In this document: piece by piece, positions 1-64,000 of the stretch
Layout of the letters: every line of letters starts with the position of its first letter
Numbering within the stretch: position 1 is the stretch's first letter
From: Candidatus Woesebacteria bacterium GW2011_GWA1_39_21
Lineage (GTDB): Bacteria; Patescibacteriota; Microgenomatia; UBA8517
Direction of reading: 5' to 3'
Assembly (NCBI GenBank): GCA_000993685.1
Contig: LBWP01000002.1
Coordinates: 7,993-71,992, forward strand
Length of the DNA stretch: 64,000 nucleotides
Position numbers and translations under genes: made by a program
The notes under the pieces: model-generated
What the model was told of the DNA's origin: nothing
What the model saw: only the letters and a program-made list of their open reading frames with translations
Database searches by the model: none

Positions 1-15
1 TGCTATTATTAACAT

Positions 16-468
16 ATGAAAAAGAAGCCTTTTCTAATCATAATTGTTGTTATTGTATTGGTTCTAAGTGGAATTTTTATTTACCAAAGAACTAGTAGAA
101 ATACCGTAGTTACAAACAAGGATTATCCTACTACACAAAATTTCAATTTTTATTCTATAAACGATATAAAACAGAAAAGCTTAGCAAGTGGGACCTATAA
201 CACCGAAGGGTATGTGGTCAAGCAATACGAATGTCCTTTTTGCCCACAAGAAACACAATGTAAACCCTGCATGAGAGATAACATTGTAATTTCAGAAAAT
301 AATAAACTTCTTGATACGTATATATTAACCAACAATGAAATAGTAGTATTTGCAAATAACCCAAAGCAGTTTGAACTAGGTAAAAAGTACAGTTTTTCCG
401 TTAAAATCCTAGACCATAAAAGCACCGATGAGCCGATTAACGATATTGAACTTGTTGGCTACCAGTGA
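16..468 (+). CDS. Secreted/membrane-anchored hypothetical protein with CxxC-x5-CxxC motif
   Basis: N-terminal basic residues plus TM helix; ECPFCPQETQCKPC motif; 150 aa ORF. Confidence 0.7.
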   Translation: MKKKPFLIIIVVIVLVLSGIFIYQRTSRNTVVTNKDYPTTQNFNFYSINDIKQKSLASGTYNTEGYVVKQYECPFCPQETQCKPCMRDNIVISENNKLLDTYILTNNEIVVFANNPKQFELGKKYSFSVKILDHKSTDEPINDIELVGYQ

Positions 469-489
469 ATCTAAGATTTTCTAGTTGTT

Positions 490-742
490 TTTTGAAATAG
501 GTTCCAACATAGTCAACCAGGCACTGCAGCAGGTCGATGGGCCGGTTTGAGGAGTAAATCATAGGGCTTTTGGTACGTCCACACGAGCTTTTTTGATGTA
601 ACAACAAGTTTCAACTGACTTTTACAACTGCTTTTCGTTTGGTTTCCAAATCATCGCTGTTTAACGTTTCCCGAGCTTGGTGGGCGGTAGTAAAGTAGTC
701 CTCTGAAAATTCTAACCAAGTGCATTGACTGGTGTAATCCAT
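490..742 (-). pseudogene. C-terminal remnant of a large serine recombinase-like protein
   Basis: Minus strand reads TWLEFSEDYFTTAHQARETLNSDDLETKRKAVVKVS*NLLL..KLVWTYQ/KPYDLLLKP with an in-frame stop and frameshifts; resembles the tails of CPR serine recombinases (recall, not searched). Confidence 0.45.
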
Positions 743-744
743 CG

Positions 745-2289
745 TCAGTCTTCTCTTTCGACTTTCCAAATGACCACTTGCTGATTTTTGAAAACTTCTT
801 TAATACTTCGGTAACTAGGCTTATCAAGTCTGGGGAACTGACTCCAAAGTTCGCTTTCGTTTTTCCAGACAACAAAATCGATATTATTTGAGTTTAAAAA
901 CGATCTGGCTTCATTCTCGCTCATTTTATTGTTGAAGAAACTTGTTAATTCTGCAATTTTTTCGACGGAGTTTGGGGTTTGGAAATAATGACCAAAATAA
1001 ACACTATTTCCGCTTATGGCCGGTATGTAGTTTGAAAAGGGATATGTAGCAACAATGTTTTTGGGGTAGTTTTTTTGAAGAAAATCTAATGCCGCCAAAT
1101 CATTTGAGTTCCAGTAGTATGGTGACAACATGTTTTGTACTTTTAGAACCCGATCTAACTGGATGAAAAACGATGTAAAAAAAGATGCTGTCAAAAATAA
1201 AATTGCAATAACCTTTCTAATTCCGTGTGGTAGGCTTTCAAGGAAGGAAGCGGTTAAAAAAGATAACGGAATAAAAATGCCGAGTAGGTAATAGCGTGCG
1301 AAACCAAACGGTAGATATGCCAAGATAATTTGTGAGGAAATCAGAAAGTAAATAAAAAGAAATGAATTATCGGATCTTATTTTCTTTATCTCGGTCACAA
1401 ATGGGATGATAAATATTCCACATCCGAGAAGAAATGAGACAAACACGGGAGTATTTAGAGAGGGGCTTAAAACGCTTTCGAGACCTTTTGCATTTAGGAT
1501 GTATAAAGCATAAGTTCCACCGCAAAGACCAAGAAAGGTAAGGGATAGAATTGTTTTGACCAAATAAGGTAAATATTTATTTTTTAGATAGATGGCTACT
1601 GCGAAAGATAAAACAACAATCGCGTAACTGAGATACAGGTAGGGGTAGATATAACCGGAAAAAAAAAAGAGTAAGGTTGAAAGGGTAATATATTTAAAAC
1701 GCATGGATTTTGTAAATTTGTAAAAAAATGACAGAGATAATATGTACAGACTTAGGGAGAGTGTTGCGTGAGGCCTTTGAAAGACATTAAGAAGCATGAA
1801 TGGTGTTACGGTTAAATCTGCAGAATTTATACCGAAACCATAAACCAACCAACCAAAACCGCCCGCAAAAGCCGCCGTTAATGTTGAGAGTAACGCTGTT
1901 TTGTGTGAAGAAGAAAGCGTTTTGGTGAAATAGTAAATTGAGACAAGGAGAAACGGTACAAATAATAAAGTTGAGATATTGTATAAGATGAAGGGGTTTG
2001 TCGTTCTGAATAACGTTCCAAAAAGCGTATAAATCGGATAGACAATCGTTTTGTTATCACCGGCTTGGGTTGTAAAAAGATTTTTGTATTTGAAGCCGTT
2101 TATCTGTGAATATTTGATGACAGAAACGTAAACATTCACATCCCACGGATCCCAAGTGTAACTATTGCCAGAGTATTTGTGTTGCGTGTCGGATTTTAGA
2201 TAGCCAATGGTGTCGGGGAGAAAAAATAAAAAGGCTATCAACAGTATCACGAGAATTGTTGACAAGTTAATTTTTGAAATAAATCTCAT
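745..2289 (-). CDS. Multi-TM GT-C-like glycosyltransferase/membrane protein
   Basis: Many TM helices, acidic first loop (WDPWDVNVY), soluble C-terminal domain; start reassigned to ATG 2289 (MRFISK), downstream of TATAAT and avoiding overlap with 2321. Confidence 0.7.
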   Translation of the reverse strand: MRFISKINLSTILVILLIAFLFFLPDTIGYLKSDTQHKYSGNSYTWDPWDVNVYVSVIKYSQINGFKYKNLFTTQAGDNKTIVYPIYTLFGTLFRTTNPFILYNISTLLFVPFLLVSIYYFTKTLSSSHKTALLSTLTAAFAGGFGWLVYGFGINSADLTVTPFMLLNVFQRPHATLSLSLYILSLSFFYKFTKSMRFKYITLSTLLFFFSGYIYPYLYLSYAIVVLSFAVAIYLKNKYLPYLVKTILSLTFLGLCGGTYALYILNAKGLESVLSPSLNTPVFVSFLLGCGIFIIPFVTEIKKIRSDNSFLFIYFLISSQIILAYLPFGFARYYLLGIFIPLSFLTASFLESLPHGIRKVIAILFLTASFFTSFFIQLDRVLKVQNMLSPYYWNSNDLAALDFLQKNYPKNIVATYPFSNYIPAISGNSVYFGHYFQTPNSVEKIAELTSFFNNKMSENEARSFLNSNNIDFVVWKNESELWSQFPRLDKPSYRSIKEVFKNQQVVIWKVERED

Positions 2290-2320
2290 ACTAGGGAAAT
2301 TATAATGTAAAATACTAAAT

Positions 2321-3910
2321 ATGATAACGTTTGAAGCGTTCAGAAGGTTCAAATCTTTTATCGCGCGTAACCAATTATTCCTTCTTTTTATCCTTACGTA
2401 TTTCACCTTCGTAACATATTTTTTGAGGGGGATTTCGTCACTCGATCCGGATTTTGGCTGGCGCTTGAAATTTGGACAAATGGTTATCGATAGTGGAATT
2501 CCCAAAACTGATCCTTTTTCATATACTATGCCTTCGTTTCCTTTTGTAGATCACTCCTGGCTGTTTAGTGTTTTTGCGGCTTTGACGTATCCGGTTTTCG
2601 CGAATATTCTGCTCTCTCTCTTGTTAGCCTTTGCTATCTTTACGGCCGTTATTTTATCAAACAAGAGATTAAAGGAGAGCGACTTTGGCCACTGCAACCT
2701 CAACTTCCGTTGGGAAAGATGGGTGCACCCAATGACCCTGGCGGTTTTGACATTTCTTTTGTTGTTTTTTGCTGTGAGAGCGCAGATAGTTTCTTGGCTG
2801 ATCTTTTCATTTTTAATGTTAATTCTATTTACAAAGGATTATTACTTTCGCTTTAAATATTTTTTGCCGGTTGTTTTTTTGGTGTGGGCAAATTTCCACG
2901 GCGGCTATTCAATCGGGCTTTTTATTTTGGGGTATTTTCTTGCGTTTAGATATTTAATTAATAAAAAAGGTTCTTGGAAGGATGTGTTGGTTTTGTTTTT
3001 GTGCATTGCCGCTACTTTGGTTACACCTTATGGACTTGCCGGCTGGAGGGAAGTGGCTTCTTCGGTTTTGGACTCAAGGCTGCGTTACACAATTGCGGAG
3101 TGGATGCCGTCGGTGACGTTTTTTGACTTGTCGATGATTTTTTACATTTCGATGTCGACCTTTATGGTTTTTTACAAAAGGCGTGAAATTCCAAAAATCC
3201 AATTTTATCTTTTTTGGGCGCTGTTTATTTTTGCCTTGAGTAGTCGACGCAACATGCCATATTTTATGTTGTATTCACTTCCATTGACGGTTGTTGCGGT
3301 CGAAAAGCTGTATCAGGAGGTTAAAGATAAAAGTGTTGGGAGAGAGCGCTTTTCGATCGCTTTTAATTTTTTAAGAATCTTTGCTGTTATCCTCCTTTTT
3401 GGCCAGCTATATTTTAGTTACTGGAGGGCATATACGCAGAGGGGTGTTCCATCCCGGGGGGGAGGTTTTTACCCCGAGAGCGCTGTTTCCTTCTTAAAAT
3501 CGGAAAATCTTTCCGACGAAACCTTTTCCAGTTATGGGTGGGGTGGTTATCTTATTTGGAAACTGCCCGGTAAGAGAATTTTTGTCGACGGGAGAATGCC
3601 GAGTTGGAAATTTAACCCGGCCGACTCAAGTCGCGAAACAACATCCGCGTACAGTGACTACCTAAATATCGAAAATGGCGAGTTGGACTTCAACTCACAG
3701 GCAAACAAATACTCCATTGGCCATGTCTTATGGCCTGTGGAAAAACCCAGTTTTTTCGGAAGTCTTGGAAAGAAGGCGAGAAAGCTATTTACCACGAGTG
3801 AAAAAGCAGATTTTTCTTTTACAAAATATCTGTTAGAGAACGGTTGGAAAATAATCTACTCGGACGAAACCTCCGTTGTTTACAAAAGGATTGATAAGTC
3901 GACGTGGTAA
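2321..3910 (+). CDS. Multi-TM GT-C-like membrane protein
   Basis: DPDFGWRLKFG first-loop motif, WANFHGG, YGWGGYLIW, FVDGRMP. Confidence 0.75.
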   Translation: MITFEAFRRFKSFIARNQLFLLFILTYFTFVTYFLRGISSLDPDFGWRLKFGQMVIDSGIPKTDPFSYTMPSFPFVDHSWLFSVFAALTYPVFANILLSLLLAFAIFTAVILSNKRLKESDFGHCNLNFRWERWVHPMTLAVLTFLLLFFAVRAQIVSWLIFSFLMLILFTKDYYFRFKYFLPVVFLVWANFHGGYSIGLFILGYFLAFRYLINKKGSWKDVLVLFLCIAATLVTPYGLAGWREVASSVLDSRLRYTIAEWMPSVTFFDLSMIFYISMSTFMVFYKRREIPKIQFYLFWALFIFALSSRRNMPYFMLYSLPLTVVAVEKLYQEVKDKSVGRERFSIAFNFLRIFAVILLFGQLYFSYWRAYTQRGVPSRGGGFYPESAVSFLKSENLSDETFSSYGWGGYLIWKLPGKRIFVDGRMPSWKFNPADSSRETTSAYSDYLNIENGELDFNSQANKYSIGHVLWPVEKPSFFGSLGKKARKLFTTSEKADFSFTKYLLENGWKIIYSDETSVVYKRIDKSTW

Positions 3911-3933
3911 CTTATGGGGTATAATTGAAGGCA

Positions 3934-5706
3934 ATGGCGGGAACTGTTGAGGAAATAAAAGCAAAAGCTGATATTGTTCAAATCATATCGGAAAGAATTA
4001 ACGTAAAAAAAGCTGGAAAACATTTTAAGGCACTTTGTCCGTTCCACGGAGAAAAAACACCTTCTTTTATGATTTCACCGGAGTTGCAGATTTATAAATG
4101 CTTTGGCTGTAGTTTGGGTGGTGATGTGATCGACTTTTTGGAAAGGTATGAAGGAATGGATTTTAACGAGGCAGTGGAGTACCTTTCAGAAAGAACGGGA
4201 ATCAAGCTTGAATCGAGTTTTTTTCAACCTAAAAAAGACAGGGAAAAGATTGTTGAAATAAACGAGCTCGCTTCGAAGTACTACCAATATCTTCTCCTTA
4301 AACACAAGCTTGGTAAGGAGGCCCTAGCGTATTTGTTAGAAAAACGTAAATTGACGATTGCGACAATTCAAAAATTCAGAATTGGATATTCGCCGGGCAA
4401 TCAAGAAATTTTCGAATCCTTCTTTATCAAAAAAAAAGGCATCCGAGTTCGCGATTTGGCCATGGCGGGTATTTGTTACGAGAAGTATGGTAAAGCAATT
4501 GATAGGTTTTCAGGAAGAGTTATTTTTCCGCTTTTTGACCATCGTAACAATGTTGTAGGTTTTTCTGGAAGGGTGATGCCGGGCTCCAGCCAAGAACTTG
4601 CCAAATATATCAACACCCCCGAAACGCCTGCGTACCATAAATCCGAGGTCTTGTTTGGGTTGAATTTTACTAAAGAGGAAATCAAAAAGAGTGCTTTTGC
4701 GATAATTACAGAAGGCGAGCTCGATGCAATTTCACCCTGGCAAAGGGGGGTAAAAAACATCGTTGCAATTAAGGGTTCGGCCTTGACCGAAGCGCATGCG
4801 CATCTTCTCTCGCGCTTTACAAAAAATATTACATTGGCACTCGATGCTGATTTTGCCGGAAATGCCGCCGCGAAAAGGGGAATAGAAATTGCCCAACGCC
4901 TGGGTTTAAAAGTAAAAGTAGCAGTGCTTAAGGGTTACAAAGATCCGGACGAAATGGCGCTTGTTGGGATCGAGAAGTTTTCTGACTGCGTCAAGAAAGC
5001 AGTTTCGGTATACGACTTTATTATCGGTTCCGCAATGGAAAAGTATGACAGGCAGACGATTGAGGGAAAGATGGATATTGCAAGGGAGGCAATTCCGTTT
5101 CTGGCGAAGATTGAGGATGAAATTGTTAAAGCGTACTATATTGAGAGTTTGTCGAAGAAACTTGGAGTTCCATACGAATCCGTGTATTCGGAGGTGGAAA
5201 AAAACAGAATTTCAAAAATTGGAAAACAGGACGAGAAGCGTATCGACGATCCCGTTGCTAGAAAAAGAAGAGATAGAGTGGAAGAGATGTTTTTGGTTTT
5301 ACTTTTGCTTGAGCAGCCAGAAAAAGTAAAAGAGTATGCGCTCTATTTCAAGTCGACCTTCATTTCTAAGGTTGTTGACACGCTTGGAGTTTTTCTGAAG
5401 AAAAAAGTCTTTGATATCCGAGGTTTTGTCCAGAATCTGCCGGATGAGCTTAAAGATAAGTTTAATGATATTTACCTAATCAACAGTTCCGAATTTGATA
5501 ATCTTACTTCGTTGGAGGTGAAAAAGGAAATTGAGTTGTTGAGAAAGACGCTTGAGCTAATTACTATTTCGGAAAAGCAGAATGAGATTATAGAACGAAT
5601 CAAAAAAAGTGAGAAAAATAAAGACAAAGACGACGTTAAAAAATATCAGAAACAGTTAAACGATTTAGTGAAAACGAAACTGAGACTTGAAGGTAAGGCA
5701 AGCTAG
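3934..5706 (+). CDS. dnaG: DNA primase
   Basis: CPFH..CFGC zinc finger, KYINTPET, TOPRIM EGELD/LDAD, KDPDE; ATG 3934 follows TATAAT 3920-3925. Confidence 0.97.
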   Translation: MAGTVEEIKAKADIVQIISERINVKKAGKHFKALCPFHGEKTPSFMISPELQIYKCFGCSLGGDVIDFLERYEGMDFNEAVEYLSERTGIKLESSFFQPKKDREKIVEINELASKYYQYLLLKHKLGKEALAYLLEKRKLTIATIQKFRIGYSPGNQEIFESFFIKKKGIRVRDLAMAGICYEKYGKAIDRFSGRVIFPLFDHRNNVVGFSGRVMPGSSQELAKYINTPETPAYHKSEVLFGLNFTKEEIKKSAFAIITEGELDAISPWQRGVKNIVAIKGSALTEAHAHLLSRFTKNITLALDADFAGNAAAKRGIEIAQRLGLKVKVAVLKGYKDPDEMALVGIEKFSDCVKKAVSVYDFIIGSAMEKYDRQTIEGKMDIAREAIPFLAKIEDEIVKAYYIESLSKKLGVPYESVYSEVEKNRISKIGKQDEKRIDDPVARKRRDRVEEMFLVLLLLEQPEKVKEYALYFKSTFISKVVDTLGVFLKKKVFDIRGFVQNLPDELKDKFNDIYLINSSEFDNLTSLEVKKEIELLRKTLELITISEKQNEIIERIKKSEKNKDKDDVKKYQKQLNDLVKTKLRLEGKAS

Positions 5707-5751
5707 AAATTATTATTAATTGAATAATAGAGTATTTTGAGTATAATACTA

Positions 5752-5910
5752 TAGCGACATTCAGAAGCACCGTGGTAATGTCCCTGGGTGGATTGAACGT
5801 AGATATTCCTCCTTTGGGGTCGTCCCGACGAAGTCGGGTAGGAGAGTATCAGTAAAGTGAGGTTTTCCTAATGACACTGGTGGGGGACGTCATAAAATCG
5901 GCTTTAGCGC
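5752..5910 (+). ncRNA. Structured rod-like RNA upstream of rpoD, possibly 6S-like
   Basis: TATAAT at 5742-5747; nested pairings ATGTCCCT/GGGGACGT, GGTG/CACT, GATATTCCTCCT/AGGAGAGTATC, CCCGAC/GTCGGG around an asymmetric bubble. Confidence 0.4.
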
Positions 5911-6002
5911 GCCCCTCTCTGGCATTGGCAAGGTGGTTGCGTTTTTACATAAAGACGGTAGTGTTAAAGTAAGGTTTTGTTTTCTTCAGAAATATTTCAT
6001 TT

Positions 6003-7082
6003 ATGATCAGACAAGAAGTCGGAGAGCTTATTAAACACGCACGAGAGCAGGGGTTTCTGACTCAAGACGAAATTCTTGAGGTTTTTTTTGACGCAGAAGA
6101 TAGGTTAGAAGAGCTGGATAATCTTTACGACAGCCTTCTGTCTGAAGGGATCGACGTTTTTGAGTCGGTCGAGGCAGAGGAAACAGAAAGCGAAGAGAAA
6201 GCAAAAGAAAAACTCGAGCGGGAAATTGAGATTTTAACAAAACTAACCGGAGCTGAGTCAACCGACCCCGTTAGGCAATATTTGAGGGAGATCGGAAAGG
6301 TGTCGCTTTTGACGGCTGAAGATGAGGTTGAGTTGGCGAAGCGCTACGAGAAAGGCGAGAAATACTCCAAAGACAAGTTGACAGAATCAAACCTGCGTTT
6401 GGTTGTTTCCATTGCTAAAAAATATATAGGAAGAGGACTTTCACTACTGGATCTTATTCAAGAAGGCAACCAGGGCTTGATCCGCGCTGTGGAAAAATAC
6501 AATTGGCGCAAAGGCTTTAAATTTTCAACGTATGCGACATGGTGGATCAGACAGGCAATCACTCGAGCGATTGCCGATCAGGCAAGGACGATCAGAATCC
6601 CCGTCCACATGGTCGAGACAATTAACAAGCTTTACCGTACATCACGGAGGTTGATGCAAACACTTGGTCGTGAACCAACGTCTGAAGAAATTGGTGACGA
6701 GGTGGGTATTGAGTCAGATCGCGTCAGAGAAATTTTCAAAATTGCACAAGAAGTGACTTCTTTGGAGGCGCCGGTCGGCGAGGATAAAGAAAGCTTTTTG
6801 GGTGACTTCATTCCGGATGAATCACAGCTTTCTCCGGTTGACGCCGCATCAAAACAACTTTTAAAAGACCACCTGGAAGAAGTTTTAAAGACACTTTCAG
6901 AACGGGAGGCAAAGGTGTTGAAGCTGCGATTCGGACTTGAAGGGACAAAATCAATGACTTTGGAAGAAGTAGGAAAAGTTTTTGGAGTAACCCGCGAGAG
7001 AATCCGGCAAATTGAAGCTAAAGCTTTAAGGAAACTCAAGCATCCCAGTCGCAGAAAGAAATTACAAGACTATCTGGAATGA
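6003..7082 (+). CDS. rpoD: Primary sigma-70 factor
   Basis: [63 protein letters not shown]. Confidence 0.98.
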
Positions 7083-7091
7083 AGAAAACAA

Positions 7092-7134
7092 GACGGGTTT
7101 ATCCGTCGCAGCCCCGCACTTTTAGGGTGCGGGA
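7092..7134 (+). terminator. Twin hairpins after rpoD (terminator or IS-end remnant)
   Basis: GACGGG-TTTA-TCCGTC and CCCGCACT-TTTA-GGGTGCGGG. Confidence 0.4.
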
Positions 7135-7181
7135 AAACTTCAGGATTACCTGGAATAAGAATTTGATAGTATTATTGGTTA

Positions 7182-8357
7182 ATGTCGGTTAAAAGATATC
7201 TCTTAGCAACCTCTCTTTTCATCTATGCAGTGTTGATTGTTTTTATTTATTGTTATTACTTTACGCGCCCATATTTTCTAATCCAGACGGATCTAGTCAG
7301 TTTTTTGACCGGCGCAAAAATAGTAAGTGATGGTAAAAGCGATCTTTTATATAACACCAGTACACAGCTTACGTACCAAAACAGTCTCGTTTCAGAGTAT
7401 GGCAAAAAGCTTCTCTTGCCATTTAGAAATTTACCGATGATGGCGAGTTTGTATCAGCCGCTTCTTTCCTTAAACTTAAGAGACTCTTTTCTTTTAGTAT
7501 TTTTCCTAAACACATTGTTACTTCTGGTGTTTTATCTGGTTTTCATCCATTTCTATCCGGAGTTAAAAAGGTACAAATATTTATTTTTTTTAACACTTCT
7601 TTTTTACCCTTCTGCATCTAACCTGATTGTCGGGCAGTATACTCCGTTGATTTTATTAACACTCCTTTGTGTTTACCTGTCGATCAAAAGTGAAAAAGCC
7701 TTTTTGACGGGTTTTGCGACGTCAATTCTTGCTATTAAATCGCAGTATCTACTTTTTCTCCCTTTTTCCCTCATTTTAACCAAGGACAAAAGAAGATATT
7801 TTTTGGGTGCGTTTGTCGGTCTAACACTGTTTTTGCTTTTAAATATTGTTGCAGCTAGAGGAATAAACCCGATTCTTGACTATCCAAAATTCATACTCGA
7901 AACCGAGAGCTCTGCGTACGGCAGTAGGCCGTATCAGATGTTTACATTGACCGGAGTGATTAAACAATTTTTTCCCAAAATCTCGAGTCTCGTCGCAATC
8001 GCAATTAATCTGTTTTTGTATACCTTAAGCGTTCTCTTTTTGTTTAAAATGAGGGCGACGAAAGACTTGGAGGCGATATTTTCTGTGGGTATTGTGCTTA
8101 CGGTTTTATTTTCGGTTCATGCGTTGGCACACGATCTACTTGTTTTGTTAATTCCGCTATTTTTATATCTTGCTTCTGAAAAAAAAGGAAGTGGTTTGAT
8201 AGCTGGATGTATTTTTGTCGTATCCGGTGTTTTTTCTTTATTGGATAACGCAACGGCCTCGGTTGTTTTAATGGTTATTCTTAGTGTCTTGATTTTGGCG
8301 AAGTCGATATTCCGCAAGGGAAAGTTTTCAGTTTTTTGTTTTCCTAAGTACTTCTAA
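7182..8357 (+). CDS. GT87/DUF2029-like membrane glycosyltransferase
   Basis: TDLVSF..GA first loop, NLIVGQ, IKSQY, HALAHD motifs; multi-TM. Confidence 0.75.
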   Translation: MSVKRYLLATSLFIYAVLIVFIYCYYFTRPYFLIQTDLVSFLTGAKIVSDGKSDLLYNTSTQLTYQNSLVSEYGKKLLLPFRNLPMMASLYQPLLSLNLRDSFLLVFFLNTLLLLVFYLVFIHFYPELKRYKYLFFLTLLFYPSASNLIVGQYTPLILLTLLCVYLSIKSEKAFLTGFATSILAIKSQYLLFLPFSLILTKDKRRYFLGAFVGLTLFLLLNIVAARGINPILDYPKFILETESSAYGSRPYQMFTLTGVIKQFFPKISSLVAIAINLFLYTLSVLFLFKMRATKDLEAIFSVGIVLTVLFSVHALAHDLLVLLIPLFLYLASEKKGSGLIAGCIFVVSGVFSLLDNATASVVLMVILSVLILAKSIFRKGKFSVFCFPKYF

Positions 8358-8467
8358 AAGTTGAGATTGGAATTTATTGATAAACTTCTTGTCGCGTATC
8401 GTTTTATCTGATTTTTTCAGAAAATGTTTGACCATTTGAGGGTTTGTTAGGTGTAAGATTTTTAGTC

Positions 8468-9616
8468 TTATATGATTAAAATCCCTATACTCCAAGCCAT
8501 CATAAAAACGACTTGTATGGGAATTAAAAATATTGTGAGTAGCTTTTTAGAGATGCTGTTTTCGGCAACAAGTGCCAGTGCTAAAAAAAGTGGAAAGACT
8601 GCCGCCGACATCCTCGGAATTCCGATTGCGATTTCAACACCGTTGACTAAAGGTATCCCAACTACAATCAGAGAAAGCATCAAATATTCCAAGACATTGC
8701 TTTTAAGATAGGCGTGCAGGAGTAAAATTATCTCCAAGATTGTAAATATTCCGATAACCATTGTGGCTTCGGTTGTAGATAAAAGTTCATACAAGACTAT
8801 AAGTGGGTTTGAAAAAACCGCACCCCATGGCGCGTGCGAAAAAGCTAAAGGGTTCCCAGTCAAAAAATACAGATATGTGGAAAATAGAATTAAACCGGCT
8901 GCGTAGAGAAATAAATAAATTGAATTTTTATGGATCTTAAACCCGTTTTGTTTAATATAAAGATAGGCAATCGGCAACAGACAAAAAACACCGGTAGGAC
9001 GGGTTAGTGAAAGTAAAAACCCCGAAAAGCCACAGAGTGCCCAGTTGTTTTTTCTCGCGAAATAAAAACATAAAATGGTCAAAAGTAAAAAAAGCGACTC
9101 CGAAAAAATGCCTGACAGTACGAAAGCAGTGGGGAAGAGAAAGAGAAAAAGAAGACTTTGTTTTGCAACCTTTTCATTAAAAGTCAAAAGTGCAAGTTTA
9201 TAAAGATAGATGGCAGAAAAGATTAAACTGATATTTGACAGTAAAAGTCCGGCAAGATAGTAATTGTTAATCACTCTTCCAAGCAGACCGACAGAAACGG
9301 GGTATAAAGGGAAGAAAGCGGTATTCGTTTGATTGCAACAAGCCTTGGGAAGTTGCGAAGGTTCAGTCGAATACCCATTTTGTGCAACGTCCAGATACCA
9401 CGCCGAATCCCAAACGCTCCAAAGGTCCAACCATTGTGTTTTGGCGATTTTCCACTCATACCAGTTTTCATATACACTGGTAAAAACGTTTCTTGAGACT
9501 AACCCTGAGAAGACGAGAGTAATTCTGGTGATAAAAAAAAGAATCAATATAAAACCAAGTATCTTTAATGGTACAAAACGGTCAACTTTTTTAGAAATCT
9601 CTGTTATGATTTTCAT
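8468..9616 (-). CDS. GT-C mannosyltransferase (PIG-V-like)
   Basis: WDSAWYLDVAQNGY, AFFPLYP, SESLF, TRPTG motifs. Confidence 0.85.
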   Translation of the reverse strand: MKIITEISKKVDRFVPLKILGFILILFFITRITLVFSGLVSRNVFTSVYENWYEWKIAKTQWLDLWSVWDSAWYLDVAQNGYSTEPSQLPKACCNQTNTAFFPLYPVSVGLLGRVINNYYLAGLLLSNISLIFSAIYLYKLALLTFNEKVAKQSLLFLFLFPTAFVLSGIFSESLFLLLTILCFYFARKNNWALCGFSGFLLSLTRPTGVFCLLPIAYLYIKQNGFKIHKNSIYLFLYAAGLILFSTYLYFLTGNPLAFSHAPWGAVFSNPLIVLYELLSTTEATMVIGIFTILEIILLLHAYLKSNVLEYLMLSLIVVGIPLVNGVEIAIGIPRMSAAVFPLFLALALVAENSISKKLLTIFLIPIQVVFMMAWSIGILII

Positions 9617-9625
9617 ACCAGGATT

Positions 9626-10582
9626 TTACTTGTCATTTGTGGCAACAACAAGCAGGTCCTCGCCAGAATCCGAAAAATATAGCAACAAGTTAATTAAAAA
9701 CACGGGAAGTGTAAGAAGTGCAAAGAGTAAAATGTGAGGCAATGTGTTCTTTCGAGATGTGTTTCCTTGAATAAGATTGAAAAAGACACTGTCGGTTTTT
9801 GTTATCCAGCTAACAATGCTTTGGACAGAGGTAAAGGTTGAATATTCCAACGAAAAAGTGTGAACTTTTTGAATTTTAAAACCGTGGCTTTGTAATAAAC
9901 CGCATAAAGACATTTTATTAAAAAAGTACAAGTGGTATTTTAAATCCAAACCTAACCAGTACTCTTGACAAAATCTTCTTGTCCACGAGTCGAAATTTGG
10001 CACCTCAATCACGACGTGTCCATCTTTTTTTAATAAGCTTTTTATTTTTACAATATATTCTTCCGGGTATTTGACATGTTCGAGAACGTGCAGAATTGTT
10101 ACAAAGTCAAAACTGTTTTTTGGAAGGTTCAGATCTAGTAGATCTTTGTCATAAATTTCCAATTTGAGGACATTTTTTGAGAAGTTGTAAGCATGTTTTT
10201 CGATTTGTGTTCCGACGGTTTTGTCATAATTGAAATATTTTCGTAAAAAGAGTAGGGTGTAACCGCGGCCACTGCCGATGTCGAGGATCTTTTTTGCGTG
10301 AGGGTCGATTGTGAAGAGTTTAAAAGCACGGAAGAGCCTGAACGCTTTTACGATAAACTCTATTCCAAAACGGAATCTAATTGGAGTTTCGTTTTGATAA
10401 TAATTTACATAAACAGAATTCGGGTCAACAGATTTGAATTTGGCGGAAAAAATTATCCCGCACTCGAGGCACCTGTTGAGTTGATATCGTCCATAGGAAT
10501 GAATTGTTTTGCTATAGGTGTGTTGACAAATATGATCTTTACTTTTTGTAAAAGATTTTGCTCGAATAGATTTTTGAGACAT
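9626..10582 (-). CDS. Class I SAM-dependent methyltransferase
   Basis: ILDIGSGRG, FDFVTILHVLEH, IEVPN; start reassigned to ATG 10582 (MSQKS). Confidence 0.88.
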   Translation of the reverse strand: MSQKSIRAKSFTKSKDHICQHTYSKTIHSYGRYQLNRCLECGIIFSAKFKSVDPNSVYVNYYQNETPIRFRFGIEFIVKAFRLFRAFKLFTIDPHAKKILDIGSGRGYTLLFLRKYFNYDKTVGTQIEKHAYNFSKNVLKLEIYDKDLLDLNLPKNSFDFVTILHVLEHVKYPEEYIVKIKSLLKKDGHVVIEVPNFDSWTRRFCQEYWLGLDLKYHLYFFNKMSLCGLLQSHGFKIQKVHTFSLEYSTFTSVQSIVSWITKTDSVFFNLIQGNTSRKNTLPHILLFALLTLPVFLINLLLYFSDSGEDLLVVATNDK

Positions 10583-11291
10583 CAAGTAAGTAGAGAAGAA
10601 GCGAGGCGATAGTTGATAAACCGTACTTAACAGATCTTTTAAAATTAATTGAAGAGGCGTCTGGGAAATAGCGAACCGGGACGGGAATTTCTCCAATTTT
10701 AAACCCGCTTCTAATGGCGGAAACCAAGATTTGCTGATCAAAAACAAAATCATCTGAAAATTTGTGAAACGGTATCTTTTGCAAGACTTCGTATTTAAAT
10801 GCCCTTAAACCAGTGTGATATTCGGACAAATTCTGTCCGAGGATGACGTTTTGTGTAATTGTCAGAAGACGGTTTCCCAAGTACTTATAAAGCGGCATTC
10901 CTCCTTTGAGTGACTCCGCGCGTGTACGTATTCGTGAACCGAGCATGATGTCAAATCGTTTTTTGACAATTGGTTCAATTAGCTCGGGAATTCGCGTTGC
11001 GTCATACTGATAATCCGGGTGGAGCATGACAACAATTTTGGCATTATCGTTCAGAGCGGTGGTGTAGCAGGTTTTTTGGTTGCCTCCGTAACCCCTGTTT
11101 TGTGGATGAACAACAACATCCAAACCTAATTTTTTCGCAACCTTGACTGTTTTATCGTGGCTGCCGTCGTCGACAAGAATAATCCTCTCAACGAGATTTT
11201 TGGGAATATCCTTGTAAGTTTTTACCAAGGTCTTTTCTGCATTATATGCAGGCATAACAACAAAAACACCATTTTTGTTCGGTTTATTCAT
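10539..11291 (-). CDS. GT2 glycosyltransferase (polyprenol-phosphate glycosyltransferase-like)
   Basis: VVMPAYNAE, VDDGSHD, NRGYGGNQK, HPDYQY. Confidence 0.92.
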   Translation of the reverse strand: MNKPNKNGVFVVMPAYNAEKTLVKTYKDIPKNLVERIILVDDGSHDKTVKVAKKLGLDVVVHPQNRGYGGNQKTCYTTALNDNAKIVVMLHPDYQYDATRIPELIEPIVKKRFDIMLGSRIRTRAESLKGGMPLYKYLGNRLLTITQNVILGQNLSEYHTGLRAFKYEVLQKIPFHKFSDDFVFDQQILVSAIRSGFKIGEIPVPVRYFPDASSINFKRSVKYGLSTIASLLLYLLDVSKIYSSKIFYKK

Positions 11292-11382
11292 GAAAATTTT
11301 TTAGAACAAAAAACCCACAACCCTGAATATATTTCAGAATCGTATCATAAACCTTAAGCTCCAAGAAAGTTTGGATAAAGAT

Positions 11383-11658
11383 TTACTGTTGAGGCTGGTT
11401 CTCTCTTGGTTGTTGTGGTCTTGCGTCGCTTACGGAAATTGCTCTTCCGTCAAGTTCCTGACCATTAAGCTTTGCTTTGGCTTCTTCGGCTTCTTTCTCA
11501 GAGCCCATTTCAACGAAACCAAAACCTTTGGATTTTCCAGTGTATTTGTCGACAATTACCTGTGCCGAAACCACTGTTCCAACAGTTGAGAAGAAGTTTT
11601 TCAGAGAGTCATCGCGGGTAGTCCAAGCTAAACCTCCGACGAATAATTTGGTTGCCAT
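11383..11658 (-). CDS. RRM RNA-binding protein
   Basis: RNP2 LFVGGL, RNP1 KGFGFVEM; RBS AAGGTGGTGA. Confidence 0.95.
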   Translation of the reverse strand: MATKLFVGGLAWTTRDDSLKNFFSTVGTVVSAQVIVDKYTGKSKGFGFVEMGSEKEAEEAKAKLNGQELDGRAISVSDARPQQPRENQPQQ

Positions 11659-11850
11659 TAATTAATCACCACCTTTCAGAGTGTTAATTTTCTTACCTAA
11701 GCCGTTACACAGTTTTGTTACACCCAAATTATTTACGGGGTAAAAAAAGTTGTCCAGCTGTCAGTCTTAACATTAACTAACACTAATATTATATGAAAAT
11801 AAACTACAAGAGTGAAGAGGTAAAAGAATAGAGACCCGCACCCTTCGGCG

Positions 11851-12420
11851 TTATTGGTTTATCCTTGCCAAGTAGTCTCCGGTTGTTGTATCAACGGAAA
11901 CCTTGTCACCGGTTTTGATGAAGATTGGTGCTTGAATTTCGATTCCAGTTTCTAGTTTTACTGATTTTTTTGGAGCATTTACACGGTTTCCGGCAATTGC
12001 CTCGTGCGCTTCGGCAACTGTCAGGACAACGTTTGGTGGAATTTCTACACCAATCGCTTTGTCACCGTGCCACAAAACGACACATTTTTGATCTGTGACT
12101 AAAAAGCCGATTTTATTCTCAAGAAGTGTTAGGGGAACACTTACCTGGTCGTAAGTTCTCGGGTTCATAAAGACGGCTTCAGATGTATCGGAATATAAAA
12201 AGTGCATGTCTTTTTTAGCAACATCGGCAACCTCAACGGCTTCGTTTGATTTGTATGTAAATTCACTCGCTGCGCCGGTCGTTGCGTTTTTCATCTTGAC
12301 GCGCATGATTGGAGCACCTTTTCCCGGAGACATGAATTCGGTTTTCGTAACGTAATGCGGTGCTCCTTTATAGATTATAAAGCTCCCTTTGGTGATGTTA
12401 CCTGCGTTAATTGTTGACAT
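11851..12420 (-). CDS. efp: Translation elongation factor P
   Basis: PGKG loop, KLETG, PIFIKTGD..VDT..G.Y. Confidence 0.93.
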   Translation of the reverse strand: MSTINAGNITKGSFIIYKGAPHYVTKTEFMSPGKGAPIMRVKMKNATTGAASEFTYKSNEAVEVADVAKKDMHFLYSDTSEAVFMNPRTYDQVSVPLTLLENKIGFLVTDQKCVVLWHGDKAIGVEIPPNVVLTVAEAHEAIAGNRVNAPKKSVKLETGIEIQAPIFIKTGDKVSVDTTTGDYLARINQ

Positions 12421-12429
12421 ATGTTTTTA

Positions 12430-12510
12430 AGATAAAAAAGTGAAAGGGTAAAAAGGTGAAAACAGAAATTCAATTCTTTACTATTACTCTTTCGCCATTT
12501 TACCTTTTTT
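12430..12510. repeat. Inverted purine-rich/pyrimidine-rich degenerate short tandem repeats
   Basis: aaaaagtg-aaagggta-aaaaggtg followed by an antiparallel pyrimidine-rich tract. Confidence 0.4.
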
Positions 12511-12552
12511 CAAAATAAATCGCCCCATTTGAAGCGATACTGTATTGTAGCT

Positions 12553-13611
12553 TTAAGTTTCCTGCAGGTCAAATATTTCTTTAGCTGGAAAAAAGAGTGT
12601 TTCCGAAATTGTGGCGAAATCTCCGGCGAGCATAATTAATCTATCAACACCAACGGCAATTCCGGCCGTTTGAGGTATTCCTGCCGACAAAGCCTTGATT
12701 AACTCTCTGTCGAGAGGGTATGAACTCTTACCGCGCCTTTTGCGCTCCCCGAGATCTTTTTTAAAACGCAATTCCTGCTCGGGGGCGTTGGATAATTCTG
12801 AAAAACAGTTACCAAGCTCAATTCCTGCGAGAAATACCTCAAACCTTTCTGCAAATCGGGGATCCAGTGACTTCTTTTTTGAAAGCGATGCGAGTGGTGT
12901 GGGGTAATCGTAGAGAAAATATGGTTTGTTGTATTTTCTTAAAGCTGGCTCAACCTCGTTAAATAAAATTTGGTTAAATATCGCTTCCCATGTCGTTTCC
13001 TGACTTATTTCATAACCTTTCGATTTGGCCACTTCTGGAAGTTTATTTTTTGAAAGCATCGTGTCCGTGTCTATTTCTGCAAACCTTTCAAAGGCATCTG
13101 CAACTGAAAATTTCATCCATGGAGGCGTTAAGTCATAGCTTTTTTTCTGGTAAATCCAATTTGATAAATTTGCTTTGGGATCGGTTTGGGTGATAATTTT
13201 TGAGAAAAGTTTCTCGAAATCGTTCATAATATCCGTATAATCGGCGTTAGTTCTATACCACTCAAGCATTGTAAACTCCGGGTTGTGAAGCCTTGAGACC
13301 TCCTCTTCGTTTCGGAAACATTTTGTAATTTCAAAACAATTACCAATTCCTGCTGCGAGCAGTTTTTTTATTGAATACTCAGGGCTCATGATGAGATATG
13401 CATCTTTTTTCGTTCCCCTGAAAGTTTTCAAGTTTGTTTTAAACACCTCGAGATTCGGCTCACAAGAAGGGGTGGACACAAGAATCGGGGTAGATACTTC
13501 GTGGAAGCCTATTTCTTTGAAGAAATTTCGGACTGTGTCAACCACTTTTTCTCGAACGAGATATTTAGCCAGTTGGTCGGGTTTGTTTTTGATTTTCTCC
13601 CAGGTTTGCAT
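12553..13611 (-). CDS. epmA: EF-P lysine aminoacylase (LysRS catalytic-domain paralog)
   Basis: SPEYSIKKLLAAG, FRNEE..HNPEFTMLEWY, ELGNCFSEL, GIAVGVDRL; adjacent to efp. Confidence 0.93.
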   Translation of the reverse strand: MQTWEKIKNKPDQLAKYLVREKVVDTVRNFFKEIGFHEVSTPILVSTPSCEPNLEVFKTNLKTFRGTKKDAYLIMSPEYSIKKLLAAGIGNCFEITKCFRNEEEVSRLHNPEFTMLEWYRTNADYTDIMNDFEKLFSKIITQTDPKANLSNWIYQKKSYDLTPPWMKFSVADAFERFAEIDTDTMLSKNKLPEVAKSKGYEISQETTWEAIFNQILFNEVEPALRKYNKPYFLYDYPTPLASLSKKKSLDPRFAERFEVFLAGIELGNCFSELSNAPEQELRFKKDLGERKRRGKSSYPLDRELIKALSAGIPQTAGIAVGVDRLIMLAGDFATISETLFFPAKEIFDLQET

Positions 13612-13644
13612 CTGGATGATATTATATTTCTAAAACGGCTTTAT

Positions 13645-13757
13645 TGCCACCTTGCTTAAAACCACGGCATTTATGCCGTGAATGAGCAAATTTTCGCGAT
13701 GAACGAAGTTAACCGCAGGCGACAAAATACCACGGGCTTTAGCCCGTGGAAATTTAT
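13645..13757 (+). mobile_element. Non-autonomous IS200/IS605-type element (PATE-like), copy A
   Basis: TTAT at 13641; left hairpin CACGGCA-TTTA-TGCCGTG followed by AATGA; right hairpin CCACGGGC-TTTA-GCCCGTGG ending AAATTTAT; homologous to 49525-49622. Confidence 0.65.
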
Positions 13758-13767
13758 TATGTGGTTT

Positions 13768-14538
13768 TTACCGCTTTCGCCTGATGAAGTTGCTTACTAC
13801 AAAAAGTGAGGCAGACGTAAGAACAACGGCAGGTCCTGACGCAATTCCTACAATTTTTGATATGGTGACGCCGATGACCATCGATGTTGCTCCAATTACG
13901 GCTGCGTAAAATTGAAACCCTTTAATATTTTTTGCGATGTTCTTGGCTGCCACTGCAGGAATGATTACAAGCGATCCTGTTAAAAGGGTACCGACGAATT
14001 TCACGCCGATAGCAACCACCAATCCGACTGCGAGTAGATAAAGAAGATTAATCTTAGAGACGTTGATTTTCTTTGATCTGGCCAATTCTTCTGAAATTAC
14101 CCCAAGAAGAAGTTCACTAGATATTTTTTTAATGACAACATAAATTGAGAGAGAGGTTGCAATTATGACCACACCATCAAGAAAGGAGATTTTTTCGAAA
14201 TTACCAAAAAGCGCCTCCAGAAGTTCGGGTTCCGGTGTAATTAAAATTCCGATTGCGAGGCTTGCAGTGAAAAAAATTCCAACCAAGGCCTCGGAATAAA
14301 TTTCAGTTTTTTCGCCTAAATACCAAACTCCAAGAATGGCGGCGCTTAAGGCAATAAATGCACCAAGCATGGGATTAATTCCAAGCATCAGTGCGATTGC
14401 CAAACCAGGAAGAGCAACGTGCGACAAAGCATCGCCAACGAGCGACATCCGCTTGATCACCATAAACGAACCCAAAAATCCCGAAGCGGCTCCGACGAGG
14501 GCTCCGACAGCTAGTGTAAATAAAAGGTTATTTTCCAT
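13768..14538 (-). CDS. znuB: Zn/Mn ABC transporter permease
   Basis: GDALSHVALPG, multi-TM, SGPAVVL. Confidence 0.9.
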   Translation of the reverse strand: MENNLLFTLAVGALVGAASGFLGSFMVIKRMSLVGDALSHVALPGLAIALMLGINPMLGAFIALSAAILGVWYLGEKTEIYSEALVGIFFTASLAIGILITPEPELLEALFGNFEKISFLDGVVIIATSLSIYVVIKKISSELLLGVISEELARSKKINVSKINLLYLLAVGLVVAIGVKFVGTLLTGSLVIIPAVAAKNIAKNIKGFQFYAAVIGATSMVIGVTISKIVGIASGPAVVLTSASLFVVSNFIRRKR

Positions 14539-14540
14539 AT

Positions 14541-15275
14541 CTACTCATGTTTATGGTTGTGATTATGGTGTTGATAAAAACGAACATCTTCACCGTATAA
14601 TTTATTGATGCTTCGTTTGTCGATAGCAATGTGGGGTGGTCCCCAACAGACCATTTCTTTATTTAAACACAAAACGTTCGCTGCATACCGATAGACAATT
14701 TCAAGCTCGTGCGAGATAAAAATAATTGTCAAGTCTTTTTCCTTCTTTAGCCTGTCAATTAACACATAGACCGTTTCCTCGCTTGAGACATCAACCCCAC
14801 TTGTTGGCTCGTCAAAAAGTAGAACATTTGGATTACCAAGTAGTGCGAACGCAATTAGAACCCTCTGAAATTCACCCCCGGAGAGAACTCCTAACCTAAC
14901 TTTTAGTAGCCGTTTGCCTTTGTGAATCAGATGTTCGTCTTTAGTCTCAAACCCAACTTGAGAAAGTACAGATTCGATTTTGACTTGGTCTTTTTCTTTA
15001 AACTTAAGAAATTCCTCTACTGTTAGGGGGATGTCTTTACTGACAGTGAGTCGTTGTGGGACGTATCCAATTCTCGTGTCGTCTGCCCAGCTGACGGTGC
15101 CTTTGTATGGTAAGAGATTTAAAAGGCATTTAAATAAAACAGTTTTTCCGGCGCCATTGGGGCCAATAATTGCCAAGGTGTCGTCTCTTTTAACCTCGAA
15201 TGAAAGGTTGTCCAATATTTTATGGTTATTAAACTCTACCACAAGGTTTGATACCGTTAAGATATTATTTTCCAT
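14541..15275 (-). CDS. znuC: Zn/Mn ABC transporter ATPase
   Basis: GPNGAGKT, IGYVPQ, LSGGEFQR, LFDEPT, His-rich C-terminus. Confidence 0.92.
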   Translation of the reverse strand: MENNILTVSNLVVEFNNHKILDNLSFEVKRDDTLAIIGPNGAGKTVLFKCLLNLLPYKGTVSWADDTRIGYVPQRLTVSKDIPLTVEEFLKFKEKDQVKIESVLSQVGFETKDEHLIHKGKRLLKVRLGVLSGGEFQRVLIAFALLGNPNVLLFDEPTSGVDVSSEETVYVLIDRLKKEKDLTIIFISHELEIVYRYAANVLCLNKEMVCWGPPHIAIDKRSINKLYGEDVRFYQHHNHNHKHE

Positions 15276-15282
15276 ACGCAAA

Positions 15283-15678
15283 TCATTGGCAGTTTGGACA
15301 CAAGCCGAAAAATTCTAACGAATGATTTTTTACTTCGAAATTTGATTTACGTTTGACCTGGGCCAGTAATAGTTTCTCGTTTAGCGGTACATCCTCAACC
15401 GAACCGCAGTTGTTGCAAATAAGATGGTGGTGATGATCCGGACTGGCGAGCTCGTATTGGGCAGTGACACCATTAAAATGTGTTTTGTTGATAAGATTTA
15501 ACTGGGAAAAATACTCCAACGTTCGGTAGATCGTTGTTTTATCAACGGTTTCTTCTTTCTTCTCCAGTACGTCTTTTATTTCAGCTACACTTTGTGGATG
15601 CAGGTCGAGAGCTTCGAAGATGGAACATCTTTGTTTGGTTAGACGGTGTCCGTTTTGGGAAAGTAATTTTTTATTCAT
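15283..15678 (-). CDS. zur: Fur-family regulator (Zur-like)
   Basis: RLTKQR, TIYRTL, HHHHLICNNCG, GLCPNC; first gene of the znu operon. Confidence 0.85.
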   Translation of the reverse strand: MNKKLLSQNGHRLTKQRCSIFEALDLHPQSVAEIKDVLEKKEETVDKTTIYRTLEYFSQLNLINKTHFNGVTAQYELASPDHHHHLICNNCGSVEDVPLNEKLLLAQVKRKSNFEVKNHSLEFFGLCPNCQ

Positions 15679-15691
15679 AATGTTAAATAGA

Positions 15692-15719
15692 TTGTTGCAA
15701 ACCAGTTGCAATAAGTCAA
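15692..15719 (-). promoter_or_regulatory. Candidate Zur/Fur operator overlapping promoter
   Basis: Near-palindrome TTGTTGCAA-ACCAG-TTGCAATAA abutting minus-strand TTGACT, just upstream of the zur ATG. Confidence 0.6.
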
Positions 15720-15772
15720 TGTGTAACCTGTCAATAGATTATAAGCAGATGAGTGGGAATTGGTATCCAAAG

Positions 15773-18091
15773 TTACTCATGTGGCGGTTTAATATTACAT
15801 CCGGTTACGACACCATCCTCCTGTAAAAACCACTCTGTAAATTTATTAACAACCACTTCTTCACTATCGGGTTTTTTATATAAAAAACAGATTATGGTTT
15901 TTTTAAGTCCATTAGGAACCTCCCAGGAGTGATTTGTTGTATTTTCCAGTAGCTTGGTCATAATTCTGTTAAAAATTGGAGTAGCTCCAGTGACACCTGA
16001 GGCTACTCGAGCCATTGGGGAATTGTCGTTGTTTCCTACCCACACCGCGACTAGATAATTCTGGTTATAGCCAATGGTTAAATTGTCGCGCAGGTTATTG
16101 CTAGTTCCCGTCTTGACGGCAACTTCTTTATGAGCCGGAATGTTTAAGAGCGAGTTTTGCCCGAATGCGGGAGTGCGCGCCTTGTTATCTTTCAAAATGT
16201 CGGTAAGTATAAAAGCGACGCGTGGGTCGATAATCTGTTTGACGGACGCGGTGACTTTTTTCTCGACAACATTGTTTTGATTGTCGGTAATTTTTTCAAT
16301 TGGGTTGAAGTCAACTTTGTTACCGTAATTGGCAACCACCGAATAAACTTGGGCGAGGTCAATGAGTTTAATGTCACCTCCACCAAGAGTTAGTGAAAGT
16401 CCATAGTTCTTTGGGTTGGTCCAGGTTGTAATTCCCATCTCACGTCCCAGATCGATCATTTTGTCAACACCATAGCTGGCAAGCACTTTAACTGCGGGAA
16501 TGTTTCTTGATTGTGCAAAAGCGGATCTTAATGTTAAGTTTCCTTTAAATATTCCATCGTAGTTTTTTGGCGAGTAGGGTGGAGAGCCCTTGAAAGAAAA
16601 GGTGATTGGCGCATCGTTGATGGTTGTTGATGCTTGGTATCCGTGGCCGAGGGCATATGCGTAGTTAATTATTTTAATTGACGAACCAGGCTGCTGGAGT
16701 GATGTCACAATGTTTACCTGCCCGTCTTCATCGGAGTTGAAAAAATCTTTTGATCCTGCCATGGCCAAGATGTCTCCATTTTTTGGGTTGGCAACAATTA
16801 CGGCAGCGTTTGTGACGTGGTAGTTTGTCAGCTTTTTTAACTCCAGATTAATTTCAGAATCGACCATCGCCTGGATATTAAGATCGAGCGTAGTTGTTAT
16901 CTCTAAACCCCCCGCTTCAAGCACTTTATTACCATACTTCTTTTCCAGGAGGTCTCGAACAAATATTACGAAATGCGGAGCCAAAATTGGATTTTGTGGT
17001 TTAAAAAAAATCAGTTTCTCACTGTAGGCTTTTTGATAATCACCTTGGCTGATATATGAATTTTCAAGCATCGACCTTAAAATTTCTTTTTGTCTGTTTA
17101 GTAAATTTGTTGGGTTGTCGGTGTAGGGTGAAAGCTTGGTCGGGCTTTTTGGGAGAGCTGAAAGAAGTGACGCCTCGGTTAGGGTAAGATCTGTTGCGTT
17201 TTTGTTAAAATATCTTTGTGCCGCCTCCTGGATTCCATACTCGGTTCCGCCGTATGGAATTTGGTTAAGATACATTTGCAGAATTTCATTTTTTGAATAT
17301 ATTGATTCAACTTGTATAGCCAGAACAACCTCCTTGAGTTTCCGAACGATACTTTTTTCGGGTGTAAGGAGTGTGTTTTTTACCAGCTGTTGTGTAATTG
17401 TTGAACCCCCCTCCATTTTATTTTCTCTAATGTCTTTAACAAGTGCCCTCACAATTCCTTTTATTGAAATACCGTAGTGTTGGTAGAACTCGTTGTCTTC
17501 TGCTGCGAGAGTTGATAGGATAACTATTTTTGGAAGGCTTTCGAGTTTTACTGGGGTTCTGTTTTCGTCTTTGTAGATTTTATAAAGAAGAACGCCATTT
17601 CTGTCATATATTTTGGACGTTACCCTGAAATTGTATGAAGAAAGTTGACGGGGGGAAGGCAGGTCTTTAAAAATAAAATGCCAGCCTGGTAATCCAATAA
17701 GAAGTGTCATCACAAACGCAAAGGTAAACGTTTCTGCAAGACTTTTTACAACCGTCGTAACTGGAAAATCAATCTGACGTGTATGTCTACTAATTTTTTT
17801 TAGAAAACGAAGCAGGCTTTTTACCAGTTGTTTTGAGACAATTACTAGGAGATTGAAAAGAGTTGAGACGATAAAAAATATTATCTTAAAAATCACGGAA
17901 ACAACTCCTTTTTCCGTAAACACACTTTCCGTCACCATTACAATCATCGTGAGAAGAACAACGATCGCAAGAAGAAAAAAGTAAAAAGGTCTCCCAACCA
18001 AAAAGACCAAGTCTCGGGAAAAATTGAGACTTGCTTTTGCTAATTTTGAAAAACGGTTTCCATTTGTTTTGGCAGGTTTAGGGACACCCAC
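15773..18091 (-). CDS. Class A penicillin-binding protein (GT51 + transpeptidase)
   Basis: EDNEFYQH, GGSTITQQL, SSIK, SRN, KTGT motifs. Confidence 0.93.
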   Translation of the reverse strand: MGVPKPAKTNGNRFSKLAKASLNFSRDLVFLVGRPFYFFLLAIVVLLTMIVMVTESVFTEKGVVSVIFKIIFFIVSTLFNLLVIVSKQLVKSLLRFLKKISRHTRQIDFPVTTVVKSLAETFTFAFVMTLLIGLPGWHFIFKDLPSPRQLSSYNFRVTSKIYDRNGVLLYKIYKDENRTPVKLESLPKIVILSTLAAEDNEFYQHYGISIKGIVRALVKDIRENKMEGGSTITQQLVKNTLLTPEKSIVRKLKEVVLAIQVESIYSKNEILQMYLNQIPYGGTEYGIQEAAQRYFNKNATDLTLTEASLLSALPKSPTKLSPYTDNPTNLLNRQKEILRSMLENSYISQGDYQKAYSEKLIFFKPQNPILAPHFVIFVRDLLEKKYGNKVLEAGGLEITTTLDLNIQAMVDSEINLELKKLTNYHVTNAAVIVANPKNGDILAMAGSKDFFNSDEDGQVNIVTSLQQPGSSIKIINYAYALGHGYQASTTINDAPITFSFKGSPPYSPKNYDGIFKGNLTLRSAFAQSRNIPAVKVLASYGVDKMIDLGREMGITTWTNPKNYGLSLTLGGGDIKLIDLAQVYSVVANYGNKVDFNPIEKITDNQNNVVEKKVTASVKQIIDPRVAFILTDILKDNKARTPAFGQNSLLNIPAHKEVAVKTGTSNNLRDNLTIGYNQNYLVAVWVGNNDNSPMARVASGVTGATPIFNRIMTKLLENTTNHSWEVPNGLKKTIICFLYKKPDSEEVVVNKFTEWFLQEDGVVTGCNIKPPHE

Positions 18092-18300
18092 GTTAAAAAA
18101 AATTTTATAACTTATAGAATTAGAAAATAAATAGGATTAAGTCGGTACAAATGATACATAGTAAGTCAATTTTAAAAATTATCTAAATAACGCAGTCTCT
18201 GATATTTTAATTTAAATACTAGCAAGGGTTTGTCCAACACTAAAAAACGGTTGTCATGTGTTGTCATGGGTGTAGACCTCTTAGAAAGTAGGGTATGTAT

Positions 18301-18597
18301 TTAATTGTTGTTGGAAGAAGTGGGTGACTTTGTGGGAATCAGAAGCTGTTTTGGTTGAACCGACTCTCTGTATTTTTGTGTGTTGCGCTGCGAAATAATT
18401 AGTCCGGCAGCGGCGGTTACTAAAAACAGAATCAGCAAAATAACCGTTAATTTTTTGTTGGGTTGGTAGACAACCGGTTTTACGGTGTCTTGGATTTGTT
18501 TACTGTTGGGGTCAACGTAGTTTGCATCTGTAACCACGGGCGCATTTGGCTGGCTATTAATTAGTTGATTTTGGTCTGCTTGAGATTTGTTTTCCAT
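18301..18597 (-). CDS. Small single-TM hypothetical protein
   Basis: ATG 18597 after TACAAT; disordered N-terminus, one TM. Confidence 0.6.
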   Translation of the reverse strand: MENKSQADQNQLINSQPNAPVVTDANYVDPNSKQIQDTVKPVVYQPNKKLTVILLILFLVTAAAGLIISQRNTQKYRESVQPKQLLIPTKSPTSSNNN

Positions 18598-18617
18598 TAC
18601 GCTATTGTAGCACTGCC

Positions 18618-19739
18618 TCATTCGGTAAAGTTAAATGTGGAGAGGATTGGATCGACAGTTTCTATATGAGATGGACTACTTCCATCTGTAATTTCAGCAA
18701 ACAAATTGGGATTATTATTGGATTGAACTAGATAATAACCATTAAATCCCTCGGTTTCGTATGAGAAGATGTAGGAGTTATAAACGTTAATTTTAGTCTT
18801 CGTTAATTCTCGGATAACATTAACCCTATTTGACCCCACCAACCTCTGGTATAAATTTTGGACATATTCTTTAAAGGAGTTATTAGGCTGAACATTTTTT
18901 GGTTCTTCAATTCTTACTGCCAACATATTGTAGGGACTGGTTTCTAAATTAATAAGGATAGCCCCTTGATCCTTATGGACAGTCGCACCATTGGGATATT
19001 TAAATGAATAGTTCTGGTCAGAATATGTTTGCCAATCTGAAGTATCAATAGGTATTTTAGTTGGAGTAGGTTCTTCGGTGAAGTTAAAAGTAGAGAGGAT
19101 TTGGTTTCTAAGATCTTTGTATTTTGTTACGTTTGCCTCGTTGTCCAGATTACATTTTGATTGCTGATCTACTGTTATATTAGAACAACCCGCCGACGTG
19201 TGTGAAAAGTATAGATACAAATCGTTCGGTTTAAGGTTCCTTACTGGGATGTAATCAATTATTTTATATGCGGATTCAACCTCAAACTGCTTATGGGTGT
19301 TTAATTGAAAAGTTTTATTATCTATGTTTACGGATTCCTGGCTTATAATCTCGGTTCCATCGCTTATAATGTCCTGGGCAAAGGTTCTTTCGTATGGTTG
19401 GGTACTGATATAAAAAATCATGGGTGATGAACCTCCGGGATCACCACCATCGAAATATTCACCTAACTGAAATATTATATCCTTTGAATTAACAGATTGA
19501 CTTTCCCAGTCGGAAGGATACATAAATTCAAAACCCCACTTATCATTTTTATACGTTTTCCAGTTATCGGTAGTATTTTCTGTCGCGTTGGGTTTGGTTT
19601 TTACTATTTCCTTGGAATACTGTTTGAGCATTCTATTTTGATAAACAAGAAGAGTTACGTACATCCATACTAAGGTAATTAACGTGGCGAGGGTATATGT
19701 GAGGACATTTTGCAGAAAGCGCAGTTTATTGAAGCGCAT
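18618..19739 (-). CDS. Membrane-anchored protein with two PsbP-like repeats
   Basis: Repeated WKTY..GFEFMYP / WQTY..YSFKYP and QILSTFNFTE / PILSTFNFTE. Confidence 0.7.
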   Translation of the reverse strand: MRFNKLRFLQNVLTYTLATLITLVWMYVTLLVYQNRMLKQYSKEIVKTKPNATENTTDNWKTYKNDKWGFEFMYPSDWESQSVNSKDIIFQLGEYFDGGDPGGSSPMIFYISTQPYERTFAQDIISDGTEIISQESVNIDNKTFQLNTHKQFEVESAYKIIDYIPVRNLKPNDLYLYFSHTSAGCSNITVDQQSKCNLDNEANVTKYKDLRNQILSTFNFTEEPTPTKIPIDTSDWQTYSDQNYSFKYPNGATVHKDQGAILINLETSPYNMLAVRIEEPKNVQPNNSFKEYVQNLYQRLVGSNRVNVIRELTKTKINVYNSYIFSYETEGFNGYYLVQSNNNPNLFAEITDGSSPSHIETVDPILSTFNFTE

Positions 19740-19832
19740 AGTAACTAATTATATCGCAAAAATTTAAAACTCAAAAATAACATTGAATTTAAAGAGAAAT
19801 TCTAGGTCGACAAAGATAAGAAGCTGTTGTGT

Positions 19833-22298
19833 TTATGGTACGGATGTTGAGGTTGTGTTGACTAAAGGATAGTTTATTTTTGCCGATTCGCTGGCAATCG
19901 GGCAATCAAGACACACTAATGTACCGAGCGGGTCGAGCAAAAATGGATGGTTTTGTGTTTCAATATTTTCCGGTGGTGTGTCTGGGAATGCTAACATTCC
20001 GGTAGTTTTGTCGATTTGCAGATCCCTTTGTCCTGACTCGACATTTGCGCCGATGTTATCTTTAAGAAAATATTCAAATCTAGTTGGACATCCAGGGTTA
20101 CTTTCATCGGCAGGGAGGTTTCCGGTTGTTGCACAAACGTTTCTTCCGACAACGTTATCGGGTTGCCCGGGCCAGGCGTGGCCGTCGTCTTGGTTATAGA
20201 AACCTTTTTCTGCCTTGTCGAGTGTGTATTTGATGATCTTATTCCAAATAGGTGAGGCTCCGGAAACGCCGGAGACAGCACCACTCATCGCGGAGTTGTC
20301 GTTATTGCCGACCCAGACGACAACAACAACCTGTGGAGTGTAACCAATTGTCCAGTTATCCCGTCGGTCGTTGGTTGTCCCGGTTTTTACAGAAACTTCC
20401 GGATGACCGTTTACAACTAAATATGAACTCGGTCCGAACGCAGCAACTCGCGCATTGTTGTCGTATAAAACGTGCGATATGAGAAAGGTTGCGTCTGGAT
20501 CCAATATCCTTTGTCCGTCAACGTCATTGGGATTGTTGTCCTCATAAATTTTTCCCTTCCAATCCGTTACCTTGAGTATCGGGTTAAGGGGAACTTTTAC
20601 GCCGGCATTGGCAAAGACGCCGAAAGAAACCGCCATGTCATACGGTTTCACTTCGCCACCACCGAGTGTTAGTGACAAACCATAATTTTTGGGATCGGTT
20701 AGTGTTGTTATTCCCATATTTGTGGCAAAATAAATAAAATTTTCAAGGCCGTTTAGCGCAAGTACCCGCACTGCGGGAACATTATAGGAATTCCCCAAAG
20801 AAAACCTCGGTTGTACTGCGCCATGGAAAGTTCCGTCATAATTGACAGGGCAATACTCTTTCTGCCCAAAAACGTTGAAACACGTTGGTACGTCCGCCAA
20901 CGGAGTTGAAAGTGTTATTTTTTTGTCTCTAAGAGCAAGCGCGTAATTTAGGGGTTTTATCGACGACCCGGGTTGTCGGTTGGCAAGAATGACATTGAAT
21001 TTTCCATCCTCGTCTTTGGCAAAATAATCTTTGGAGCCAACCATTGCCAATATCTCACCTGACTTGGGTCGTGTGACTAATACAGCGCCGTTTCTAACAT
21101 TTTGTTTTTTAAGTTTTGCCAATTCTGCCGAAACGGTAGCCTCTGCGTATTCCTGAAGATCCAAGTCTAGTGTTGTTATCACACGAAGGCCGCCTTGTTC
21201 GACAACGGCGTCACCGTACTTATCTGCAAGTAGTTCTTTTACCCAAAGGGAAAAATGGGGGGCTTTGAATTTTTCCGGCTCTGCATAGTTGAGTTTCTCT
21301 GAGTTTGCCTCGTCAGCTTGTCCACTTGATATTAACCCATCCTCGACCATCCGCCGCAGTACTAGCTCTTGTCGAGTCTTTGCAATTTCAGGATGGGCGC
21401 CGAAAGGAGAATATTTTGTCGGAGCAGCCGTAATTCCCGCTAGGAGAGCCGCCTCTGATAAAGTTAAATCTTTGGCTTCTTTATTAAAATAAAGTTCGGA
21501 AGCGGCACCGATGCCGTAGGCAGTTGACCCGTACGGTATTTGGTTGAAATACATGCTTAGGATTTGTTTTTTGGAATACATCGCCTCAACAAAAACTGTA
21601 ATAACAATCTCTCTTAATTTTCTCTTTATCGTACGGTCTGGAGTAAGGAGCGCGTTTTTGACCAACTGCTGCGTAAGGGTTGATCCGCCTTGTAGTTTTT
21701 GTTTAAAAACAGTGTTATATGCTGCGCGGGCAATTCCGGTTAGTGAGATGCCGTGGTGTTTATAGAAATCCTTGTCCTCGATAGAAATTGTTGCATCAAC
21801 AACATAAGACGGAAGGCTGTCAACATCAACCGGTGTGCTTCTTTTGTCGGTATAGATTTCATAGATGGGTTTTCCTGTTCGGTCATAAATTTTAGTTGAA
21901 ACGGGAACTTGGGTTTGCAACAGCTTGGTTGGAAGTGGAAGTCCCCAAAAAAGCCATGTAAAAAACACAACCGCTGCGGCAAGTACCAAGAAAAAAAGTG
22001 TGAAACGAAGCCTATTATTTGCAAGTGGCGATTTACCAGCTTTTTGATCTTTCCTTGGGTTTGGGCCTTTTCTTTTATAGAAAATCTTTAACGGAAGTTG
22101 ATATATATACTTAAGAAGATGATAGATGGAAAGAAAAAGGTACTTTCCAACTTTTTGGAAAACTGTCCAAAAAAAAGATGATAGCTTTTTAAGGGTGGAT
22201 GTTTTGGTTTTGGTTAAGTTTTCATCAACGATTTTTGTGTGTTCAACTAAGGCCTTTCTTTTCTTGAGAACTTTTTTGTTTTTCATTTTGATGGACAT
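19833..22298 (-). CDS. Class A penicillin-binding protein (GT51 + transpeptidase)
   Basis: EDKDFYKH, GGSTLTQQL, SSIK, SYN, KTGT motifs. Confidence 0.94.
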   Translation of the reverse strand: MSIKMKNKKVLKKRKALVEHTKIVDENLTKTKTSTLKKLSSFFWTVFQKVGKYLFLSIYHLLKYIYQLPLKIFYKRKGPNPRKDQKAGKSPLANNRLRFTLFFLVLAAAVVFFTWLFWGLPLPTKLLQTQVPVSTKIYDRTGKPIYEIYTDKRSTPVDVDSLPSYVVDATISIEDKDFYKHHGISLTGIARAAYNTVFKQKLQGGSTLTQQLVKNALLTPDRTIKRKLREIVITVFVEAMYSKKQILSMYFNQIPYGSTAYGIGAASELYFNKEAKDLTLSEAALLAGITAAPTKYSPFGAHPEIAKTRQELVLRRMVEDGLISSGQADEANSEKLNYAEPEKFKAPHFSLWVKELLADKYGDAVVEQGGLRVITTLDLDLQEYAEATVSAELAKLKKQNVRNGAVLVTRPKSGEILAMVGSKDYFAKDEDGKFNVILANRQPGSSIKPLNYALALRDKKITLSTPLADVPTCFNVFGQKEYCPVNYDGTFHGAVQPRFSLGNSYNVPAVRVLALNGLENFIYFATNMGITTLTDPKNYGLSLTLGGGEVKPYDMAVSFGVFANAGVKVPLNPILKVTDWKGKIYEDNNPNDVDGQRILDPDATFLISHVLYDNNARVAAFGPSSYLVVNGHPEVSVKTGTTNDRRDNWTIGYTPQVVVVVWVGNNDNSAMSGAVSGVSGASPIWNKIIKYTLDKAEKGFYNQDDGHAWPGQPDNVVGRNVCATTGNLPADESNPGCPTRFEYFLKDNIGANVESGQRDLQIDKTTGMLAFPDTPPENIETQNHPFLLDPLGTLVCLDCPIASESAKINYPLVNTTSTSVP

Positions 22299-22437
22299 GG
22301 CTTGCTAATTATATTATAAATGGTTGTTTTTCGTGTGTTTATGAATTGATATCCCAAGAAACTTAGAATTACCTAAAGTTTTAAATGGTGGTAAGGCCTT
22401 ACGATACTTCGGGTGGTTTATCTGTTATTATTAAATC

Positions 22438-22968
22438 ATGATTGATGATTTAGAAAAAAGGCCATGGTGGGGGTACATTCACGAGGATATCAAAGAACTT
22501 TTGATTCAGTCGCTTTTGCTTGTCGAAACTGCGGATAAATGGGAGGCTAAATTTACGGAAACTTTTGGGCGGGGCACTTTGAAGAAAGAGGGTTTCCATG
22601 ACTACGCCTTTATCGTTTTTCCCGCAGCTAAAGCATATGAAGGTTTTTTGAAAAAACTATTTTTAGATATGGGTTTTATCAGCCCAGAAGATTATTATGG
22701 AAAACATTTTAGGGTAGGCAAGGCACTGAACCCGTCTTTAGAAAAAGAACTACGCGAAAGAGAGGGTGTTTATGACAAAATTGTCCAATACTGCGGTGGA
22801 GAGGATCTTGCCGGAAAAATGTGGTTTTGTTGGAAGGAGTGCCGTAATCTTCTATTCCACTGGTTTCCCAATGAAAAAAACGCGATATCTCTTGTCGAGG
22901 CAAAAGAGAAAGTTAATTTGATTGTCGAGACAATCGACAGTGCGTTTGGAAGGTGTAATATTAAGTAA
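22438..22968 (+). CDS. HEPN-domain protein (RNase LS/RnlA C-terminal-like)
   Basis: DYAFIVFPAAKAYEGFLKK and Rx4H motif RNLLFH. Confidence 0.7.
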   Translation: MIDDLEKRPWWGYIHEDIKELLIQSLLLVETADKWEAKFTETFGRGTLKKEGFHDYAFIVFPAAKAYEGFLKKLFLDMGFISPEDYYGKHFRVGKALNPSLEKELREREGVYDKIVQYCGGEDLAGKMWFCWKECRNLLFHWFPNEKNAISLVEAKEKVNLIVETIDSAFGRCNIK

Positions 22969-22985
22969 TTGAGCTTCAAACACAT

Positions 22986-23642
22986 ATGAAAAAAAAGCCT
23001 GACGGGAGAAGAATTTCTTTGAAAGTACCTCTTTTATATTTTCTTTATTTGTTTATCGGTTGGTCGATTTATCGGATAGGTTTCAAATTTTCTGACTCCT
23101 TAGAGGAGCTTTATATCAAACCGATTATTTGGCTTTTGCCGTTTTTATATTTAATTCCTAAAGAAAAACTAAAGATTGCAGATTTGGGAATCACTGTAAA
23201 AAATTTTTTTCCGTCGATTTATTTATCCTTGGCTTTGGGAGTCGGTTTTGCTTTTCTTGGGATAATTGCAAATATGGCGAAATATGGAGGGATTGATTTT
23301 GGCGCGAATATCGGTTCGGGTTTCTTTGCTACAGCGCTTTTTATTTCCTTTGCTACATCGGTTACAGAGGAGTTTGTTTTTAGGGGATATCTTTTAGGGC
23401 GGCTTATGAGGAAATTTGATGAATGGATGTCTGTTGCGCTTGCAACCGTTTTATGGACAGCAATTCATGTCCCAATAATATTTTTTGTTTGGGGGATAAG
23501 CGGGATGCAAATTGCCGTGTATCTGGGTTTAACTTTTATTTACGGACTTGGAGCTTCGGTTGTGTTTGTCAGGACCAAAAATCTGGTTGCGCCGACTCTT
23601 CTGCATGTCCTTTGGGAATGGCCGGTTATTTTATTTAGATAG
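22986..23642 (+). CDS. CPBP/CAAX (Abi) intramembrane protease
   Basis: EEFVFRG, AIH, LH motifs; multi-TM. Confidence 0.88.
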   Translation: MKKKPDGRRISLKVPLLYFLYLFIGWSIYRIGFKFSDSLEELYIKPIIWLLPFLYLIPKEKLKIADLGITVKNFFPSIYLSLALGVGFAFLGIIANMAKYGGIDFGANIGSGFFATALFISFATSVTEEFVFRGYLLGRLMRKFDEWMSVALATVLWTAIHVPIIFFVWGISGMQIAVYLGLTFIYGLGASVVFVRTKNLVAPTLLHVLWEWPVILFR

Positions 23643-23700
23643 AAAACTTACGGGTAATTAGTTTAGAGACACACCAAGTCCTTTTCGGATTTGAATATAA

Positions 23701-23952
23701 TCCCCCCTGGAAAACCCTGCGAGCTTTTTCCGTAGCCTTGAAGTTGTTAAGGAAATTCTCACAAGTAGTAACCCCGACAGCATTGCTATTGAAGCAGGTT
23801 TGAGTAAGAAACAATGGGAATGTATATCTTACTATTTGGATGACCCGAATTTTTATAGTATTTCCGAACAATTGGGAACAGGAAGAGCTAATATTTATCA
23901 GTATTTAGGACTCGGATTTGCGAAACTGGAAAAGAGGAGAAGGGGAAAATGA
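23701..23952 (+). pseudogene. Sigma70 region-4-like HTH frame lacking a canonical start
   Basis: 83 open codons ..LSKKQWECISYYL..YSISEQLGTGRANIYQYLGLGFAKL..; stop at 23698, only CTG (23707) or TTG (23800) starts. Confidence 0.45.
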
Positions 23953-23992
23953 TTTGATTTCAGGTATAAATTCGAGTATATTTAATCTCACT

Positions 23993-24616
23993 ATGCTCCG
24001 GAAGATCTTAGTTTCCTCGGCCGTCTTTCTATTTGCTTTGGCAATTCTTTTTATTTCGGTGTTAAGAACTGCCGCAGTCAGATATGAAACAAATGGGGTG
24101 AAGTCTGAAAGGGTCCTGTCTGATAGCGTTAGTATTGATTATAATCTTGCATACCCGGGTAAAATTCTTCCAGATAGCTTTTTGTGGCCACTAAAGGCAG
24201 TTAGAGACAAAATCTGGCTTTTGACAACAACTGATAAATTGAAGAAAAATGAAATTGAAATTTTGTTTGCAGACAAGCGCTTGGGGGGAGCGGTCACTCT
24301 TTTTGAAAATGGAAAAAATGAGATTGCGATTTCAACATTGACGAAAGCGGAAAAATATTTGGAGGAGGCTTCTTTGACAGAGGAAAGGTTGAGATTAAGT
24401 GGCGTTGCACAGTCCGATGAGGTTTGTCTTAGGCTTGCGAACGCTTCACTGAAACACTACGAAGTTTTGAAAAGGTTGGAAGACAAGGTTCCTGATGATG
24501 TGCGACCGATAATTATATCTTCAGAACAAATACCTATAAAAGCTTACGAAAGGGCAAGGAATGCTCTACTTTCGAAGGGTATCACTCCACCGAACAACCC
24601 GTTTAAATGGGACTAA
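23993..24616 (+). CDS. DUF5667-like helical protein with signal/TM
   Basis: LAYPGKILPDSFLWPLKAVRD..FADKRL. Confidence 0.7.
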   Translation: MLRKILVSSAVFLFALAILFISVLRTAAVRYETNGVKSERVLSDSVSIDYNLAYPGKILPDSFLWPLKAVRDKIWLLTTTDKLKKNEIEILFADKRLGGAVTLFENGKNEIAISTLTKAEKYLEEASLTEERLRLSGVAQSDEVCLRLANASLKHYEVLKRLEDKVPDDVRPIIISSEQIPIKAYERARNALLSKGITPPNNPFKWD

Positions 24617-24836
24617 GTTGAATTATTGAGGAAATCTCCGTGGATATAGAAGGTATCCGAAGAATAAACTTATAATAATTCTTAACTGATTTTCGGCAAT
24701 TAAAAAACCGCGCAGCTTCATTTCGTGCGCGGGGTGGTTTATTTTGATGTAGTTTCTTATAGTTGACTTGATGCAGGTAGCGTAAGAATATCTTTTCAGC
24801 ACTAGCGGTAGTATACTTTCTTTTCATTCATGAAAT

Positions 24837-25277
24837 ATGCGATGTCCTTTTTGTAGAGCGGCGAATACACAAGTTTTGGAGTCGAGAACGGTTGACGATG
24901 GCAGGTCATTACGAAGAAGACGGGAATGCTTAAAATGTAAAAAGCGTTTTACGACCTACGAAAAAGTTGGGGGATCTGCACTTTGGGTTGTCAAAAAGGA
25001 TGGTAGACGCGAGCCCTTTGATAGAGAAAAAGTAAAAAGAGGAGTTTTGCGGGCGGTTGAAAAAAGACCGGTTTCGATGGACTTTGTTAACGATTTGGTG
25101 GACCGGGTCGAGCGAGAAATGATGCGCAAGGAAAAAGAGGAGGTCTCAAGTAAGGCAATCGGTAAATCAGTGCTTAAGCGACTGAAAAGAATAGATAAAG
25201 TAGCGTGGTTGCGATTTGCAAGCGTCTATTTGCAATTTGAGGATTTGGAAGATTTCGCCAAAGCAATTAAGGAATAA
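24837..25277 (+). CDS. nrdR: Transcriptional repressor NrdR
   Basis: MRCPFC, RRRRECLKC, RFTTYE, ATP-cone, RFASVY. Confidence 0.97.
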   Translation: MRCPFCRAANTQVLESRTVDDGRSLRRRRECLKCKKRFTTYEKVGGSALWVVKKDGRREPFDREKVKRGVLRAVEKRPVSMDFVNDLVDRVEREMMRKEKEEVSSKAIGKSVLKRLKRIDKVAWLRFASVYLQFEDLEDFAKAIKE

Positions 25278-25324
25278 ATTTACAGCAACAAAGTTAAGAT
25301 GTGGTTTCGTAAATTACAATACTT

Positions 25325-27733
25325 ATGAAGGCAACAGAGTTTGATTACACTACCAAAACGCAATTGTCAGGAATAAGACAGAAACTATTTCTTGATCGTT
25401 ATTCGTTAAAAAACGAGAATGGTGAGCCGATCGAAAAATACCCTGAACATATGTGGAAGCGAGTGGCAGAGGCTTTGGCGGCAGTTGAAAAAACTTCAAA
25501 ATTGCGAAAAGTATGGGCGGATAAGTTTTATACATCAATGTTGGAATTCAAACTTTGTCCGGCGGGAAGATTTTTGACTTCAGCTGGGACAGGTACTGAT
25601 ACGACGATGATCAACTGTTATGTTCTTCCAAATCCTGAAGACACAAGAACGGGAATTATCAAAACTTTAGAATATGTTACGGAAATTTCTGCAAGAGGTG
25701 GTGGGGTTGGCTTTAATCTTTCGTCGCTGCGTCCCAGGGGTTCCTATCTAAAATCTGTTAATGGGACATCGTCGGGTGCGGTCTCTTGGGCAAATCTCTA
25801 TTCTGTGGCGGCACACGACATTATTCAACAGGGTGGAACAAGGCGGGGAGCTTTGATGTTGATGCTTTGGGATTGGCACCCCGATGTTGAGGAATTTATT
25901 ACCGTTAAAAGGGAGCAGGGGAAAATTCTTGGCGCCAATTTAAGCGTTTGTGTTTCCGACGAATTTATGAAGGCGTTAAAGGAAGATAAAGATTGGGATC
26001 TAAAGTTTCCAGATACAGATTTTGAAAAGTATCGCAGTGACTGGCATGGTGACATTAAGGGTTGGGAAAAGAAAGGTTATCCGGTCAAAGTTTATAAAAC
26101 GATCAGGGCTGTTGAGCTTTGGAATTTAATCTGTGATTCCGCTTGGGCGTCGGCAGAGCCGGGTATTGTCTTTTTGGATTTAGGAAATAGGATGAATAAC
26201 ACTTGGTATTTTGAAGAAAACATTTCAACAAATCCCTGCGGTGAACAACACTTGCCCGCGTGGGGCGTTTGCAATTTAAGCTCAATCAATTTATCGACTT
26301 TGGTTAAAGACGGGACGTTTGATTTCGACGAGTTTGGAAAAGTTATAAGAGTCGGCGTCAGATTTTTAGATAATGCTGTTGATACGGAGAACTATTTATA
26401 TTCGGAAATTAAAGAAGTACAGGAGAAAGAAAGAAGAATTGGTTTGGGAACTATCGGGCTAGCAGACGCACTGATTAAAATGAAGATTCGTTACGGTTCG
26501 CAAGAGTCTCACGCCTTTATTGAAAAGACCTTTAAGATGCTTCGTGATGTCGCATACGAGGAATCGATTTCTTTGGCAAAAGAGAAGGGCTCCTTCCCAC
26601 AGTTTATCGCAAATAAGTTTTTGTACAGCGGTTTTATAAAAACTTTGCCGAAAAGCATCAAGGACGGGATCAAAAAGTGGGGGATAAGAAACGCTTTAGT
26701 TTTAACCGAGGCGCCGACAGGTAAAATTTCTCTTTTGGCGGGTGCGTCGTCAGGCATTGAACCTGTCTTTTCGTTTTCTTACACCCAAAAAGATCGTTTG
26801 GGCGAAAGAACAATGTATCATCCTTTGTATCAAGAATGGGTCGATAAACATCCGGATGAGAAAATTCCTGATTATTTTGTTACAGCAGACGATCTGTCGC
26901 CTGAAGAACATATTAACGTTCAAGCCTTAATTCAAAAATACACGGATTCGTCGATTAGTAAAACGGTGAACGCCCCAAAGACACACTCGGTTTCTGATGT
27001 TAAAAAACTCTACCTTTTAGCCTATGAGAAAGGGTGTAAAGGTATTTCCTATATGCGCGAGGGTTCGCGTGAGGGGACGCTTGTTCGAGGTAGTAGCGAG
27101 GCGAAAAAAGAAACTGAAGAAGCAAAGAAAACTGAAGAGCAAAAAGCCAGTGTTTGGGTTAGACCAATTAAAATATCTGGATCCACCTATAGGTTAAAGA
27201 CCCCTGTGGGAACAGCTTTTATTACTGTAAATCATGACGAAACAGACTCTCCTGTTGAGACTTTCATTAACATCGGACGCGCCGGAAGCGATGTCCAAGC
27301 AATGGCGGAGGCGCTGGGTCGCGTGATTTCAAAGTCGTTGAAAATGGGAAGTAATTTGACAGGTAAAGAGAGGGCGATTTTAATGATCGAACAACTTCAG
27401 GGAATTGGTGGTTCAAGAAGTGTTGGTTTTGGTGCCGAACGAATTCTTTCACTCCCCGATGCAATCGCCAAAGCACTTTCTTTAGATATGGGACTTTTGC
27501 CACAGAAGCAAATGGAGATTCCTGTTCAGGAAAAATTGTTAAGCAATGGCCACACTAATGGTGTAGTTCACACGAACGGAGAGGTTGCCATATCTGAAAG
27601 CGTTGAAGATTCTGGAGACCAACTGTCGTTTTTGGCGAAGCATGCCGACTTTTGCCCGTCGTGTGGAAATGCCACGCTCGTTCACGAGATGGGTTGTAAA
27701 ACTTGCCATGGGTGTGGCTATTCTGAATGTTGA
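25325..27733 (+). CDS. nrdJ: Class II (B12-dependent) ribonucleotide reductase, paralog 1, with C-terminal TSCPD-like domain
   Basis: NCYV, QQGGTRRGA, TNPCGEQ, CNLSS, APTG, SSGIEP, C-terminal CPSC..CHGCGYSEC. Confidence 0.93.
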   Translation: MKATEFDYTTKTQLSGIRQKLFLDRYSLKNENGEPIEKYPEHMWKRVAEALAAVEKTSKLRKVWADKFYTSMLEFKLCPAGRFLTSAGTGTDTTMINCYVLPNPEDTRTGIIKTLEYVTEISARGGGVGFNLSSLRPRGSYLKSVNGTSSGAVSWANLYSVAAHDIIQQGGTRRGALMLMLWDWHPDVEEFITVKREQGKILGANLSVCVSDEFMKALKEDKDWDLKFPDTDFEKYRSDWHGDIKGWEKKGYPVKVYKTIRAVELWNLICDSAWASAEPGIVFLDLGNRMNNTWYFEENISTNPCGEQHLPAWGVCNLSSINLSTLVKDGTFDFDEFGKVIRVGVRFLDNAVDTENYLYSEIKEVQEKERRIGLGTIGLADALIKMKIRYGSQESHAFIEKTFKMLRDVAYEESISLAKEKGSFPQFIANKFLYSGFIKTLPKSIKDGIKKWGIRNALVLTEAPTGKISLLAGASSGIEPVFSFSYTQKDRLGERTMYHPLYQEWVDKHPDEKIPDYFVTADDLSPEEHINVQALIQKYTDSSISKTVNAPKTHSVSDVKKLYLLAYEKGCKGISYMREGSREGTLVRGSSEAKKETEEAKKTEEQKASVWVRPIKISGSTYRLKTPVGTAFITVNHDETDSPVETFINIGRAGSDVQAMAEALGRVISKSLKMGSNLTGKERAILMIEQLQGIGGSRSVGFGAERILSLPDAIAKALSLDMGLLPQKQMEIPVQEKLLSNGHTNGVVHTNGEVAISESVEDSGDQLSFLAKHADFCPSCGNATLVHEMGCKTCHGCGYSEC

Positions 27734-27742
27734 TATTTAAAA

Positions 27743-30064
27743 ATGAAAATTAGAAACGGCAAGGAACCAAAGACTAATATTTTTTCTCCAAAGTTAACCA
27801 ACAAACAAATTGCCTTAAAACCGGTAAAGTTTGAACTATATCGAAACAGAATCGGTAATTTGGATCTGTTGGTTACCAACGTTATCAAATCTTCGGGTAA
27901 GAAGGAACCTTTCAATCTGGAAAAAATCGAAAGAAGTATTTATTTTGCAGGAAGAGATACCGATGCTTATGGGAAAAAAGAAGCGCGAGAAATTTTGAAA
28001 AAGGTTTACATTGTACTTTCTCAAGTAAAGAGAAAGGTTATCACAACGGAAGGTGTTCGTCGGATAGTTGAGCCGATAATTGCCCAAGCGGGATACTTTG
28101 AAACAGCAAAATACTACATTCTCTTTAAAGAGCGCAAAGAGCAGTCGAAAAAAAGTGATTTCAAAATTTGGGAGCCAAAAATGACGGAAAATGCAAAAAC
28201 GGCCCTTGTTTCCCGTTGTGCGAAATTGGACGATGGTGGAAAGCCTTGTGAGACACCGGGACAAATTTTTTGGAGGGTGGCGAAACACATTGCAAAAGCC
28301 GAAATCAATTGGGGAGATGAAAGGGATGTGGATAAGGTTGCGCAAACTTTTTTCAAAAAGATGGTGGATTTTAAATTTATCTGCACGACGAGTGCAATGT
28401 ATGAAGCGGGTAACGAAGCTTGTATGCAGCAGTTGTCTCCCTGTTTTGTTTTAAAGATCGAAGACTCAATACCCAAGATTTTTCAGACACTCGGTGAGGC
28501 GGCGCTTATTCAAAAGAATTTTGGCGGAACGGGTTTTAATTTCAGTCAGATCAGATTTAGAGGCGACAAAGTGAGAAACGTTCCCAAAGCTGCCTCGGGA
28601 CCAGTTGATTTTTTACAAGTATATAGCGCTGCCTTGTCAAAAATTATGCAGGGATCCAAAAAGCACGGCGGAAATATGGGGATACTAAATATTGATCATC
28701 CGGACGTTGAAGAATTTATCAAGGTTAAAGACGAAGACGGTAATATGAAGAATTTTAATATTTCCGTTGGTGCAACGAATGAGTTTATGGATGCAGTTAT
28801 TGCGGACAAGAAATTTTCCCTAAAAAACCCGCGCGACGACAGTGTTGTTAAAAGTATTTCGGCCAAAAAACTGTTTCATGAAATTTGTGAGCATGCTTGG
28901 AAAACGGGAGATCCGGGAATGATATTTTTAGATCGGATGGAGGAGGATAATTATACCCCGACACTTGGTGTTCTAAACGCGACCAATCCTTGTGGTGAGC
29001 AACCGCTTCTTCCCTACGAATCGTGCAATCTCTCTTCGCTTCACCTGGCGAACCATCTCGTTAAAAAGAATGGTAAGTGGGAGGTTGATTGGGATGATTT
29101 GGGCGAGACGGTAAAGACACTCGTTCTCTTTTTGGACAATATGATTGAAACGAACAAGTATGTTTTACCGGAAACGGAGAAAATGGTCAAATACGGAAAT
29201 AGAAAAATTGGACTTGGCGTAATTGGTTTTGGTGAAACTCTTTTTAAACTCGGTATTGCCTATAATGGCCCTGAAGGTGTGAGAATTGCCGATAAAGTGG
29301 CAAAATTTATTAAAGCAAAGGCTGAAGAAGCTTCGCTCGAATTGGCCAGGGTCCGTGGAGTTTTCCCCAATTGGGATATTTCAACTTATAAAGGTACGGC
29401 AGAAAAATATAGAAATTGTACAATGATGACGATTGCCCCAACAGGAACGGTTTCGATGATTGGTGACACTACGTCAGGTATTGAGCCGTCTTTTGCTTTG
29501 GTTTATGTACGCCATTCGTTTTACAACGAAGATAAAAATAATAATTCCACAAGGCAGCTTTACTATGTTGATAAAAATTTTGAAAAGGTCTTGTTAGACA
29601 GGGGTGTATATTCGAAAGGGCTGATCCAAAAAGTAGCAGAGAATCATGGGTCGGTGCATGATTTGAAGGAAATTCCGAGTGAAATTCGTAAGGTATTTGT
29701 GACGACTCACGACATTCACCCGCAATGGCATGTTAAGATTCAAGCAGCTTTTCAAAAATATACCGACAATGCGGTTTCAAAGACAATTAATTTTTCCAAC
29801 GACGCCACAATTTCCGACATTGAAGATGCGTACATGTTAGCCTGGAAATTGGGATGTAAGGGAATAACAATTTATCGTGACGGGAGCAAGGAGGATCAGG
29901 TCTTGAATGCCGGGAGTGTAAAAGTTGCCGGTGAGAAGGTAAAAACAGCGGAATCAGAAGCTGAATTTGCGGAAAAAGAGTGTCCGGAATGTAGTGGGGT
30001 CTTGGAGTTTGAGGGTGGATGCGTAAGTTGCAAAGAATGTGGTTGGAGCGAATGTAAACTTTGA
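27743..30064 (+). CDS. nrdJ: Class II ribonucleotide reductase, paralog 2, with ATP-cone
   Basis: ATP-cone VIKSSGKKEPF, SPCFV, TNPCGEQ, ESCNL, TIAPTGT, C-terminal CPEC..CKECGWSEC. Confidence 0.92.
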   Translation: MKIRNGKEPKTNIFSPKLTNKQIALKPVKFELYRNRIGNLDLLVTNVIKSSGKKEPFNLEKIERSIYFAGRDTDAYGKKEAREILKKVYIVLSQVKRKVITTEGVRRIVEPIIAQAGYFETAKYYILFKERKEQSKKSDFKIWEPKMTENAKTALVSRCAKLDDGGKPCETPGQIFWRVAKHIAKAEINWGDERDVDKVAQTFFKKMVDFKFICTTSAMYEAGNEACMQQLSPCFVLKIEDSIPKIFQTLGEAALIQKNFGGTGFNFSQIRFRGDKVRNVPKAASGPVDFLQVYSAALSKIMQGSKKHGGNMGILNIDHPDVEEFIKVKDEDGNMKNFNISVGATNEFMDAVIADKKFSLKNPRDDSVVKSISAKKLFHEICEHAWKTGDPGMIFLDRMEEDNYTPTLGVLNATNPCGEQPLLPYESCNLSSLHLANHLVKKNGKWEVDWDDLGETVKTLVLFLDNMIETNKYVLPETEKMVKYGNRKIGLGVIGFGETLFKLGIAYNGPEGVRIADKVAKFIKAKAEEASLELARVRGVFPNWDISTYKGTAEKYRNCTMMTIAPTGTVSMIGDTTSGIEPSFALVYVRHSFYNEDKNNNSTRQLYYVDKNFEKVLLDRGVYSKGLIQKVAENHGSVHDLKEIPSEIRKVFVTTHDIHPQWHVKIQAAFQKYTDNAVSKTINFSNDATISDIEDAYMLAWKLGCKGITIYRDGSKEDQVLNAGSVKVAGEKVKTAESEAEFAEKECPECSGVLEFEGGCVSCKECGWSECKL

Positions 30065-30085
30065 CCGAATAAAACCAATCCTGTT

Positions 30086-32227
30086 ATGAAAAAAACAAAA
30101 CAAGTTATCAAAGCTAATGGTAATTTTCAGGAATTCGACACTGAAAAAATTTACAAAAGTATTTGGTTGGCTGCGCAAAATGTCGGTGGAAAGGATGATA
30201 AAACTGCGGTATTGCTTAAAAATGAAGTCGTTGCTGTACTCACAGAGAAATATCCAAATGGGGAGTACATCAAAACTTCGGAGATTGGCGAGATTGTCGA
30301 AAAGGTTCTGATTGAACACGGACATGCAAAAACAGCAAAAGAATTCATCCGCTTTCGGGAAAATAAAAAGCACTATCGTCAGGACAAAGAAAGCCTTGGG
30401 ATTAAAGACGATATCGGTTTGGGTTACAACACGCTGTATATTTTAAAGGAACGTTACCTTAAAAGAGACGAAAAGGGAAAGATTATTGAGACACCAAAGG
30501 GAATGTTTAAGCGGGTGGCAAAGTTTTTGGCAAGTGTTGAAAAGACAAAAGCACTTCGTGATAAATGGTATGAAAAATTTTATGACGTCATGGTTAAATT
30601 TGAGTTTCAACCGGGAACTAGACCGCTGGCCAACGCTGGAAAAAAAGAAGCACAACTTGGAAATTGTTTTGTCTGGCCGCTGAATGATGACATCAATCAT
30701 ATCTTTAAAATCCTGCACGAGTCGACTCTGATTAAAAAGCACGGTGGGGGGTGTGGTTATAACTTTTCCAATTTACGACCCGAGGGAGATGCTGTCGGTG
30801 GGATTCCAGATCTTGCGGCGGGCCCGGTCAAAATAATTGAAATGTTTGATTTAATGACCTCGCTTTTCAGACAAGAGGGAAAATACGAAAGCGGAAACAT
30901 GGCTGTTTTAAATGCCAACCACGCAGACATCTTTAATTTTATTTCCGCAAAACAAACTGACGGACATCTCTCAAAAACGAACATTTCTGTCGGTATTACG
31001 GATGAATTCATGAACGCAGCCCTTGAGGGAAAAGATTGGAAACTGATTAACCCAAGAAACGGTGAGGTGGTTAATGTTGTTAAGGCAAAATCGGTTCTTG
31101 AACTGATGGCGGCGATGGCCTGGCAAACCGGTGACCCGGGAATTCTTAATCTTTCTGCGATTAACAAGGGAAACCAATTTGGAAATCCGCTTTTGAAAAA
31201 GTGCGGACCGATAATGTCAACAAATGTTTGTGGAGAAATTCCACAGTACCCATACGAGTCCTGCAATTTGGGTTACGTCAACTTTACCAAATTTATAAAA
31301 GGTAAATCGTTTGATTTTGCGCATTTAAAAGAGGTGGTGGCAATTGCAGTCAGGTTGATGGACAACGTCATTTCCGCATCGTGGTTTCCAGTTCCCGAGG
31401 TTACAAAATCAGTGCAAGACCATCGAAGAATTGGAATTGGCTGTGTTGGTTGGGCGGAAACTTTAGCGAGGCTTGAAATTCCCTATGACAGTGAAGAAGC
31501 TTATGAGCTGGCGGAAAAAGTTACAAGGGCGATGTATCAATCCGCTTTTGTAACATCGGCCAAACTTGCCAAAGAAAAGGGGCCTTTTCCCCTTATATCT
31601 GATTCGATTTGGGCAAATAAAAAAGATAAACCACGAAACGTTGCGCTTTTGACTTTTCCGCCGTCTAGTGGAAATGCTGTCATTGCCGAAACAACTTTTG
31701 GTATTGAACCATACTTTGCTTTGGCCTATGAGCAAAATGTTCTTGGGGGAATGAGGCTTCGGACAATCATTCCGTATTTTGTCGAGAAATTAAAGGAAAG
31801 AGGAATTTATTCAGAAGAGCTAGTTCAAAAAGTTATCGACAATCATGGAAGTATTCAGGCACTTTCCGAAATCCCAGCCGATTTAAAAAAGATCTTCAAA
31901 GTTGCTCACGATATCCGGTGGCGGGATCATATCAAAATGCAGGCGGCTTTCCAAAAATGGACCGATAACGCAATCACAAAAACGATCAACATGCCCTCAA
32001 GTGCGACTCCAAACGATATTGAAGAAGCATACACTTTGGCTTGGAAATTGGGGTGCAAGGGACTGACGGTTTACCGTGATCGAACGAAAAAAGATCAGGT
32101 CTTTGAATTTGGAAAATCGGAGAATGACGTCATTTCTGTCAAGTGTCCCAATTGTGAAGCGCTGCTTACTAAGGAAAGAAAATGCTACAAATGTAAGAAG
32201 TGTGGATATTCGACGTGTGAAATTTGA
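30086..32227 (+). CDS. nrdJ: Class II ribonucleotide reductase, paralog 3, with ATP-cone
   Basis: ATP-cone VIKANG..FD..KI, GNCFV, TNVCGE, ESCNL, GIEP, C-terminal CPNC..CKKCGYSTC. Confidence 0.9.
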   Translation: MKKTKQVIKANGNFQEFDTEKIYKSIWLAAQNVGGKDDKTAVLLKNEVVAVLTEKYPNGEYIKTSEIGEIVEKVLIEHGHAKTAKEFIRFRENKKHYRQDKESLGIKDDIGLGYNTLYILKERYLKRDEKGKIIETPKGMFKRVAKFLASVEKTKALRDKWYEKFYDVMVKFEFQPGTRPLANAGKKEAQLGNCFVWPLNDDINHIFKILHESTLIKKHGGGCGYNFSNLRPEGDAVGGIPDLAAGPVKIIEMFDLMTSLFRQEGKYESGNMAVLNANHADIFNFISAKQTDGHLSKTNISVGITDEFMNAALEGKDWKLINPRNGEVVNVVKAKSVLELMAAMAWQTGDPGILNLSAINKGNQFGNPLLKKCGPIMSTNVCGEIPQYPYESCNLGYVNFTKFIKGKSFDFAHLKEVVAIAVRLMDNVISASWFPVPEVTKSVQDHRRIGIGCVGWAETLARLEIPYDSEEAYELAEKVTRAMYQSAFVTSAKLAKEKGPFPLISDSIWANKKDKPRNVALLTFPPSSGNAVIAETTFGIEPYFALAYEQNVLGGMRLRTIIPYFVEKLKERGIYSEELVQKVIDNHGSIQALSEIPADLKKIFKVAHDIRWRDHIKMQAAFQKWTDNAITKTINMPSSATPNDIEEAYTLAWKLGCKGLTVYRDRTKKDQVFEFGKSENDVISVKCPNCEALLTKERKCYKCKKCGYSTCEI

Positions 32228-32265
32228 ATTGATAAAGTTTCTACTCCCCCATATACTTCAAGAAA

Positions 32266-32802
32266 ATGACAATCTACACGAAAAAGGGCGATAAGGGTAA
32301 GACAGGACTATTTAAGAAGGTTAACGGTAAATCGGTGCGTGTTTCAAAATCTTCTTGTAACACCCGAGCAATTGGCGCGATTGACGAGGTTGACAGTTTT
32401 ATCGGTGTTGTCATTTCGCTCTCGCACGATGAGTATCTGAAGGAGAGGTTGCATCAAGTTCAAAACAATTTATTAACAACCGGTTCAATTCTCGCCGGTT
32501 CTGATTTAAAAATTCAACCGAGCGAAACAAAAAAGCTCGAAAAAGAAATCGACGAATGCGATAAATTTCTTCCCGCACTAACCAATTTTATTTTTCCGGG
32601 AGGGAGTCCGATCGCAGCTTATTTACAATACGCAAGAACACTGGCAAGAAAAGCGGAGCGGGAAGTGGTTGCGCTAAATGAAGAAACTCGCATATCGGCT
32701 TCAATATTAAAATATATCAACCGTCTTTCGGACTATCTTTTTACCCTGGCAAGAGTGGAGAATTTTAAATTGAAAGTCAAAGACGAAGTCTGGAAGAAAT
32801 AG
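32266..32802 (+). CDS. pduO: PduO-type ATP:cob(I)alamin adenosyltransferase
   Basis: IYTKKGDKGKTGL, GAIDE, FIFPGG, ARTLARKAER, YINRLSDYLF. Confidence 0.93.
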   Translation: MTIYTKKGDKGKTGLFKKVNGKSVRVSKSSCNTRAIGAIDEVDSFIGVVISLSHDEYLKERLHQVQNNLLTTGSILAGSDLKIQPSETKKLEKEIDECDKFLPALTNFIFPGGSPIAAYLQYARTLARKAEREVVALNEETRISASILKYINRLSDYLFTLARVENFKLKVKDEVWKK

Positions 32803-32851
32803 ATTAAGATTTGCACTCCGATTCAATTTTAGTAGTATATAATGGATTTAT

Positions 32852-33208
32852 ATGCCTGATGTGGAAAGAGAAAATGTTACTTCTGTACAGCCGTTGGTGA
32901 AAGAACGTCCGACAGACATGGAAATTCCACCGGAGTTGGAGCGTGGAGGAGTAGCTCAGGCGGTACCAAGTCAATTTAAAGGCCAGGTTAACGACGATTT
33001 CGGGAAACCCCTAATTCAGACACCACCAGCTTCGGCGGTAACAATTCAGGTTCCGGCTTCACAACAACAATTGGAAGGCTGGTCAAAAGGCGATCCTGAA
33101 AACGCTCTGACTTGGTTTGCGGTTTTTTGGATTCGATTGATTAAAAAGGCACTTCATTTTAGTTGGCGAATGGTTAAAAAAATTACAGGAGGTGAGCCAA
33201 ATGTATAG
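32852..33208 (+). CDS. Conserved hypothetical protein
   Basis: KGDPENALTWFAVFWIRLIK C-terminal motif; TATAAT 8 nt upstream. Confidence 0.7.
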   Translation: MPDVERENVTSVQPLVKERPTDMEIPPELERGGVAQAVPSQFKGQVNDDFGKPLIQTPPASAVTIQVPASQQQLEGWSKGDPENALTWFAVFWIRLIKKALHFSWRMVKKITGGEPNV

Positions 33209-35525
33209 TGAAGTCGAGGTTGCGATGATATTGTTACTAGTATTCTCTCTTTTTATTTTTGTTGTGGCTGTTGCAGTATTTTTTATTGTTACTCAAATTA
33301 AACACAGAAATCGTGAGGAGGAATCGATTGACTCAGTACTACTGCAAGTTGCAGTTCACAAAAATAACGAAATAAAAATTGATGCGATGGAACAGCTTTT
33401 TTCGGCTTTGTATTCAATCAAGGGGGGTGGTTGGAAGCAAAAATACAAAACACAACCGATATTGTCGTTTGAAATTGTTGCAAAAAAAGAGGACATCAGA
33501 TTTTACGTCTGGACGCCGAAGAAGTTTAAGGACATGATCGAAAAACAAATTCACGGTGCATACCCTGACGCAGAGGTAATAGAAGTTCAGGAATATAACA
33601 TTTTTACAGAAGAGGGGAAGGTTGCCTACAAATGCCTGCAATTGGCACGGGACAATTTTTATCCGATTAAGACTTTTAAGGAGTTGCCAACAGATCCTAT
33701 GTCGGTTATTACTTCAGCACTTGCCAAGATGGGAGATGGTGAAGCGGCAGCAATCCAGATTTTGATTTCTCCTGCTGATAGCACCTGGAGCAAACAGGGA
33801 ACGTCTTTCATCTCCGCTACCAAAAAGCAGGAAGCTGATCCGGAAAAGGCAAAGTTTTCCGTTCCGGCAAAAACACTGGAAGCGGTGGAAAATAAAGTTA
33901 CCAAATCGGGCTTTGATACGTCAGTTCGAATTGTCGTTGTGTCGAAAGATAAAGAATCGGCAAAATCGCATCTTTCGAACATTTCCAGTTCTTTCGCCCA
34001 GTTTAATGGAGATCTTAACTATCTCAAAAGCCGCGTGATCCGACAGAAGGGTGCATTTATTGAGGATTTTATTTACAGGTACCATCCAATGTTCCACGTC
34101 TTCGGCAATAAAAAATCAATTCTGAGTGTTGAGGAATTGGCGTCAATTTATCATTTTCCTAATAAAGCTATTACCACACCGCACATTAAATGGGTTTATT
34201 CGAAAACAGCTCCGGCACCTTCCGCAATTCCCGAATCCGGTATCTATTTGGGAGTAAGTTCTTATCAGGGAACAAAACGTCCAGTCTACATTTCTGATGA
34301 GGATCGGATGCGCCACATGTACATTGTCGGAAAAACCGGTGTCGGGAAGTCGGAGTTTTTAAAAGACCTAGTAATTCAAGATATTAGAAACGGTCAAGGA
34401 GTTTGTTTTATTGATCCGCACGGTGATGCGGTGGAAGATTTGTTGAACCTTATTCCTCCCGAGCGGGCAGAGGACGTAATTTACTTTAATCCTTCGGATT
34501 CCGAGCGGCCGATAGGACTTAACTTATTGGAAGCCAATACGGAAGATCAAAAACATTTTGCAGCCACAGCTGTGATTAATATGATGTACAAGCTTTTTGA
34601 TCCTTACAAAACGGGTATTGTCGGCCCACGTTTCGAACACGCTGTCAGAAATGCAATGCTTACGGCAATGAGTGATGAAGGTTCGACTTTTGTTGAAGTG
34701 ATGCGAATTTTAACCGACTCGCGTTATGTGCAAGAACTTCTTCCAAAAGTTACCGACCCGATAGTGAGGCGGTATTGGACAGATCAAATTGCACAGACCT
34801 CCGACTTTCATAAATCCGAAGTTTTGGATTACATCACCTCAAAATTCGGGCGCTTTGTCACAAACAGAATGATTAGAAATATTATCGGCCAATCTGAATC
34901 GTCTTTCTCGTTGCGTAGAGTTATGGACGAAGGGAAAATTCTATTTATTAATTTATCAAAGGGAACAATCGGTGAGGAAAACTCCAGCTTTTTGGGGCTC
35001 ATTTTGGTTCCAAGAATACTAATGGCGGCGATGAGTAGGACTGATGTTCCAAAGGAACAAAGACGCCCTTTTTATCTTTATGTTGACGAGTTTCAGAATT
35101 TTGCCACGCCGGACTTCGCAGTAATTTTATCCGAGGCGAGAAAATATGCACTGGCACTTTGTGTGGCGAATCAGTTTATCGGGCAAGTTGAGGAAGAAGT
35201 CAAAAATGCGGTTTTTGGTAACGTTGGAACAATTGTTTCTTTCCGAATTGGAACCACCGATGCTAATTATCTGCAGCACGAATTCGCTCCGGTTTTTGCT
35301 GAGGACGACCTATTAAATATCGAGAAATATCACGTCTACATTAAAACGACCGTCAACAACGAACCTGTACCTCCATTTTCAATGGACTTATTCCGTGATA
35401 TGGACAAGTTGAAGGCGATGGAAAATCCTAAAGTTGCCGGAATCATCAAAGAAATGAGCCGTCTTAACTACGGGCGTGACTTAAAACTGGTCGAGGCAGA
35501 AATCGCGCGAAGAGCAAAACTGTAA
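33201..35525 (+). CDS. VirD4/TraG/HerA-like (DUF87) P-loop ATPase
   Basis: RHMYIVGKTGVGKS, IDPHGD, LYVDEFQNF, LSEARKY, ANQ; RBS GGAGGTGA before ATG 33201. Confidence 0.88.
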   Translation: MYSEVEVAMILLLVFSLFIFVVAVAVFFIVTQIKHRNREEESIDSVLLQVAVHKNNEIKIDAMEQLFSALYSIKGGGWKQKYKTQPILSFEIVAKKEDIRFYVWTPKKFKDMIEKQIHGAYPDAEVIEVQEYNIFTEEGKVAYKCLQLARDNFYPIKTFKELPTDPMSVITSALAKMGDGEAAAIQILISPADSTWSKQGTSFISATKKQEADPEKAKFSVPAKTLEAVENKVTKSGFDTSVRIVVVSKDKESAKSHLSNISSSFAQFNGDLNYLKSRVIRQKGAFIEDFIYRYHPMFHVFGNKKSILSVEELASIYHFPNKAITTPHIKWVYSKTAPAPSAIPESGIYLGVSSYQGTKRPVYISDEDRMRHMYIVGKTGVGKSEFLKDLVIQDIRNGQGVCFIDPHGDAVEDLLNLIPPERAEDVIYFNPSDSERPIGLNLLEANTEDQKHFAATAVINMMYKLFDPYKTGIVGPRFEHAVRNAMLTAMSDEGSTFVEVMRILTDSRYVQELLPKVTDPIVRRYWTDQIAQTSDFHKSEVLDYITSKFGRFVTNRMIRNIIGQSESSFSLRRVMDEGKILFINLSKGTIGEENSSFLGLILVPRILMAAMSRTDVPKEQRRPFYLYVDEFQNFATPDFAVILSEARKYALALCVANQFIGQVEEEVKNAVFGNVGTIVSFRIGTTDANYLQHEFAPVFAEDDLLNIEKYHVYIKTTVNNEPVPPFSMDLFRDMDKLKAMENPKVAGIIKEMSRLNYGRDLKLVEAEIARRAKL

Positions 35526-35603
35526 TAGTTTTGTTTAAAAGACGGGTGGATACTTCGTGGAGAATGGGAAATTAGTTAGCTTCTTGGTATAATTACCTCA
35601 CTT

Positions 35604-35679
35604 GGCCTGGTAACTCAGTGGTTAGAGTGCCATTCTTATAAAATGGAAGTCGATGGTTCGAACCCATCCCAGGCCACCA
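35604..35679 (+). tRNA. tRNA-Ile(UAU)
   Basis: Full cloverleaf GGCCTGG/CCAGGCC, D ACTC/GAGT, anticodon stem CCATT/AATGG with loop CT-TAT-AA, T arm GATGG-TTCGAAC-CCATC, A73, CCA; TGGTATAAT promoter upstream. Confidence 0.92.
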
Positions 35680-35709
35680 ATATTCTTACATGTCAAAACG
35701 AGGTTTTGT

Positions 35710-35752
35710 CATAAAGTCGATGTACTTGGTTCGACTCCAAGCGGCTCCACCA
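35710..35752 (+). pseudogene. Orphan tRNA 3' half starting at a CAU anticodon
   Basis: CAT-AA-AGTCG-ATGTA-CTTGG-TTCGACT-CCAAG-CGGCTCC-A-CCA; no matching 5' half seen. Confidence 0.8.
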
Positions 35753-36022
35753 AATTTTGATATGTCGAAGCTCTGCTTCGTCATAAAATCGAATTGGTCG
35801 TATCTATATAATCTTCAAGAAATATATAATGATTTAGTATTACCACCGATCGGATTTTTATTTTTTTGTAATATGGTTGGCATTTTGGGGAGTTTATAAT
35901 TTCTTTCTCTTGCCTAAAAAAATCTCTACAGAAAAATCACCTCGACTTTTGTCATTGACTTTTTATCTCTCACCCTAATTGACTTTTGTCTGTCTCGATT
36001 AATTTACACCAGAGAAGTTTCC

Positions 36023-36394
36023 TTGTTTGTTGTTTTGGTTTGTTTGATTGTACCGCTAGTATTTGTATATAAAAATAAAATATTTGCAAGGCTTGCAAAC
36101 TCAGTTTTTCAAGTAACGTGGATTTATTTTATAGCGAACTTTTTGGAGAACAAAAGTTTGATAATTGTATTATTTGTACTTGCGCACTTGCCAATATTAT
36201 TAGTAAAACACCTGGTAATGTTTTCGAAGTTATCAATATTAATCCTTTCTGTTTTTTATGGAATTGTGCTTATGTTATTGTTTACCAATTTTGATTTTCC
36301 CACAAATATTTTAATGGGAATAGCAATACATTTTTTAGGCTATTTGCTTTTTAGACCAATTGATCAAAGATTCAAGTTCAAAATTATCAACTGA
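36023..36394 (+). CDS. Membrane protein, probably the 3' part of a frameshifted gene starting near 35850
   Basis: Hydrophobic ORF; upstream hydrophobic coding-like frames joined across T-runs. Confidence 0.45.
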   Translation: MFVVLVCLIVPLVFVYKNKIFARLANSVFQVTWIYFIANFLENKSLIIVLFVLAHLPILLVKHLVMFSKLSILILSVFYGIVLMLLFTNFDFPTNILMGIAIHFLGYLLFRPIDQRFKFKIIN

Positions 36395-36435
36395 TAAGAG
36401 GAGTTTGAGGAATTTATAATTTTGTTGATTGTCGA

Positions 36436-37299
36436 TTAAAGTTCAACCAGTTCTTGTTTTTTTCCGGGTTGGGTTATCTCTGCGAGTGTGAGGTAGCGCT
36501 CAGTTGTAGAAAGCCTCTTGTGCCCTGATACTTGTGAGAGAAAGACAAGATCGACACCGGTTTTGAGGTTTTGGACAACGAAAGTTGTTCTTAAATCGTT
36601 AACAGTGTAACCTGGAATTTCTGCTTTCTGAAAGTATCTGTCGATTGCTGCTCTGATATTCCTTATTGCCAGCGGTTTTCCATTTTTGCTCACGAAAATA
36701 TATGGAGAATCTGACTTTGGCCGTTCATTAAGATATTTTTCCAACGTTAGTTTGGCTGACGAATTTAAGGGAATATCTCTTGATGCTTGAGTCGCATATG
36801 CATCAACGTGGACGGTTGCGTTTTTGATGTTTTCTTTCTTAAGCGCGGCAACTTCAGATATCCGTAGCCCGGTTTGGAGAATTAATTCTACGATTGCTGC
36901 AACTCTTGTGTCGTTTCTGACAACGTCGCGCAGAGCACGGTACTCAATTGCTGAAAGAAATTTTGGTGTTGAAGCTTCGATTTTGGGGTGGGAAACTGGG
37001 GAAGAGGGATCGCGTGAGGTGATTTTCTCATCCATGAGAAATCTGAAAAAGGTTTTAACGGCATTCAGTTTTCTTGAAACTGACTTTGGTGTATATTTTT
37101 GGGATAGCAGTTGATCACGAAAACCTTCAACATCGGTGGATTCGACAAGATCAGGCATCACTTTGTTCTTGCCGGTTAAATAGTCGACTAACTGTTCTAA
37201 ATCTGCTCTATAGGCTAGAATTGTTGAAGGCGATCTATTTTTATCTTTTAGGTTTTGGATAAATTTTGGCAGAAGATTTTTTAAGGTATCTTGTGGCAT
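36436..37299 (-). CDS. XerC/XerD-like tyrosine recombinase
   Basis: SPSTILAYRADL, TGLRISE, NDLRTT (HxxR variant), GH..STTERY. Confidence 0.88.
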   Translation of the reverse strand: MPQDTLKNLLPKFIQNLKDKNRSPSTILAYRADLEQLVDYLTGKNKVMPDLVESTDVEGFRDQLLSQKYTPKSVSRKLNAVKTFFRFLMDEKITSRDPSSPVSHPKIEASTPKFLSAIEYRALRDVVRNDTRVAAIVELILQTGLRISEVAALKKENIKNATVHVDAYATQASRDIPLNSSAKLTLEKYLNERPKSDSPYIFVSKNGKPLAIRNIRAAIDRYFQKAEIPGYTVNDLRTTFVVQNLKTGVDLVFLSQVSGHKRLSTTERYLTLAEITQPGKKQELVEL

Positions 37300-37496
37300 A
37301 GGTTAAAATATTGTTATATAGATTTTAATTTTCTGATCTTAAGAAAAATTAGCTATAGTCTACGCTTGTTGTTTGATTATATCTGTATTCTATAGGTTTA
37401 AAAAACATACCCAGGTTCAGTTTGGACAAAAACTGAAATTATTTGGGTATAATATTCGCAATATTAACACAACTTATAGTCTAAGGTCAATATATT

Positions 37497-37913
37497 ATGA
37501 GACATAACCGTTTAAGAAAGCAAGGGGAAAATACGAAGGAAAAGAGGACAAAAGACAGGCTAATGACATTTTTTTTAGTTATCTCGATAATTTTATTTGC
37601 GGGTTCAGTTACTCAGACGTCAAAAAAAATTGGAAAAGTAAATAAAGAGGTTAAGGATCGTGAGGAGCAACTTCGCAATCTTCAGAGCGAAGAAAAGAAG
37701 CTCGAAGAAAAATATCAAGAAGTCACAAGTAACGAATACATGGAAAAACAACTGCGCAACCAACTGAATTTGTCCAAAGAGAACGAGATTACACTGGTTC
37801 TCCCTGAAGACGAATTGTTGCGAAAACTGGTTCCAACGGATGATTTTGAGACGGAAGTGGATTTGACGCCAAATTATAAGAAATGGGCACGGGTCTTCGG
37901 TGTTGAGTTGTGA
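37497..37913 (+). CDS. FtsB/DivIC septum formation initiator
   Basis: TM + coiled coil + YMEKQLRNQLNLSKENE. Confidence 0.8.
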   Translation: MRHNRLRKQGENTKEKRTKDRLMTFFLVISIILFAGSVTQTSKKIGKVNKEVKDREEQLRNLQSEEKKLEEKYQEVTSNEYMEKQLRNQLNLSKENEITLVLPEDELLRKLVPTDDFETEVDLTPNYKKWARVFGVEL

Positions 37914-37916
37914 ATT

Positions 37917-38249
37917 TCAATCAGATTCGTTGGAATCGAAGAAGAAACCCTCTGGCGACAGCTCAAGACCGTTTGCTGTTTCTCTGTTTATTAGCAAACA
38001 TAAATTATTAATCTGCGATGGGCTATATCCTGTAATATCAGCTACCTTCTTACGGTCGAAACGTTTTCCCTCAGTGTTTTCAAACCAACTTGAATAGCAT
38101 CTGCAGAAAGCTTTCCATCTAGTCAGATCCGTTTCTTCCTTCGGCCAGTGAATTCTATACTCGTGCATTTTGTGGATTTTAACGAAGACTTTTGCTTTTG
38201 GATAGAGGACTTTTAAAAATAGACTTAAAAATGCGATTATGGCATGCAA
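37917..38249 (-). CDS. Hypothetical protein with possible HTH
   Basis: RKKVADITGYSPSQINN; start uncertain. Confidence 0.45.
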   Translation of the reverse strand: MHAIIAFLSLFLKVLYPKAKVFVKIHKMHEYRIHWPKEETDLTRWKAFCRCYSSWFENTEGKRFDRKKVADITGYSPSQINNLCLLINRETANGLELSPEGFFFDSNESD

Positions 38250-38296
38250 TGTTCGATCAAATTCCTTCTTGGTTAACGCTTAACCGTAAGTTTAAT

Positions 38297-38575
38297 TTAT
38301 TGTGTTGGAAACAGTCTCTGTCGTGAATGGTAGTATTTTCTGTCGCTCAACTCCCACAAAAGTCCATCAAGTAATCTTGAAGACTCGGGATTTGTATCAG
38401 TAAACGGATTTTTTTCAATGGGAAAAACCGGATTGTCCCTTAACATTTTCAACACCTTTTGTGCCTGAAAGATGGTATTAGTATATGTTGCTTTATCCAA
38501 TTTTTGCGTCTCGAATGCGTCTCCAATTAGATCATGTCTGACGGCTTTCTCTTTTCGTTCGTTGAAGCTGGACAT
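38297..38575 (-). CDS. Hypothetical protein
   Basis: ATG 7 nt after TATAAT; 92 aa. Confidence 0.55.
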   Translation of the reverse strand: MSSFNERKEKAVRHDLIGDAFETQKLDKATYTNTIFQAQKVLKMLRDNPVFPIEKNPFTDTNPESSRLLDGLLWELSDRKYYHSRQRLFPTQ

Positions 38576-38652
38576 GGCCGCAATTATAACATTGGATCAA
38601 AAGCAGAACAAATTATTGGAAAACATTGAAGCGTTATTATTTCCGTTTATTG

Positions 38653-38926
38653 TTGCGGGGTCAGGAGTTGGACCTGATCTGGAAGATTATGCACCTTCTT
38701 GTGTTACCACAAGGGTAGGACTATATCATCATCCCGGCTTTAATCGGGAGTTTGGCGTGTAGTCTCTACGGAGTCCAAAATAAAATATTTTAATTTTAAA
38801 AAGGTTCCCTCGGTATTGTCCTGACATAATCAGGGTGTCCACCGATATAGCCAAATTCTCATTTATAATTACTCATAAATGGGCCCATTTCTACTAGCCT
38901 TCCGTGCAGCCGTACACTACCCCGCA
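38653..38926 (-). tRNA. tRNA-Met(CAU), initiator-like acceptor, split by a group I intron
   Basis: 5' exon 38926-38896 (TGCGGGG..GAAGGCT) and 3' exon 38691-38653 (CATAATCTTC..CCCCGCA-A) join into a cloverleaf; no encoded CCA. Confidence 0.85.
38692..38895 (-). ncRNA. Group I intron (204 nt) between U33 and C34
   Basis: P1 with U-G at the 5' splice site (GGCT/GGCC); ATATCGGTGGA (P), CAATACCGAGGGAA (Q), CGTAGAGACTACACG (R), GATATAGTCC (S); terminal G. Confidence 0.9.
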
Positions 38927-39013
38927 TGTCAACGAACAAACCATATTATATTTACTTTATACTGTGAAAGCAACATGGAATTGTACCTGCGTGAATAGTA
39001 TAATATTACTTGA

Positions 39014-39694
39014 ATGGCAAAATTTGCACAAAAAATAGAAGCCAGAAAATTGAGAAGAAAAGGTCAAAGTATAAAAGGAATTGCAAAATCACTTAATGTT
39101 TCTCCAGCTTCAGTAAGTGAATGGTGTCATGATATCAGTCTTACTGTTAACCAGATAAAGATTTTAGAACTACACTCAAGGGATCCTTCTTATGGTAGAA
39201 GATTAACTTATTCATTAAAACAGAAGCAACAAAGGGTAGAAAAAACAAAAAGGTTAATGGAAGAAGGAAAAAAAGATGTTGGAATTTTAAGTGAACGCGA
39301 ACTTTTTATAGCTGGGATTGCTCTATATTGGGCTGAAGGGTTTAAGAAAGATAGTCAAGCTGGTTTGGCAAACCTTGATCCTTACATGATTAAATTTTTT
39401 ATTAGGTGGTTGAATGAATGTTTTCACTATCATGTTGACAATCTCATTTTGAGAGTAACTGTAAATATAAGTCATAAAGAGAGAATTAACGAGATTGAGG
39501 GATATTGGTCTACGGTTACAGGATTTCCTGTAGATAAATTTCAAAAACCTTTTTTTCAGAAGGTTTTGTGGAAAAAAGTATATGAGAACCCCAATGACTA
39601 TCATGGAATATTAAGAGTAAAAGTTAGGAAAAGCGTCGATTTTTTGAGAAGACTAAATGGTTGTATTGAAGGTTTGAGAATGACTACAGATTAA
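39014..39694 (+). CDS. HTH + LAGLIDADG-like (LYWAEG) putative endonuclease
   Basis: N-terminal HTH (SIKGIAKSLNVSPASVSEW), GIALYWAEG, NLDP.MIKFFIRWL; located between tRNA loci. Confidence 0.65.
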   Translation: MAKFAQKIEARKLRRKGQSIKGIAKSLNVSPASVSEWCHDISLTVNQIKILELHSRDPSYGRRLTYSLKQKQQRVEKTKRLMEEGKKDVGILSERELFIAGIALYWAEGFKKDSQAGLANLDPYMIKFFIRWLNECFHYHVDNLILRVTVNISHKERINEIEGYWSTVTGFPVDKFQKPFFQKVLWKKVYENPNDYHGILRVKVRKSVDFLRRLNGCIEGLRMTTD

Positions 39695-39711
39695 GATAAA
39701 ATACGTGTTAC

Positions 39712-39785
39712 GCCAGGGTGGCTCACTCGGTACCTGCCCGCAATCGCTAAAGCGATAGCCTTTTGCAGACGGGGAGCACAGGATT
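39712..39785 (+). pseudogene. tRNA 5' half with 41-nt palindromic insert in the D-loop
   Basis: GCCAGGG-TG-GCTC-ACTCGGTA[39733-39773]-GAGC-A-CAGGA-TT; acceptor strand pairs with CTCTGGC at 40015-40021. Confidence 0.7.
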
Positions 39786-39798
39786 AATCACAAAAATT

Positions 39799-39835
39799 GC
39801 CAACGTAGCTCAGCGGTAGAGCAATCGTTTCATAA
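39799..39835 (+). pseudogene. tRNA(CAU) 5' half ending at the anticodon loop
   Basis: GCCAACG-TA-GCTC-AGCGGTA-GAGC-A-ATCGT-TT-CAT-AA, then non-tRNA linker. Confidence 0.8.
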
Positions 39836-39846
39836 CACAAACATTT

Positions 39847-39918
39847 GCCAAGGTAGCTCAGTGGAAGAGCACGCGTTTCATAAGCGCGGTGTCGAGAGTT
39901 CGATCCTCTCCCTTGGCA
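39847..39918 (+). tRNA. tRNA-Met(CAU), elongator-type
   Basis: GCCAAGG/CCTTGGC, CGCGT-TTCATAA-GCGCG, GAGAG-TTCGATC-CTCTC, A73; followed by CAA, not CCA. Confidence 0.9.
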
Positions 39919-39950
39919 CAACAATTTTGAGACATATCAGAATTTTCTGC

Positions 39951-40025
39951 CATAAACCCGCGGTCGTGGGAGAGTAACCAATTTGTCTTAGGCGGGCGAA
40001 TTGTCGATTCCCACCTCTGGCGCCA
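39951..40025 (+). pseudogene. tRNA(CAU) 3' half with hairpin insert in the T-loop
   Basis: CAT-AA-ACCCG-CGGTC-GTGGG-A[~32 nt]TCGATT-CCCAC-CTCTGGC-G-CCA. Confidence 0.7.
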
Positions 40026-40090
40026 GTTTTATCTCCCAAAATGCTTCAAGCCATTTCTCTTTAGTAATTTATTAAGATATAATTCGCTGC

Positions 40091-40363
40091 ATGAAAGCCA
40101 TTAAACAGTTTGTTGAGGAATTAGTAAAGAATAAGGAGAGAGTACTTAAAAGAGAAATTTCAGATATGGAGGCACGGGTTATTCTGGCTGAAAGCGGGAA
40201 ATTTCCTGAGATGAATGAAGAGCTAAGACTAAGAGCAATAGCTTCGAGCGCCGAACATAGGAACAAAGGAACGCTTTTGGGAAGACAAAAATATATTTTA
40301 GATGGAGAAAAGCAGTTAAGGGCAATTATTTTGGGAAAAGAAAGAGATCGAGAGGGGGATTAA
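40091..40363 (+). CDS. Hypothetical helical protein
   Basis: ATG 7 nt after TATAAT; 90 aa. Confidence 0.55.
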   Translation: MKAIKQFVEELVKNKERVLKREISDMEARVILAESGKFPEMNEELRLRAIASSAEHRNKGTLLGRQKYILDGEKQLRAIILGKERDREGD

Positions 40364-40438
40364 TTACGAAAAGAGTATCGCAGCTTAATTGTCTTTCCAT
40401 TTCTTTACTGGTATAATAATTCTCACAATTTAACAAAA

Positions 40439-40709
40439 GCTGCGAAGGGATTGATTGGGATCCTGGAGCTGAATAGGCATTAGTCTATTACGGAGGCGAA
40501 ACCGTAAAAGTCAGCAGCAATTGTCGCGCAAGCGGAGATTGTATCAAATAAGGTTTATTCATTGATATAACTCTTCTTCCGAAGAGTTTTTTAATGGATC
40601 GACAAAACAAGGTGGCAACGTCTTTTAGCTGTTAGCAGTTGGAGTTTAGAAATTAGTTAGAAGGCCCTTGTTTGATCATCATATTTTGGTGGTTAAGCAA
40701 GGGCTTTTT
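40439..40709 (+). promoter_or_regulatory. Trp T-box riboswitch with ultrashort Stem I and intrinsic terminator
   Basis: GA-motif GCTGCGAAGGGAT..ATCCTGGAGC with TGG (40456-40458) in the apical loop; T-box AACAAGG-TGGCAAC (40613-40619) pairs with CCTTGTT; terminator GCCCTTGTTTGATCA..TGGTTAAGCAAGGGC-TTTTT; promoter TTGTCT..TGGTATAAT. Confidence 0.85.
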
Positions 40710-40711
40710 AT

Positions 40712-40921
40712 ATGAAAGAAAATTGTAAAACGTGTGGAGGAAAAGGTGTTATAGATATTGCACAAACTTGGCATGAACTAACGCTATGGTGTCCAAAGTG
40801 CGAAAGGGAAAAATTCGAACATGCGAGTGAGGTTTATATAAAAAAATATGGAATTGACAATTCGAAATCATTGATAAGTTTGGGAAATGAGATGGACGTA
40901 CAAAACAAAATGGAAGATTGA
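40712..40921 (+). CDS. Small zinc-ribbon protein
   Basis: CKTCGGKG..CPKC. Confidence 0.6.
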   Translation: MKENCKTCGGKGVIDIAQTWHELTLWCPKCEREKFEHASEVYIKKYGIDNSKSLISLGNEMDVQNKMED

Positions 40922-40971
40922 TAAATTGGTTTTATAAAATTTATATGTTTATAGTAAGATAGTAATCAATT

Positions 40972-42027
40972 ATGAAAAAACGAATATTATCAGGAATTAG
41001 AGCCACCGGCAGGCTTCATTTGGGAAATTATCTTGGAATGATTAAAGGAATGCTTACTCTTCAAGATGATCCCGAGTATGAAGTTTTCTTCATGGTCGCA
41101 GATTTGCACGCACTAACGACTCCGTTTGATCCGAAAACGTTGGGACCAAACTCCAGAGACGTTGTTTTGGACTATCTTGGCGCAGGTCTTGATCCGGAAA
41201 AAGCGTCGGTTTTTATCCAATCGCACGTTCGAGAACACGTCGAACTTTCCTATCTGTTTTCGACTGAAGTGACAATTGCGAGGTTGGGTCACTTACCAAC
41301 CTACAAAGACAAGCTTAAACAGTTTCCGGAAAATAATACCTTGGCGCTTTTGTACTACCCGGTTTTAATGGCTGCAGATATTTTGCTTTATAAAACGGAA
41401 CTTCTTCCGGTCGGGGATGACCAGCTGCCACATCTTGAGATCTCTCGCGAAATTGCAAGAAAGTTTAATGAAAAATACGGGATGGATTTCCCGGAGCCGG
41501 GACAAATTAAAACAGAAGGACATTACGTTCCATCGCTAACGGGAGAAGGAAAGATGAGTAAGTCGGTAGAAGGGAGTTACATTAATCTGACTGACGATTT
41601 GACGACAATTAAGGAAAAGTTGGCAATAGTTCCGACAGACTCTGGAAAAGGTAAAATCGAAACTCAAAACTCAAATGTCAAAAGTCAAAATGACAACTCA
41701 AAACTCAAAATTTATAAATCTGGAGGAATCGAGTCGAAGGGGATATCTGCATTAATGGCACTGGTAGACTTATTTGAAGGTGAAGAAAAAAGAAAAGAAT
41801 ATGAAGAGAAATATTTGGGAGAGGGTGTTCGGTACGGTAATTTGAAAAATGAACTAGCTGAAGAAATTTATAAAGAACTTGAGCCGATTCAAGCGCGAAG
41901 GAAAAAGTACGAAGACGATCCGGATTTGGTAGAGAAAATCTTAAAAGACGGTGCCGAAAAAGCTCGAAAAATCGCCAAGGAAACAGCCAGAAGATTTGGA
42001 AGGAAAACAGCTTCCTTTTGTTATTAA
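40972..42027 (+). CDS. trpS: Tryptophanyl-tRNA synthetase
   Basis: SGIRATGRLHLGNY, YPVLMAADIL, PVGDDQ, KMSKS. Confidence 0.96.
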   Translation: MKKRILSGIRATGRLHLGNYLGMIKGMLTLQDDPEYEVFFMVADLHALTTPFDPKTLGPNSRDVVLDYLGAGLDPEKASVFIQSHVREHVELSYLFSTEVTIARLGHLPTYKDKLKQFPENNTLALLYYPVLMAADILLYKTELLPVGDDQLPHLEISREIARKFNEKYGMDFPEPGQIKTEGHYVPSLTGEGKMSKSVEGSYINLTDDLTTIKEKLAIVPTDSGKGKIETQNSNVKSQNDNSKLKIYKSGGIESKGISALMALVDLFEGEEKRKEYEEKYLGEGVRYGNLKNELAEEIYKELEPIQARRKKYEDDPDLVEKILKDGAEKARKIAKETARRFGRKTASFCY

Positions 42028-42208
42028 TCTGGAAAAAAAGAAAATCGGCCTGGAGGGTGATCATTCTGAAGGGATGATGTTAATGGCTGTGGCGTCAAAA
42101 AAGGAAATGGGGCAGGATCCGGTAAAGGTTGGCGAGGAAGAAGTTGACGAGTATCCAATTTTGTTCGACCTTCCCGAGAAAGTTTCAAACGGAACAAGAG
42201 TAATGTAG
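41984..42208 (+). pseudogene. C-terminal half of a CsaA/Trbp111-like tRNA-binding OB protein
   Basis: PEDLEGKQLPFVINL..SEGMMLMA..VSNGTRV; N-terminal half missing, overlaps the trpS end out of frame. Confidence 0.7.
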
Positions 42209-42416
42209 GGAATTTGAGTTTACGCGTAAGAGGAAGGAAGTGGAAAATTTCTTTGTATTCTCCATACTTATACTTCCTACAACAACGAATTCTTACATGT
42301 TATAATTCAGCTTGTTTACAGGGAGACTTGTTACTTTACGTAAACGGGTGGAAGTGTTTTGTGGTAAGATAACTGCTACTTCTGTCTCAGGCAGAGATTA
42401 GGTTTCCAAAAATATT

Positions 42417-44354
42417 ATGTTACCGGTTAAATTCAAACTTGTAAAAATCAAAAGTCCCAAAGATCTTGAAAAATTGGTAAAAAGGGATCAAAAACAAGAT
42501 TTGCAAAAAGGGAAGGAAAAAGGTAAAGATGGAAAAAAGAAGGTTGAACTGAAGGTCAAGATTAATCTTTGGAAAGTTCTCATTGTAATCGTTCTCTTTA
42601 TATTTTTCGCCCCGTTTCTTTTTTCTGTTTTTGAAGTTGCAAACTCCAGTCAAAAAGAAGATATCTCGCAGGTACTAACAGACATTAAGGACCACAAAGT
42701 TAAAGAGGTTGTTGTCGAAGGGTCGAAACTCGTTTTGACTTATCAGGATGGCACGATTAAGACGGCTACAAAAGAACCTGCGGAAAGTTTTGCCGAGCTT
42801 TTAAAAAGCGAAGATATCAAACCCTCCGATGTTAAATATAGTGTTGTCGACCAATCGCTATCCCAGACCTTGGGAAGTATTTTAGGGATAGTCCTTCCGA
42901 TTGTCATTACAGGAGTGATCTTTTTCGCCATCCTTCGAGCGCAGAACCGAAGTGCACAAGATATTTTTTCCTTTGGTAGAAGTAAGGCCAAGCTGTTTTC
43001 AAAAGGTAAACAGGATGTAACTTTTGCCGACGTTGCTGGAGTAGACGATGCTAAAAAAGAATTGGAAGAAATTGTCGACTTTCTGAAAAACCCGGCGAAG
43101 TATCGAAAAATTGGCGCGCGTACACCCAAGGGAGTATTGCTTTTTGGCCCGGCGGGAGTTGGTAAAACATTATTGGCAAGAGCTGTTGCCGGACAAGCTG
43201 GAGTACCCTTCTTCTCAATGGCAGGGAGTGAATTTATGGAAATGCTTGTCGGAGTTGGGGCCTCGAGAGTGCGCGATCTGTTCGCTACCGCAAAGGCGCA
43301 GTCTCCCTCCATTATTTTTATAGATGAAGTAGATGCCATCGGACGACAGAGGGGTCGCGGTTTTATTGGTGGACATGACGAAAGAGAGCAAACCTTGAAC
43401 CAGATACTTGTAGAAATGGATGGCTTTACTCCAAATGACAACGTTGTAGTTATTGCTGCGACTAATCGCGGAGATCTTTTAGATCCGGCTCTTTTAAGAC
43501 CTGGTCGCTTTGACAGAAGGGTAATGCTTGACATGCCTGACAAAGATGGGCGTTTGGCTATTTTAAAAATTCACGCCAAAGGTAAAAAATTTGTTAATAA
43601 GATCGACTGGGAAAAAATTGCCGATTCAACCGTCGGTTTTTCCGGAGCAGATCTTGAGAACATGTTAAACGAAGCGGCGATTCTGGCCGCCCGTGATGAC
43701 AAGGAAGCAATTGAGCAGAAAGATATCGATGAAGCCGCAACTAAGGTTAAACTGGGTCCTGCGAAAAAGAGAATGCAATCTGAGGAAGATAAAAAAATTA
43801 CAGCCTATCATGAGGCTGGTCATGCTATCGTCACGCACTTTCAGGCCCATATGGATCCGGTACAAAGAATTTCGATTGTCGCAAGAGGGATGAGTCTTGG
43901 TCACACGCTGATTCCACCGGCTGCTGATCGTACGCACGAGACAAAAACTAGGATTCAGGAACAGGTCGCGGCGATGTTGGGAGGAAGAGCGGCTGAGGAA
44001 GTGGTCTTTAATGAAATGACTTCTGGGGCAAGTAACGATATCGAACAAGCCACCCGGCTTGCCCGAGCAATGGTGGTTGAATTTGGAATGAGCCCACTTG
44101 GCCCGATCAATTTAGGTCCACAGTACGATTCTGACGAAATGGGTAAGGCAATGTATTATGAACCAGCAAATATTTCTCCGGCAATGCTGGAAAAAGTGGA
44201 TGCAGAAATTAAAAAAGTAATGGATGCAGCTTATAAAGAAGCAGTGGTATTGGTTAAGAAAAATAAAACGAAACTGGACAAAGTGGCTGCGGAACTTCTC
44301 AAAACAGAAACCCTTGATCGAGAACAGTTTGAAAAGATTGTTGGGAAGAAATAA
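42417..44354 (+). CDS. ftsH: ATP-dependent zinc metalloprotease FtsH
   Basis: Two TMs, GPAGVGKT, FIDEVDA, ALLRPGRFDR, HEAGH. Confidence 0.98.
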   Translation: MLPVKFKLVKIKSPKDLEKLVKRDQKQDLQKGKEKGKDGKKKVELKVKINLWKVLIVIVLFIFFAPFLFSVFEVANSSQKEDISQVLTDIKDHKVKEVVVEGSKLVLTYQDGTIKTATKEPAESFAELLKSEDIKPSDVKYSVVDQSLSQTLGSILGIVLPIVITGVIFFAILRAQNRSAQDIFSFGRSKAKLFSKGKQDVTFADVAGVDDAKKELEEIVDFLKNPAKYRKIGARTPKGVLLFGPAGVGKTLLARAVAGQAGVPFFSMAGSEFMEMLVGVGASRVRDLFATAKAQSPSIIFIDEVDAIGRQRGRGFIGGHDEREQTLNQILVEMDGFTPNDNVVVIAATNRGDLLDPALLRPGRFDRRVMLDMPDKDGRLAILKIHAKGKKFVNKIDWEKIADSTVGFSGADLENMLNEAAILAARDDKEAIEQKDIDEAATKVKLGPAKKRMQSEEDKKITAYHEAGHAIVTHFQAHMDPVQRISIVARGMSLGHTLIPPAADRTHETKTRIQEQVAAMLGGRAAEEVVFNEMTSGASNDIEQATRLARAMVVEFGMSPLGPINLGPQYDSDEMGKAMYYEPANISPAMLEKVDAEIKKVMDAAYKEAVVLVKKNKTKLDKVAAELLKTETLDREQFEKIVGKK

Positions 44355-44378
44355 CAGGAGGTAAGACAGCGTAGACAA

Positions 44379-44960
44379 CTACCAAGCGGTTCGTTTTTGT
44401 TTCAGATTTCTCATCAACCCGGCAGCGTAGCCTCCGGGAACAGTTGTGGTTTCTTTGATTCCCAATACTTTCAGAAAATCCAGAATTTTTTGATAACTTT
44501 TTTTAACACCGCCTTTGTTTTTAATAGATTCGACTTCGATGAAATACCCAAGATTTTTAACCTCGTCCAGCGCAATTTCAAACTCATTTTTATTGTAAAT
44601 TGTTCTTTTTTTGTCGACTGTCACAAAATTTTCAAAATTCAGAGCTTTGAGAATGTTTTCTATCTGCTCTTTGTTTGCAACTTCTGTTTCGTACTCGTGA
44701 CAGTGGGTCGTGTTTTTAACGCCTTCCGGATACCAATGTTTGAAGTTAAGTGTTACTTTTCCGTCGCGCTGCCGAACCGCCAACCATTTGTAAGGATATT
44801 TTGGCTTTAAAAAACTCTTATCAACCGGATTATAGTAAGCGTCGATGTGGTGAGAAGTTTTTATTTTTTTGGCAATTTTGGAGAGCTGCTTTTCAATTTT
44901 ATCGAACCTCGTTTTTGTCAGCTTAATTTTTATTTCTACTTCAACATTGTCATTAGCCAT
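44379..44960 (-). CDS. CYTH-domain protein (class IV adenylate cyclase-like)
   Basis: EVEIK, KKR, LDEV..LGYFIEVE. Confidence 0.88.
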   Translation of the reverse strand: MANDNVEVEIKIKLTKTRFDKIEKQLSKIAKKIKTSHHIDAYYNPVDKSFLKPKYPYKWLAVRQRDGKVTLNFKHWYPEGVKNTTHCHEYETEVANKEQIENILKALNFENFVTVDKKRTIYNKNEFEIALDEVKNLGYFIEVESIKNKGGVKKSYQKILDFLKVLGIKETTTVPGGYAAGLMRNLKQKRTAW

Positions 44961-45038
44961 TAGCGTATTATACACATTATGACTTGCACTCGTGGGGTTT
45001 GGACATCAAAGATTGTTGAAAAAAAATGACAAAAATAT

Positions 45039-45623
45039 TCAGTCAGGGATTGCAATTGTTTTTTTATAGGGATTTAACTTGTCTTCTCGTGTCGGTTTAT
45101 AACCTTCTGGTAAATTGCGTTTTCTTGCTTCCAACAACTCTTCCACTTGTCTTCTCAACTCTTTGTAAGTTGGGCTGTTTCGCAACGGTCGAAAACCGAA
45201 AGTGAAGCGTGGAATCTTCTTTAAGTATTCAAGTTGTCCCTCAAGTGCCCCAATTTCTGCGGTGTCCAAATTATGTGGTGGTACGCCTCCTATCTCTTTT
45301 GGTGACAAACCGCTTCTCAACGCATGGATGAATTGTTCGATATGGAAAAACTCGTGTACAGCGAGACTTTCGTTGCCGCCGTGTTCAATAAAAGGCACTG
45401 ACGTATTTTTAGTACCGTCAGTGTGTATTTCTGTAAATCCGAAAGGGGTGTCTCGTTCGATAATATTTATGCCACAACCCCGAAATTTTTCGGCCATCTC
45501 TCTGATTTTCAAAGGAGAGAGGTGTTCTCTCTTGATGATTTCTGAAATTAATGGCGCATTGGAATAAAGTTCTTTATCTGATTTGTTGAAATGGGAGGAA
45601 TCTACTTCAATGTTGTTTTCCAT
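45039..45623 (-). CDS. Hypothetical protein with HEXXH motif
   Basis: LAVHEFFHIEQ..AE. Confidence 0.6.
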   Translation of the reverse strand: MENNIEVDSSHFNKSDKELYSNAPLISEIIKREHLSPLKIREMAEKFRGCGINIIERDTPFGFTEIHTDGTKNTSVPFIEHGGNESLAVHEFFHIEQFIHALRSGLSPKEIGGVPPHNLDTAEIGALEGQLEYLKKIPRFTFGFRPLRNSPTYKELRRQVEELLEARKRNLPEGYKPTREDKLNPYKKTIAIPD

Positions 45624-45844
45624 TTAATAATAAGTGTAACAAAGTCTTCGAGCTGAATATATATTGGGTTGAACAATATTCAGAAATTCTTCAGCAGCTT
45701 GATTAGATGTGGTCATTTCACCTGTCATTTGGGTTATTGTATATTACAGGGATTTTTTCGGGTAAAATACAGAAGTGGAGTAAAAGAACAAGAGGGTGAA
45801 AGAGTAAAAATATATGAGCGGAAATGTAAATGGAGGTGTAGAAA

Positions 45845-47260
45845 ATGTCTAAACTTATACTTATAGATGGGAATGCGATTATGCATCGGGCGTATCACGC
45901 ACTGCCTCCGCTGACGACAAAATCCGGCGAGCCGATTAATGCTGTTTACGGTTTTATCTCGATGCTTTTGGGGATAATAGCTGATATGAAACCGACGCAT
46001 CTTGCAGTATGTTTTGACAGACCCGAAAAAACTTTTCGCAGGGAAAAATATATCCACTACCAAGCCCAGCGGCCGGAAATGGATGATTTATTGGTTACTC
46101 AAATAACCAAAATGCACGGTGTTTTGCAAGCTTTTAAAATTCCTGTTTATGAAAAAGCCGGATATGAGGCGGATGATTTGCTTGGCACAATTGCCAAGCA
46201 AACTCAAAACTCAAATGTCAAAAGTCAAAATGAAAAATCAAAACTTAAAATTGATGAAACAGTGATTGTAACTGGAGATAGGGATATCTTTCAGTTGATT
46301 ACTAAAAAAGTCAAAGTATATTTCCCGATAAAAGGAATTAAGGAAGGAAAATTATACGGCGTTTCTGACGTCAAACACGAATTTGATTTTGAGCCGATTA
46401 AAATGATTGACTACAAATCTCTGGTGGGGGATTCTTCAGATAATTACCCCGGAGTTACCGGAATAGGTCCAAAAACGGCGATTGGTTTACTGAACAAATT
46501 TCAAACAAAACAAAACATTTATAAACACCTTGAAGACATTCCGGAAAAAACCAGGACAAAATTAGAGCAGGGAAAAGATATGGCAGACATGTCGTACGAC
46601 CTGGCGACAATCCGCACAAATGTTCCAGTTGAGGTAGACATCAAAAAAATGGGCGATTGGGATTTGGGGAGCATGGAGGCAATAAGGCTTTTTATGAGTT
46701 ATGGTTTTAGAACCTTGCTTGGAAGAATTACAAACGGGAACGAAGTGGCGAAAGTTGCAGCCTTAAAAAAAGACCTGAAGAAAAGAGACGTTGAAGAAGT
46801 AGCAATTGTTTTGGCTAAAAAATTAAAAAATGGTCAATTTGCAATACGCGGAACAGCAAATATGGTTTTGCAAGGTCTGGATATGGGTGTAGCCGATATT
46901 GATTTAATTGCAGATAAAGATACCGCGCTTTCGATGAATAAAATATTTAATAAAGAGCTATTGGAAGAGGTGAAGTTTTCAGAAGCGGACAAGTTCAGAT
47001 CGTACTTCGGAAAGTTTGTTATAAAAGGCGTTTTGGTAGAGATGATGGGAGAATTTCAAGTCAAAGATAAAAATGGTGTGTGGAGCGAAAAATTGGACGC
47101 TTCGGAGGATGAAGTCGTTGAAATAAAAATTGCTGGAAATAAAGTAAAAGTTACGAGACTGGATTTAGAAATGAAATTTTCAGCAATGATGGGCCGCTTC
47201 AACGAGTTAAATAAAATTAAGAAACAGGTTGACTTGAAGCTACAGGGAAGCTTGTTTTAA
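45845..47260 (+). CDS. 5'-3' exonuclease (PolA N-terminal/FEN) fused to a nucleotidyltransferase-like domain
   Basis: LIDGN..RAYHA, YEADD, TGDRD, GDSSDNYPGVTGIGPKTA; C-terminal IRGTA..DIDL; ends QGSLF. Confidence 0.85.
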   Translation: MSKLILIDGNAIMHRAYHALPPLTTKSGEPINAVYGFISMLLGIIADMKPTHLAVCFDRPEKTFRREKYIHYQAQRPEMDDLLVTQITKMHGVLQAFKIPVYEKAGYEADDLLGTIAKQTQNSNVKSQNEKSKLKIDETVIVTGDRDIFQLITKKVKVYFPIKGIKEGKLYGVSDVKHEFDFEPIKMIDYKSLVGDSSDNYPGVTGIGPKTAIGLLNKFQTKQNIYKHLEDIPEKTRTKLEQGKDMADMSYDLATIRTNVPVEVDIKKMGDWDLGSMEAIRLFMSYGFRTLLGRITNGNEVAKVAALKKDLKKRDVEEVAIVLAKKLKNGQFAIRGTANMVLQGLDMGVADIDLIADKDTALSMNKIFNKELLEEVKFSEADKFRSYFGKFVIKGVLVEMMGEFQVKDKNGVWSEKLDASEDEVVEIKIAGNKVKVTRLDLEMKFSAMMGRFNELNKIKKQVDLKLQGSLF

Positions 47261-47261
47261 T

Positions 47262-48365
47262 ATGCGAGTTGCATTGGTTCACGACTACATTAAAGAGTAC
47301 GGCGGAGCGGAAAGGGTTTTAGAAACGCTTTGTGAAATGTTTCCTGATGCTCCCATTTACACTGCCTTTAGAGTCGCTGGCTCTACTGCCGATAAAGTAT
47401 TTCGGGGTAAAAAGATCATCGAGAGCTGGTTGGCGCCTATTTTGAAAATCGATTCTTTCTATAGCCCTCTGCGCTTTTTGACGCCGTTGGTCTGGGGAAG
47501 TATGAATTTATCGGAATATGGTTTGGTAATAAGCTCCTCCAGCTGGTTTATCACCAGAGGCTTTAAAGTCGGAAAAAAAACTAAAGTTGTGTGTTATTGC
47601 CATACACCTCCGCGTTGGTTATACGGATATGAAACCTCGGTTGGTTTCACACGGTATTGGCCCGTAAAAATCTATTCTGCGGTTGTTGGGCATTTTATGC
47701 GAATGTATGATTTTAGTTCTGCGCAAAAAATTGACATTTGGATCGCAAATTCGGAAAATGTCGCCGTAAGGATAAAGAAGTTTTATCGCAAAGAGGCAAG
47801 GGTAATTTATCCACCTGTGGAAGTTGAAAAGATTGCCAAAGTAACATCTGGGCTCAAGAAGAAAAACTATTTTTTGCTGGTATCCAGGCTCGTTGGGGCG
47901 AAGGGTATCGAGACGGTAATTGCGCTTTCTAAAGTGCTGGGTTTTAAACTTAAGATTGTTGGCGAAGCCGCTGGATTTTCAAGTGTGGAGGAATTAAAAA
48001 GCAGCGCCGGCGAGAATGTTGAGTTTTTGGGTCGGGTTTCTGACGGGGAACTTTATCGGCTTTACGGGTGCGCAAAAGGATTTATCACCCTTGCAAAAGA
48101 TGAGGATTTTGGTATGACGCCTGTTGAAGCACAAGCCGCCGGTACCCCCGTCATTGCCTTTAATGGCGGAGGTTTTAAGGAATCTATTGTCGATGGAGTT
48201 ACGGGAGTTTTGGTAAATTCAACGGATGAGAAAACTATTTCTGCCGCAATTAAGAGATTTGAAAAAATAAAATGGGACAAAAGTAAAATTCAAAAGAATG
48301 CGAAAAAATTTTCGAAAGAGATTTTTGTAAAAGACGTGGGTAGGCTAATAGAAAAAATAGTATAA
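47262..48365 (+). CDS. GT4 glycosyltransferase
   Basis: HDY..GGAERV, YCHTPPR, EDFGMTPVEAQAAG. Confidence 0.93.
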   Translation: MRVALVHDYIKEYGGAERVLETLCEMFPDAPIYTAFRVAGSTADKVFRGKKIIESWLAPILKIDSFYSPLRFLTPLVWGSMNLSEYGLVISSSSWFITRGFKVGKKTKVVCYCHTPPRWLYGYETSVGFTRYWPVKIYSAVVGHFMRMYDFSSAQKIDIWIANSENVAVRIKKFYRKEARVIYPPVEVEKIAKVTSGLKKKNYFLLVSRLVGAKGIETVIALSKVLGFKLKIVGEAAGFSSVEELKSSAGENVEFLGRVSDGELYRLYGCAKGFITLAKDEDFGMTPVEAQAAGTPVIAFNGGGFKESIVDGVTGVLVNSTDEKTISAAIKRFEKIKWDKSKIQKNAKKFSKEIFVKDVGRLIEKIV

Positions 48366-48602
48366 TACGCGTGTTTATATGACAGAAGCGATAACCACTG
48401 TAGAAAGATTATTATATAGAATAGAAGAGTGCGGCGGCCGATTGAAATACAAGCGGGGGAGTATTACGTAAAAACGGATCTAATTTCCGGGGAAAAAATT
48501 ACATACGCTGCAAACGAGGTTGTCAAAAGTGATGTTGATGTTATGATTTTGCGGAACATTAGTTCTCGAAAGAAAAATATCTTGCCTAGAGAGGGGGATT
48601 AA

Positions 48603-49451
48603 ATGCCTGAGCTTCCTGAAGTTGAATCGATAAAAATACAACTTAATAAATTTCTTGTTGGTCATAGGGTTTCAGGTGTTGATGTTCGTTTCCCCAAAGC
48701 TTTCCAGGGTGATGAAAAAAGTTTAATCGGTGGAAAGGTTAAGCAGGCCAGACGGTTTGGTAAAGTGACCGTAATTGATTTTGACAACGGCTATTCGTTG
48801 GTAATTCACATAAAGCTAACTGGCCAATTAATTTACCGTGGTCCGAATTTGAAAACTCCACCAAAGCTTTCACCTAAAATTTTTGGCGGTTTAGACGGTA
48901 AACATACGGTGGTAATTTTTAGGCTAGACAGAGGGGGAAAACTATATTACAACGATTTTCGCAAATTTGGTTGGCTCAAAATTGTAAAAACAAAAGAGGT
49001 TGGGAACATAGATTTTATAAAGAAGTTAGGTCCAGAGCCACTTGGCAGCTTAACACACCCTAAATTTAAAGAAATTACAGGTTCGACAGGCAGGGCAATA
49101 AAAACGCTGATCATGGATCAGAGTAAGATGGCTGGGGTGGGAAATATTTATGCGAACGACGCGTTGTATCTGGCCAAAATTCATCCTGAAAGAAAAGCGA
49201 ATAGTTTGACAGAGGATGAAGTTAAAACCCTTTATGAAGCGGTTGAGAAGGTCTTAAGACGGGGTCTTAAATACGGAGGAGCAAGCGAACTTTCATTTGT
49301 AACCCCTGATGGTTCAGATGGAAAATACCAAGAGCACACTTTAATTTATGGGAAAACTGGCGAAAAATGCAAAAGATGTGGTGGTGTTATCAAAAAAAAT
49401 ACAGTCGGAGGTCGCGGAACTTACTTTTGCCCCTCTTGCCAGCCCGCATAA
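48603..49451 (+). CDS. mutM: Formamidopyrimidine-DNA glycosylase
   Basis: PELPEVE, DFRKFG, GVGNIYA, C-terminal zinc finger. Confidence 0.96.
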   Translation: MPELPEVESIKIQLNKFLVGHRVSGVDVRFPKAFQGDEKSLIGGKVKQARRFGKVTVIDFDNGYSLVIHIKLTGQLIYRGPNLKTPPKLSPKIFGGLDGKHTVVIFRLDRGGKLYYNDFRKFGWLKIVKTKEVGNIDFIKKLGPEPLGSLTHPKFKEITGSTGRAIKTLIMDQSKMAGVGNIYANDALYLAKIHPERKANSLTEDEVKTLYEAVEKVLRRGLKYGGASELSFVTPDGSDGKYQEHTLIYGKTGEKCKRCGGVIKKNTVGGRGTYFCPSCQPA

Positions 49452-49524
49452 CTTTGCTTGGCATTGCCGACGGGCCAACGCTGACGCGTAAGCGCTACGA
49501 GTAGATCCACTTGCTAAAAATTAT

Positions 49525-49622
49525 TGAATTCATCTGCGAAAACCACGGACTTTAGTCCGTGGATGAAGCAAGAATCCAATCTCGTCGACAAAATACCATG
49601 GGCTTTAGCCCGTGGTAGTAAT
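49525..49622 (+). mobile_element. Non-autonomous IS200/IS605-type element, copy B, within the recF 5' end
   Basis: TTAT 49521-49524; CCACGGAC-TTTA-GTCCGTGG followed by ATGAA; CGACAAAATACCAYGGGCTTTAGCCCGTGG shared with copy A. Confidence 0.7.
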
Positions 49623-50714
49623 TTTACTCAGAAGTCGATATCTTTTTCAAAAGATGTCACTCTAATTTTGGGAAACAATGCTTCAGGAAAAACCAATATC
49701 TTGGAAGCGATTGTGTTTTTATCGACAGGGAAAAGTTTTAAGGCCAGGTTGGAGTCGGAAGTGATTACCTATCAAAAGGATGTATCGCGGATTAAAGGTA
49801 AAATCGACTCAGGAATCAATTTAGAGATTGTTATTACGAATGGTTCAGTAAGAGTAGGTGACAGTCCGTCCAGTCTAAAAAAAGCACAGCGTAAGAAGCT
49901 TTTGGTAAACGGTGTAGCGCGCCGACTGCTTGATTTTGCGGGAAATTTAAAGGTTGTAATTTTCGGACCTTGGGATATGGATTTGGTGACAGCTTCGCCT
50001 TCAGTTAGACGAAAATTTTTAGATTCCGTACTTGCCCAAGTGGATAGGGAATACCGCAGATCGTCTTTGATTTACGACAGGGGTATGCGACAAAGAAACA
50101 GACTCCTTTTGCGGATTCGCGATGAAGGGTTGTCTGCGTCACAACTGTTGTACTGGGATAAGCTTTTGATTAAGCACGGAAACTATATAACAAAACGGCG
50201 CGGTGATTTTATTGATTTTGTCAACGGCAGCAAAAGTGGTGGAACAAACTTATTATTGAATGACATTCAAAATGGAGAGAAAATGAATTTTTCTCTAGCC
50301 GGCAACTACCAACTGGAATACGACAGAAGCGAAATCTCCATTGGAAGATTAAAGCAATATGAACGAGAAGAGGTTGCCGCGGCAACAACTCTTGTCGGTC
50401 CGCACCGTGACGATTTTCTATTTAAGATTGGATTGCAAAAGACGAAGTTTGGCGACAGCGACCGCGACCTTGCGAAATACGGAAGCAGGGGAGAACAAAG
50501 AATGGGTATACTTTGGTTAAAGTTGGCCGAACTGTCTTTTATCAAACAACAAACGAACGAAAAACCACTGCTTTTGCTAGACGATATTTTTTCTGAACTG
50601 GACCACGAACACCGAAAAATTGTAACAGCTGTTTGTGAACAGCAGCAAACAATTGTAACAACAGCCGACCCGCATTACATTGAAGCTACGAAAGCAAAAG
50701 TAATTAGATTGTAA
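49563..50714 (+). CDS. recF: DNA replication/repair protein RecF (N-terminus from inserted element)
   Basis: GNNASGKTN, GPHRDD, SRGEQR, LLLDDIFSELD; start uncertain. Confidence 0.88.
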   Translation: MKQESNLVDKIPWALARGSNFTQKSISFSKDVTLILGNNASGKTNILEAIVFLSTGKSFKARLESEVITYQKDVSRIKGKIDSGINLEIVITNGSVRVGDSPSSLKKAQRKKLLVNGVARRLLDFAGNLKVVIFGPWDMDLVTASPSVRRKFLDSVLAQVDREYRRSSLIYDRGMRQRNRLLLRIRDEGLSASQLLYWDKLLIKHGNYITKRRGDFIDFVNGSKSGGTNLLLNDIQNGEKMNFSLAGNYQLEYDRSEISIGRLKQYEREEVAAATTLVGPHRDDFLFKIGLQKTKFGDSDRDLAKYGSRGEQRMGILWLKLAELSFIKQQTNEKPLLLLDDIFSELDHEHRKIVTAVCEQQQTIVTTADPHYIEATKAKVIRL

Positions 50715-50761
50715 CGTCGGAGCTATAAAAAAACTTCAAAGATTGTCGATAAAATATATAC

Positions 50762-51085
50762 TTAACCAGGATCCGAGTCTTTTGAGAGCTTGCTTAATTG
50801 ATATGTGATAAGAACGGCAAGAGCAGTTACGAAGACGGCATAGATGGCCAATGAAATAATGCCCGAGTTTTCTCCGAGGTATGGTTTAATGAAAACGTTT
50901 ACGATTTCGGTGATAAGTCCGTTCCAGGCAAGTGCAGCAACGAGTCCAAAACCACTTGTGACTAGCTCAAGCGAGCGTTTGATAAATTGTTTTTTGAACT
51001 GCTTTGAATCCTCAAGGATCGTCTCATGAATTCTTTTTTGTTTTGAAAGCTCCTCTTGTTGAATTTCTTCTTTTGATTTTTTCAT
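50762..51085 (-). CDS. DUF5654-like small membrane protein
   Basis: LVTSGFGLVAALAWN, two TMs. Confidence 0.7.
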   Translation of the reverse strand: MKKSKEEIQQEELSKQKRIHETILEDSKQFKKQFIKRSLELVTSGFGLVAALAWNGLITEIVNVFIKPYLGENSGIISLAIYAVFVTALAVLITYQLSKLSKDSDPG

Positions 51086-51130
51086 GGAAAATTTAAAGAT
51101 AAATATTATAATTTATTATATCATCTTAAT

Positions 51131-51994
51131 ATGGAAGTTTTTAACCCGCAGGAGTTGAAACAGTTATACCAGCCGGCATTTAATTCCAATGGGGAAGACA
51201 ATGGGCAAGTGACAATTGTCGGAGGATCAAAGCTTTTCCACGGTGCGCCAATTTTGGCGCTTAAGGCGGCATCAAGAATTGTCGATATGGTTTTTTTCAC
51301 ATCTCCTGAGCCGGGTCAAAATTCAGTCATAAGTTCAATTAAGGCAACGCTTTCTTCATTTATTTGGGTCCCTTTTGAAGAAGTTGCTGCATATATTGAA
51401 AAGTCGGATGCGGTTTTGATCGGGCCAGGCCTAATGAGATACTCAAAAGAAACGGTGAATATTAACGACGGTGATTGTGATCAGGAATGCGTTAAAACCC
51501 GAGAAGTTACAAGACAGCTACTCAAAAAATTTCCACAAAAAAAATGGGTGATTGATGCGGGGAGTTTGCAAACGATGGACGAGCAGTGGATTCCCAAAAA
51601 TGCAATTATTACACCTAACGTCAAGGAGTTTGAAATGTTGTTTAAAATAAAGGGGGGAAACACAGACCCACGAGTGTTACAGCAAAAAGCGAAAGAGCAT
51701 GATTGTGTGATTGTTGCAAAAGGGGTAGAAACATTGGTGGTCTCGCCGGATGGAATCTTGCTTATTAAAGGTGGAAATCCCGGTTTGACAAAAGGCGGAA
51801 GCGGTGATCTTCTGGCTGGTTTGACACTTGCTCTCGCGGCAAAGAATGACCCTTTTCTTGCGGCATGTTCGGCATCGTATCTTGAAAAATATGCTGCCGA
51901 TGAACTTTATGCAAAGGTAGGAATAAATTACAATATGGATGATTTGGCTGACAAAATCCCGGAAACCTTTCAGACACTTTTGAAGTCAAAATAG
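51131..51994 (+). CDS. nnrD: ADP-dependent NAD(P)HX dehydratase
   Basis: VGGS..GAP, IGPGL, IDA, ITPN..EF, KGGSGDLLAG. Confidence 0.9.
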   Translation: MEVFNPQELKQLYQPAFNSNGEDNGQVTIVGGSKLFHGAPILALKAASRIVDMVFFTSPEPGQNSVISSIKATLSSFIWVPFEEVAAYIEKSDAVLIGPGLMRYSKETVNINDGDCDQECVKTREVTRQLLKKFPQKKWVIDAGSLQTMDEQWIPKNAIITPNVKEFEMLFKIKGGNTDPRVLQQKAKEHDCVIVAKGVETLVVSPDGILLIKGGNPGLTKGGSGDLLAGLTLALAAKNDPFLAACSASYLEKYAADELYAKVGINYNMDDLADKIPETFQTLLKSK

Positions 51995-52003
51995 ACTATT
52001 TTC

Positions 52004-53476
52004 TTACCCCACGTTAAAAGGAGAATTTTGCGCGTAAATTGCTTCGTGGAATGCAGGGCCGGTTCCGATGGCAACGATCGGCAGATTGGTAAGGTGTTCC
52101 AGCGTGGCGACGGCGGCCCTAAGTTGTCTTGGCGCGTCTTCGAAGGTGTTAAGTCCGGCCGTTGAAGTCTTCCAACCATCAAGTTTTAAGGTATTCATAC
52201 GTGTGCGTTCGTCGAGCATTCTTGGGTCGTCCGGGTCGTAGTCGGTTGTTGTATAACCGTCAGGGAAAACATATTCCACGCCAAAGCGGATTTCCGGTAA
52301 AGTGTCCACAGCGTCGACTTTGGCTAGGACTAAGGCATTAAGGTTGTAAGTTTCAATAGCTGCACAAATTTCAGGTACCGATAGCCAGTAATATTTACGA
52401 CGTCTGCCCGATACTGTACCTGCTTCAGGTCTACCTCTTTCTTCAGTCCGTAAATAGAGTGGCTCTTGATGTTCTTGCGAAAGCGGCGAGTGAATGACAT
52501 GGTTTCCGACGCAGGTGGGAACCAGTTTGAGAACTCCAATTCTCCACCCCAGTCTATTTTCTGATGTCCTGTAACGTCTGGTGAAAGACCCCGGTCCGCT
52601 GTCGGTTGAGGTAACGGATCCGCGAAAACCGGTATCGAGACTTATTCCGAAAGCTTGTGCTCCTTCAAAGATCAAATTTCCATTTTCTTTTAGGGCTCTC
52701 GTTACAACAGGATATGTATTTCCAATATAAGGACCTAATATTTTTACCCATTCCTTGAATTTTTCCAACGTTTCGTTTGGGTCGAGGTTAAACTCGGAAG
52801 GAAGAGAAGTCAAAATTCTGTTTTGCCTTTCCACCTCGTCCTGAACAAGCCTTTCCGTTTCCTGCTTCGTTTTGAGAAGACAGTCCATCCGAAGGCCCAC
52901 TCTGGCCGTGTAGTCGGATGCGGCAGGTCCGACACCGCTTTTTGTAGTTCCGATGGCATCCTTCCCGCGCGATTTCTCTTCAGCGATATCTCTCTGAATG
53001 TGGGCGTCCCAAGCTAAAAAAGCCGCTCCGTCAATCATAATGTTTTTGGGAGTAGGGTTATAACCGAGCCTTTTTAGTATTTGCATTTCATTAATTACAA
53101 GCTCAGGTACAACCAGTTCACCCCGGCCGGCAATTTTCACCCAACCGTCGTCAATTGAAGTGGGTAGCATACGGAAACCAACTTCTTCACTTTCGTTTTC
53201 AGGCCGGATCATATGGCCCGCTCCTGGACCACCTGCACGTATCGCGACACCGCCCGCTGGTCTTAAATGGGAATACCGGTAACTCCAAGTACCTTTGCTT
53301 TCGTCACCTTTTTGTGCACCAAAGATGCCTATCGCATTAGTGTTGGGGACAACTCTTTGCTGCCCGGCAAATCTTATTGATAAATCGTTGGCTATTAGGT
53401 GCTTAGGGGGATTTTCCCAAATCTCATTCAAATCGGGATCAACATCAACCGTTCTGGTTAGCGATTCCACCCCCAT
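52004..53476 (-). CDS. purA: Divergent adenylosuccinate synthetase
   Basis: GAQKGDESKG, AGH, IGTTKSGVGP, EGAQ, GRRRK, KVD, GTGP; start reassigned to ATG 53476. Confidence 0.8.
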   Translation of the reverse strand: MGVESLTRTVDVDPDLNEIWENPPKHLIANDLSIRFAGQQRVVPNTNAIGIFGAQKGDESKGTWSYRYSHLRPAGGVAIRAGGPGAGHMIRPENESEEVGFRMLPTSIDDGWVKIAGRGELVVPELVINEMQILKRLGYNPTPKNIMIDGAAFLAWDAHIQRDIAEEKSRGKDAIGTTKSGVGPAASDYTARVGLRMDCLLKTKQETERLVQDEVERQNRILTSLPSEFNLDPNETLEKFKEWVKILGPYIGNTYPVVTRALKENGNLIFEGAQAFGISLDTGFRGSVTSTDSGPGSFTRRYRTSENRLGWRIGVLKLVPTCVGNHVIHSPLSQEHQEPLYLRTEERGRPEAGTVSGRRRKYYWLSVPEICAAIETYNLNALVLAKVDAVDTLPEIRFGVEYVFPDGYTTTDYDPDDPRMLDERTRMNTLKLDGWKTSTAGLNTFEDAPRQLRAAVATLEHLTNLPIVAIGTGPAFHEAIYAQNSPFNVG

Positions 53477-53561
53477 GAAGACAATCTGATTATTATGTTT
53501 TGTAGGATGAATGTCAATATTGTTTTTTCCGCACAATCCCCGTAAGATTAGGGGTTAGATA

Positions 53562-54626
53562 ATGTTTTCTCCAAAATTTGCAATTACAAATAATATCTTA
53601 AAAAACATCGGTGCGATTGAGGCCGCTAAGGAAGTCATTGAAAACGCCCCCTTGGTGCCTTTGTATGAAAAAAGGTTTAAGAGTGAAGCGTTATTGAAAA
53701 CTGTTCACCACGGAACCCACATTGAAGGAAATGACTTGAACATTGATCAGACGAGACAGGTTTTAGAAGGGGAAGAAATATTTGCGCGTGATCGAGATAT
53801 CCAAGAAGTTATCAATTACCGAAGAGTTATTGATCTATTGGATGAGTTGAAAGATAAACGTGGAGGTTACGATTTGGGAATGCTGACAGAAATTCATAAA
53901 GAAACTGTTGGGAAAGTCGTCCCTCCGGAAAAATGTGGAGTTGTTCGAAAAAGTGAAGTAGTAATCAAGGAGGAGGGAACAGGCAAAATCGTTTTTCAAC
54001 CTCCGCCATATCACCAGGTAATGAGTCTTTTGGAAGAGTTTTTTTCCTGGTTAAATGACCCATCTTCTTTGGAGTATCACTCAATATTGAAGGCGGGAAT
54101 TGTCCATTATATTTTAGTGTCAATCCATCCTTTTGTTGAAGGAAACGGTAGAACCGTCCGCGCCTTTTCGATTTTGGTATTAATGCGGGAGAATTATGAC
54201 ATTAAAAGGTTCTTTTCACTCGAAGAGCACTTCGACTCTGACCCGTCAAGTTATTATGACGCCTTTTCCAAAACGGACGCACTTGTCGGTGGAGTTTTCG
54301 AAAAAAATCTCACTGGTTGGCTGGAATATTTTACGCAGGTTGTTGCGATTGAATTAACAAAGATCAAAGAAAGAATCAGGAAACTTTCTGTTGACTCAAG
54401 ACTTAAGGGGATAATCGGTTCTCAAGTGGCGTTGACCGAAAGACAAATGAAACTGATTGAACACATGGGGGAGATGGGGTATGTTGGAATGTCGGAGCTT
54501 AAAAAACTGTTTCCGATGGTTTCCGAAGATACAATTCTTCGCGACATGAATTATCTCATTGATAAAAAGATTATTAAAAAAGAGGGAAAGACGAAGGCGG
54601 CTAGGTATGTCATGGTGAGCAAATAA
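53562..54626 (+). CDS. Fic-domain protein with C-terminal wHTH
   Basis: HPFVEGNGRTVR; N-terminal inhibitory-type GTHIEG. Confidence 0.92.
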   Translation: MFSPKFAITNNILKNIGAIEAAKEVIENAPLVPLYEKRFKSEALLKTVHHGTHIEGNDLNIDQTRQVLEGEEIFARDRDIQEVINYRRVIDLLDELKDKRGGYDLGMLTEIHKETVGKVVPPEKCGVVRKSEVVIKEEGTGKIVFQPPPYHQVMSLLEEFFSWLNDPSSLEYHSILKAGIVHYILVSIHPFVEGNGRTVRAFSILVLMRENYDIKRFFSLEEHFDSDPSSYYDAFSKTDALVGGVFEKNLTGWLEYFTQVVAIELTKIKERIRKLSVDSRLKGIIGSQVALTERQMKLIEHMGEMGYVGMSELKKLFPMVSEDTILRDMNYLIDKKIIKKEGKTKAARYVMVSK

Positions 54627-54650
54627 ATCGTTTCTGAAATGGCAAGTTAT

Positions 54651-54689
54651 AACAGCTTTCAAGAAGACCCCGATTTAATCGGGGATGAA
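54651..54689 (+). mobile_element. Isolated IS200/IS605-type left end
   Basis: TTAT|AACAGCTTTCAAGAAGA-CCCCGAT-TTA-ATCGGGG-ATGAA. Confidence 0.6.
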
Positions 54690-54725
54690 TAGTGTTTTAA
54701 GATTTACGTTCGATTTTCATAAATT

Positions 54726-54929
54726 ATGAGTCCAAGTGATCCACAGTTTTTATATCTTGTTTTGGTTTTGCCGGCGTTGTTTGGAATAACGATGCTTGGC
54801 GATGGGATCAATAAACTGGCTCATAAAAATAGTGGCGGTTATATAACTCTGGTTTTTGGAATTTTGTTTTTTTTGCTCGTTGTTTTTGGATATATCTTCT
54901 TTTCAACCTACCTTTTGGGGTCAGGTTAA
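54726..54929 (+). CDS. Small two-TM membrane protein
   Basis: 67 aa, two hydrophobic helices. Confidence 0.65.
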   Translation: MSPSDPQFLYLVLVLPALFGITMLGDGINKLAHKNSGGYITLVFGILFFLLVVFGYIFFSTYLLGSG

Positions 54930-54936
54930 GGTTTAT

Positions 54937-55129
54937 AACAGCTTTCAAGAAAACCCCACCCTTAAGGGCGGGGGTGACCCGCCTGCTTAGCTGCGCAAGC
55001 TGCGGGCTGGATTGAACTCTGAAAATGCGTATGAAGAGTCAAGCTTTGCTTTTGATAAAGTCTTAAGCTTTGCTTATATATCATCCCCCTTGGGGAAACC
55101 CCCGCTTTTTTAAGCGGGGAGAATGTCAT
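54937..55129 (+). mobile_element. Non-autonomous IS200/IS605-type element with left and right ends
   Basis: TTAT|AACAGCTTTCAAGAAAA-CCCCACCC-TTAA-GGGCGGGG ... CCCCGCTT-TTTT-AAGCGGGG-AGAATGTCAT. Confidence 0.7.
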
Positions 55130-55210
55130 AAAAACCAGCCACAATAGTTTATTGGAGATTAGACAAAAAGATTAGTAGAATGATTTTTAATTTTGTATAA
55201 TGCGGATAAT

Positions 55211-56950
55211 ATGACCTTCTTTGAACTGACTAAATATTTGGAAAAGTTGGAAAAAACTTCTTCACGGCTTGAAATAACACAAATCCTTGCCGACCTTTTT
55301 AAGAAGTCAAAAGTCGACGAGATTGATCGAATTGTCTATCTCACTCTGGGAAGCCTCGCCCCGAATTATCGGGGAATGGTCTTTAATATCGCCGATAAAA
55401 TAATGCTTCAGATTATTGCTAAGGCATGTGGTATTGATGCCGGAAGGGTTCGGGAAAGTTACAAAAAGGAAGGCGATTTGGGCGTTGTAACAGAAAAATT
55501 GTTGGAGAGCGGCAAACAGAAAAACTTCAGCAGTAAGATAACAGTTGGTGAAATTTATGAGGAACTCTTTCAGATTGCCCAGGATGAAGGCGGGGGGAGC
55601 GTAGATCGAAAAATTGATCAGATGGCACGGCTATTGGGAAAGGTCGATCCGCTTTCCGCAAGGTATTTGGTTAGAATTCCTGTTGGCAAACTGCGTTTGG
55701 GGTTTTCCGACAAAACGGTTATAGATGCGCTCTCGTGGATGGAAACGGGGAGTAAAGTCAAGAATAAAATTATTTCGGAAGCATACAACATCCTGCCGGA
55801 CGTTGGTCTTTTGGCAAAAAAAGTCAGGCGGGAAGGTATCGATAAAGCCTGTGAGAATGTTTTACCTATTGTTGGAATCCCCGTTCTTCCGATGCTTGCA
55901 CAGCGACTAAAAAGTCCTACAGAAATGATTGAGAAAATGGGGAAAGTATATGTCGAGCCGAAATTTGATGGCTTGAGAGTTCTTGTACATTTTCAGAAGT
56001 CTAAAGATAAATCTGGACACGATTTGGTCAAAGCTTTTACGCGAAATTCAAATGACGTGACGGAAATGTTTCCCGAGATTCTTCGTGTTGGGGAGTTTAT
56101 CAACGCTGGTGCGGTGATTTTGGACAGCGAGGCCGTGGGAATGGACCCGCAAATGAAGTTACTTGCCGATTTTCAAACAACCATGAAAAGAAGAAGAGTC
56201 CACCAAATCGATTTAACGGCAAAAGAAATTCCGCTTCGTTTCCAGATTTTTGATGTTTTATATAAGGACGGGGAAAGTTTGATGGATCGCCCGTACAAAG
56301 AACGGAGAAATATTCTCGAAAAACTATTTAATGATAACAAACTTTTTGTCGTAGATGAAAAGGTAGAAACGTCGGATCCCGAGGTTATCAACGAGCAATA
56401 TCGAAAAAGAATTAAAGAGGGTTTGGAAGGTGTGATTGTTAAAAAGATTGACGCAAAATATGTCGCCGGAAGAACTGGTTGGCGTTGGGTTAAAATGAAG
56501 CAGGAAGAACAGTCTCAAGGAAAGCTTTCAGATACCGTAGACGCTGTGGTTATGGGCTATACACTCGGAAAAGGGAAAAGAGCGGGCTTTGGGGTCGGTC
56601 AATTTTTGGTTGGAGTGGTTGAACCGTCGGGAAATATTAAAACCTTAACGAAGATTGGTACGGGTTTGACCGACGAACAATTTAAAGAGCTGGCAAAAAG
56701 ACTTACGAAACTAAAAATTGGTCAAAAGCCTAAAGAATATGAAGCGCATAAAAATTACACACCGGATTTTTGGGTCGTGCCAAAGCTCGTTGTTGAACTT
56801 GCCGGTGATGACTTAACAAAAAGTCCGACGCACACGAGCGGCTACGCGCTTCGTTTTCCCAGACTGGTAAACTTCAGAGATGACAAGTCGGTTTCACAAG
56901 CAACAACGGTGGGGGAAGTGGTGAAGCTCTTTAAACTTCAGAGAAAATAG
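55211..56950 (+). CDS. lig: ATP-dependent DNA ligase
   Basis: EPKFDGLR, ILDSE, FDVL, EGVIVK, WVKMK, LRFPR..RDDK. Confidence 0.95.
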   Translation: MTFFELTKYLEKLEKTSSRLEITQILADLFKKSKVDEIDRIVYLTLGSLAPNYRGMVFNIADKIMLQIIAKACGIDAGRVRESYKKEGDLGVVTEKLLESGKQKNFSSKITVGEIYEELFQIAQDEGGGSVDRKIDQMARLLGKVDPLSARYLVRIPVGKLRLGFSDKTVIDALSWMETGSKVKNKIISEAYNILPDVGLLAKKVRREGIDKACENVLPIVGIPVLPMLAQRLKSPTEMIEKMGKVYVEPKFDGLRVLVHFQKSKDKSGHDLVKAFTRNSNDVTEMFPEILRVGEFINAGAVILDSEAVGMDPQMKLLADFQTTMKRRRVHQIDLTAKEIPLRFQIFDVLYKDGESLMDRPYKERRNILEKLFNDNKLFVVDEKVETSDPEVINEQYRKRIKEGLEGVIVKKIDAKYVAGRTGWRWVKMKQEEQSQGKLSDTVDAVVMGYTLGKGKRAGFGVGQFLVGVVEPSGNIKTLTKIGTGLTDEQFKELAKRLTKLKIGQKPKEYEAHKNYTPDFWVVPKLVVELAGDDLTKSPTHTSGYALRFPRLVNFRDDKSVSQATTVGEVVKLFKLQRK

Positions 56951-57053
56951 AGACATCACACGAACACAATTTACACTTCTAAACTAGAACGCAAAAAAGA
57001 TGTGTCTAATATGGTGGGTATTGGGGGTTGGAATATGATAGGATGAAGGTAGT

Positions 57054-58019
57054 ATGTCGTATCTTCTTCTAGCACTAATTGTTATTTTTTCCGTCGTTTT
57101 GATTAAGTCGGCGGACATGACGGTTGTTGGGTTGCGGAAAGTGACAGGGCGGGCGCATTTAATTGGTCTGACCGCGATCATTGTTGCAATTGGAACATCT
57201 TTTCCGGAATTCTTCGTAGCGATTACATCTGCGATCGAAAATAAACCACGTTTATCTTTGGGAGTTGCACTTGGCTCGAATATCGCCAATATTGCCCTCA
57301 TTGGTGCCGGATCAGCAATTCTTTCCGGTAGGGTCTCAATTTCCGAAAAGGTGATGAATAAAATTGTCTGGATTAGTTTAATTTGTGGAATGCTTCCATA
57401 CGCTCTTCTTTTAGACGGCAGTCTAAGCAGGGTAGATGGAATTATTATGCTTTTAGTTTATGCGGCATACATCCTTAGTTTTTTCCGACAATATAACGAA
57501 CGGGCGCAGGAGGAATACCAAAAAGGCATCTCGTTTACAAAATTAATTCGTAAAATTGAGCATTTTGCGGAAGATAAATGGAGGAGCATCGCGGCAATTT
57601 TTATTGGAATTTCTTTAATGCTTTTTTCTGCAGACACGATCGTCAAGTTTTCGAACCTTTTAGCCGAAAGGGTCAACATTCCGATTTTTGTGATCGGACT
57701 TTTTATCTTGGCGATCGGAACGTCGCTTCCCGAGTTTGCATTTTCTTTAAGATCGCTAAAAGATCATGAGCCACAGATGTTTATTGGAAATCTTTTGGGG
57801 TCAGTGGTTGCCAATACGACTTTAGTCATCGGAACATCTGTCTTGATTAGTCCAATATATTCGCTTAATGTTTCAAGTTATCTAGTCCCAGGTTTAACTT
57901 TTGTTGCCGTTTATCTTCTTTTTTATTACTTCATCCGAACAAAAAGTAGATTGGAAAGATGGGAAGCCGGGATTTTACTTTTAATTTACATTGTGTTTTT
58001 TTTGATAGAATTAAGGTAG
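57054..58019 (+). CDS. Ca2+/Na+:cation antiporter (YrbG-like)
   Basis: Two alpha repeats GTSFPE/GTSLPE, GSNIAN/GSVVAN. Confidence 0.92.
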   Translation: MSYLLLALIVIFSVVLIKSADMTVVGLRKVTGRAHLIGLTAIIVAIGTSFPEFFVAITSAIENKPRLSLGVALGSNIANIALIGAGSAILSGRVSISEKVMNKIVWISLICGMLPYALLLDGSLSRVDGIIMLLVYAAYILSFFRQYNERAQEEYQKGISFTKLIRKIEHFAEDKWRSIAAIFIGISLMLFSADTIVKFSNLLAERVNIPIFVIGLFILAIGTSLPEFAFSLRSLKDHEPQMFIGNLLGSVVANTTLVIGTSVLISPIYSLNVSSYLVPGLTFVAVYLLFYYFIRTKSRLERWEAGILLLIYIVFFLIELR

Positions 58020-58091
58020 TCCCGGTTGGATAGCACAAAGTGCATCCAACGGGATCCCGTGAGATAGCTTGAAAAGCTTATCTCACTGGGA
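58020..58091. repeat. Two abutting bulged palindromes in opposite orientation
   Basis: TCCCGgTTGGATaGCAC-AAA-GTGCATCCAACGGGA then TCCCGTGAGATAGCTT-GAA-AAGCtTATCTCACtGGGA. Confidence 0.7.
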
Positions 58092-58106
58092 GGGGGTGAG
58101 TAAGTT

Positions 58107-58442
58107 ATGGCTGATGATAAAAAAGGTGTAACAGGTCTTCCCAAAAATACGGCAGGGGCACTGTCTTATGTTTTAGGGCCCTTATCAGGAGTGGTTTTTC
58201 TGATTCTCGAGAAGGATCCGTTTGTTAAATTTCACGCAATGCAGTCGATTGTTGTTTTTGGAGTGATCTTTATATTGCAGTGGGCTTTTGCAATAACAAT
58301 TTTCCTTGCTCCTTTAAGCGGTCTTTTAGCAATATTGGCTTTTGTGGCGTGGCTAATGCTAATTTATAAAGCGTGGAGAGGTGAAGAGTGGGAAGTTCCG
58401 CTTTTGGGGAAATACGCAAGAATATTTGTTAAGAAGGTCTAA
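58107..58442 (+). CDS. DUF4870-like membrane protein
   Basis: ALSY..FVKFHAMQS..KAWRGE..VPLLG; RBS GGGGGTGA. Confidence 0.85.
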   Translation: MADDKKGVTGLPKNTAGALSYVLGPLSGVVFLILEKDPFVKFHAMQSIVVFGVIFILQWAFAITIFLAPLSGLLAILAFVAWLMLIYKAWRGEEWEVPLLGKYARIFVKKV

Positions 58443-58595
58443 ACGGTTTGCTGATGGTGAGTAAGGTGGGACGGGTCATTCGCCGGATATTGTTTTGTCG
58501 GTTTTGAAGTAAGCACTAAGACTGACAGCTGATTATTTTTAAGAATACTGCATAAACCTCTGAAAGAATCTGACTGCTTAAAAAGTCGGGAAAAG

Positions 58596-59267
58596 ATGAT
58601 TAAAACCATCAGGGATGAGTATGGTTTAGTCTCCCCGCAAGTGCTTGGTGTAATGTTGAAAGTTCCACGGCACGAATTTGTCCCAAAAGGGTTTCAAAAA
58701 GTTGCTTACGAAGACAAGCCGATCGAAATTGGTTTTGGGCAGACGATGAGCCAACCTTACACTGTTGCAATGATGACACATCTTGCAACAGAAATTCCAA
58801 ATACCAAATACCAGTTTTCAAACAGATTGCAAAATACAAATAGAACGAGTGGTAAGATAAAAAGACGTAAAGTTTTGGAAATTGGAACAGGGTCGGGTTA
58901 CCAGGCGGCGCTTCTGTCTTATTTTTTTGACGAGGTTTATACAATAGAAATCATTCCCCAATTGTCGGAATTTGGTAGAAACAATCTTTTCCGGTTGGGG
59001 TATAAAAATGTTTTCGTCAGAGAGGGAAGCGGAGAATACGGATGGAAAGAAAAATCTCCTTTTGACGCAATAATAATTACCGCCGCACTTGAGAAAGACC
59101 TACCGCCAGTTCTGAAAACCCAACTTGTTAAAGGTGGAATTTTAGTGGCCCCGATTGGACCGCGGTATTCGCAGGTTATGACCAGATTTGCGAGGTTAAA
59201 AAACGGGAAATTTAAAAAGGAGGAATTCCAGAAGTTTGTTTTTGTACCTTTTGTAAGAAACGAATAA
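58596..59267 (+). CDS. pcm: Protein-L-isoaspartate O-methyltransferase
   Basis: VPRHEFV, GQTMSQP, VLEIGTGSGYQAA, PFDAIIITAA, FVP. Confidence 0.93.
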   Translation: MIKTIRDEYGLVSPQVLGVMLKVPRHEFVPKGFQKVAYEDKPIEIGFGQTMSQPYTVAMMTHLATEIPNTKYQFSNRLQNTNRTSGKIKRRKVLEIGTGSGYQAALLSYFFDEVYTIEIIPQLSEFGRNNLFRLGYKNVFVREGSGEYGWKEKSPFDAIIITAALEKDLPPVLKTQLVKGGILVAPIGPRYSQVMTRFARLKNGKFKKEEFQKFVFVPFVRNE

Positions 59268-59332
59268 AAATCACCGATATCGTAGGGTGAAAATTATTTA
59301 AATCGGGGATTAACCTGACGTTTCAATTTTAT

Positions 59333-59374
59333 TCAAACTGCGCCAAAACCGTGGACTCTTAGTACACGGATGAA
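59333..59374 (+). mobile_element. Degenerate IS200/IS605-type left end
   Basis: TTAT(59329)|TCAAACTGCGCCAAAA-CCGTGGACT-CTT-AGTACACGG-ATGAA. Confidence 0.5.
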
Positions 59375-59479
59375 AGGAGGGAGCGATCAAATGGTTCTGC
59401 CAGCTCACCATCTTAAGTAAAAACTGAAGAACTTGTTAAGCCCAAAGGGCGAGAATACAGAGGGCTTTTCCTCGGTAGT

Positions 59480-59776
59480 TTATTTTCCAGGTTCAAAGGG
59501 GGTTATGATTTCAGCTATTACTTTAATTCCCGCTTTTCCCAACTGTCCTTCTTGCACTTTCAAAAATCCATCAACCGCCTTTTTATTTTCCGCCGGAGTG
59601 CCTCCATAGCGGCTACCGATAAATACACGTTTTATTTTATTCGTTTCAGTGGAAACAGCTCTGGGTGTGTTAAAAAGGTTGTTGGGATCTTCTATTATTG
59701 CTTCAAGCGTGACACCTAAACCTTCTTGTTCTTTTCCTGTTGAGATTCGGATTGGTGGATAAGTAGTTTTCGCCAT
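59480..59776 (-). CDS. Hypothetical protein
   Basis: RBS AAGGGGTGA, 98 aa. Confidence 0.6.
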   Translation of the reverse strand: MAKTTYPPIRISTGKEQEGLGVTLEAIIEDPNNLFNTPRAVSTETNKIKRVFIGSRYGGTPAENKKAVDGFLKVQEGQLGKAGIKVIAEIITPFEPGK

Positions 59777-59828
59777 CTTTTATCACCCCTTTTTTAATTA
59801 AAACCGATTATAGTTTAAAATAGTTATT

Positions 59829-60389
59829 ATGCAACTAATAGTAGGACTTGGTAATCCAGGGGAGAGGTACAAAAATGCAAGACACAATACAGGGTTTTTA
59901 GTTTTAGAAAAAATAAAAACCGAATTAGCCAAATCGCAATTTTCAATTTCCAAACAAATAACAAATAACAATTTTCGGGAGGAAAACAGGTTTAAGGCCG
60001 AAGTATTGAAACTGGGCAATGTAATGTTAGCAAAACCCACAACGTTTATGAATGACTCCGGCCTTGCAGTTTCAAAAATCGCTAATTTTTATAAGATTGC
60101 TCTGGGTGATATCTACGTTATTCACGACGATTTGGACCTTCGTTTGGGCGAATACAAAATTCAAAAAGGAGTTGGTCCAAAACTGCATTACGGAATTGCG
60201 TCAATAGAAGAGAAACTTGGAAGTAAGGATTTTTGGAGAGTGCGGGTTGGTATTGACAGCAGAACGGTCGAAAACAGATTGTCTGGCGAAGAGTATGTTT
60301 TGCAAAATTTTAATGAGCAGGAAGAGGAAGTTTTTGAGGCGACTCTGGAAAGATTAACAGATGAGTTATTTAAAATGATTTTTAAGTGA
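59829..60389 (+). CDS. pth: Peptidyl-tRNA hydrolase
   Basis: LIVGLGNPG, RHNTGF, KPTTFMNDSG, IHDDLD, RVRVGI. Confidence 0.96.
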   Translation: MQLIVGLGNPGERYKNARHNTGFLVLEKIKTELAKSQFSISKQITNNNFREENRFKAEVLKLGNVMLAKPTTFMNDSGLAVSKIANFYKIALGDIYVIHDDLDLRLGEYKIQKGVGPKLHYGIASIEEKLGSKDFWRVRVGIDSRTVENRLSGEEYVLQNFNEQEEEVFEATLERLTDELFKMIFK

Positions 60390-60395
60390 ATTTAA

Positions 60396-60698
60396 ATGAC
60401 GGGTGCAAAAACATTTTCTACGGTCGGCGATGTTTTACAAAAATTCAATAAAAATGAAGACAAATACATCAGCCGCGAATTTCAGAAGTATGCTTACGGT
60501 CTTGCGAGAGAGTTGAATGATTTGGAACATAAATCGCTCTACATGAGATTGGCTAAAAATACCCCGAGGCCGCTTCTTGAAGTTGCTCGAAGTTTTGTCA
60601 AAGATGCTTATCAAGTAAAATCAAAAGCCAGATTGTTTATGTGGAAGCTTGCGAAGCTGAAAAGCGAGAAAGTTGACACACAAGAGGGGCGCAGGTAA
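60396..60698 (+). CDS. Conserved hypothetical protein
   Basis: ISREFQ.Y..LA.ELND..HKSLYMRLAK..LFMWKL. Confidence 0.75.
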   Translation: MTGAKTFSTVGDVLQKFNKNEDKYISREFQKYAYGLARELNDLEHKSLYMRLAKNTPRPLLEVARSFVKDAYQVKSKARLFMWKLAKLKSEKVDTQEGRR

Positions 60699-60827
60699 TA
60701 ACCGAGAACTCTTATGTGGAAGCTGAGCGAGTTAAGACGAGCGAAGCGCTCACTCAAGAGGAGTTGAGCGAAGCGAAAATCTCTTATCTGGAGGTTAAAG
60801 AAATTGAAAGAAGAAAATAATTCTTAA
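60637..60827 (+). repeat. Three tandem variants of the gene's 3' end separated by conserved hairpins
   Basis: TTAT junctions at 60637, 60712, 60784 give FMWKLAKLK, LMWKLSELR, LIWRLKKLK; linkers CAAGAGG..CGARAA(T)CTCTTAT. Confidence 0.7.
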
Positions 60828-60841
60828 TTAGCTGTTTTTTT

Positions 60842-61810
60842 ATGTCTTTACAAGGTAATTGGGTAGATTTAGTAATAATCCTAGTTCTGCTGTATTTCTT
60901 TCTTGATTCTTTTAGACATAATTTTTTTGTCATTTTGATTGAGTTCCTTTCGTTTTTGATATCTCTTCTTTTGGGAATCCGTTTTTATAATCAGGTTGCA
61001 AAACTATTTTCTGTAAACTTTTCAATATCGACAACAGTTTCAAAGCCAGTCGGCTTTTTCATTACCGTTGCCATCACCGAGTTATTTGTTGCGGCCCTGA
61101 TGTTTTACATTTTGAAAAAACTTCCCGCATACATAAAAAATTTAAAGACACTCAAATATTATAAATTTATTGTTGGACTATTGGATGGTCTACTGATCAT
61201 CTCCTTTCTTATTCCATTGGTACTTTCATTTCCGGTTCCGACCTTGATTAAAGACAGTATTGCAGGTTCAAAAATCGGAAATTTTATTTACACCAACACA
61301 ATAGTTTTTGAGAGAAATTATAAAGATATTTTTGGGGGTGTAGTTGAAGAGGGGATGAATCTTTTAACCGTTAAGCCGGAAAGTAGCACCAGTGTTCCGT
61401 TAAATGTTAAGAGTGTAAGTTTAACGATTGATTATGAAAGTGAAAACAATATGGTTAATTTAGTTAATTTAGAAAGAAAAAAGGTTGACGTCGCGCCTTT
61501 GGCAGTAAGACCCGAGATAGTTGAAATTGCTAGAAACTACGCGAAAGAAATGTGGCAACGCAGTTATTTCTCCCACTACTCACCAGAAGGAGAAGATGTT
61601 GCCGACAGATTGGGGAAGGCAGGGGTTTCTTTCCGAGTGGTGGGGGAAAATTTAGCACTGGCTCCGACACTTCTTGTTGCACATACAGGGTTGATGAATT
61701 CCGAGGGTCACAAAAAAAATATTTTAGACGTAGCATATCGCCAAGTAGCAATTGGTGTAGTTGACAATGGGATTTACGGCAAGATTTTTGTGCAGATTTT
61801 CACCGATTAG
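60842..61810 (+). CDS. CvpA + CAP/SCP domain protein
   Basis: NWVDLVII N-terminal TMs; VNLER, YFSH.SPEG, GENLA, LMNSEGHKKNIL. Confidence 0.9.
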   Translation: MSLQGNWVDLVIILVLLYFFLDSFRHNFFVILIEFLSFLISLLLGIRFYNQVAKLFSVNFSISTTVSKPVGFFITVAITELFVAALMFYILKKLPAYIKNLKTLKYYKFIVGLLDGLLIISFLIPLVLSFPVPTLIKDSIAGSKIGNFIYTNTIVFERNYKDIFGGVVEEGMNLLTVKPESSTSVPLNVKSVSLTIDYESENNMVNLVNLERKKVDVAPLAVRPEIVEIARNYAKEMWQRSYFSHYSPEGEDVADRLGKAGVSFRVVGENLALAPTLLVAHTGLMNSEGHKKNILDVAYRQVAIGVVDNGIYGKIFVQIFTD

Positions 61811-61837
61811 AAACAGACGAAATCAACAAAAAAAATA

Positions 61838-62023
61838 TTAATCAATATCACACGGCTGTTTTAAAACGCAGGTTAAGTGTCCGTTATGTCCACAGGTTGT
61901 GCATGGACAAGTATTTCTGATGGTTGTTGATTCGGAAGAACCATAAACGATGGGTGTTTGCATTTGGTTGACACTCTTGTCCTGATCCGTAATCTGTTCG
62001 ATTATTACACTTTCTGTTGCCAT
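61838..62023 (-). CDS. 61-aa peptide with Cys/His-rich C-terminus
   Basis: RBS AAGGGGGTGA before ATG 62023; CPCTTCGHNGHLTCVLKQPC. Confidence 0.6.
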   Translation of the reverse strand: MATESVIIEQITDQDKSVNQMQTPIVYGSSESTTIRNTCPCTTCGHNGHLTCVLKQPCDID

Positions 62024-62063
62024 ATTTTTCACCCCCTTTTTCTTTTTGGCGGATTTGTCAGTT

Positions 62064-63074
62064 TTAAAATCTGTTATCGACATCAAGGACGTGAATTTTT
62101 TGACCAATCCCACCTTCTGGAATTTGATAATCTCGAATCTCAACTACAGAACCTTCACCAAAAATATTGTTTGCTCTTTCAACAGCCTCCTGAATTAGAA
62201 ATTTGTCCTGATTCAGAGTTTTAAGGATTACTGCTGCGGTTTTAAAATTAATATTGTTAAAAGAAAAAGTTGTTTGGTTGAGTGATTTTACCGGATGTTT
62301 CGGCTCTCTCAACCCTTTTAGAACTGTATTGATGTCGAAGGAGTAAGAATTTTCGTATTTGAATAAATCTTCAAAATTTGGAGTGTTAATTTGTATGGAT
62401 GGGATTAAACTGTCTGGGTTGTCCAGCTCACGAGCATGTAGAATTCCTGTTCCGATGTTTAGTTCTGCACCAGATTCTGATTTTCTGACTTTAATATGAT
62501 AAGCTTGGGTTTGTAGTAATTCATTATCGTCGTGGATCATTAAAAAGGTATCGTCTGGTACTCTTTTGACAAAATCGCTGATTGAATTGAGTTTTATGCT
62601 CTGGCCGTTTTCCTTTAGAATTAATTTTCTTTTGTCTTCTTCAATATTGATGGCTAAAAGCATTGGTTCCGAAACACTAACACCATTGTGGTTAGCGCCA
62701 TTTCTATTTTGATAGGGTCTGGCGGTTCTAACCACCAGGCTATTTGCTGGAGGAAGGCCAAGTCCTTGGTTTATCTGATTTGATAAATGAAGAATTTTTA
62801 TAAAGTCCTTTTCGTTCATTGCACGAACTATTTGTGAGTCGATGACGGTCGTTGCCAAGCCGTTTAAACCAGCCTCGTTAATTTGTAAGCGTTTTTTAAT
62901 TTTGTTTGGCAGGATGTTGATATACAACCTTAGGCTTTCTGGAATATTTTTCGCAATAATAATACTATTTTTATTCAGCTGATGGCAGGACTCTGGAGTT
63001 GTGTTTTCGACTTTTCCGTAACCAAATTCTTTCATAATATCGTGAATAATATTTGAATTTTGAACTTGATTCAT
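62064..63074 (-). CDS. Hypothetical protein, possibly divergent ATP-grasp/PPDK_N-like
   Basis: Long ORF; LVVRTA, ELNIGTG, VVEIR..IHVLD loosely echo the PPDK N-terminal motifs; start uncertain. Confidence 0.55.
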   Translation of the reverse strand: MNQVQNSNIIHDIMKEFGYGKVENTTPESCHQLNKNSIIIAKNIPESLRLYINILPNKIKKRLQINEAGLNGLATTVIDSQIVRAMNEKDFIKILHLSNQINQGLGLPPANSLVVRTARPYQNRNGANHNGVSVSEPMLLAINIEEDKRKLILKENGQSIKLNSISDFVKRVPDDTFLMIHDDNELLQTQAYHIKVRKSESGAELNIGTGILHARELDNPDSLIPSIQINTPNFEDLFKYENSYSFDINTVLKGLREPKHPVKSLNQTTFSFNNINFKTAAVILKTLNQDKFLIQEAVERANNIFGEGSVVEIRDYQIPEGGIGQKIHVLDVDNRF

Positions 63075-63132
63075 TGACAGTCCTGTCAATGAAAGCTTAT
63101 TTCCAGGCACAGAAGTGATATAATCGCTTAAG

Positions 63133-64000
63133 TTGCTAACAAGTCTTTCAAGGGCGCTTCAAAAATACTATTTCCGAAAAGGGAATCGGATTATTTTCTC
63201 CAACGGAATGTCATTAAATAAACTTGCTTTGGAAATGTGGGAAAGGCTGGGCTGTTCTGGTGTTGACCCAAGTGTATTATCTAAATCGCTTAGTGGGCAA
63301 CGGTTGTTAACATCTACCCAACTGGACATATTATGTAAATCCTTGAGGTTATCTAAAACAGAGAAACACAAGTTAAATGAGAATCTCAAGAAGGACATCT
63401 TAGATAGGTATGATTTGAAATACGTCGATGAAGACAGTGGCTCGAGTCAGAACGTGGCTCTACTCGAATTGGGGCTGAAATCCGCCAAGGATTTTATGAA
63501 AAAAGGACAGCCAAAATATACGTTAGGGTATATTGATTCTTTAGTTGATATTATTGCCAATACAAAAAAAAGTTGTGGGCAAAGAAATATCGAAAGAATC
63601 GATACTATTTCAGCAGAATTATATGTCGAATATATGGACTGTATGTATAGTGTTGTCAGCGAAAAAGAAATATTTAATCGATCGAAGTACCCCCTGAGAG
63701 TAATACGGGGAGTAGGAGAAAAATACAAGAACGAGAAATTAATAAACAGTTATTATTCGCTTTTGGCGAGTACGTATTATATTGGGAAAAACCCCGGTAA
63801 AACAATTCCTTGTGTGTATAAACACATGGATGTGGATAAAATTGACGATTTTCAAAAAATGACGGCTTTAAGGGCAGCGTTGATTTCTAGTGGACAAATT
63901 GGTAGAGGAGATCTTGTAAAACATAATTATCAAACGCTAATTGACTTGTCAAAGGATTGGAGCGATTCATACAAAGTTAATGTTTATGATGGGGTAGCTA
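63133..64000 (+). CDS. XRE-HTH + helical (TPR-like) regulator, truncated by the window end
   Basis: Open frame from TTG 63133/ATG 63208 to the end; GVDPSVLSKSLSGQRLLT..QLDILCKSLRL HTH-like; absent from the ORF track because it has no stop. Confidence 0.65.
   Translation, partial: MLTSLSRALQKYYFRKGNRIIFSNGMSLNKLALEMWERLGCSGVDPSVLSKSLSGQRLLTSTQLDILCKSLRLSKTEKHKLNENLKKDILDRYDLKYVDEDSGSSQNVALLELGLKSAKDFMKKGQPKYTLGYIDSLVDIIANTKKSCGQRNIERIDTISAELYVEYMDCMYSVVSEKEIFNRSKYPLRVIRGVGEKYKNEKLINSYYSLLASTYYIGKNPGKTIPCVYKHMDVDKIDDFQKMTALRAALISSGQIGRGDLVKHNYQTLIDLSKDWSDSYKVNVYDGVA

Follow-up and report, generated by a model that had tools for sequence, protein, structure and literature searches.

The window, i.e., the whole stretch of 64,000 nucleotides analysed here, comes from an ultra-small groundwater bacterium. 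Two tRNA loci and one protein gene in it carry hairpins and displaced gene pieces, and five hairpin elements lie dispersed elsewhere; every feature named in the preliminary description was found where it had been placed. All elements described below read on the forward strand. At the first locus, an intact tRNA-Ile(UAU) (35604..35679), the cargo of the youngest cassette, precedes the right part of that cassette (35680..35712), consisting of a trailer, a core (ACATGTC), hairpin 2, and a GTCAT end. The left arm has been lost here; the 76 nt of the tRNA are identical to a cassette-borne tRNA of a relative (G371), in which the left arm and the host 5' half are still present. Next lies the displaced 3' half of an older tRNA-Ile(UAU) with another acceptor-stem type (35713..35752), an orphan T arm with CCA; the same half occurs in L163, and its type is intact in L126. 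It is followed by the right part of an older cassette (35753..35784), with a core (GATATGTC) that is also the core of the PATE family A described below, hairpin 2, and a GTCAT end, and by a short stub (35785..35792) corresponding to the first bases of the 3' half from a third tRNA-Ile. The same start is found in the intact tRNAs of L148, L155, L162, and L163, and the assignment to a third tRNA is weak because the stub has only 8 nt. Junction tetranucleotides begin at 35636 (TTAT) and at 35709 and 35781 (TCAT), and the DNA z-scores of the two hairpins are -3.2 (35680..35712) and -5.0 (35753..35784). The stack is not an assembly artefact, a possibility raised at the outset: one contig of run X3, from the study that is also the possible source, spans 35400-38643 without a difference, one contig of run X6 (another study) spans 35400-35814, and a separate metagenome contig (L186) is identical over the approximately 540 nt compared.

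The tRNA-Met stack (39712-40025) begins with two orphan tRNA 5' halves (39712-39788 and 39799-39833) that are absent from the preliminary description. The outer one (39712..39788) is a tRNA-Met 5' half with an unrelated hairpin in its D loop (39733-39773), and its acceptor strand pairs at 7/7 positions with 40015-40021 in the displaced 3' half (39954..40025), which holds another hairpin in its T loop (39971-40003); this tRNA type is intact in L226. Between these halves lie the left arm of an older Met cassette with the orphan 5' half of its tRNA-Met cargo (39789..39833) and the youngest Met cassette (39834..39953), which has a GCCAT end. The orphan half at 39799-39833 shows up as an orphan D arm; an intact tRNA of its type is present in L090, and the 3' half of this type is found in L077 and L343. 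The youngest cassette comprises a left arm (39834-39846), an intact tRNA-Met (39847-39919), a trailer, a core (39931-39938), and a weak hairpin (DNA z-score, -0.6). It is likely a hybrid of two right ends; the complete nested form is seen in G371 and G003. The junction tetranucleotides begin at 39830 and 39878 (both TCAT) and at 39950 (CCAT). In the runs, contigs of this locus break at the repeated 5' halves, yet they overlap.

As judged from the related genomes, the tRNA stacks are the remains of approximately 110-nt cassettes, each with a whole tRNA of the same anticodon, nested in the anticodon loops of older tRNAs. The nesting and its variation are directly visible: G002 has two cassettes nested within a tRNA-Ile(UAU) (L164), and G371 has clean nests at both the Ile and the Met loci. 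A pattern search for nesting in 139 genomes gave 17 matches, compared with 6 in the control; in 11 of the 17, a cassette arm follows an orphaned tRNA-Ile or tRNA-Met 5' half, and the next intact tRNA had the same anticodon in 11/11 cases. The position of the junction in the anticodon loop is identical in three tRNA species. When the window, L146, and L163 are compared, one tRNA cargo is found in different host tRNAs, and one host half follows different cassettes. The layout varies among relatives (Woesebacteria, CPR). The tRNA remnants had first been read as variant 3' segments of the intact gene, which does not hold: their acceptor strands fail to pair with its 5' half, and in relatives whole tRNAs are nested in split older ones. 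The proposed insertion at TYAT with the old end pushed downstream does describe the protein gene (see below).

The five dispersed TTAT-plus-hairpin elements are, by their sequence features, ordinary gene-less IS200/IS605 derivatives (palindrome-associated transposable elements; PATEs) that follow the guide rules of IS608. Two belong to family A, one with further hairpins inserted in its core (54933..55129) and one as a left end only, without a right end seen by eye (54647..54690). The others are copies of family D (13641..13757), family B (49521..49622, overlapping the start of a recF-like ORF), and family C (59329..59483). In each of the five left ends, TTAT precedes an AAAA/AAGA guide by 12-14 nt and the hairpin by 16-18 nt, and the right ends lie at 13757 (TTAT), 49622 (TAAT), 55129 (TCAT), and 59483 (TTAT), in agreement with the initial observation. 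Among left-end-like hairpins, 34/46 have TTAT 10-16 nt before the guide, against a background of 6%. IS608-type guides are directly observed in family A, which has the target TTAT in 31/35 copies, an AAxA guide in 31/35, AT after the hairpin in 34/35, a 13-nt spacer in 32/35, and T after GTCA in 29/30 right ends (TCAT end); the search pattern itself fixed GAAA and AG. At its right end, family A matches the 3' terminus of a TnpB gene, and ends like those of families A-D are present on some tnpA-bearing elements (L487, L488, L493, L494; L276). The PATEs are probably mobilised by TnpA in trans. Genome-wide, TYAT showed no enrichment behind generic perfect hairpins (7731 hairpins; observed versus expected, TTAT 57 versus 60.1, TCAT 23 versus 31.5, and CCAT 23 versus 23.8).

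The family A copy at 54933..55129 combines the outer frame of the tRNA cassettes with IS200/IS605 guides and subterminal hairpins. The cassettes and family A have in common the core (GATATGTC), the GTCAT end, and two outer stems, and because of this shared frame the IS200/IS605 link is stronger than could be shown before. The strict core motif is present in 21/30 Woesebacteria loci, a whole family A copy lies within a tRNA-Ile anticodon in G360, and cargo-free copies occupy non-tRNA TTAT sites (L140). The tRNA cassettes appear to descend from the PATE frame, without its transposase-binding hairpins; subterminal palindromes, guides, and triplet bases are absent at both ends in all cassettes seen. 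Counted over 25 cassette ends, which include both strands and related copies, an IS608 guide pair is found at -4 in 15/25 and a plain helix pair at -3 in 23/25. Searches of relatives, metagenomes (97 matches, 3 of them real), and viral contigs yielded no ORF-bearing cassette. Family A occurs in 4/7 genomes with an orphan-half cassette versus 12/117 others (p = 0.005, with kin not independent). G002, G406, and G375 carry cassettes but no exact family A right end.

The third locus is a conserved 100-aa gene after pth (60396..60698), which is kept in 59/61 genomes; it matches no Pfam or NCBIfam family, and its Atlas clusters are unnamed. Its last approximately 19 codons come from gene-end unit 1 (60640..60714, 75 nt), which consists of a replacement C-terminus, an arm, hairpin 2, and a CTCTTA end. 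Unit 2 (60715..60786, 72 nt) is an older, displaced replacement end, and the segment behind it (60787..60827), with no arm and no hairpin, is likely the original gene end. The junctions begin at 60637, 60712, and 60784 (all TTAT). The stack is taken to be real because relatives share its layout, and these units are genuine replacement ends. Between genomes, the units are more alike (84% identity for unit 1 and a unit of L136; 89% for unit 2 and the working unit of L137) than the gene cores (62% and 69%, respectively). Insertion with displacement of the old end is supported here because the far copy without an arm resembles the gene ends of uninserted relatives and because a unit that forms the functional gene end of one genome recurs as a spare in another. 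The stacks are scattered over the gene tree (11 changes, at least 5 of them forced). The hairpins fold no better than shuffles (DNA z-scores of -1.5, -1.3, and +0.2). The arm of unit 1 (60667-60686) is complementary to the start of the unit. Across 13 gene-end units, which are related to each other, the arms pair with their own unit start at 83/104 positions, compared with a mean of 66 after arm shuffling (0/5000 shuffles). These units have a fold distinct from that of cassettes and PATEs and are cut between TTA and T, not after TTAT, and one single system is accordingly not supported. No longer relative of the units was found among 301 genomes or viral contigs, and neither an IS-bearing relative of the fold nor subterminal palindromes with guides were seen in the data examined.

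Displaced gene-end units keep a reading frame open to a stop, and up to four are stacked (L137), as might be expected of a host-beneficial cassette system that stores spare gene ends and tRNA variants for switching, the idea first proposed. We regard this as very improbable: most relatives are stack-free (no stack at 57/66 gene ends and no frame at 18/27 Ile loci), displaced tRNA halves decay and gather other inserts, and the replaced tail is the least conserved portion of the protein. The contigs of four runs, although contigs drop rare forms, have no joint at any TYAT and no alternative order at the tRNA loci. Nothing observed shows an adaptive cassette array, and the elements are likely selfish rather than a device for host diversification. 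Identical tandem gene-end units (L006) and arms mirroring the unit start, which could come from fold-back copying, would in turn fit an origin with no dedicated enzyme, in which hairpins provoke the template switching that creates the inserts, and whole loci spread between lineages by natural transformation and homologous recombination; the lack of an enzyme gene in any cassette points the same way. This origin is distinctly unlikely in our judgement, given the exchange of tRNA cargo and host halves among the window, L146, and L163, the single anticodon-loop position of the junctions in three tRNA species, the cargo-free copies at non-tRNA TTAT sites (L140), and a frame that belongs to a transposon-derived family.

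No intact Y1 transposase, IS200 tnpA, or TnpB was found in the source genome (92%-complete), in which the sole Y1-like gene encodes a fusion apparently devoid of the catalytic tyrosine. Relatives do have IS200 tnpA, which is present in 12/124 family genomes, some with cognate ends. REP/REPIN elements with RAYT were rejected, as the palindromes around the Y1 genes at 29 loci in relatives are short and of other kinds. An Xer-like tyrosine recombinase gene (36436..37299, reverse strand) had been named as a candidate and might integrate folded single strands, as integron integrases do with folded single-stranded attC. The dumbbell that the outer stems could form contains a 4-bp helix between two mismatches resembling a folded recombinase site, the exact junction cannot be placed within the shared AT or TTA, and tRNA-dependent lysogeny involves the disruption of tRNA genes by tyrosine integrases (PMC10865867). 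Nevertheless, this enzyme is the least probable of the agents considered here and likely just a conserved neighbour outside the system: it adjoins tRNA-Ile in 29/34 loci, stack or no stack, and is absent near the Met, Ile-GAU, and protein-gene loci. It scores 47 bits against an integron integrase cut-off of 265 and has NDLR where HxxR is expected, and no 11-bp binding site common to the arms was seen by eye. An integron-like cassette array was rejected on the same score and on the junction core, which is AT or TTA and not the GTT of attC. tRNA-dependent lysogeny proper was also rejected, as no cassette seen contains an ORF and hence its own tyrosine integrase; a tRNA gene is nonetheless disrupted and a same-isotype tRNA carried in 11/11 cases.

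Small GIY-YIG nucleases, which we take to be SLX1-like, could nick the folded single strands, with host ligase or repair completing the insertion, and the gene-less cassettes would then parasitise nuclease-carrying tRNA-gene cassettes. Of 30 such gene loci, 18 have a tRNA or tmRNA less than 300 nt away, and the source genome has GIY-YIG genes, one of them beside tmRNA. In L320, L334, and L335, a tRNA is followed by a hairpin, the nuclease, and the displaced end of a tRNA; L321 and L326 have the 5' version of this order. We consider this explanation unlikely. The nuclease-associated hairpins belong to other families, and the Ile/Met anticodon cassettes and gene-end units contain none of these genes (6 matches in 181 loci, all of them outside; 0 in 17 loci). 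In L311 and L319, hairpins of the gene-end type follow the nuclease, but they look incidental because they fill a site that is empty in the source genome (G000). Ssn nucleases cleave ssDNA next to a hairpin (PMC11893778), and strand-joining activity is not reported in the sections of that paper drawn on here.

On balance, we lean slightly toward reading the stacks as nested remains of gene-less hairpin elements with a replacement, cut and pasted in single-stranded form by an IS200-type TnpA acting in trans. Elements of 35-120 nt would land within a gene at a T-N-A-T site and bring a functional substitute with them, either an entire tRNA of the same anticodon or a new C-terminus; the Y1 transposase would excise and insert them in the form of single-stranded circles. 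Family A may have lost its two subterminal hairpins, with the tRNA taking the place of one, and the outer stems would close the excised strand into a dumbbell in which its two ends meet. The TnpA that performs the chemistry would arrive as part of a complete, visiting IS200 element. An insertion into a single-copy tRNA or into the protein gene would survive only with a cognate replacement; the gene-end arm may guide units to their site via base pairing, and the units probably move between genera. Several observations speak against this reading: the cassettes lack the palindromes, guides, and triplet bases that TnpA requires in IS608, and their ends fit the IS608 guide pair less often than a plain helix pair; no intact IS200 tnpA or TnpB was found in the source genome, and no ORF-bearing cassette in the sets searched; the gene-end fold, cut between TTA and T, has no known IS-bearing relative in the data examined, and its hairpins fold no better than shuffles; the contigs of four runs, which may have dropped rare forms, lack a joint at any TYAT; and cassettes occur in three genomes (G002, G406, and G375) that lack an exact family A right end. 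We suggest tentatively, and with less confidence than the TnpA reading, that these are minimal DNA-programmed elements without IS200/IS605 binding hairpins, ssDNA dumbbells that find their site by an internal arm or by the stem-loop of the anticodon and, in successive rounds, overwrite single-copy tRNA genes as well as the C-terminus of a core protein across genera; they might be a natural counterpart of engineered IS608 retargeting or the substrate of an undescribed ssDNA recombinase.

If the TnpA reading is true, approximately 100-nt gene-less elements can colonise single-copy tRNA and conserved protein genes without killing the host, which would show how tRNA genes travel between genera of ultra-small bacteria. 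A gene-end arm acting as a guide would be a natural case of DNA directing small cargo to its insertion site with no need for double-strand breaks. Owing to the link to PATE family A, the missing enzyme can be tested with a known transposase class and short oligonucleotides. tRNA fragments beside CPR tRNA genes would then be fossils, neither split tRNAs nor phage attachment scars.

A literature search found no description of such stacks. Integrative elements such as tRNA islands and prophage e14/21 in icd restore their target with their own copy of its 3' end. The gene-end units and the T-loop remnants of the source genome follow the same logic, in that the previous end stays behind downstream of its substitute; unlike these elements, the gene-end units have 72-90 nt, no integrase, and an arm complementary to their own start. 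In the tRNA-dependent lysogeny of actinobacteriophages, integration destroys a host tRNA gene, and a same-isotype phage tRNA rescues it (PMC10865867); that system as described involves a whole phage, a tyrosine integrase, and attP, whereas the present cassettes are gene-less, approximately 110 nt long, and serially nested. The five window elements fit the features described for the PATEs of Haloquadratum, which are gene-less IS200/IS605 derivatives with near-terminal palindromes, a short target motif, no terminal inverted repeats, no target duplication, and no transposase (PMC3119063). According to the same paper, 52-bp terminal-only PATEs may be mobile, and PATEs persist where tnpA genes are broken. 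The sections drawn on here describe no cargo or target-gene replacement; the tRNA cassettes, in contrast, keep only the outer frame, without palindromes or guides, and carry a complete tRNA. The Ssn nucleases are small GIY-YIG enzymes whose genes are tied to ssDNA hairpin repeats (NTS/SRM), and the main text of the report makes no mention of tRNA (PMC11893778). The NTS contains GTCAT 5' of the hairpin and is cut upstream, as described there, whereas here GTCAT ends the element 3' of the hairpin. The guide and cleavage-motif rules applied above are those of IS608, a member of the IS200/IS605 family, which inserts by peel-and-paste 3' of a T-T-A-N type motif (PMC3201880, PMC5934647). Family A obeys its guide and triplet rules, and the hairpin-less frames fail its end rules. 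Targeting by engineered IS608 can be extended by DNA-DNA pairing (PMC3201880, PMC5934647); the pairing described there lies upstream of the target motif, whereas the gene-end arm is complementary to DNA downstream.

The genome of Candidatus Woesebacteria bacterium GW2011_GWA1_39_21 (1.04 Mb, 92% complete) has its relatives among Woesebacteria and other Microgenomates. The coordinates of the preliminary description were all correct on recheck, and its expectation of a genome-wide enrichment of TYAT behind hairpins was not confirmed: perfect hairpins were followed by TTAT in 57 cases (60 expected), by TCAT in 23 (31.5 expected), and by CCAT in 23 (23.8 expected). The named features are real on other grounds and sort into three groups, i.e., dispersed elements, tRNA loci, and a protein gene. 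The window also contains a tandem of three ribonucleotide reductase large-subunit genes behind nrdR (25325-32227) and a 59-nt low-complexity repeat, 92% identical between its two copies, within two unrelated ORFs (41660-41718 and 46200-46258).

The five dispersed elements are ordinary PATEs, which are gene-less palindrome-associated derivatives of IS200/IS605 (compare the accessible text of PMC3119063), and their class comprises four families of about 100-200 nt: A (54933 and 54647), B (49521), C (59329), and D (13641). According to the accessible portions of PMC3201880 and PMC5934647, the IS608 guide makes base pairs at three positions of the cleavage motif (-3, -4, and -1), and the two bases behind each hairpin make triplets. 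Family A, including the copies at 54933 and 54647, obeys these rules. Its left ends carry the target TTAT (31/35), the guide AAxA (31/35), and AT behind the hairpin (34/35), and TCAT is found at 29 of 30 right ends. TTAT lies 10-16 nt ahead of an AAAA or AAGA guide in 34 of the 46 left-end-like hairpins of this genome, against a background of 6%. The 3' end of a plasmid TnpB gene matches the family A right end. IS200 tnpA is present in 12 of 124 family genomes, some with ends resembling families A-D, and was not found in the 92%-complete genome studied here. One Woesebacteria genome (G410; L485, L496-L513) has 28 IS200 tnpA matches, many of them identical, so that the burst is recent; the target is TTRA-like. 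The PATE at 49521-49622 overlaps the opening codons of a recF-like ORF in frame. A RAYT-like Y1 domain at another locus (L001:1267-2628) forms a fusion with a membrane segment and with an SH3-like domain, and it apparently lacks the catalytic tyrosine; the palindromes flanking the RAYT genes of relatives differ from the elements studied here.

At the tRNA loci, the full order in relatives is old 5' half, TNAT, left arm, whole tRNA, core, hairpin, GYCAT, and old 3' half, i.e., a gene-less cassette of about 110 nt nested in an older tRNA gene. At the tRNA-Met locus (39847-39919), two orphan 5' halves lie upstream, the outer of which pairs at 7/7 positions with the downstream 3' half. The spare 3' halves had been regarded as variant ends for the intact tRNAs; they are unable to complete them, as they have the acceptor strands of other tRNA types, and those types are intact at three loci of relatives (L126, L090, and L226). 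Cassettes are nested two deep in one relative (G002), and another (G371) has clean nests at Ile and Met alike. A trans-spliced or intron-split tRNA was ruled out, since an intact copy stands between the halves, which are decaying and in which inspection by eye revealed no bulge-helix-bulge.

Among 27 tRNA-Ile(UAU) loci of relatives, a script detected the core motif together with an orphan half in eight, and inspection by eye added a ninth. An independent pattern gave 17 matches in 139 genomes (control, 6), four of these loci having already been examined in the Ile and Met comparisons; 11 of the 17 are orphan 5' halves that derive from Met, Ile-UAU, or Ile-GAU tRNAs, and behind each of them comes a tRNA of the same anticodon. 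When 301 genomes of the class were searched with a looser pattern, 46 of them gave a total of 48 matches, which is about the control level, and only four beyond the present genome were real by eye (two in G170 and one each in G152 and G239). Either hairpin can hold the tRNA in its loop, and there are also copies of about 40 nt without cargo (L140 and L077). The tRNA-Ile of the window recurs unchanged in G371, though the xer genes of the two are only 69% identical; G001, of the same genus, has a plain tRNA-Ile of another type, and identical tRNA cargo was found in differing host tRNAs. This sharing of cargo across hosts suggests horizontal movement, with the qualification that tRNAs are conserved anyway. 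In a limited test, 28 of 121 genomes gave a match, and in none of these was a tRNA-Ile cassette seen outside its own locus. The cognate match between cargo and target is likely an outcome of survival, to which a preference for anticodon stem-loops may perhaps be added.

The window tRNA-Ile (35604-35679) has the rare UAU anticodon, as do relatives at that locus, and a TilS-family gene was not found in a search of the genome. The dead outer tRNA-Met halves carry unrelated hairpins in the D loop (39733-39773) and the T loop (39971-40003), and the class of the latter recurs at three further tRNA remnants. Fragments of tRNAs also flank the Val-GAC, Lys-UUU, Ser-CGA, Tyr, Trp, Ile-GAU, Arg-CCG, Ala-CGC, and Leu-UAG genes of this genome (contigs C1, C2, C9, C10, C13, C18, C22, and C27); the hairpins there are of other classes, and some lie at the T loop. 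Elsewhere, in each of at least three tandem units, a hairpin precedes a repeat of the tRNA-Ile 3' end that starts at the T loop (L158:1569-1740), and a split tRNA-Ile that contains a cargo-free frame is inverted relative to the adjoining intact tRNA (L162:1370-1500).

In a clean family A copy, TTAT is followed by a stem enclosing the left guide and hairpin, next by the core GATATGTC, then by another stem that encloses the right guide and hairpin, and finally by GTCAT. The tRNA cassettes have the core, the end, and the two stems as in family A, and their loops hold a tRNA or a few bases. In one genome (G360), an entire family A copy lies within the tRNA-Ile anticodon. Of the 7 genomes with an orphan-half cassette, 4 have family A, compared with 12 of the 117 without one (p = 0.005, the kin not being independent). 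The cassettes have therefore likely descended from family A. They fail the end rules of IS608, in that subterminal palindromes are absent and the guide pair at -4 is present in 15 of 25 ends. A plain helix pair with the core is present in 23 of 25; both strands entered these counts, and the contrast is partly an orientation effect. The A:T versus G:C covariation was rejected as five independent changes because it partly reflects orientation, some family A frames being reversed. As judged from complementarity, a cassette strand joined end to start would close into a dumbbell in which two mismatches enclose a 4-bp helix.

The third group is a 100-aa gene (60396..60698), present in 59 of 61 genomes, whose protein gave no known family in family and cluster searches. 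Nine of 66 gene ends of relatives, found without a stack-specific query, have replacement units of the window type (seven full and two partial), and a pattern search added two genomes, one with four units. Each unit begins at TTA/T or TCA/T (the slash marking the break), provides a new C terminus, and contains an arm whose sequence is complementary to the beginning of the same unit. In 12-13 of 13 units, positions +1 to +4 pair, and +5 and +6 are mostly unpaired; from +7 to +14, 83 of 104 positions pair, against 66 with arms shuffled among the units, which are related. The unit nearest the gene is likely the newest, because the farthest copy is usually armless and resembles uninserted relatives. 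Window unit 1 (60640..60714) is 84% identical to the unit of L136, a relative whose gene core is 62% identical, and for unit 2 (60715..60786) the identity to the working end of L137 is 89% (gene core, 69%). The distribution of stacks on the gene tree is scattered and requires 11 changes, of which at least 5 are forced, with bootstrap not fully settled. The proposed replacement of gene ends by inserted units holds at this gene. A duplicated gene piece in G033 was rejected as a stack since it marks a scaffold gap.

Cargo-free elements with the gene-end signature occur at the gene end and in the tRNA-Ile anticodon (L005, L148, and L168), as well as within the family A core. They start with bases other than T, which places the cut at TNA/T and hence makes the gene-end fold distinct from that of the tRNA cassettes. 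The base behind gene-end-type hairpins is T in 53 of 88 cases in a noisy census, which was set aside. Single gene-end hairpins are weak (z, -1.5 to +0.2), as are the circular folds of window units 1 and 2 with DNA parameters (-0.7 and -5.1 kcal/mol).

As for the enzyme, an IS200-type TnpA acting in trans is the best-supported candidate, with slightly better than even chances, because the cassettes appear to descend from family A and relatives have a cognate tnpA, as in G018, G154, and G354. PATE insertions are reported in Haloquadratum genomes with broken tnpA genes (accessible text of PMC3119063). On the other hand, the cassettes have lost the binding hairpins, and the gene-end units have an unrelated fold. 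The main rival, insertion driven by small GIY-YIG nucleases, is unlikely: of 30 GIY-YIG genes, 18 have a tRNA or tmRNA no more than 300 nt away, and some belong to cassettes that include a displaced tRNA end, but none is within a tRNA-cassette or gene-end frame. Copying errors of the host alone are a slightly weaker explanation of the inserts. The nearby Xer-like protein (36436-37299), previously suggested as one possible recombinase, is a most improbable driver, as its gene is found at 29 of 34 tRNA-Ile loci whether or not stacks are present. In this protein, NDLR replaces the HxxR motif, and the catalytic Arg and Tyr are kept. Small GIY-YIG genes adjoin tmRNA or tRNA ends in many Woesebacteria (L309-L338), some between the intact and the displaced tRNA end.

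No cassette with an ORF was found in relatives, metagenomes, or viral contigs. A metagenome scan for an autonomous carrier gave 97 matches, of which 3 were real and 0 had an ORF; viral scans gave 4, 2, 68, and 0 matches, none with the architecture, and the 12 viral matches to the family A right end all lacked the core. The Ile stack is no assembly artifact, since single contigs span it without difference in two runs of two studies, one of which may be the source study; a separate metagenome contig also spans it. No joints at TYAT were seen in the assembled contigs of the sequencing runs. An adaptive cassette array is improbable, only marginally less so than the Xer-like driver.

Integrative elements restore a disrupted gene end with their own copy, and the units described here share this logic. 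The replacement logic of the tRNA cassettes is likewise that already known from tRNA-dependent lysogeny (accessible text of PMC10865867), and the parts are familiar from PATEs. In the literature covered, mainly freely readable main texts, no description was found of a serial replacement of tRNA genes or of the end of a protein by gene-less cassettes about 100 nt long.

Follow-up and report, generated by a model that had tools for sequence, protein, structure and literature searches.

Integron attC sites and the attP site of the CTX phage are recombination sites that work as folded single strands, with variable stems and a short conserved core, and the element described here would be alike in these respects. 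It differs from attC in that its site is symmetric and it inserts at many genomic sites; moreover, its Xer-like neighbour in the present genome scores 47 bits against a cut-off of 265 (TIGR02249) and is thus not an integron integrase. From a MITE it differs in its outer ends, which do not covary as terminal inverted repeats would (34/56 complementary versus 28.1 expected). There is also a likeness to REPINs, which the accessible text of two sources presents as tiny non-autonomous pairs of inverted palindromes that form hairpins when single-stranded and depend on an enzyme, RAYT, acting in trans (PMC3116915; PMC6006769). However, the two hairpins of our element share one AT without a spacer, its stems vary whereas REPINs have a conserved 16-mer (accessible part of PMC3116915), it occurs in few copies per genome, it can carry a whole tRNA gene and it splits essential genes. 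Furthermore, no RAYT flanked by the element's repeat was found among 49 Y1-transposase loci of 20 genomes.

Likeness of another kind is offered by the tRNA-dependent lysogeny of actinobacteriophages, in which, according to the accessible part of PMC10865867, the host tRNA is broken and a tRNA matching it in isotype is carried, just as all nine host genes rebuilt here match the cargo (9/9). The element departs from the account given there in having no phage or integrase gene, a core of 2 bp instead of about 10 bp and a length of 115-150 bp, and also in nesting repeatedly and having a free empty form. An ordinary att scar likewise leaves a partial tRNA gene near a complete one, the two copies bracketing an element of 9-23 kb in the portion of PMC9897764 that is available, whereas the halves reported here belong to different alleles, are found 10-30 bp away from the intact gene and, in relatives, occur on both sides of it. 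By analogy, the element would thus be REPIN-like in form and tRNA-dependent-lysogeny-like in logic, and yet appears to part from each at a defining point, since a cognate RAYT was not found, phage and integrase gene are lacking and the core measures only 2 bp. A description of nested tRNA cassettes was not found in the literature searched, which consisted mostly of papers outside subscription, without supplements.

We consider it about 75% probable that the displaced tRNA 3' half and the short stub behind a tRNA-Ile(UAU) gene are remains of older tRNA-Ile(UAU) genes, split at the anticodon AT by small non-autonomous double-hairpin elements that bear a tRNA of the same anticodon, the view that these elements move being part of that estimate. 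What the locus contributes is the corrected identity of the half, the minimal empty element, a target rule and a negative survey for the enzyme.

The tRNA-Ile(UAU) locus

The window is the whole stretch of 64,000 nucleotides analysed, from Candidatus Woesebacteria bacterium GW2011_GWA1_39_21 (genome G000; 1.04 Mb, 92% complete). Its tRNA-Ile(UAU) locus contains the following features.

35588..35593, +: -10-like hexamer, 10 nt upstream of the intact tRNA-Ile(UAU), recognised from the sequence; presumed promoter
35604..35679, +: intact tRNA-Ile(UAU) (ARAGORN, Rfam), putative cargo of the youngest cassette, whose left arm is missing
35680..35689, +: putative cassette 1 right arm of the long stem closing the tRNA-bearing loop; matches the arm that pairs with a left arm in genome G086
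35690..35712, +: hairpin 1, the short empty segment of cassette 1 from inner AT to outer AT, with a T.T mismatch (model R2, E=6.7e-4; training sequence)
35711..35752, +: displaced 3' half, belonging to an older tRNA-Ile(UAU) allele, from the anticodon AT to CCA at 35752 (38/39 to locus L488, 36/39 to L008)
35753..35761, +: putative cassette 2 right arm, whose cargo was the older allele; same flank behind the intact allele in G031 and in contigs of sequencing runs
35762..35784, +: hairpin 2, the short segment of cassette 2 (model R2, E=1e-5; training sequence)
35783..35792, +: stub of 10 nt that probably represents the 3' half of the oldest tRNA-Ile(UAU); intact UAU genes (L005, L042, L488) show identical letters after their anticodon, a match too short to serve as sole proof

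The two hairpins are spaced 72 bp apart, and each has a 5-bp stem of differing sequence, a 3-nt loop and, as the initial annotation had observed, a T.T mismatch at the same place (35693.35709 and 35765.35781); their DNA folding z-scores are -2.7 (hairpin 1) and -6.5 (hairpin 2). The 3' half is complete, with T arm, acceptor strand and CCA, in agreement with that annotation, although of the stack of 3' halves that it described one full half stands and the second piece amounts to the stub only. Its remark that the acceptor strand of the half does not pair with the 5' strand of the intact gene is borne out by three mismatches (against 35604-35679), and so is its view that this is no simple att duplication: the 3' half is present once in the genome in a search with up to 5 mismatches, and no matching full tRNA elsewhere brackets an element. 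The matching 5' half, for which a search had been proposed, was not found in the 92%-complete genome. A contig from an independent public run (X6) equals 35511-36000 with 0 differences; none of the sequencing runs listed as containing the sequence was of RNA. Genome-wide, the hairpin motif with a stem of at least 5 occurs three times, always at tRNA-Ile genes, and with a stem of at least 4 six times versus 1-5 in ten shuffles; hairpin model R2 at E < 0.001 returns only the three tRNA-Ile hairpins, all of which are training sequences.

The hairpins that precede the 3' half and the stub are likely the right ends of a double-hairpin element, and the window probably holds a twice-nested stack with its left side deleted, a nest that is reconstructed from relatives, left arms and 5' halves being absent in the window. 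In genome G086 (locus L299), a complete cassette with the same right arm encloses the window's intact tRNA-Ile(UAU), the first 73 nt being identical. Cassette 2 would have split the oldest tRNA-Ile(UAU) gene, of which the stub remains, and in a second round cassette 1 would have split the cargo of cassette 2; the 5' halves would then have been lost by deletion between near-identical repeats, leaving the 3' stack only. With the 5' halves missing and the tRNA following the -10 box directly, the simplest explanation is a deletion between 5' halves that were near-identical. The hexamer is likely the original tRNA promoter, which the promoterless cassettes would need, and a similar hexamer and spacer stand upstream of two 5' halves in G002, a genome of the same genus.

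Other readings of the locus were tried and rejected. The 3' end of a group I intron was dropped, as a scan of 33000-42000 gave no Rfam match at the locus, the intron call in the same scan lying away from it at 38697-38905; a split tRNA is disfavoured by the complementary 5' half not being found in the genome; and a tmRNA end reaches an Rfam E=2.6 only, the full tmRNA being on another contig (C9, with a long predicted tag of 29 residues). A 69-aa ORF (35690-35899) with an apparent peptide repeat has no Pfam match, the repeat being the two hairpins.

About 650 bp downstream lies an Xer-like tyrosine recombinase gene (36436-37299, -), which is below all NCBIfam cut-offs and in which, by eye, N presumably replaces the first catalytic H. 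Genes like it adjoin tRNA-Ile(UAU) in G066, G061 and G237.

Identity of the displaced 3' half

The initial annotation took the halves for remnants of CAU tRNAs, possibly the TilS-dependent Ile2, displaced by the UAU tRNA. It can be said for this reading that the letters CAT stand ahead of both 3' pieces and that no tilS (PF01171) was detected in G000 (92% complete) or in five single-contig relatives, controls being positive 14/14. The suggested alignment against Met and Ile2, however, matches the half to neither CAU class but to Ile(UAU) alleles: the closest among 221 distinct intact tRNAs of related loci are tRNA-Ile(UAU) genes with 38/39 and 36/39 identical positions, against 30 for the best GAU genes and 23/39 for the best of 39 CAU tRNAs. 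In a DNA search of 61 genomes, the 3' half was found as part of an intact tRNA-Ile(UAU) in G031, where it is followed by this same flank and by a hairpin of like type, and G153 presents the same arrangement, the displaced allele being cassette cargo in both. A close allele occurs in G237. In contigs of runs X5 and X6, which show a single difference to 35711-35758, the sequence runs on upstream into a UAU 5' half.

The pieces are thus remains of displaced tRNA genes, as had been claimed, but of UAU genes. 'CAT' consists of the last C of the hairpin end followed by the anticodon AT, and the 'CAU anticodon' is an artefact of the junction; the element end reads GTT or GCT in other copies, the C belonging to that end. 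Since the half is a UAU allele and tilS was not found, UAU took the place of UAU, and no Ile2-to-UAU switch is recorded at the locus. Contradicted as it is by intact UAU genes bearing the same half, the idea of CAU remnants retains in our judgement next to no probability. Among the tRNAs of the genome are Ile(GAU) and Ile(UAU), together with two CAU tRNAs, one being the initiator-type Met with its intron and the other read as elongator Met. There is no call in G000 for tRNAs Phe, Gly-GCC, Gly-UCC, Pro-UGG, Val-UAC and Ala-UGC, which may be unassembled.

Architecture, cargo and nesting in relatives

In relatives the unit consists of two head-to-head hairpins with three ATs, outer, inner and outer (AT/hairpin/AT/hairpin/AT), with the consensus AT/RRC-stemA-loop-stemA'-GAY/AT/RTC-stemB-loop-stemB'-GYY/AT. 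A script found 59 distinct elements, of which three were later judged false picks; distinctness is by sequence, and orthologous sites and metagenome duplicates may count twice. Loci L044-L163, which came from a loose pattern scan of a contig collection (at least 120 matches, scattered over unrelated taxa), are excluded from all counts. A complete tRNA is present in one loop of 20/59 elements, which are 115-150 bp long, the cargo being Ile-GAU in 12, Ile-UAU in 7 and Met-CAU in 1. Removal of the element together with one AT rebuilt a tRNA recognised by ARAGORN in 9/20, and all nine share the anticodon and strand of the cargo (9/9); in the other 11/20 the host tRNA was not rebuilt on account of second inserts, decay or contig ends. 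Empty elements make up the remaining 39/59, with lengths of 37-54 bp (42 bp in 16 of them). Among the matches inspected, no ORF was found within a loop.

Clean single insertions are seen in G097, G107, G127 and others, and the split outer gene in G107 and G127 and the window's half have an acceptor stem in common. The nest in G002 comprises two 5' halves, the intact tRNA and two 3' halves, and an acceptor stem is re-formed in it by the outer pair and again by the inner pair; further complete or nested cassettes occur at L010 (doubly nested, with halves pairing across the nest), L039, L164, L195, L199, L201 and L291. Host and cargo halves are often different alleles, and an allele carried as cargo in one genome can have a near-identical counterpart, even in a different family, that persists as a dead half. 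A pattern for the 3' junction was matched in 12/125 family genomes compared with 4 for a reversed control; of its 13 matches seven are real (G000 included), one was read and rejected and five were judged from the letters to be chance.

Displaced tRNA-Ile(GAU) 5' halves of differing alleles (L182, L189, L193, L207, L234) have in common changed bases at 4-5 nt ahead of the AT core, which lies outside what the element model explains. Another cassette type at Ile tRNAs (L009, L019, L021, L042) has its junctions at least 1 base further 3' in the anticodon loop.

Hairpin model R2, a scan that had been suggested at the outset, gives matches in 45/139 genomes of the order (E <= 0.05), in 6/150 genomes drawn from the class (E <= 0.03) and in 5/150 genomes of the phylum (E <= 0.02), G000 being included each time; a few weak matches were false on inspection, and the counts are without a shuffled-genome control. 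The motif is rare outside the order. One common hairpin is found in 23 metagenome loci, many of them duplicates, and three hairpin patterns gave 0 matches in viral contigs.

Covariation and proposed movement

The hairpin, supposed from the window to be a conserved covarying unit, behaves as one over 69 hairpins: 98% of cells are paired and the covariation score is 0.531 against 0.178 +/- 0.013 after shuffling (0/500 as high), far above slid controls. Two positions away from the core, a Watson-Crick pair occurs in only 1/59 on each side. These covariation and mismatch counts come from matches selected by motif or model, with the alignment fitted to the model, and are biased towards it. The first base of an outer end pairs with its own inner partner in 85/90 rows, most elements being counted once per strand, while complementarity between the two outer ends is 34/56 versus 28.1 expected; that the outer ends pair with their inner partners and not with each other argues against ordinary terminal inverted repeats. 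When closed into a circle, 56/56 elements fold into a dumbbell with the junction AT paired with the inner AT, a result partly built into the finder.

The kept mismatch beside the core, along with the covarying stems, suggests a folded single-stranded intermediate. In the model that we propose, the mobile form would be a circle of single-stranded DNA with the fold of a dumbbell, the junction strand pairing with the inner palindrome over a 4-bp helix between two mismatches. One strand would then be exchanged at AT by an enzyme supplied in trans, an action like that of IS200/IS605- and RAYT-type HUH enzymes on single strands that are folded. Were both strands of the dumbbell cut, the target would be broken and no insertion would result, whereas exchange of one strand gives exactly the product with three ATs. 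There is also a precedent in the IS200/IS605 elements, which use single-stranded circles with subterminal hairpins according to the accessible part of PMC6006769. On account of this product and this precedent, single-strand transfer in trans is the favoured prediction, to which we give roughly even odds. A circle or excision joint was not seen in the contigs (as opposed to the reads) of the sequencing runs.

An empty insertion into the sole gene for a tRNA would be lethal, and hence the copies kept there would be those bearing a tRNA, co-oriented with the host and read from its promoter. Every new cassette would split the cargo of its predecessor, producing nested halves. A more ambitious proposal is that the single-stranded dumbbell of about 42 nt is a self-standing mobile unit with structure-defined ends, which captured whole tRNA genes and became an integrase-free cassette system, overwriting, time and again, essential Ile and Met tRNA genes in these ultra-small bacteria and moving alleles between distant lineages via an undescribed kind of single-strand recombinase; we regard this as tentative and would sooner bet against it.

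Empty copies and target sites

Empty copies are located in tRNA debris, in intergenic regions, on start codons, in frame within genes and in other repeats, in either orientation relative to genes. Many of them lie outside tRNAs at YY/AT/RR sites; at 28 empty sites A occurs with 64% at each of positions +1 and +2 after AT against about 25% at 839 control sites, 11/39 empty copies having been left out of this analysis as tRNA debris, tandem or doubtful. The UAU, GAU and CAU anticodon loops are similar to this YY/AT/RR target, a likeness that would explain why the genes for these tRNAs are hit. A preference for hairpin loops as targets was considered and rejected (6/28 compared with 220/839 controls; folding energy p=0.06).

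In G091 the element sits on the start codon of a serine recombinase gene, and homologues present an apparent empty site. A gene that looks YqeY-like harbours a perfect 45-bp element in frame (L348:2739-2785), and its product is apparently no longer for it.

Search for an enzyme and alternative explanations

No cognate enzyme for the element was found. With model R2, no element was detected beside the 49 Y1-transposase loci (20 genomes), a survey covering part of the element-bearing genomes in which the Y1 loci that were read carry other palindromes; nor was any detected beside nine tyrosine recombinase loci. Forty small GIY-YIG loci (40/52 were scanned, the remaining 12 having long proteins) were without the element, except that tRNA-Met cassettes lie some 400 bp away from one of the GIY-YIG genes. 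Large serine recombinases were rejected as the cognate enzyme, for they form a separate element and the copies on their start codons are secondary insertions.

Small GIY-YIG genes stand directly upstream of an intact tRNA in L430, L460, L461 and L465, and between a 5' half and the intact tRNA in L430 (His) and L460 (Val), with ends that differ from those of the double-hairpin element. Large serine recombinase genes are abundant (L285, L305-L334; in G000 at C2:6-1370, with a broken copy at C2:100186-100368), and many run head-on into tRNA or tmRNA 3' ends and are enclosed by long inverted repeats, of which the tRNA's last bases form part.

The same element could instead be moved as double-stranded DNA, with AT serving a serine recombinase as its 2-bp crossover, or with a DDE transposase moving it as a MITE that duplicates 2 bp of target. 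A palindromic core of 2 bp is in keeping with serine recombinases, homologues of the large type are present in 92/125 family genomes, the genes inspected often point into tRNA 3' ends, and two of them bear the element on their start codon. However, relatives of one such recombinase with 80-95% identity lack the element, which marks the start-codon copy as a secondary insertion like those on the start codons of other genes; moreover, the outer ends hardly covary, unlike terminal inverted repeats (34/56 against 28.1 expected), and the stem sequences are free to vary with pairing kept. We therefore regard double-strand movement as unlikely. Lower still is the probability that we assign to shrunken phages or islands of tRNA-dependent integration, of which only the tRNA and the att arms are left, although the Xer-like recombinase about 650 bp downstream, with similar genes flanking tRNA-Ile(UAU) in G066, G061 and G237, would suit it and the accessible part of PMC10865867 sets out the same logic for actinobacteriophages. 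The 2 bp shared here compare poorly with the approximately 10 bp given in that part of PMC10865867, the cassettes of 115-150 bp hold no ORF, the empty 42-bp forms lie away from tRNAs and the three hairpin patterns have no viral-contig match.

One might also suppose that the hairpins act in RNA, the long stem isolating the cargo tRNA for processing, and that spread occurs via an RNA intermediate, given that in a predicted fold (L039) the long stem stacks on the acceptor stem of the cargo and that cargo is co-oriented with the host. But empty copies lie in both orientations with respect to genes and even inside unrelated repeats, host and cargo halves are often different alleles, and Rfam calls no intron at the locus, yet does so at 38697-38905, so that we hold this explanation to be very improbable.

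Other cassettes in the genome and implications

If tRNA-bearing double-hairpin elements do split and replace tRNA genes, then cassettes of 120-150 bp replace single-copy essential tRNA genes wholesale in these reduced genomes, and, as near-identical alleles occur as cargo or dead half across families, such tRNA genes may be poor markers of descent. Fragments of tRNA genes can mislead annotation, as the false CAU did here. The empty form would be a very small mobile element with ends conserved in structure and not in sequence and a 6-bp target preference; it is a ready synthetic substrate in the hunt for the enzyme and possibly for a new single-strand DNA insertion activity.

The window also holds a second instance of the cassette, at tRNA-Met.

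39712..39833, +: two displaced 5' halves of tRNA-Met-like genes, the first (39712-39788) decayed and with a hairpin insert (39733-39773), the second (39799-39833) ending in the anticodon
39832..39953, +: complete 120-bp cassette with an intact tRNA-Met(CAU) (39847-39919) and a short hairpin (39934-39953); locus L190
39952..40025, +: displaced tRNA-Met 3' half, whose T loop carries a different hairpin insert (39970-40003), read from the sequence

The acceptor strand of this 3' half pairs with the 5' half at 39712, and the same cassette type occurs at the tRNA-Ile(GAU) gene on contig C27 of G000.

A second type of hairpin insert interrupts tRNAs at the T loop, stacks of 3' ends being left behind; it is seen in the window at 39970-40003, in G000 behind tRNA-Val on C1 and behind tRNA-Lys on C2, and in L010, L025 and L177. 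A group I intron (Rfam RF00028, 75 bits) lies within the initiator-type tRNA-Met(CAU) gene at 38652-38926 (-), and the gene is intron-less in relatives G086 and G021. Between the two Met tRNA genes lies a gene for a 226-aa HTH protein of no named family (39014-39694, +), whose Atlas neighbours are mostly hypothetical proteins of CPR taxa; genes resembling it adjoin tRNAs in L300 and L482.

Follow-up and report, generated by a model that had tools for sequence, protein, structure and literature searches.

A nested tRNA locus (positions 39712-40025) was found in the 64,000-nucleotide stretch of DNA analysed here (the window; positions 7993-71992 of contig C2), in which one intact tRNA-Met is enclosed by the decayed halves of two older tRNA-Met genes. 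We propose that this nest arose by two successive DNA insertions of a gene-less cassette carrying a tRNA-Met, moved in trans by a single-strand transposase of the Y1/HUH type, and give this reading as a whole a probability of roughly 0.6. That the locus was built by DNA insertion and that its outer halves are dead is, taken alone, very likely; HUH (Y1) as the enzyme that would move the cassette stands at about even odds. The assembly carrying the window (G000) comprises 1.04 Mb in 30 contigs and is 92% complete, and datasets containing matches to it are groundwater and soil metagenomes. The features are listed in Table 1.

Table 1. Features of the nested tRNA-Met locus, the neighbouring gene and the sister locus in the window.
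Feature	Position	Strand	Basis or remark
Sister locus: intact tRNA-Ile(TAT), then hairpin-2 units 35692-35710 and 35764-35782	35604..35800	+	first unit before old Ile-TAT 3' half 35711-35752, second before short degenerate remnant
HTH and LAGLIDADG-like gene, 226 aa, between initiator and elongator Met genes	39014..39694	+	410 homologs
Sigma-70-like promoter match upstream of A	39674..39702	+	weak: 10/12; 1 found vs 0.6 in shuffles
5' half of oldest elongator tRNA-Met (A), decayed, anticodon now AAT	39712..39788	+	33/36 to intact Met of L060, D-loop insert removed
41-nt palindromic insert in D-loop of A; distinct repeat family that recurs in older tRNA copies elsewhere	39733..39773	+	seen in G000 C13 Ala remnant, L053, L114, L150, L189
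Putative worn left arm of first cassette (bringer of B)	39789..39798	+	resembles left arms in G086, G002, G003
5' half of tRNA-Met (B), cargo of first cassette, later itself split	39799..39833	+	35/35 to intact Met of L285
Left arm of second cassette; first base mutated relative to relatives	39834..39846	+	comparison with relatives' cassettes
Intact elongator tRNA-Met (C), cargo in loop of hairpin 1	39847..39918	+	ARAGORN, Rfam
Right arm of hairpin 1 and central AT	39919..39935	+	
Hairpin 2, empty; on template strand its end directly follows TTAT	39936..39951	+	
3' half of tRNA-Met A	39952..40025	+	34/37 to L060, T-loop insert removed
33-nt insert in T-loop of A; family also in T-loop remnants of Val, Lys, other tRNAs	39971..40003	+	repeat comparison

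The tRNA caller ARAGORN and the Rfam models detected a single tRNA at the locus, the inner tRNA-Met (64.8 bits), which is also the sole elongator Met gene called in the G000 assembly. All pieces of the nest listed in a first-pass annotation of the window are present where it placed them, with corrections at their borders. The 5' half of A runs to 39788 rather than 39785; the 5' half of B is real, but the final AA (39834-5) of the TTCATAA with which it was said to end at 39835 is cassette DNA; and the 3' half, said to start with CAT at 39951, starts one base later, since the remnant in loci L150 and L189 reads TAT and the C at 39951 is thus cassette DNA. The outermost acceptor strands of A do pair (7/7, one pair being G-T), and the inserts described in its D- and T-loops were confirmed, although they belong to families other than the cassette. 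Both anticodon-stem mismatches described in A are also present, but only one of them is new, the other being found in the intact relative L060 as well.

With the inserts removed in silico, both A halves independently picked the intact Met of L060 as best partner among 180 distinct NAT tRNAs, and the joined halves are identical to it at 65 of 71 positions. Together with the match of B to the intact Met of L285, this shows that A and B are real former genes, and the halves do align to tRNAs as the first-pass annotation supposed. Both are now degraded: A carries substitutions in addition to the two inserts, has lost conserved tRNA bases and is classed by ARAGORN as a possible pseudogene even when freed of its inserts, and the 3' half of B is absent at this locus, while a B-type 3' half persists in genomes G086 and G003 behind further hairpin units. 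The window's own cassette copy is likewise worn, with its first base mutated, one hairpin pair left and the 3' half of B gone. The promoter match upstream of A would drive the whole nest, with the inner tRNA probably cut from one precursor.

Misassembly of strain variants, raised in the first-pass annotation as a way the locus could be spurious, finds some encouragement in the many B-like tRNA genes of the community that pile up on 39799-39835. However, the junctions were recovered in contigs from other samples and another study. In metagenome run X4, from another sample, three contigs tile 39400-39835, 39806-39921 and 39892-40300 with 0, 0 and 1 differences, and in run X11, from another study, one contig covers 39806-40150 with 1 difference; this support consists of overlapping contigs, each covering part of the locus. 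The bridged junctions make misassembly unlikely and, with the same layout found in other genomes, we consider it scarcely credible.

We next consider removal of the inserts at the RNA level, as nested introns or by trans-splicing, in which case A and B would still yield mature tRNAs; the first-pass annotation had offered split or trans-spliced tRNAs as its alternative. Such processing would accommodate the remaining pairing of the outer acceptor strands, the fold of the region, which is better than that of shuffles (z −2.6), and the intact outer halves of young copies. However, Rfam models found no group I core in 39712-40025 at E≤5, while the true intron at 38697-38905 scored 75 bits as a positive control. 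The right ends vary and show no conserved terminal G, and the TAT of the L150 and L189 remnants, in place of CAT, means that splicing would change the anticodon. Neither the archaeal splicing endonuclease nor RtcB was found in any of the five nested genomes (91-97% complete), and no bulge-helix-bulge was evident at the junctions on inspection of the computed fold. With A stripped of conserved bases and B without its 3' half, this explanation is disfavoured and appears very improbable. Trans-splicing group I fragments, to which the likeness of the right linker to a P7-P9 end might point, were also considered and rejected, as there is no core and no terminal G is conserved.

Two known kinds of interrupted tRNA resemble the nest. 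Group I introns also interrupt the anticodon loop, and a true example lies 0.8 kb away in the initiator tRNA; the cassette differs in having neither catalytic core nor terminal G, and the rescue is by a spare gene instead of by splicing. Archaeal split, nested-intron and permuted tRNAs have halves with complementary flanks. The likeness to archaeal split tRNAs lies in those flanks and the difference in that here no splicing endonuclease or RtcB was found and the halves decay. The neighbouring initiator-type tRNA-Met (38652-38926, minus strand) has a 204-nt group I intron after U33. The anticodon stem of an initiator tRNA usually has three G-C pairs; these are lacking in this gene and also in its relatives. 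A second group I intron, with a long insert in its core, was seen in an apparent 23S rRNA at C23:6087-6224 (minus strand) of G000.

To define the inserted unit, 13 inserts were parsed. G002 and L114 were set aside because they have no right part, L162 because its layout differs, and one further insert as a duplicate; the parser demanded pairing at stem positions 1 and 3 and left position 2 unconstrained. The unit consists of two hairpins joined by AT and then a further AT, with a whole tRNA in one of the loops. Eight of the 13 inserts parse cleanly, giving nine hairpin pairs, and five do not, among them the window's own, with its first base mutated, and L210, whose ends are fully paired; the G003 insert is partly misparsed, and L110, L210 and G107 deviate from this grammar. 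In the cleanly parsed cassettes, position 1 is A-T or G-C and position 3 is C-G, A-T or G-C. Position 2 holds a purine-purine mismatch in 9/9 first hairpins and a pyrimidine-pyrimidine mismatch in 9/9 second hairpins, and this opposite polarity indicates that the two hairpins face opposite strands, the second being the first kind read on the other strand. The arms vary in sequence yet remain complementary: for 12 nested tRNAs the mean length of the longest inverted repeat in the flanks is 9.5 nt, compared with 4.5 nt for 41 others, counting kin that are not independent.

The inserts measure 120-161 bases, too short for a transposase gene, and hold no genes. Either hairpin, 1 or 2, can hold the cargo tRNA in its loop, and the anticodon of the cargo is that of the host in 11/11 metagenome cases. 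Cassettes follow TTAT on the template strand in 13/13 inserts, a count that is no independent evidence, as TTAT is fixed on that strand in all these tRNAs. The AT at both cassette ends may be encoded by the element or stem from a 2-base target duplication, and some junctions are near-palindromic around AT.

The same nesting of the Met locus was recovered in G086, G003, G002 and G107, and nested NAT tRNAs in metagenome loci, in answer to the question whether linker-tRNA-linker units recur in relatives, and G000 itself holds a second clean case in its tRNA-Ile(GAT) on contig C27. Younger copies in relatives and metagenomes (L150, L189, L132, L146, L170, L225 and G086) keep both old halves intact around an insert of 120-160 bases, which bears out the proposal of the first-pass annotation that a mini-element with a whole tRNA repeatedly enters the anticodon loop and replaces the resident. 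Its target was only partly captured by that proposal: Met-CAT is hit, but so are Ile-GAT and Ile-TAT, and the site is the ATAA of NAT tRNAs rather than a CAU tRNA as such. The look-alike of the right linker at 35680-35790 does contain hairpin-2 units; the remnants there, however, come from no CAU tRNA, as the 3' piece at 35711 matches the intact tRNA-Ile(TAT) of L299 at 35/40 positions, making the sister locus an Ile locus. Assignment of that piece to tmRNA or Met was ruled out accordingly.

These two-sided copies also bear on whether the locus could be an accumulation of ordinary integrative-element scars, where a 5' half was restored by one element and a 3' half by another before the islands themselves were deleted. 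Integrative elements (phages, ICEs, islands) take tRNA genes as their attB and leave them restored, and the resulting scars are common (PMC9897764). One-sided remnants do flank several tRNAs in G000 (Val, Lys, Tyr, Ser, Asp). The inner tRNA, however, departs from the outer tRNA simultaneously in both strands of its acceptor stem and of its anticodon stem and so came whole, which att scars that restore halves cannot achieve. Complementary arms enclose it on both sides, and the young two-sided copies largely refute this account, to which we give very little credence. Like the integrative elements in the accessible text of PMC9897764, the cassette inserts into a tRNA gene, leaves its function in place and leaves tRNA fragments; it differs in placing a whole divergent tRNA between both old halves within about 120 bases and without a gene, and it lacks the att-scar layout of a full copy and an incomplete one at the opposite ends of an integrase-bearing element.

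The ends of the cassette match those of a dispersed IS200/IS605-like repeat of G000. This repeat measures about 105-195 bases; in G000, TTAT precedes 22 of the 27 left ends found, and GTCAT forms 14 of the 17 right ends. At 30 loci across the family, TTAT precedes 25 copies and GTCAT closes 27. The central motif of the repeat was detected in 23 of 125 family genomes; nested G086 has 23 copies of it, and nested G002 and G003 lack the exact motif. Read on the template strand, the cassette has the order of the dispersed repeat (TTAT, purine-mismatch hairpin, AT, pyrimidine-mismatch hairpin, GTCAT-like end), and the eight bases around the central AT are identical between the window's cassette and the repeat. 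Inner hairpins lie in the loops of the repeat, at distances of 17 and 10 nt from its ends that approach the 19 and 10 nt given for IS608 (PMC3201880), and in one copy (L360) the right inner hairpin is lost, as in empty tRNA units. A lenient genome-wide scan with the hairpin grammar returned 23 matches against 9-17 in shuffles. Short non-tRNA stretches at C7:48898 and C4:3592 of G000 fit the two-hairpin grammar after CTAT or TTAT; they may be empty minimal elements or chance.

The same DNA cassette might instead be moved by an enzyme using the central AT, such as a serine recombinase or a DDE/IS110-type enzyme making a 2-base duplication, or it might have a rare origin followed by spread of the whole locus through natural transformation and homologous recombination. 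AT stands at both ends and in the middle of the cassette, and the near-palindromic junctions around it fit such an enzyme, as would a reading of the ends as a 2-base target duplication, which IS200/IS605 does not make. A serine recombinase is present in G000, and two genera have an almost identical cargo tRNA (94-95% over 80-86 bases), as expected from lateral spread. In contrast, the strand-specific mismatch is conserved, which suits an enzyme that recognises single-stranded hairpins, TTAT stands on one side only of the related dispersed repeat, whose spacing is IS608-like (PMC3201880), and no match to the IS110 family was found in G000. We regard these other routes as possible but rather unlikely.

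The search for a Y1/HUH enzyme gave a mixed picture. Y1 matches occur in four of the five nested genomes and are weak or RAYT-like, the single match in G000 being weak (E 2e-8); none was found in nested G107, and neither TnpB nor IS110 families matched in G000. None of 23 Y1 loci, searched within about 1.5 kb in incomplete assemblies, had an autonomous element with the cassette ends, and two viral scans returned no such match. The tRNA cassettes also lack the inner IS605-like hairpins and guide tetramers needed by TnpA in IS608. Elsewhere, a 0.9-Mb CPR genome (G113, e.g., L307) holds 29 copies of an IS200-type tnpA element, a recent burst whose ends differ from those of the dispersed repeat in G000.

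In the reading we prefer, a gene-less two-hairpin cassette with a whole tRNA-Met would move as a unit and be pasted, as single-stranded DNA, after TTAT on the template strand of the anticodon loop by an IS200/IS605-type transposase (Y1/HUH) acting in trans. The insertion may be tolerated as the cargo would replace the broken essential gene, and the cargo would then be transcribed from the old promoter region, where the match is weak, and processed. The old halves would decay and gather other repeats. The cargo's own anticodon loop would be the next target and, as the cargo recreates the target, nesting in the manner of a Russian doll could follow; a deletion between repeated hairpin units may have removed the 3' half of B. 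In any NAT-AA anticodon loop the template strand has TTAT, which would explain the cassette in Met-CAT, Ile-GAT and Ile-TAT, the anticodons searched. A bolder version is that the tRNA is selfish and self-targeting: the cargo would pair with the matching host tRNA gene, steer a borrowed HUH transposase to the anticodon loop, destroy and replace the resident, and rebuild the target. We hold this version to be tentative and on balance doubtful. A cargo-guided cassette would be a natural counterpart of the engineered IS608 with extended pairing (PMC5934647).

The gene directly upstream of the nest suggests another possible agent. Its HTH and LAGLIDADG-like product could cut tRNA-Met, with donor repair leaving a resistant new tRNA inside the old one. 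In its predicted model the protein is similar to I-DmoI, WhiA and an intein endonuclease, with Z 6-7 and an rmsd of ~3-4 over 80-89 residues, making it a candidate nuclease, although Foldseek returned nothing at E≤0.001. At 19 of 30 homolog loci, an elongator Met gene lies within 160 bases of the stop codon. However, 14 of these 19 loci have a plain tRNA and no remnants, as judged by eye; nested G002, G003, G086 and G107 have no match at E≤1e-20 with the window's query; and Ile tRNAs are nested with the same cassette grammar. The gene thus does not travel with the altered target, and we consider its involvement improbable. The gene is patchy in the family (40 of 125 genomes), and distant homologs adjoin Lys, Gln, Asn and other tRNAs.

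Among known mobile elements, the PATEs of Haloquadratum are gene-less IS200/IS605 derivatives, and terminal-only versions of 52 bases may be mobile (PMC3119063). Compared with their description in the accessible text of that source, the cassette is similarly short and gene-less, has palindromes at both ends and stands after a 4-base AT-rich motif on one strand, a motif that is fixed in these tRNAs; it differs in carrying a whole tRNA gene, hitting the matching tRNA gene, regenerating its target and having neither guide tetramers nor the subterminal hairpins that a transposase binds. Imperfect subterminal palindromes with 4-base guides are present in the PATE-like dispersed repeat of G000 but were absent from the parsed tRNA cassettes, so we do not count the cassette as a PATE, though it would work like one with a complementing cargo. 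Within the open-licence literature, we came across neither a report of a complete tRNA enclosed by a split copy nor an account linking a tRNA cassette to a dispersed repeat of this kind.

If the preferred reading is right, the cassette would be a minimal selfish element carrying nothing but the essential gene that it breaks, in organisms that have hardly any genes to spare. Such an element would account for tRNA wreckage in CPR genomes that annotation tools miss, and tRNA gene histories in these genomes need not follow the species tree. The tie to an abundant IS200/IS605-like repeat makes the mechanism testable, as it predicts the strand, the cut site and the class of enzyme. Should targeting be guided by the cargo, the cassette would represent a natural programmable single-strand insertion system; a self-targeting selfish tRNA would imply continual lateral turnover of essential tRNA genes in CPR bacteria.

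The distribution of the nest was surveyed at tRNA sites with the anticodons Met-CAT, Ile-GAT and Ile-TAT, and all nested cases were found with a pattern that demanded the old 5' half. A family scan for the left junction matched 10 of 124 genomes, of which four were real (G002, G003, G086 and G107), one was ambiguous and five lay in coding DNA. Over the genome collection the left junction gave 29 loci: four real nested Met loci, adding no further layouts, and 25 chance matches. A class-wide scan for the right junction matched 5 of 401 genomes against about 15 control matches, with only G237 and G000 real; at this background level the exact junction signature appears uncommon. The metagenome scan covered 120 of about 250 stretches and, with the viral scans, yielded at least 162 loci, at least 106 of them distinct: 63 intact tRNAs with G37, 16 without a nested call and 27 loosely nested. 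In at least 11 of the 27 a NAT tRNA was nested; one of these repeats a layout counted before, and all come from metagenomes, none being viral. A viral scan for cassette right arms gave two matches, neither of them nested.

Other tRNA genes of G000 show related disturbances. ARAGORN found 37 tRNAs and none for Phe, Gly-GCC/TCC, Ala-TGC, Val-TAC, Pro-TGG, Leu-TAA or Ser-GCT, the assembly being incomplete or the genes interrupted. Genes for Trp (C18:59767-59838), Ala-CGC (C13:5265-5336), Lys-TTT (C2:104376-104448), Arg-CCG (C10:20433-20505) and Ile-GAT (C27:763-835) also lie between old 5' and 3' remnants; all but the Ile nest use other repeat families, which indicates that several kinds of cassette exist. 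One-sided duplicated tRNA ends with short hairpin spacers, resembling miniature att scars, were seen at C1:82162-82238, C18:54795-54880, C9:851-939, C6:30899-30973 and C22:10087-10172, and tandem arrays of such ends at L051 and L281.

Further variants were seen outside G000. About 20-215 bases past the ORF stop at L272 (G067) lies an elongator Met-like gene whose D- and T-loops hold large inserts and whose acceptor strands are mismatched; a nested replacement is absent, and no match to a C-type Met gene was found in G067. At least 63 distinct intact Ile-TAT, Met and Ile-GAT tRNAs with G37 were seen (L112, L115, L123, L116 and others), many of the Ile-TAT genes on giant-virus contigs. On virus-like contigs (L108, L179, L183, L192, L198, L231, L262, L268 and similar), a tRNA-Ile(TAT) 5' half is directly followed by a near-identical tRNA with a short anticodon-loop insert, a layout that differs from the nest.

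Follow-up and report, generated by a model that had tools for sequence, protein, structure and literature searches.

Mobile hairpin DNA repeats that occupy gene ends in ultra-small groundwater bacteria

Shufflons consist of invertible segments with an adjacent recombinase. Integrative elements can restore the 3' end of the gene they enter (through attP fragments of tRNA or protein genes), bringing a replacement terminus and displacing the native end. Integron cassettes are stackable, and their downstream attC site, with core triplets GTT/AAC, pairs with the unit's own start. REP, BIME and REPIN repeats and their RAYT (TnpA-REP) proteins are described, the 'double foot' REPs of subclass 2.4 among them, as short imperfect hairpins with a conserved 5'-foot tetranucleotide and a 3'-foot near-complement (PMC8266576, PMC3337134, PMC6006769, PMC3733652). 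TnpA-REP needs mismatches in the stem (PMC8266576), and REPINs are described as vertically inherited. For IS200/IS605 elements, capture of flanking DNA is regarded as possible (PMC10055086), and NTS/SRM repeats are CGTC-tagged extragenic single-stranded DNA (ssDNA) hairpins in competent bacteria that have small GIY-YIG (SsnA) genes (PMC11893778). Natural competence has been shown for Saccharibacteria, and com genes are conserved across the CPR (PMC10633639). No published description of the repeat family presented here was found in the main texts of the largely open-access literature searched.

We analysed a window, that is, one whole stretch of DNA of 64,000 nucleotides, from Candidatus Woesebacteria bacterium GW2011_GWA1_39_21 (contig LBWP01000002.1). 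A small gene in this window, referred to below as the target gene, ends in FMWKLAKLKSEKVDTQEGRR followed by a stop codon, and two spare tails follow downstream, LMWKLSELRRAKRSLKRS (60711-60767) and LIWRLKKLKEENNS (60783-60827), each with its own stop and all in one reading frame. The first-pass annotation had claimed that the three tails share a codon phase and are joined at TTAT, and this was borne out by the sequence; the linker before each spare tail is also as first described. The TTAT junctions start at 60637, 60712 and 60784, giving unit lengths of 75 and 72 nt. The features of the locus are as follows.

59829-60389, plus strand: pth, peptidyl-tRNA hydrolase, the upstream neighbour of the target gene (Pfam PF01195, E 1.7e-49).
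60396-60698, plus strand: the target gene, encoding a small conserved helical protein of 100 aa whose C-terminal tail is supplied by unit 1.
60637-60711, plus strand: unit 1, 75 nt, with the TTAT junction, a tail-coding hairpin (60637-60683), CAAG (60681-60684), a second hairpin with the stop codon (60696-60698) and a closing C; defined from the sequence, an alignment of 33 units and covariation.
60712-60783, plus strand: unit 2, 72 nt, of a second unit type, encoding the spare tail LMWKLSELRRAKRSLKRS and its stop, with CAAG at 60755-60758; defined by linker comparison.
60784-60827, plus strand: the last tail, IWRLKKLKEENNS and a stop, beginning ATC instead of ATG.
60842-61810, plus strand: a gene with CvpA and CAP domains (Pfam PF02674 and PF00188), the downstream neighbour, starting 14 nt past the stop of the last tail.

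We infer that the last tail is the displaced native C-terminus, by analogy with a pair of related genomes (L180 and L027, described below); it is rich in A and K like the tails of relatives that have no unit. An assembly artefact was ruled out, as the whole stretch lies in one contig in runs X3, X5 and X8, of which X3 and X8 are flagged as near-identical and are possibly the source of the assembly, and a contig of run X13 spans the three tails.

Matches to the target protein are present in 119 of the 125 family genomes and, across the class, in 171 of 201. It has no named family, searches of Pfam and NCBIfam giving no family match, and its closest named homologs come from Candidatus Woesebacteria. 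Its predicted structure (pLDDT 82) has the RNA-binding domain 2w4s as its top structural match, a weak one (Z 7.4, rmsd 2.0, 63 residues). Comparison with the PHAX-type RNA-binding domain gave Z scores of 7.4 and 5.9, a range common among small helical domains, and Foldseek and profile searches gave no match. The protein thus far shows only a weak resemblance to an RNA-binding helical domain. The protein is at times fused to 3-methyladenine glycosylase, Pth or DUF72, and in relatives the genes downstream of it or fused with it are often those of DNA alkylation repair (MGMT-like, 3-methyladenine glycosylase, DUF72), which offers a lead on its function. In-frame low-complexity insertions of a 7-nt repeat occur in the window at 58790-58845, in a pcm-like gene, and at 59930-59980, in pth; in three relatives (L018, L020 and L021), the four-helix-bundle genes that follow the target gene have similar repeats at their flanks.

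Each unit is laid out as TTAT, a tail hairpin, CAAG, a second hairpin and C. The CACACAAG segment pairs with TTATGTG, so that every tail is itself a hairpin. In 33 aligned units, 92.7% of cells in the tail hairpin were paired and 11 cells had changed on both sides, compared to 3.3 in shuffled alignments; none of 500 shuffles scored as high, and slid controls were 24-63% paired. The structure of the unit rests on this covariation; folding of single sequences from the window was unremarkable (z 0.6 to -2.0). CAAG was invariant in all 33 aligned units at the target gene and is also present in the cores found at other targets. The stem carries an A.C mismatch that was likewise invariant (33/33), tandem G.A pairs were common, and the left junction was TTAT in 23 and TCAT in 10 of the 33 units; two of the 33 rows in the alignment behind the mismatch and junction counts are mis-anchored, and the pairing count above is the clean one. 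From CAAG onward, the linker of unit 2 is identical to that of two genomes of other genera (G018 and G035). No open reading frame was found between tails among the loci listed from the 110 in which it was looked for, nor any cargo or endonuclease gene. The CACACAAG segment could instead pair with the next TTATGTG, in which case an excised circle would form a closed rod.

The linker is no chance occurrence: its pattern was matched in 10 of 125 family genomes, in eight of them at the 3' end of the target gene, with four matches for a backwards control. Of the 119 family genomes with the target gene, 110 were examined at the end of that gene. Counted by eye, 15 had at least one complete junction, seen either as an array of 2-7 tails or as a linker closed by TTAT; a partial linker was present in five and none in 90. 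A metagenome scan gave 111 pattern matches, 35 of them with the target gene. On a gene tree of 165 rows, built from the sequence upstream of the tail and hence from a short alignment, with metagenome rows chosen for having the linker, the 41 filled rows are scattered and need 33 label changes compared to a shuffled mean of 36.7, and at least 14 changes are forced by well-supported branches. Filled alleles were also present in a Levybacteria clade (L184, L272) and in the clade of another family. Three records titled Gammaproteobacteria (L265, L280 and L282) have the linker pattern; L265 carries a Woesebacteria-type gene and unit, and the titles are probably wrong.

A 74-nt unit has been gained or lost between close relatives, in a direction that the pairs do not fix. 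L180 and L027 share 93% identity across the 1.7 kb upstream and 99% downstream, and a single clean 74-nt unit sets them apart; the only tail of L027 is the last tail of L180 except for two bases. At 19 loci, units matched the native tail of their own genome at 11.2 of 18 nt and those of other genomes at 10.4 of 18 nt, indicating that units are not copies of their host's tail and are foreign to it. The displaced native end in L180 and L027, and the units' being no closer to their own native tail, support the serial replacement of 3' ends that the first-pass annotation had offered as one of two readings. Its other reading, a shuffling of C-termini by recombination, stood in part: between near-identical strains (L127, L183/L204 and G035) units differ in number and order, resulting in a different protein tail, and one unit of L183 is a hybrid of two, which shows that arrays are reshaped by ordinary recombination between repeats as well, a point against the transposase-based explanation proposed below. 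The notion of a shufflon kept by the host was not supported, as set out below, and junction switching was not seen in contigs of 8 of the 20 runs listed, a material from which rare variants drop out. We conclude that the units are real, recurrent and mobile.

The CAAG-hairpin-CTTAT core is not peculiar to the target gene and was found at other gene ends, in both sense and antisense orientation. A one-locus element was first suggested by a sequence-only model of the units at the target gene, which gave strong matches at the end of that gene only in 150 class genomes, and in 401 phylum genomes the inner hairpin of these units was found in G035 only, apart from one likely chance match; looser core patterns then showed the family, and the one-locus reading was rejected. 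Among the targets are the 5' ends of tRNA-Lys, -Ala, -Arg, -Ser and -Phe genes, the starts of rplK and ssb (antisense), and the ends of rpsD and other genes; the same architecture at the tRNA-Lys 5' end was reached by following a third hairpin type. A target-free pattern gave 25 matches in 125 genomes compared to 7 in controls. Its contexts included tRNA-Lys and tRNA-Ala (antisense), an antisense copy at the rplK start that goes with a displaced N-terminus and, in two genomes, the 3' end of another protein with covarying arms, the gene names being assigned by inspecting translations. One core type was matched 21 times, in 15 of the 139 order genomes, and never in a backwards control; these copies lie at tuf, rpsD, rplK and other genes as well as at tRNA ends. 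One early core pattern was too loose, and its matches were mostly due to chance.

A scan of the genome for the linker element had been proposed at the outset, and in the genome of the window CAAG-hairpin-CTTAT cores were indeed found at other loci. A loose scan gave six matches and six in controls, and a strict scan one and none; a broader core pattern gave seven matches besides unit 1 and none in its control, a count that leaves out unit 2, which a later pattern also finds. Four of the seven lie in copies of one miniature insertion sequence (IS), and antisense members adjoin two other genes, an HTH gene at its 3' end and ssb at its start. Another genome, G691, has about 20 units in arrays of up to 6-7; its array at the end of rpsD comprises six units, one with the linker type of unit 2 of the window, and a generic unit is repeated at several of its loci, inserted after ..AT without duplication. 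Away from the target gene, 36 of 90 distinct cores repeat their right flank upstream, and in these 36 arm and unit start are paired in 122 of 216 cells, where shuffling gives 68.6 +/- 6.2 and at most 90. Because the strand of the copies does not follow transcription, the family works on DNA. It consists of mobile repeats that sit in the ends of protein-coding and tRNA genes in ultra-small groundwater bacteria and often bring a substitute for the end they disrupt, and it is not a host shufflon. Viral contigs contained no linker, no core and no homolog of the target protein, so an Atlas hint at members in phages was not borne out. At L525, the middle of a gene for a 570-aa membrane protein contains a unit in frame. 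At five other loci (L324, L329, L342, L327 and L330), tRNA-Leu, -Arg and -Gln genes are preceded by 5' fragments that hairpin inserts of another type interrupt, some of them beside small GIY-YIG genes.

The miniature IS is represented in the window by two further features.

About 54937-55128, plus strand: an IS200/IS605-type miniature element, with a remnant at about 54648-54690.
55040-55077, plus strand: a CAAG-hairpin-CTTAT core of the same family, inside this element, found with the core pattern.

The element has two ends and occurs in an empty form of about 105 nt and a filled form of 193 nt. In this genome its left end follows TTAT in 21 of 22 cases, one being cut by a contig end, and the terminal sequence is TCAT in 15 of 16. 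One pair of ends encloses a 179-aa NUDIX-like open reading frame (G000:C30), and no transposase for the element was found. In G691, an element of this type stands directly after the CTTAT of a unit. As TTAT and TCAT are also the two junctions of units at the target gene, we counted their use by the miniature IS toward a link with Y1 enzymes.

The two inserts are units of a small hairpin DNA repeat family (TTAT-arm-loop-arm-CAAG-hairpin-C), and on balance they are probably non-autonomous cassettes, cut and pasted as ssDNA at xxAT by a Y1 HUH transposase acting in trans. This proposal would join the anatomy and covariation, the other targets on both strands, the gain or loss between close relatives and the exchange of tails between strains. 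Cutting after xxAT at both ends would yield a closed rod with CAAG paired to the unit's own start. A core landing just beyond a gene end would take up host DNA as far back as an upstream xxAT, and the resulting unit would bear a tail and have an arm that fits the gene. Re-insertion of this unit at its gene would restore the protein and displace the old tail, and repeated insertion would stack units. Uptake of DNA, followed by recombination across short flanking stretches, may also carry filled alleles from one lineage to another. The spare tails would be a by-product that makes insertion in a conserved gene tolerable, and not a switch kept by the host.

Three classes of candidate enzyme were compared: RAYT-like Y1 proteins, small GIY-YIG proteins and tyrosine recombinases. 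A shorter, related CAAG..CTT hairpin was found within 120 nt of 23 of 71 RAYT-like genes compared to 8 of 600 control genes, and it flanks 2 of 22 small GIY-YIG genes and none of 6 Xer-like genes. An enzyme gene flanked by the exact core was sought and none was found, which we counted against a Y1 enzyme. Of the 125 family genomes, 66 have Y1 genes, and of the 20 that bear units only 14 do, a weak co-occurrence; TnpB was not found in five genomes. The only Y1 match in the genome of the window, whose assembly is 92% complete, is a 453-aa fusion that by eye lacks the usual catalytic tyrosine motif, so that this assembly shows no convincing active Y1 enzyme or TnpB. This frame (G000:C13:16065-17423, L436) appears by eye to combine a Y1 HUH-like domain, a long linker, a hydrophobic segment and an SH3-like end; similarly long Y1 frames (about 380-460 aa) occur in several relatives, and the long fusion is possibly a domesticated, non-catalytic form. 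RAYT-like Y1 genes of about 225 aa (L402-L460, L607-L625) group by their flanking palindrome into a CAAGG..CCTT type and a CACC..GGTG type. One locus lies beside a Y1 gene (L384), and the first flank test, which gave a single locus, did not bear this out as a general link. With respect to local GC skew, units at the target gene lie on the G-rich strand in 29 cases versus 3, and those at other targets in 15 versus 30, indicating no lagging-template bias. The base after CTTA followed no simple guide rule across core types, and no circles or excised junctions were observed.

Homing-type converted flanks were found in both of the filled/empty close pairs. They suit the recombination proposed above for part of the spread; they are not expected from clean transposition and count against it, on the strength of these two pairs: L180 and L027 have no differences in the far 141 nt and four in the 45 nt adjoining the site, and L171 and L053 have one far from the site and 14 near it. 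Four other close pairs showed 0-1 differences near the site and no clustering, and in pairs differing only in the first unit conversion was not seen within 45 nt, L127 and G035 having no differences over that distance. Converted flanks would suit an alternative that we regard as unlikely, in which the hairpins are sites of small single-domain GIY-YIG ssDNA nucleases (Ssn-like) and short fragments of incoming or replicating ssDNA, cut beside them, recombine into a homologous gene end, spreading and duplicating units by gene conversion without a transposase. Inner hairpin motifs were present beside 5 of 18 small GIY-YIG genes compared to 1 of 56 Y1 genes and 6 of 600 controls, and SsnA is described as cutting ssDNA near hairpin repeats and modulating transformation (PMC11893778). 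In the same paper, however, SsnA lowered integration, the CAAG..CTT stem flanks only the two small GIY-YIG genes of 22 mentioned above, and a nuclease alone would give no account of generic units at unrelated xxAT sites that lack homology.

The pairing of the arm with the unit's own start also recalls a cassette circle, and mixed units are stacked in variable order. Tyrosine recombinases are present in all 125 family genomes, mostly two in each. The units could then be gene-less integron-like cassettes, with CAAG..CTTAT as an attC-like folded site for a tyrosine recombinase of the Xer/IntI type, but we consider this quite improbable: the triplet is CTT/AAG and not GTT/AAC, cargo genes are absent between the tails, the recombinase in the window lies 23 kb off, and the integron-integrase model TIGR02249 gave 47 bits compared to a cut-off of 265. 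The target gene is 66-162 kb from dnaA in five closed genomes and so does not mark dif. An element exploiting dif and Xer was rejected on the same distances (genomes of 0.8-1.3 Mb), together with the lack of a GC-skew switch on the contig of the window. The recombinase in the window, at 36439-37299 on the minus strand, is a second Xer-like one, its best model being XerA_Arch below cut-off; in many family genomes it lies about 15-35 kb upstream of the target gene.

At the target gene the hairpins are on the mRNA strand and contain an SD-like GAGGAG as well as tandem G.A pairs. Every spare tail has an ATG from which it can start, the window's last tail with its ATC excepted. At five filled loci there is a 4-nt overlap between the last tail and the next start; the coupling test behind this figure is noisy (about six rows wrongly called filled, some starts missed), and single rows only are quoted from it. 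These features would fit a structured RNA cassette whose retention at the target gene serves translational coupling or mRNA stability, an explanation that we hold to be very unlikely. Several genes (rplK, ssb, tRNA genes and an HTH gene) have a family member in antisense, the window's last tail ends 14 nt before the next gene as well as starting with ATC, Rfam gave no match at gathering score, and there is no trace of a unit at 90 of the 110 family loci. The antisense copies argue against an RNA role as the general explanation, and coupling may be a side effect at some loci.

Scarcely credible is a host-maintained shufflon-like switch, or plain local slippage, as the source of alternative C-termini: the tails are in register, the first tail differs between strains and the arrays of L052, L114 and L015 contain near-identical tandem copies, but the units are direct repeats foreign to the host's native tail, the same core is found at tRNA genes and in antisense, no recombinase gene is adjacent, and linker identity averages 0.82 across hosts compared to 0.40 at third codon positions, the two showing no positive correlation over 492 ungapped, non-independent pairs.

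The unit could be a self-targeting ssDNA mini-element, a closed rod of 50-105 nt whose arm directs it, as a DNA guide, to one gene end and which brings along the stretch needed to mend that end; we put this forward tentatively. Such an element would allow a parasite to settle harmlessly in essential genes (tRNAs, rplK, rpsD, ssb), to move between genera and to change its target by taking up another piece of host DNA. It would make cassette genesis visible and would be a natural counterpart, with protein-free cargo, of programmable insertion. Were the arm to guide insertion, the cognate enzyme would be a compact DNA-guided integrase. The family rewrites the termini of conserved genes in streamlined Patescibacteria genomes and explains spare tails, duplicated tRNA ends and odd termini in Patescibacteria annotations. 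Its units are ready substrates for studying how REP-like repeats spread and how cassettes capture host DNA.

Among described systems, the units appear to work most like REP/REPIN/BIME repeats with chemistry of the IS200/IS605 type. The two share short imperfect hairpins with a 5'-foot tetranucleotide and a 3'-foot near-complement, a conserved stem mismatch, dispersed copies, tandem mosaic arrays and a lack of coding capacity (PMC8266576, PMC3337134, PMC6006769, PMC3733652), and the invariant A.C mismatch of the units recalls the stem mismatches that TnpA-REP needs. The tag, however, is CAAG and not the GTAG/GTGG or CGTC of REPs. Unlike REPs, the units have few copies per genome and sit in gene ends with a replacement terminus, and one arm matches each target; they also show signs of transfer between lineages, whereas REPINs are described as vertically inherited. 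With IS200/IS605 elements and PATEs the units share a tetranucleotide junction (TTAT/TCAT, common to the resident PATE-like element), hairpins and guide-type DNA pairing. They lack the separate left and right ends of such elements, each with a subterminal hairpin and guide, and have instead TTAT-type junctions on both sides and one tagged hairpin; they also have no TnpA or TnpB and no strand bias. IS200/IS605 elements insert 3' of a tetranucleotide without target duplication. Among the units, host sequence is often duplicated, 36 of the 90 cores repeating their flank; generic units follow ..AT without duplication. Like integron cassettes, the units are stackable and have an arm that pairs with their own start, but their core triplet is another one, no integrase or attI platform accompanies them, and their chromosomal targets are many and separate. 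They bring a replacement terminus and displace the native end like the end-restoring integrative elements, but measure only 50-105 nt and have no integrase or cargo. In contrast to shufflons, they are direct rather than inverted repeats, and the neighbours are pth and the cvpA-CAP gene. They resemble NTS/SRM repeats as ssDNA hairpin repeats in bacteria with small GIY-YIG genes; NTS are not known to replace gene ends (PMC11893778). Replacement of the gene end, together with arms matched to the target, is what distinguishes these units among hairpin-based non-autonomous elements.
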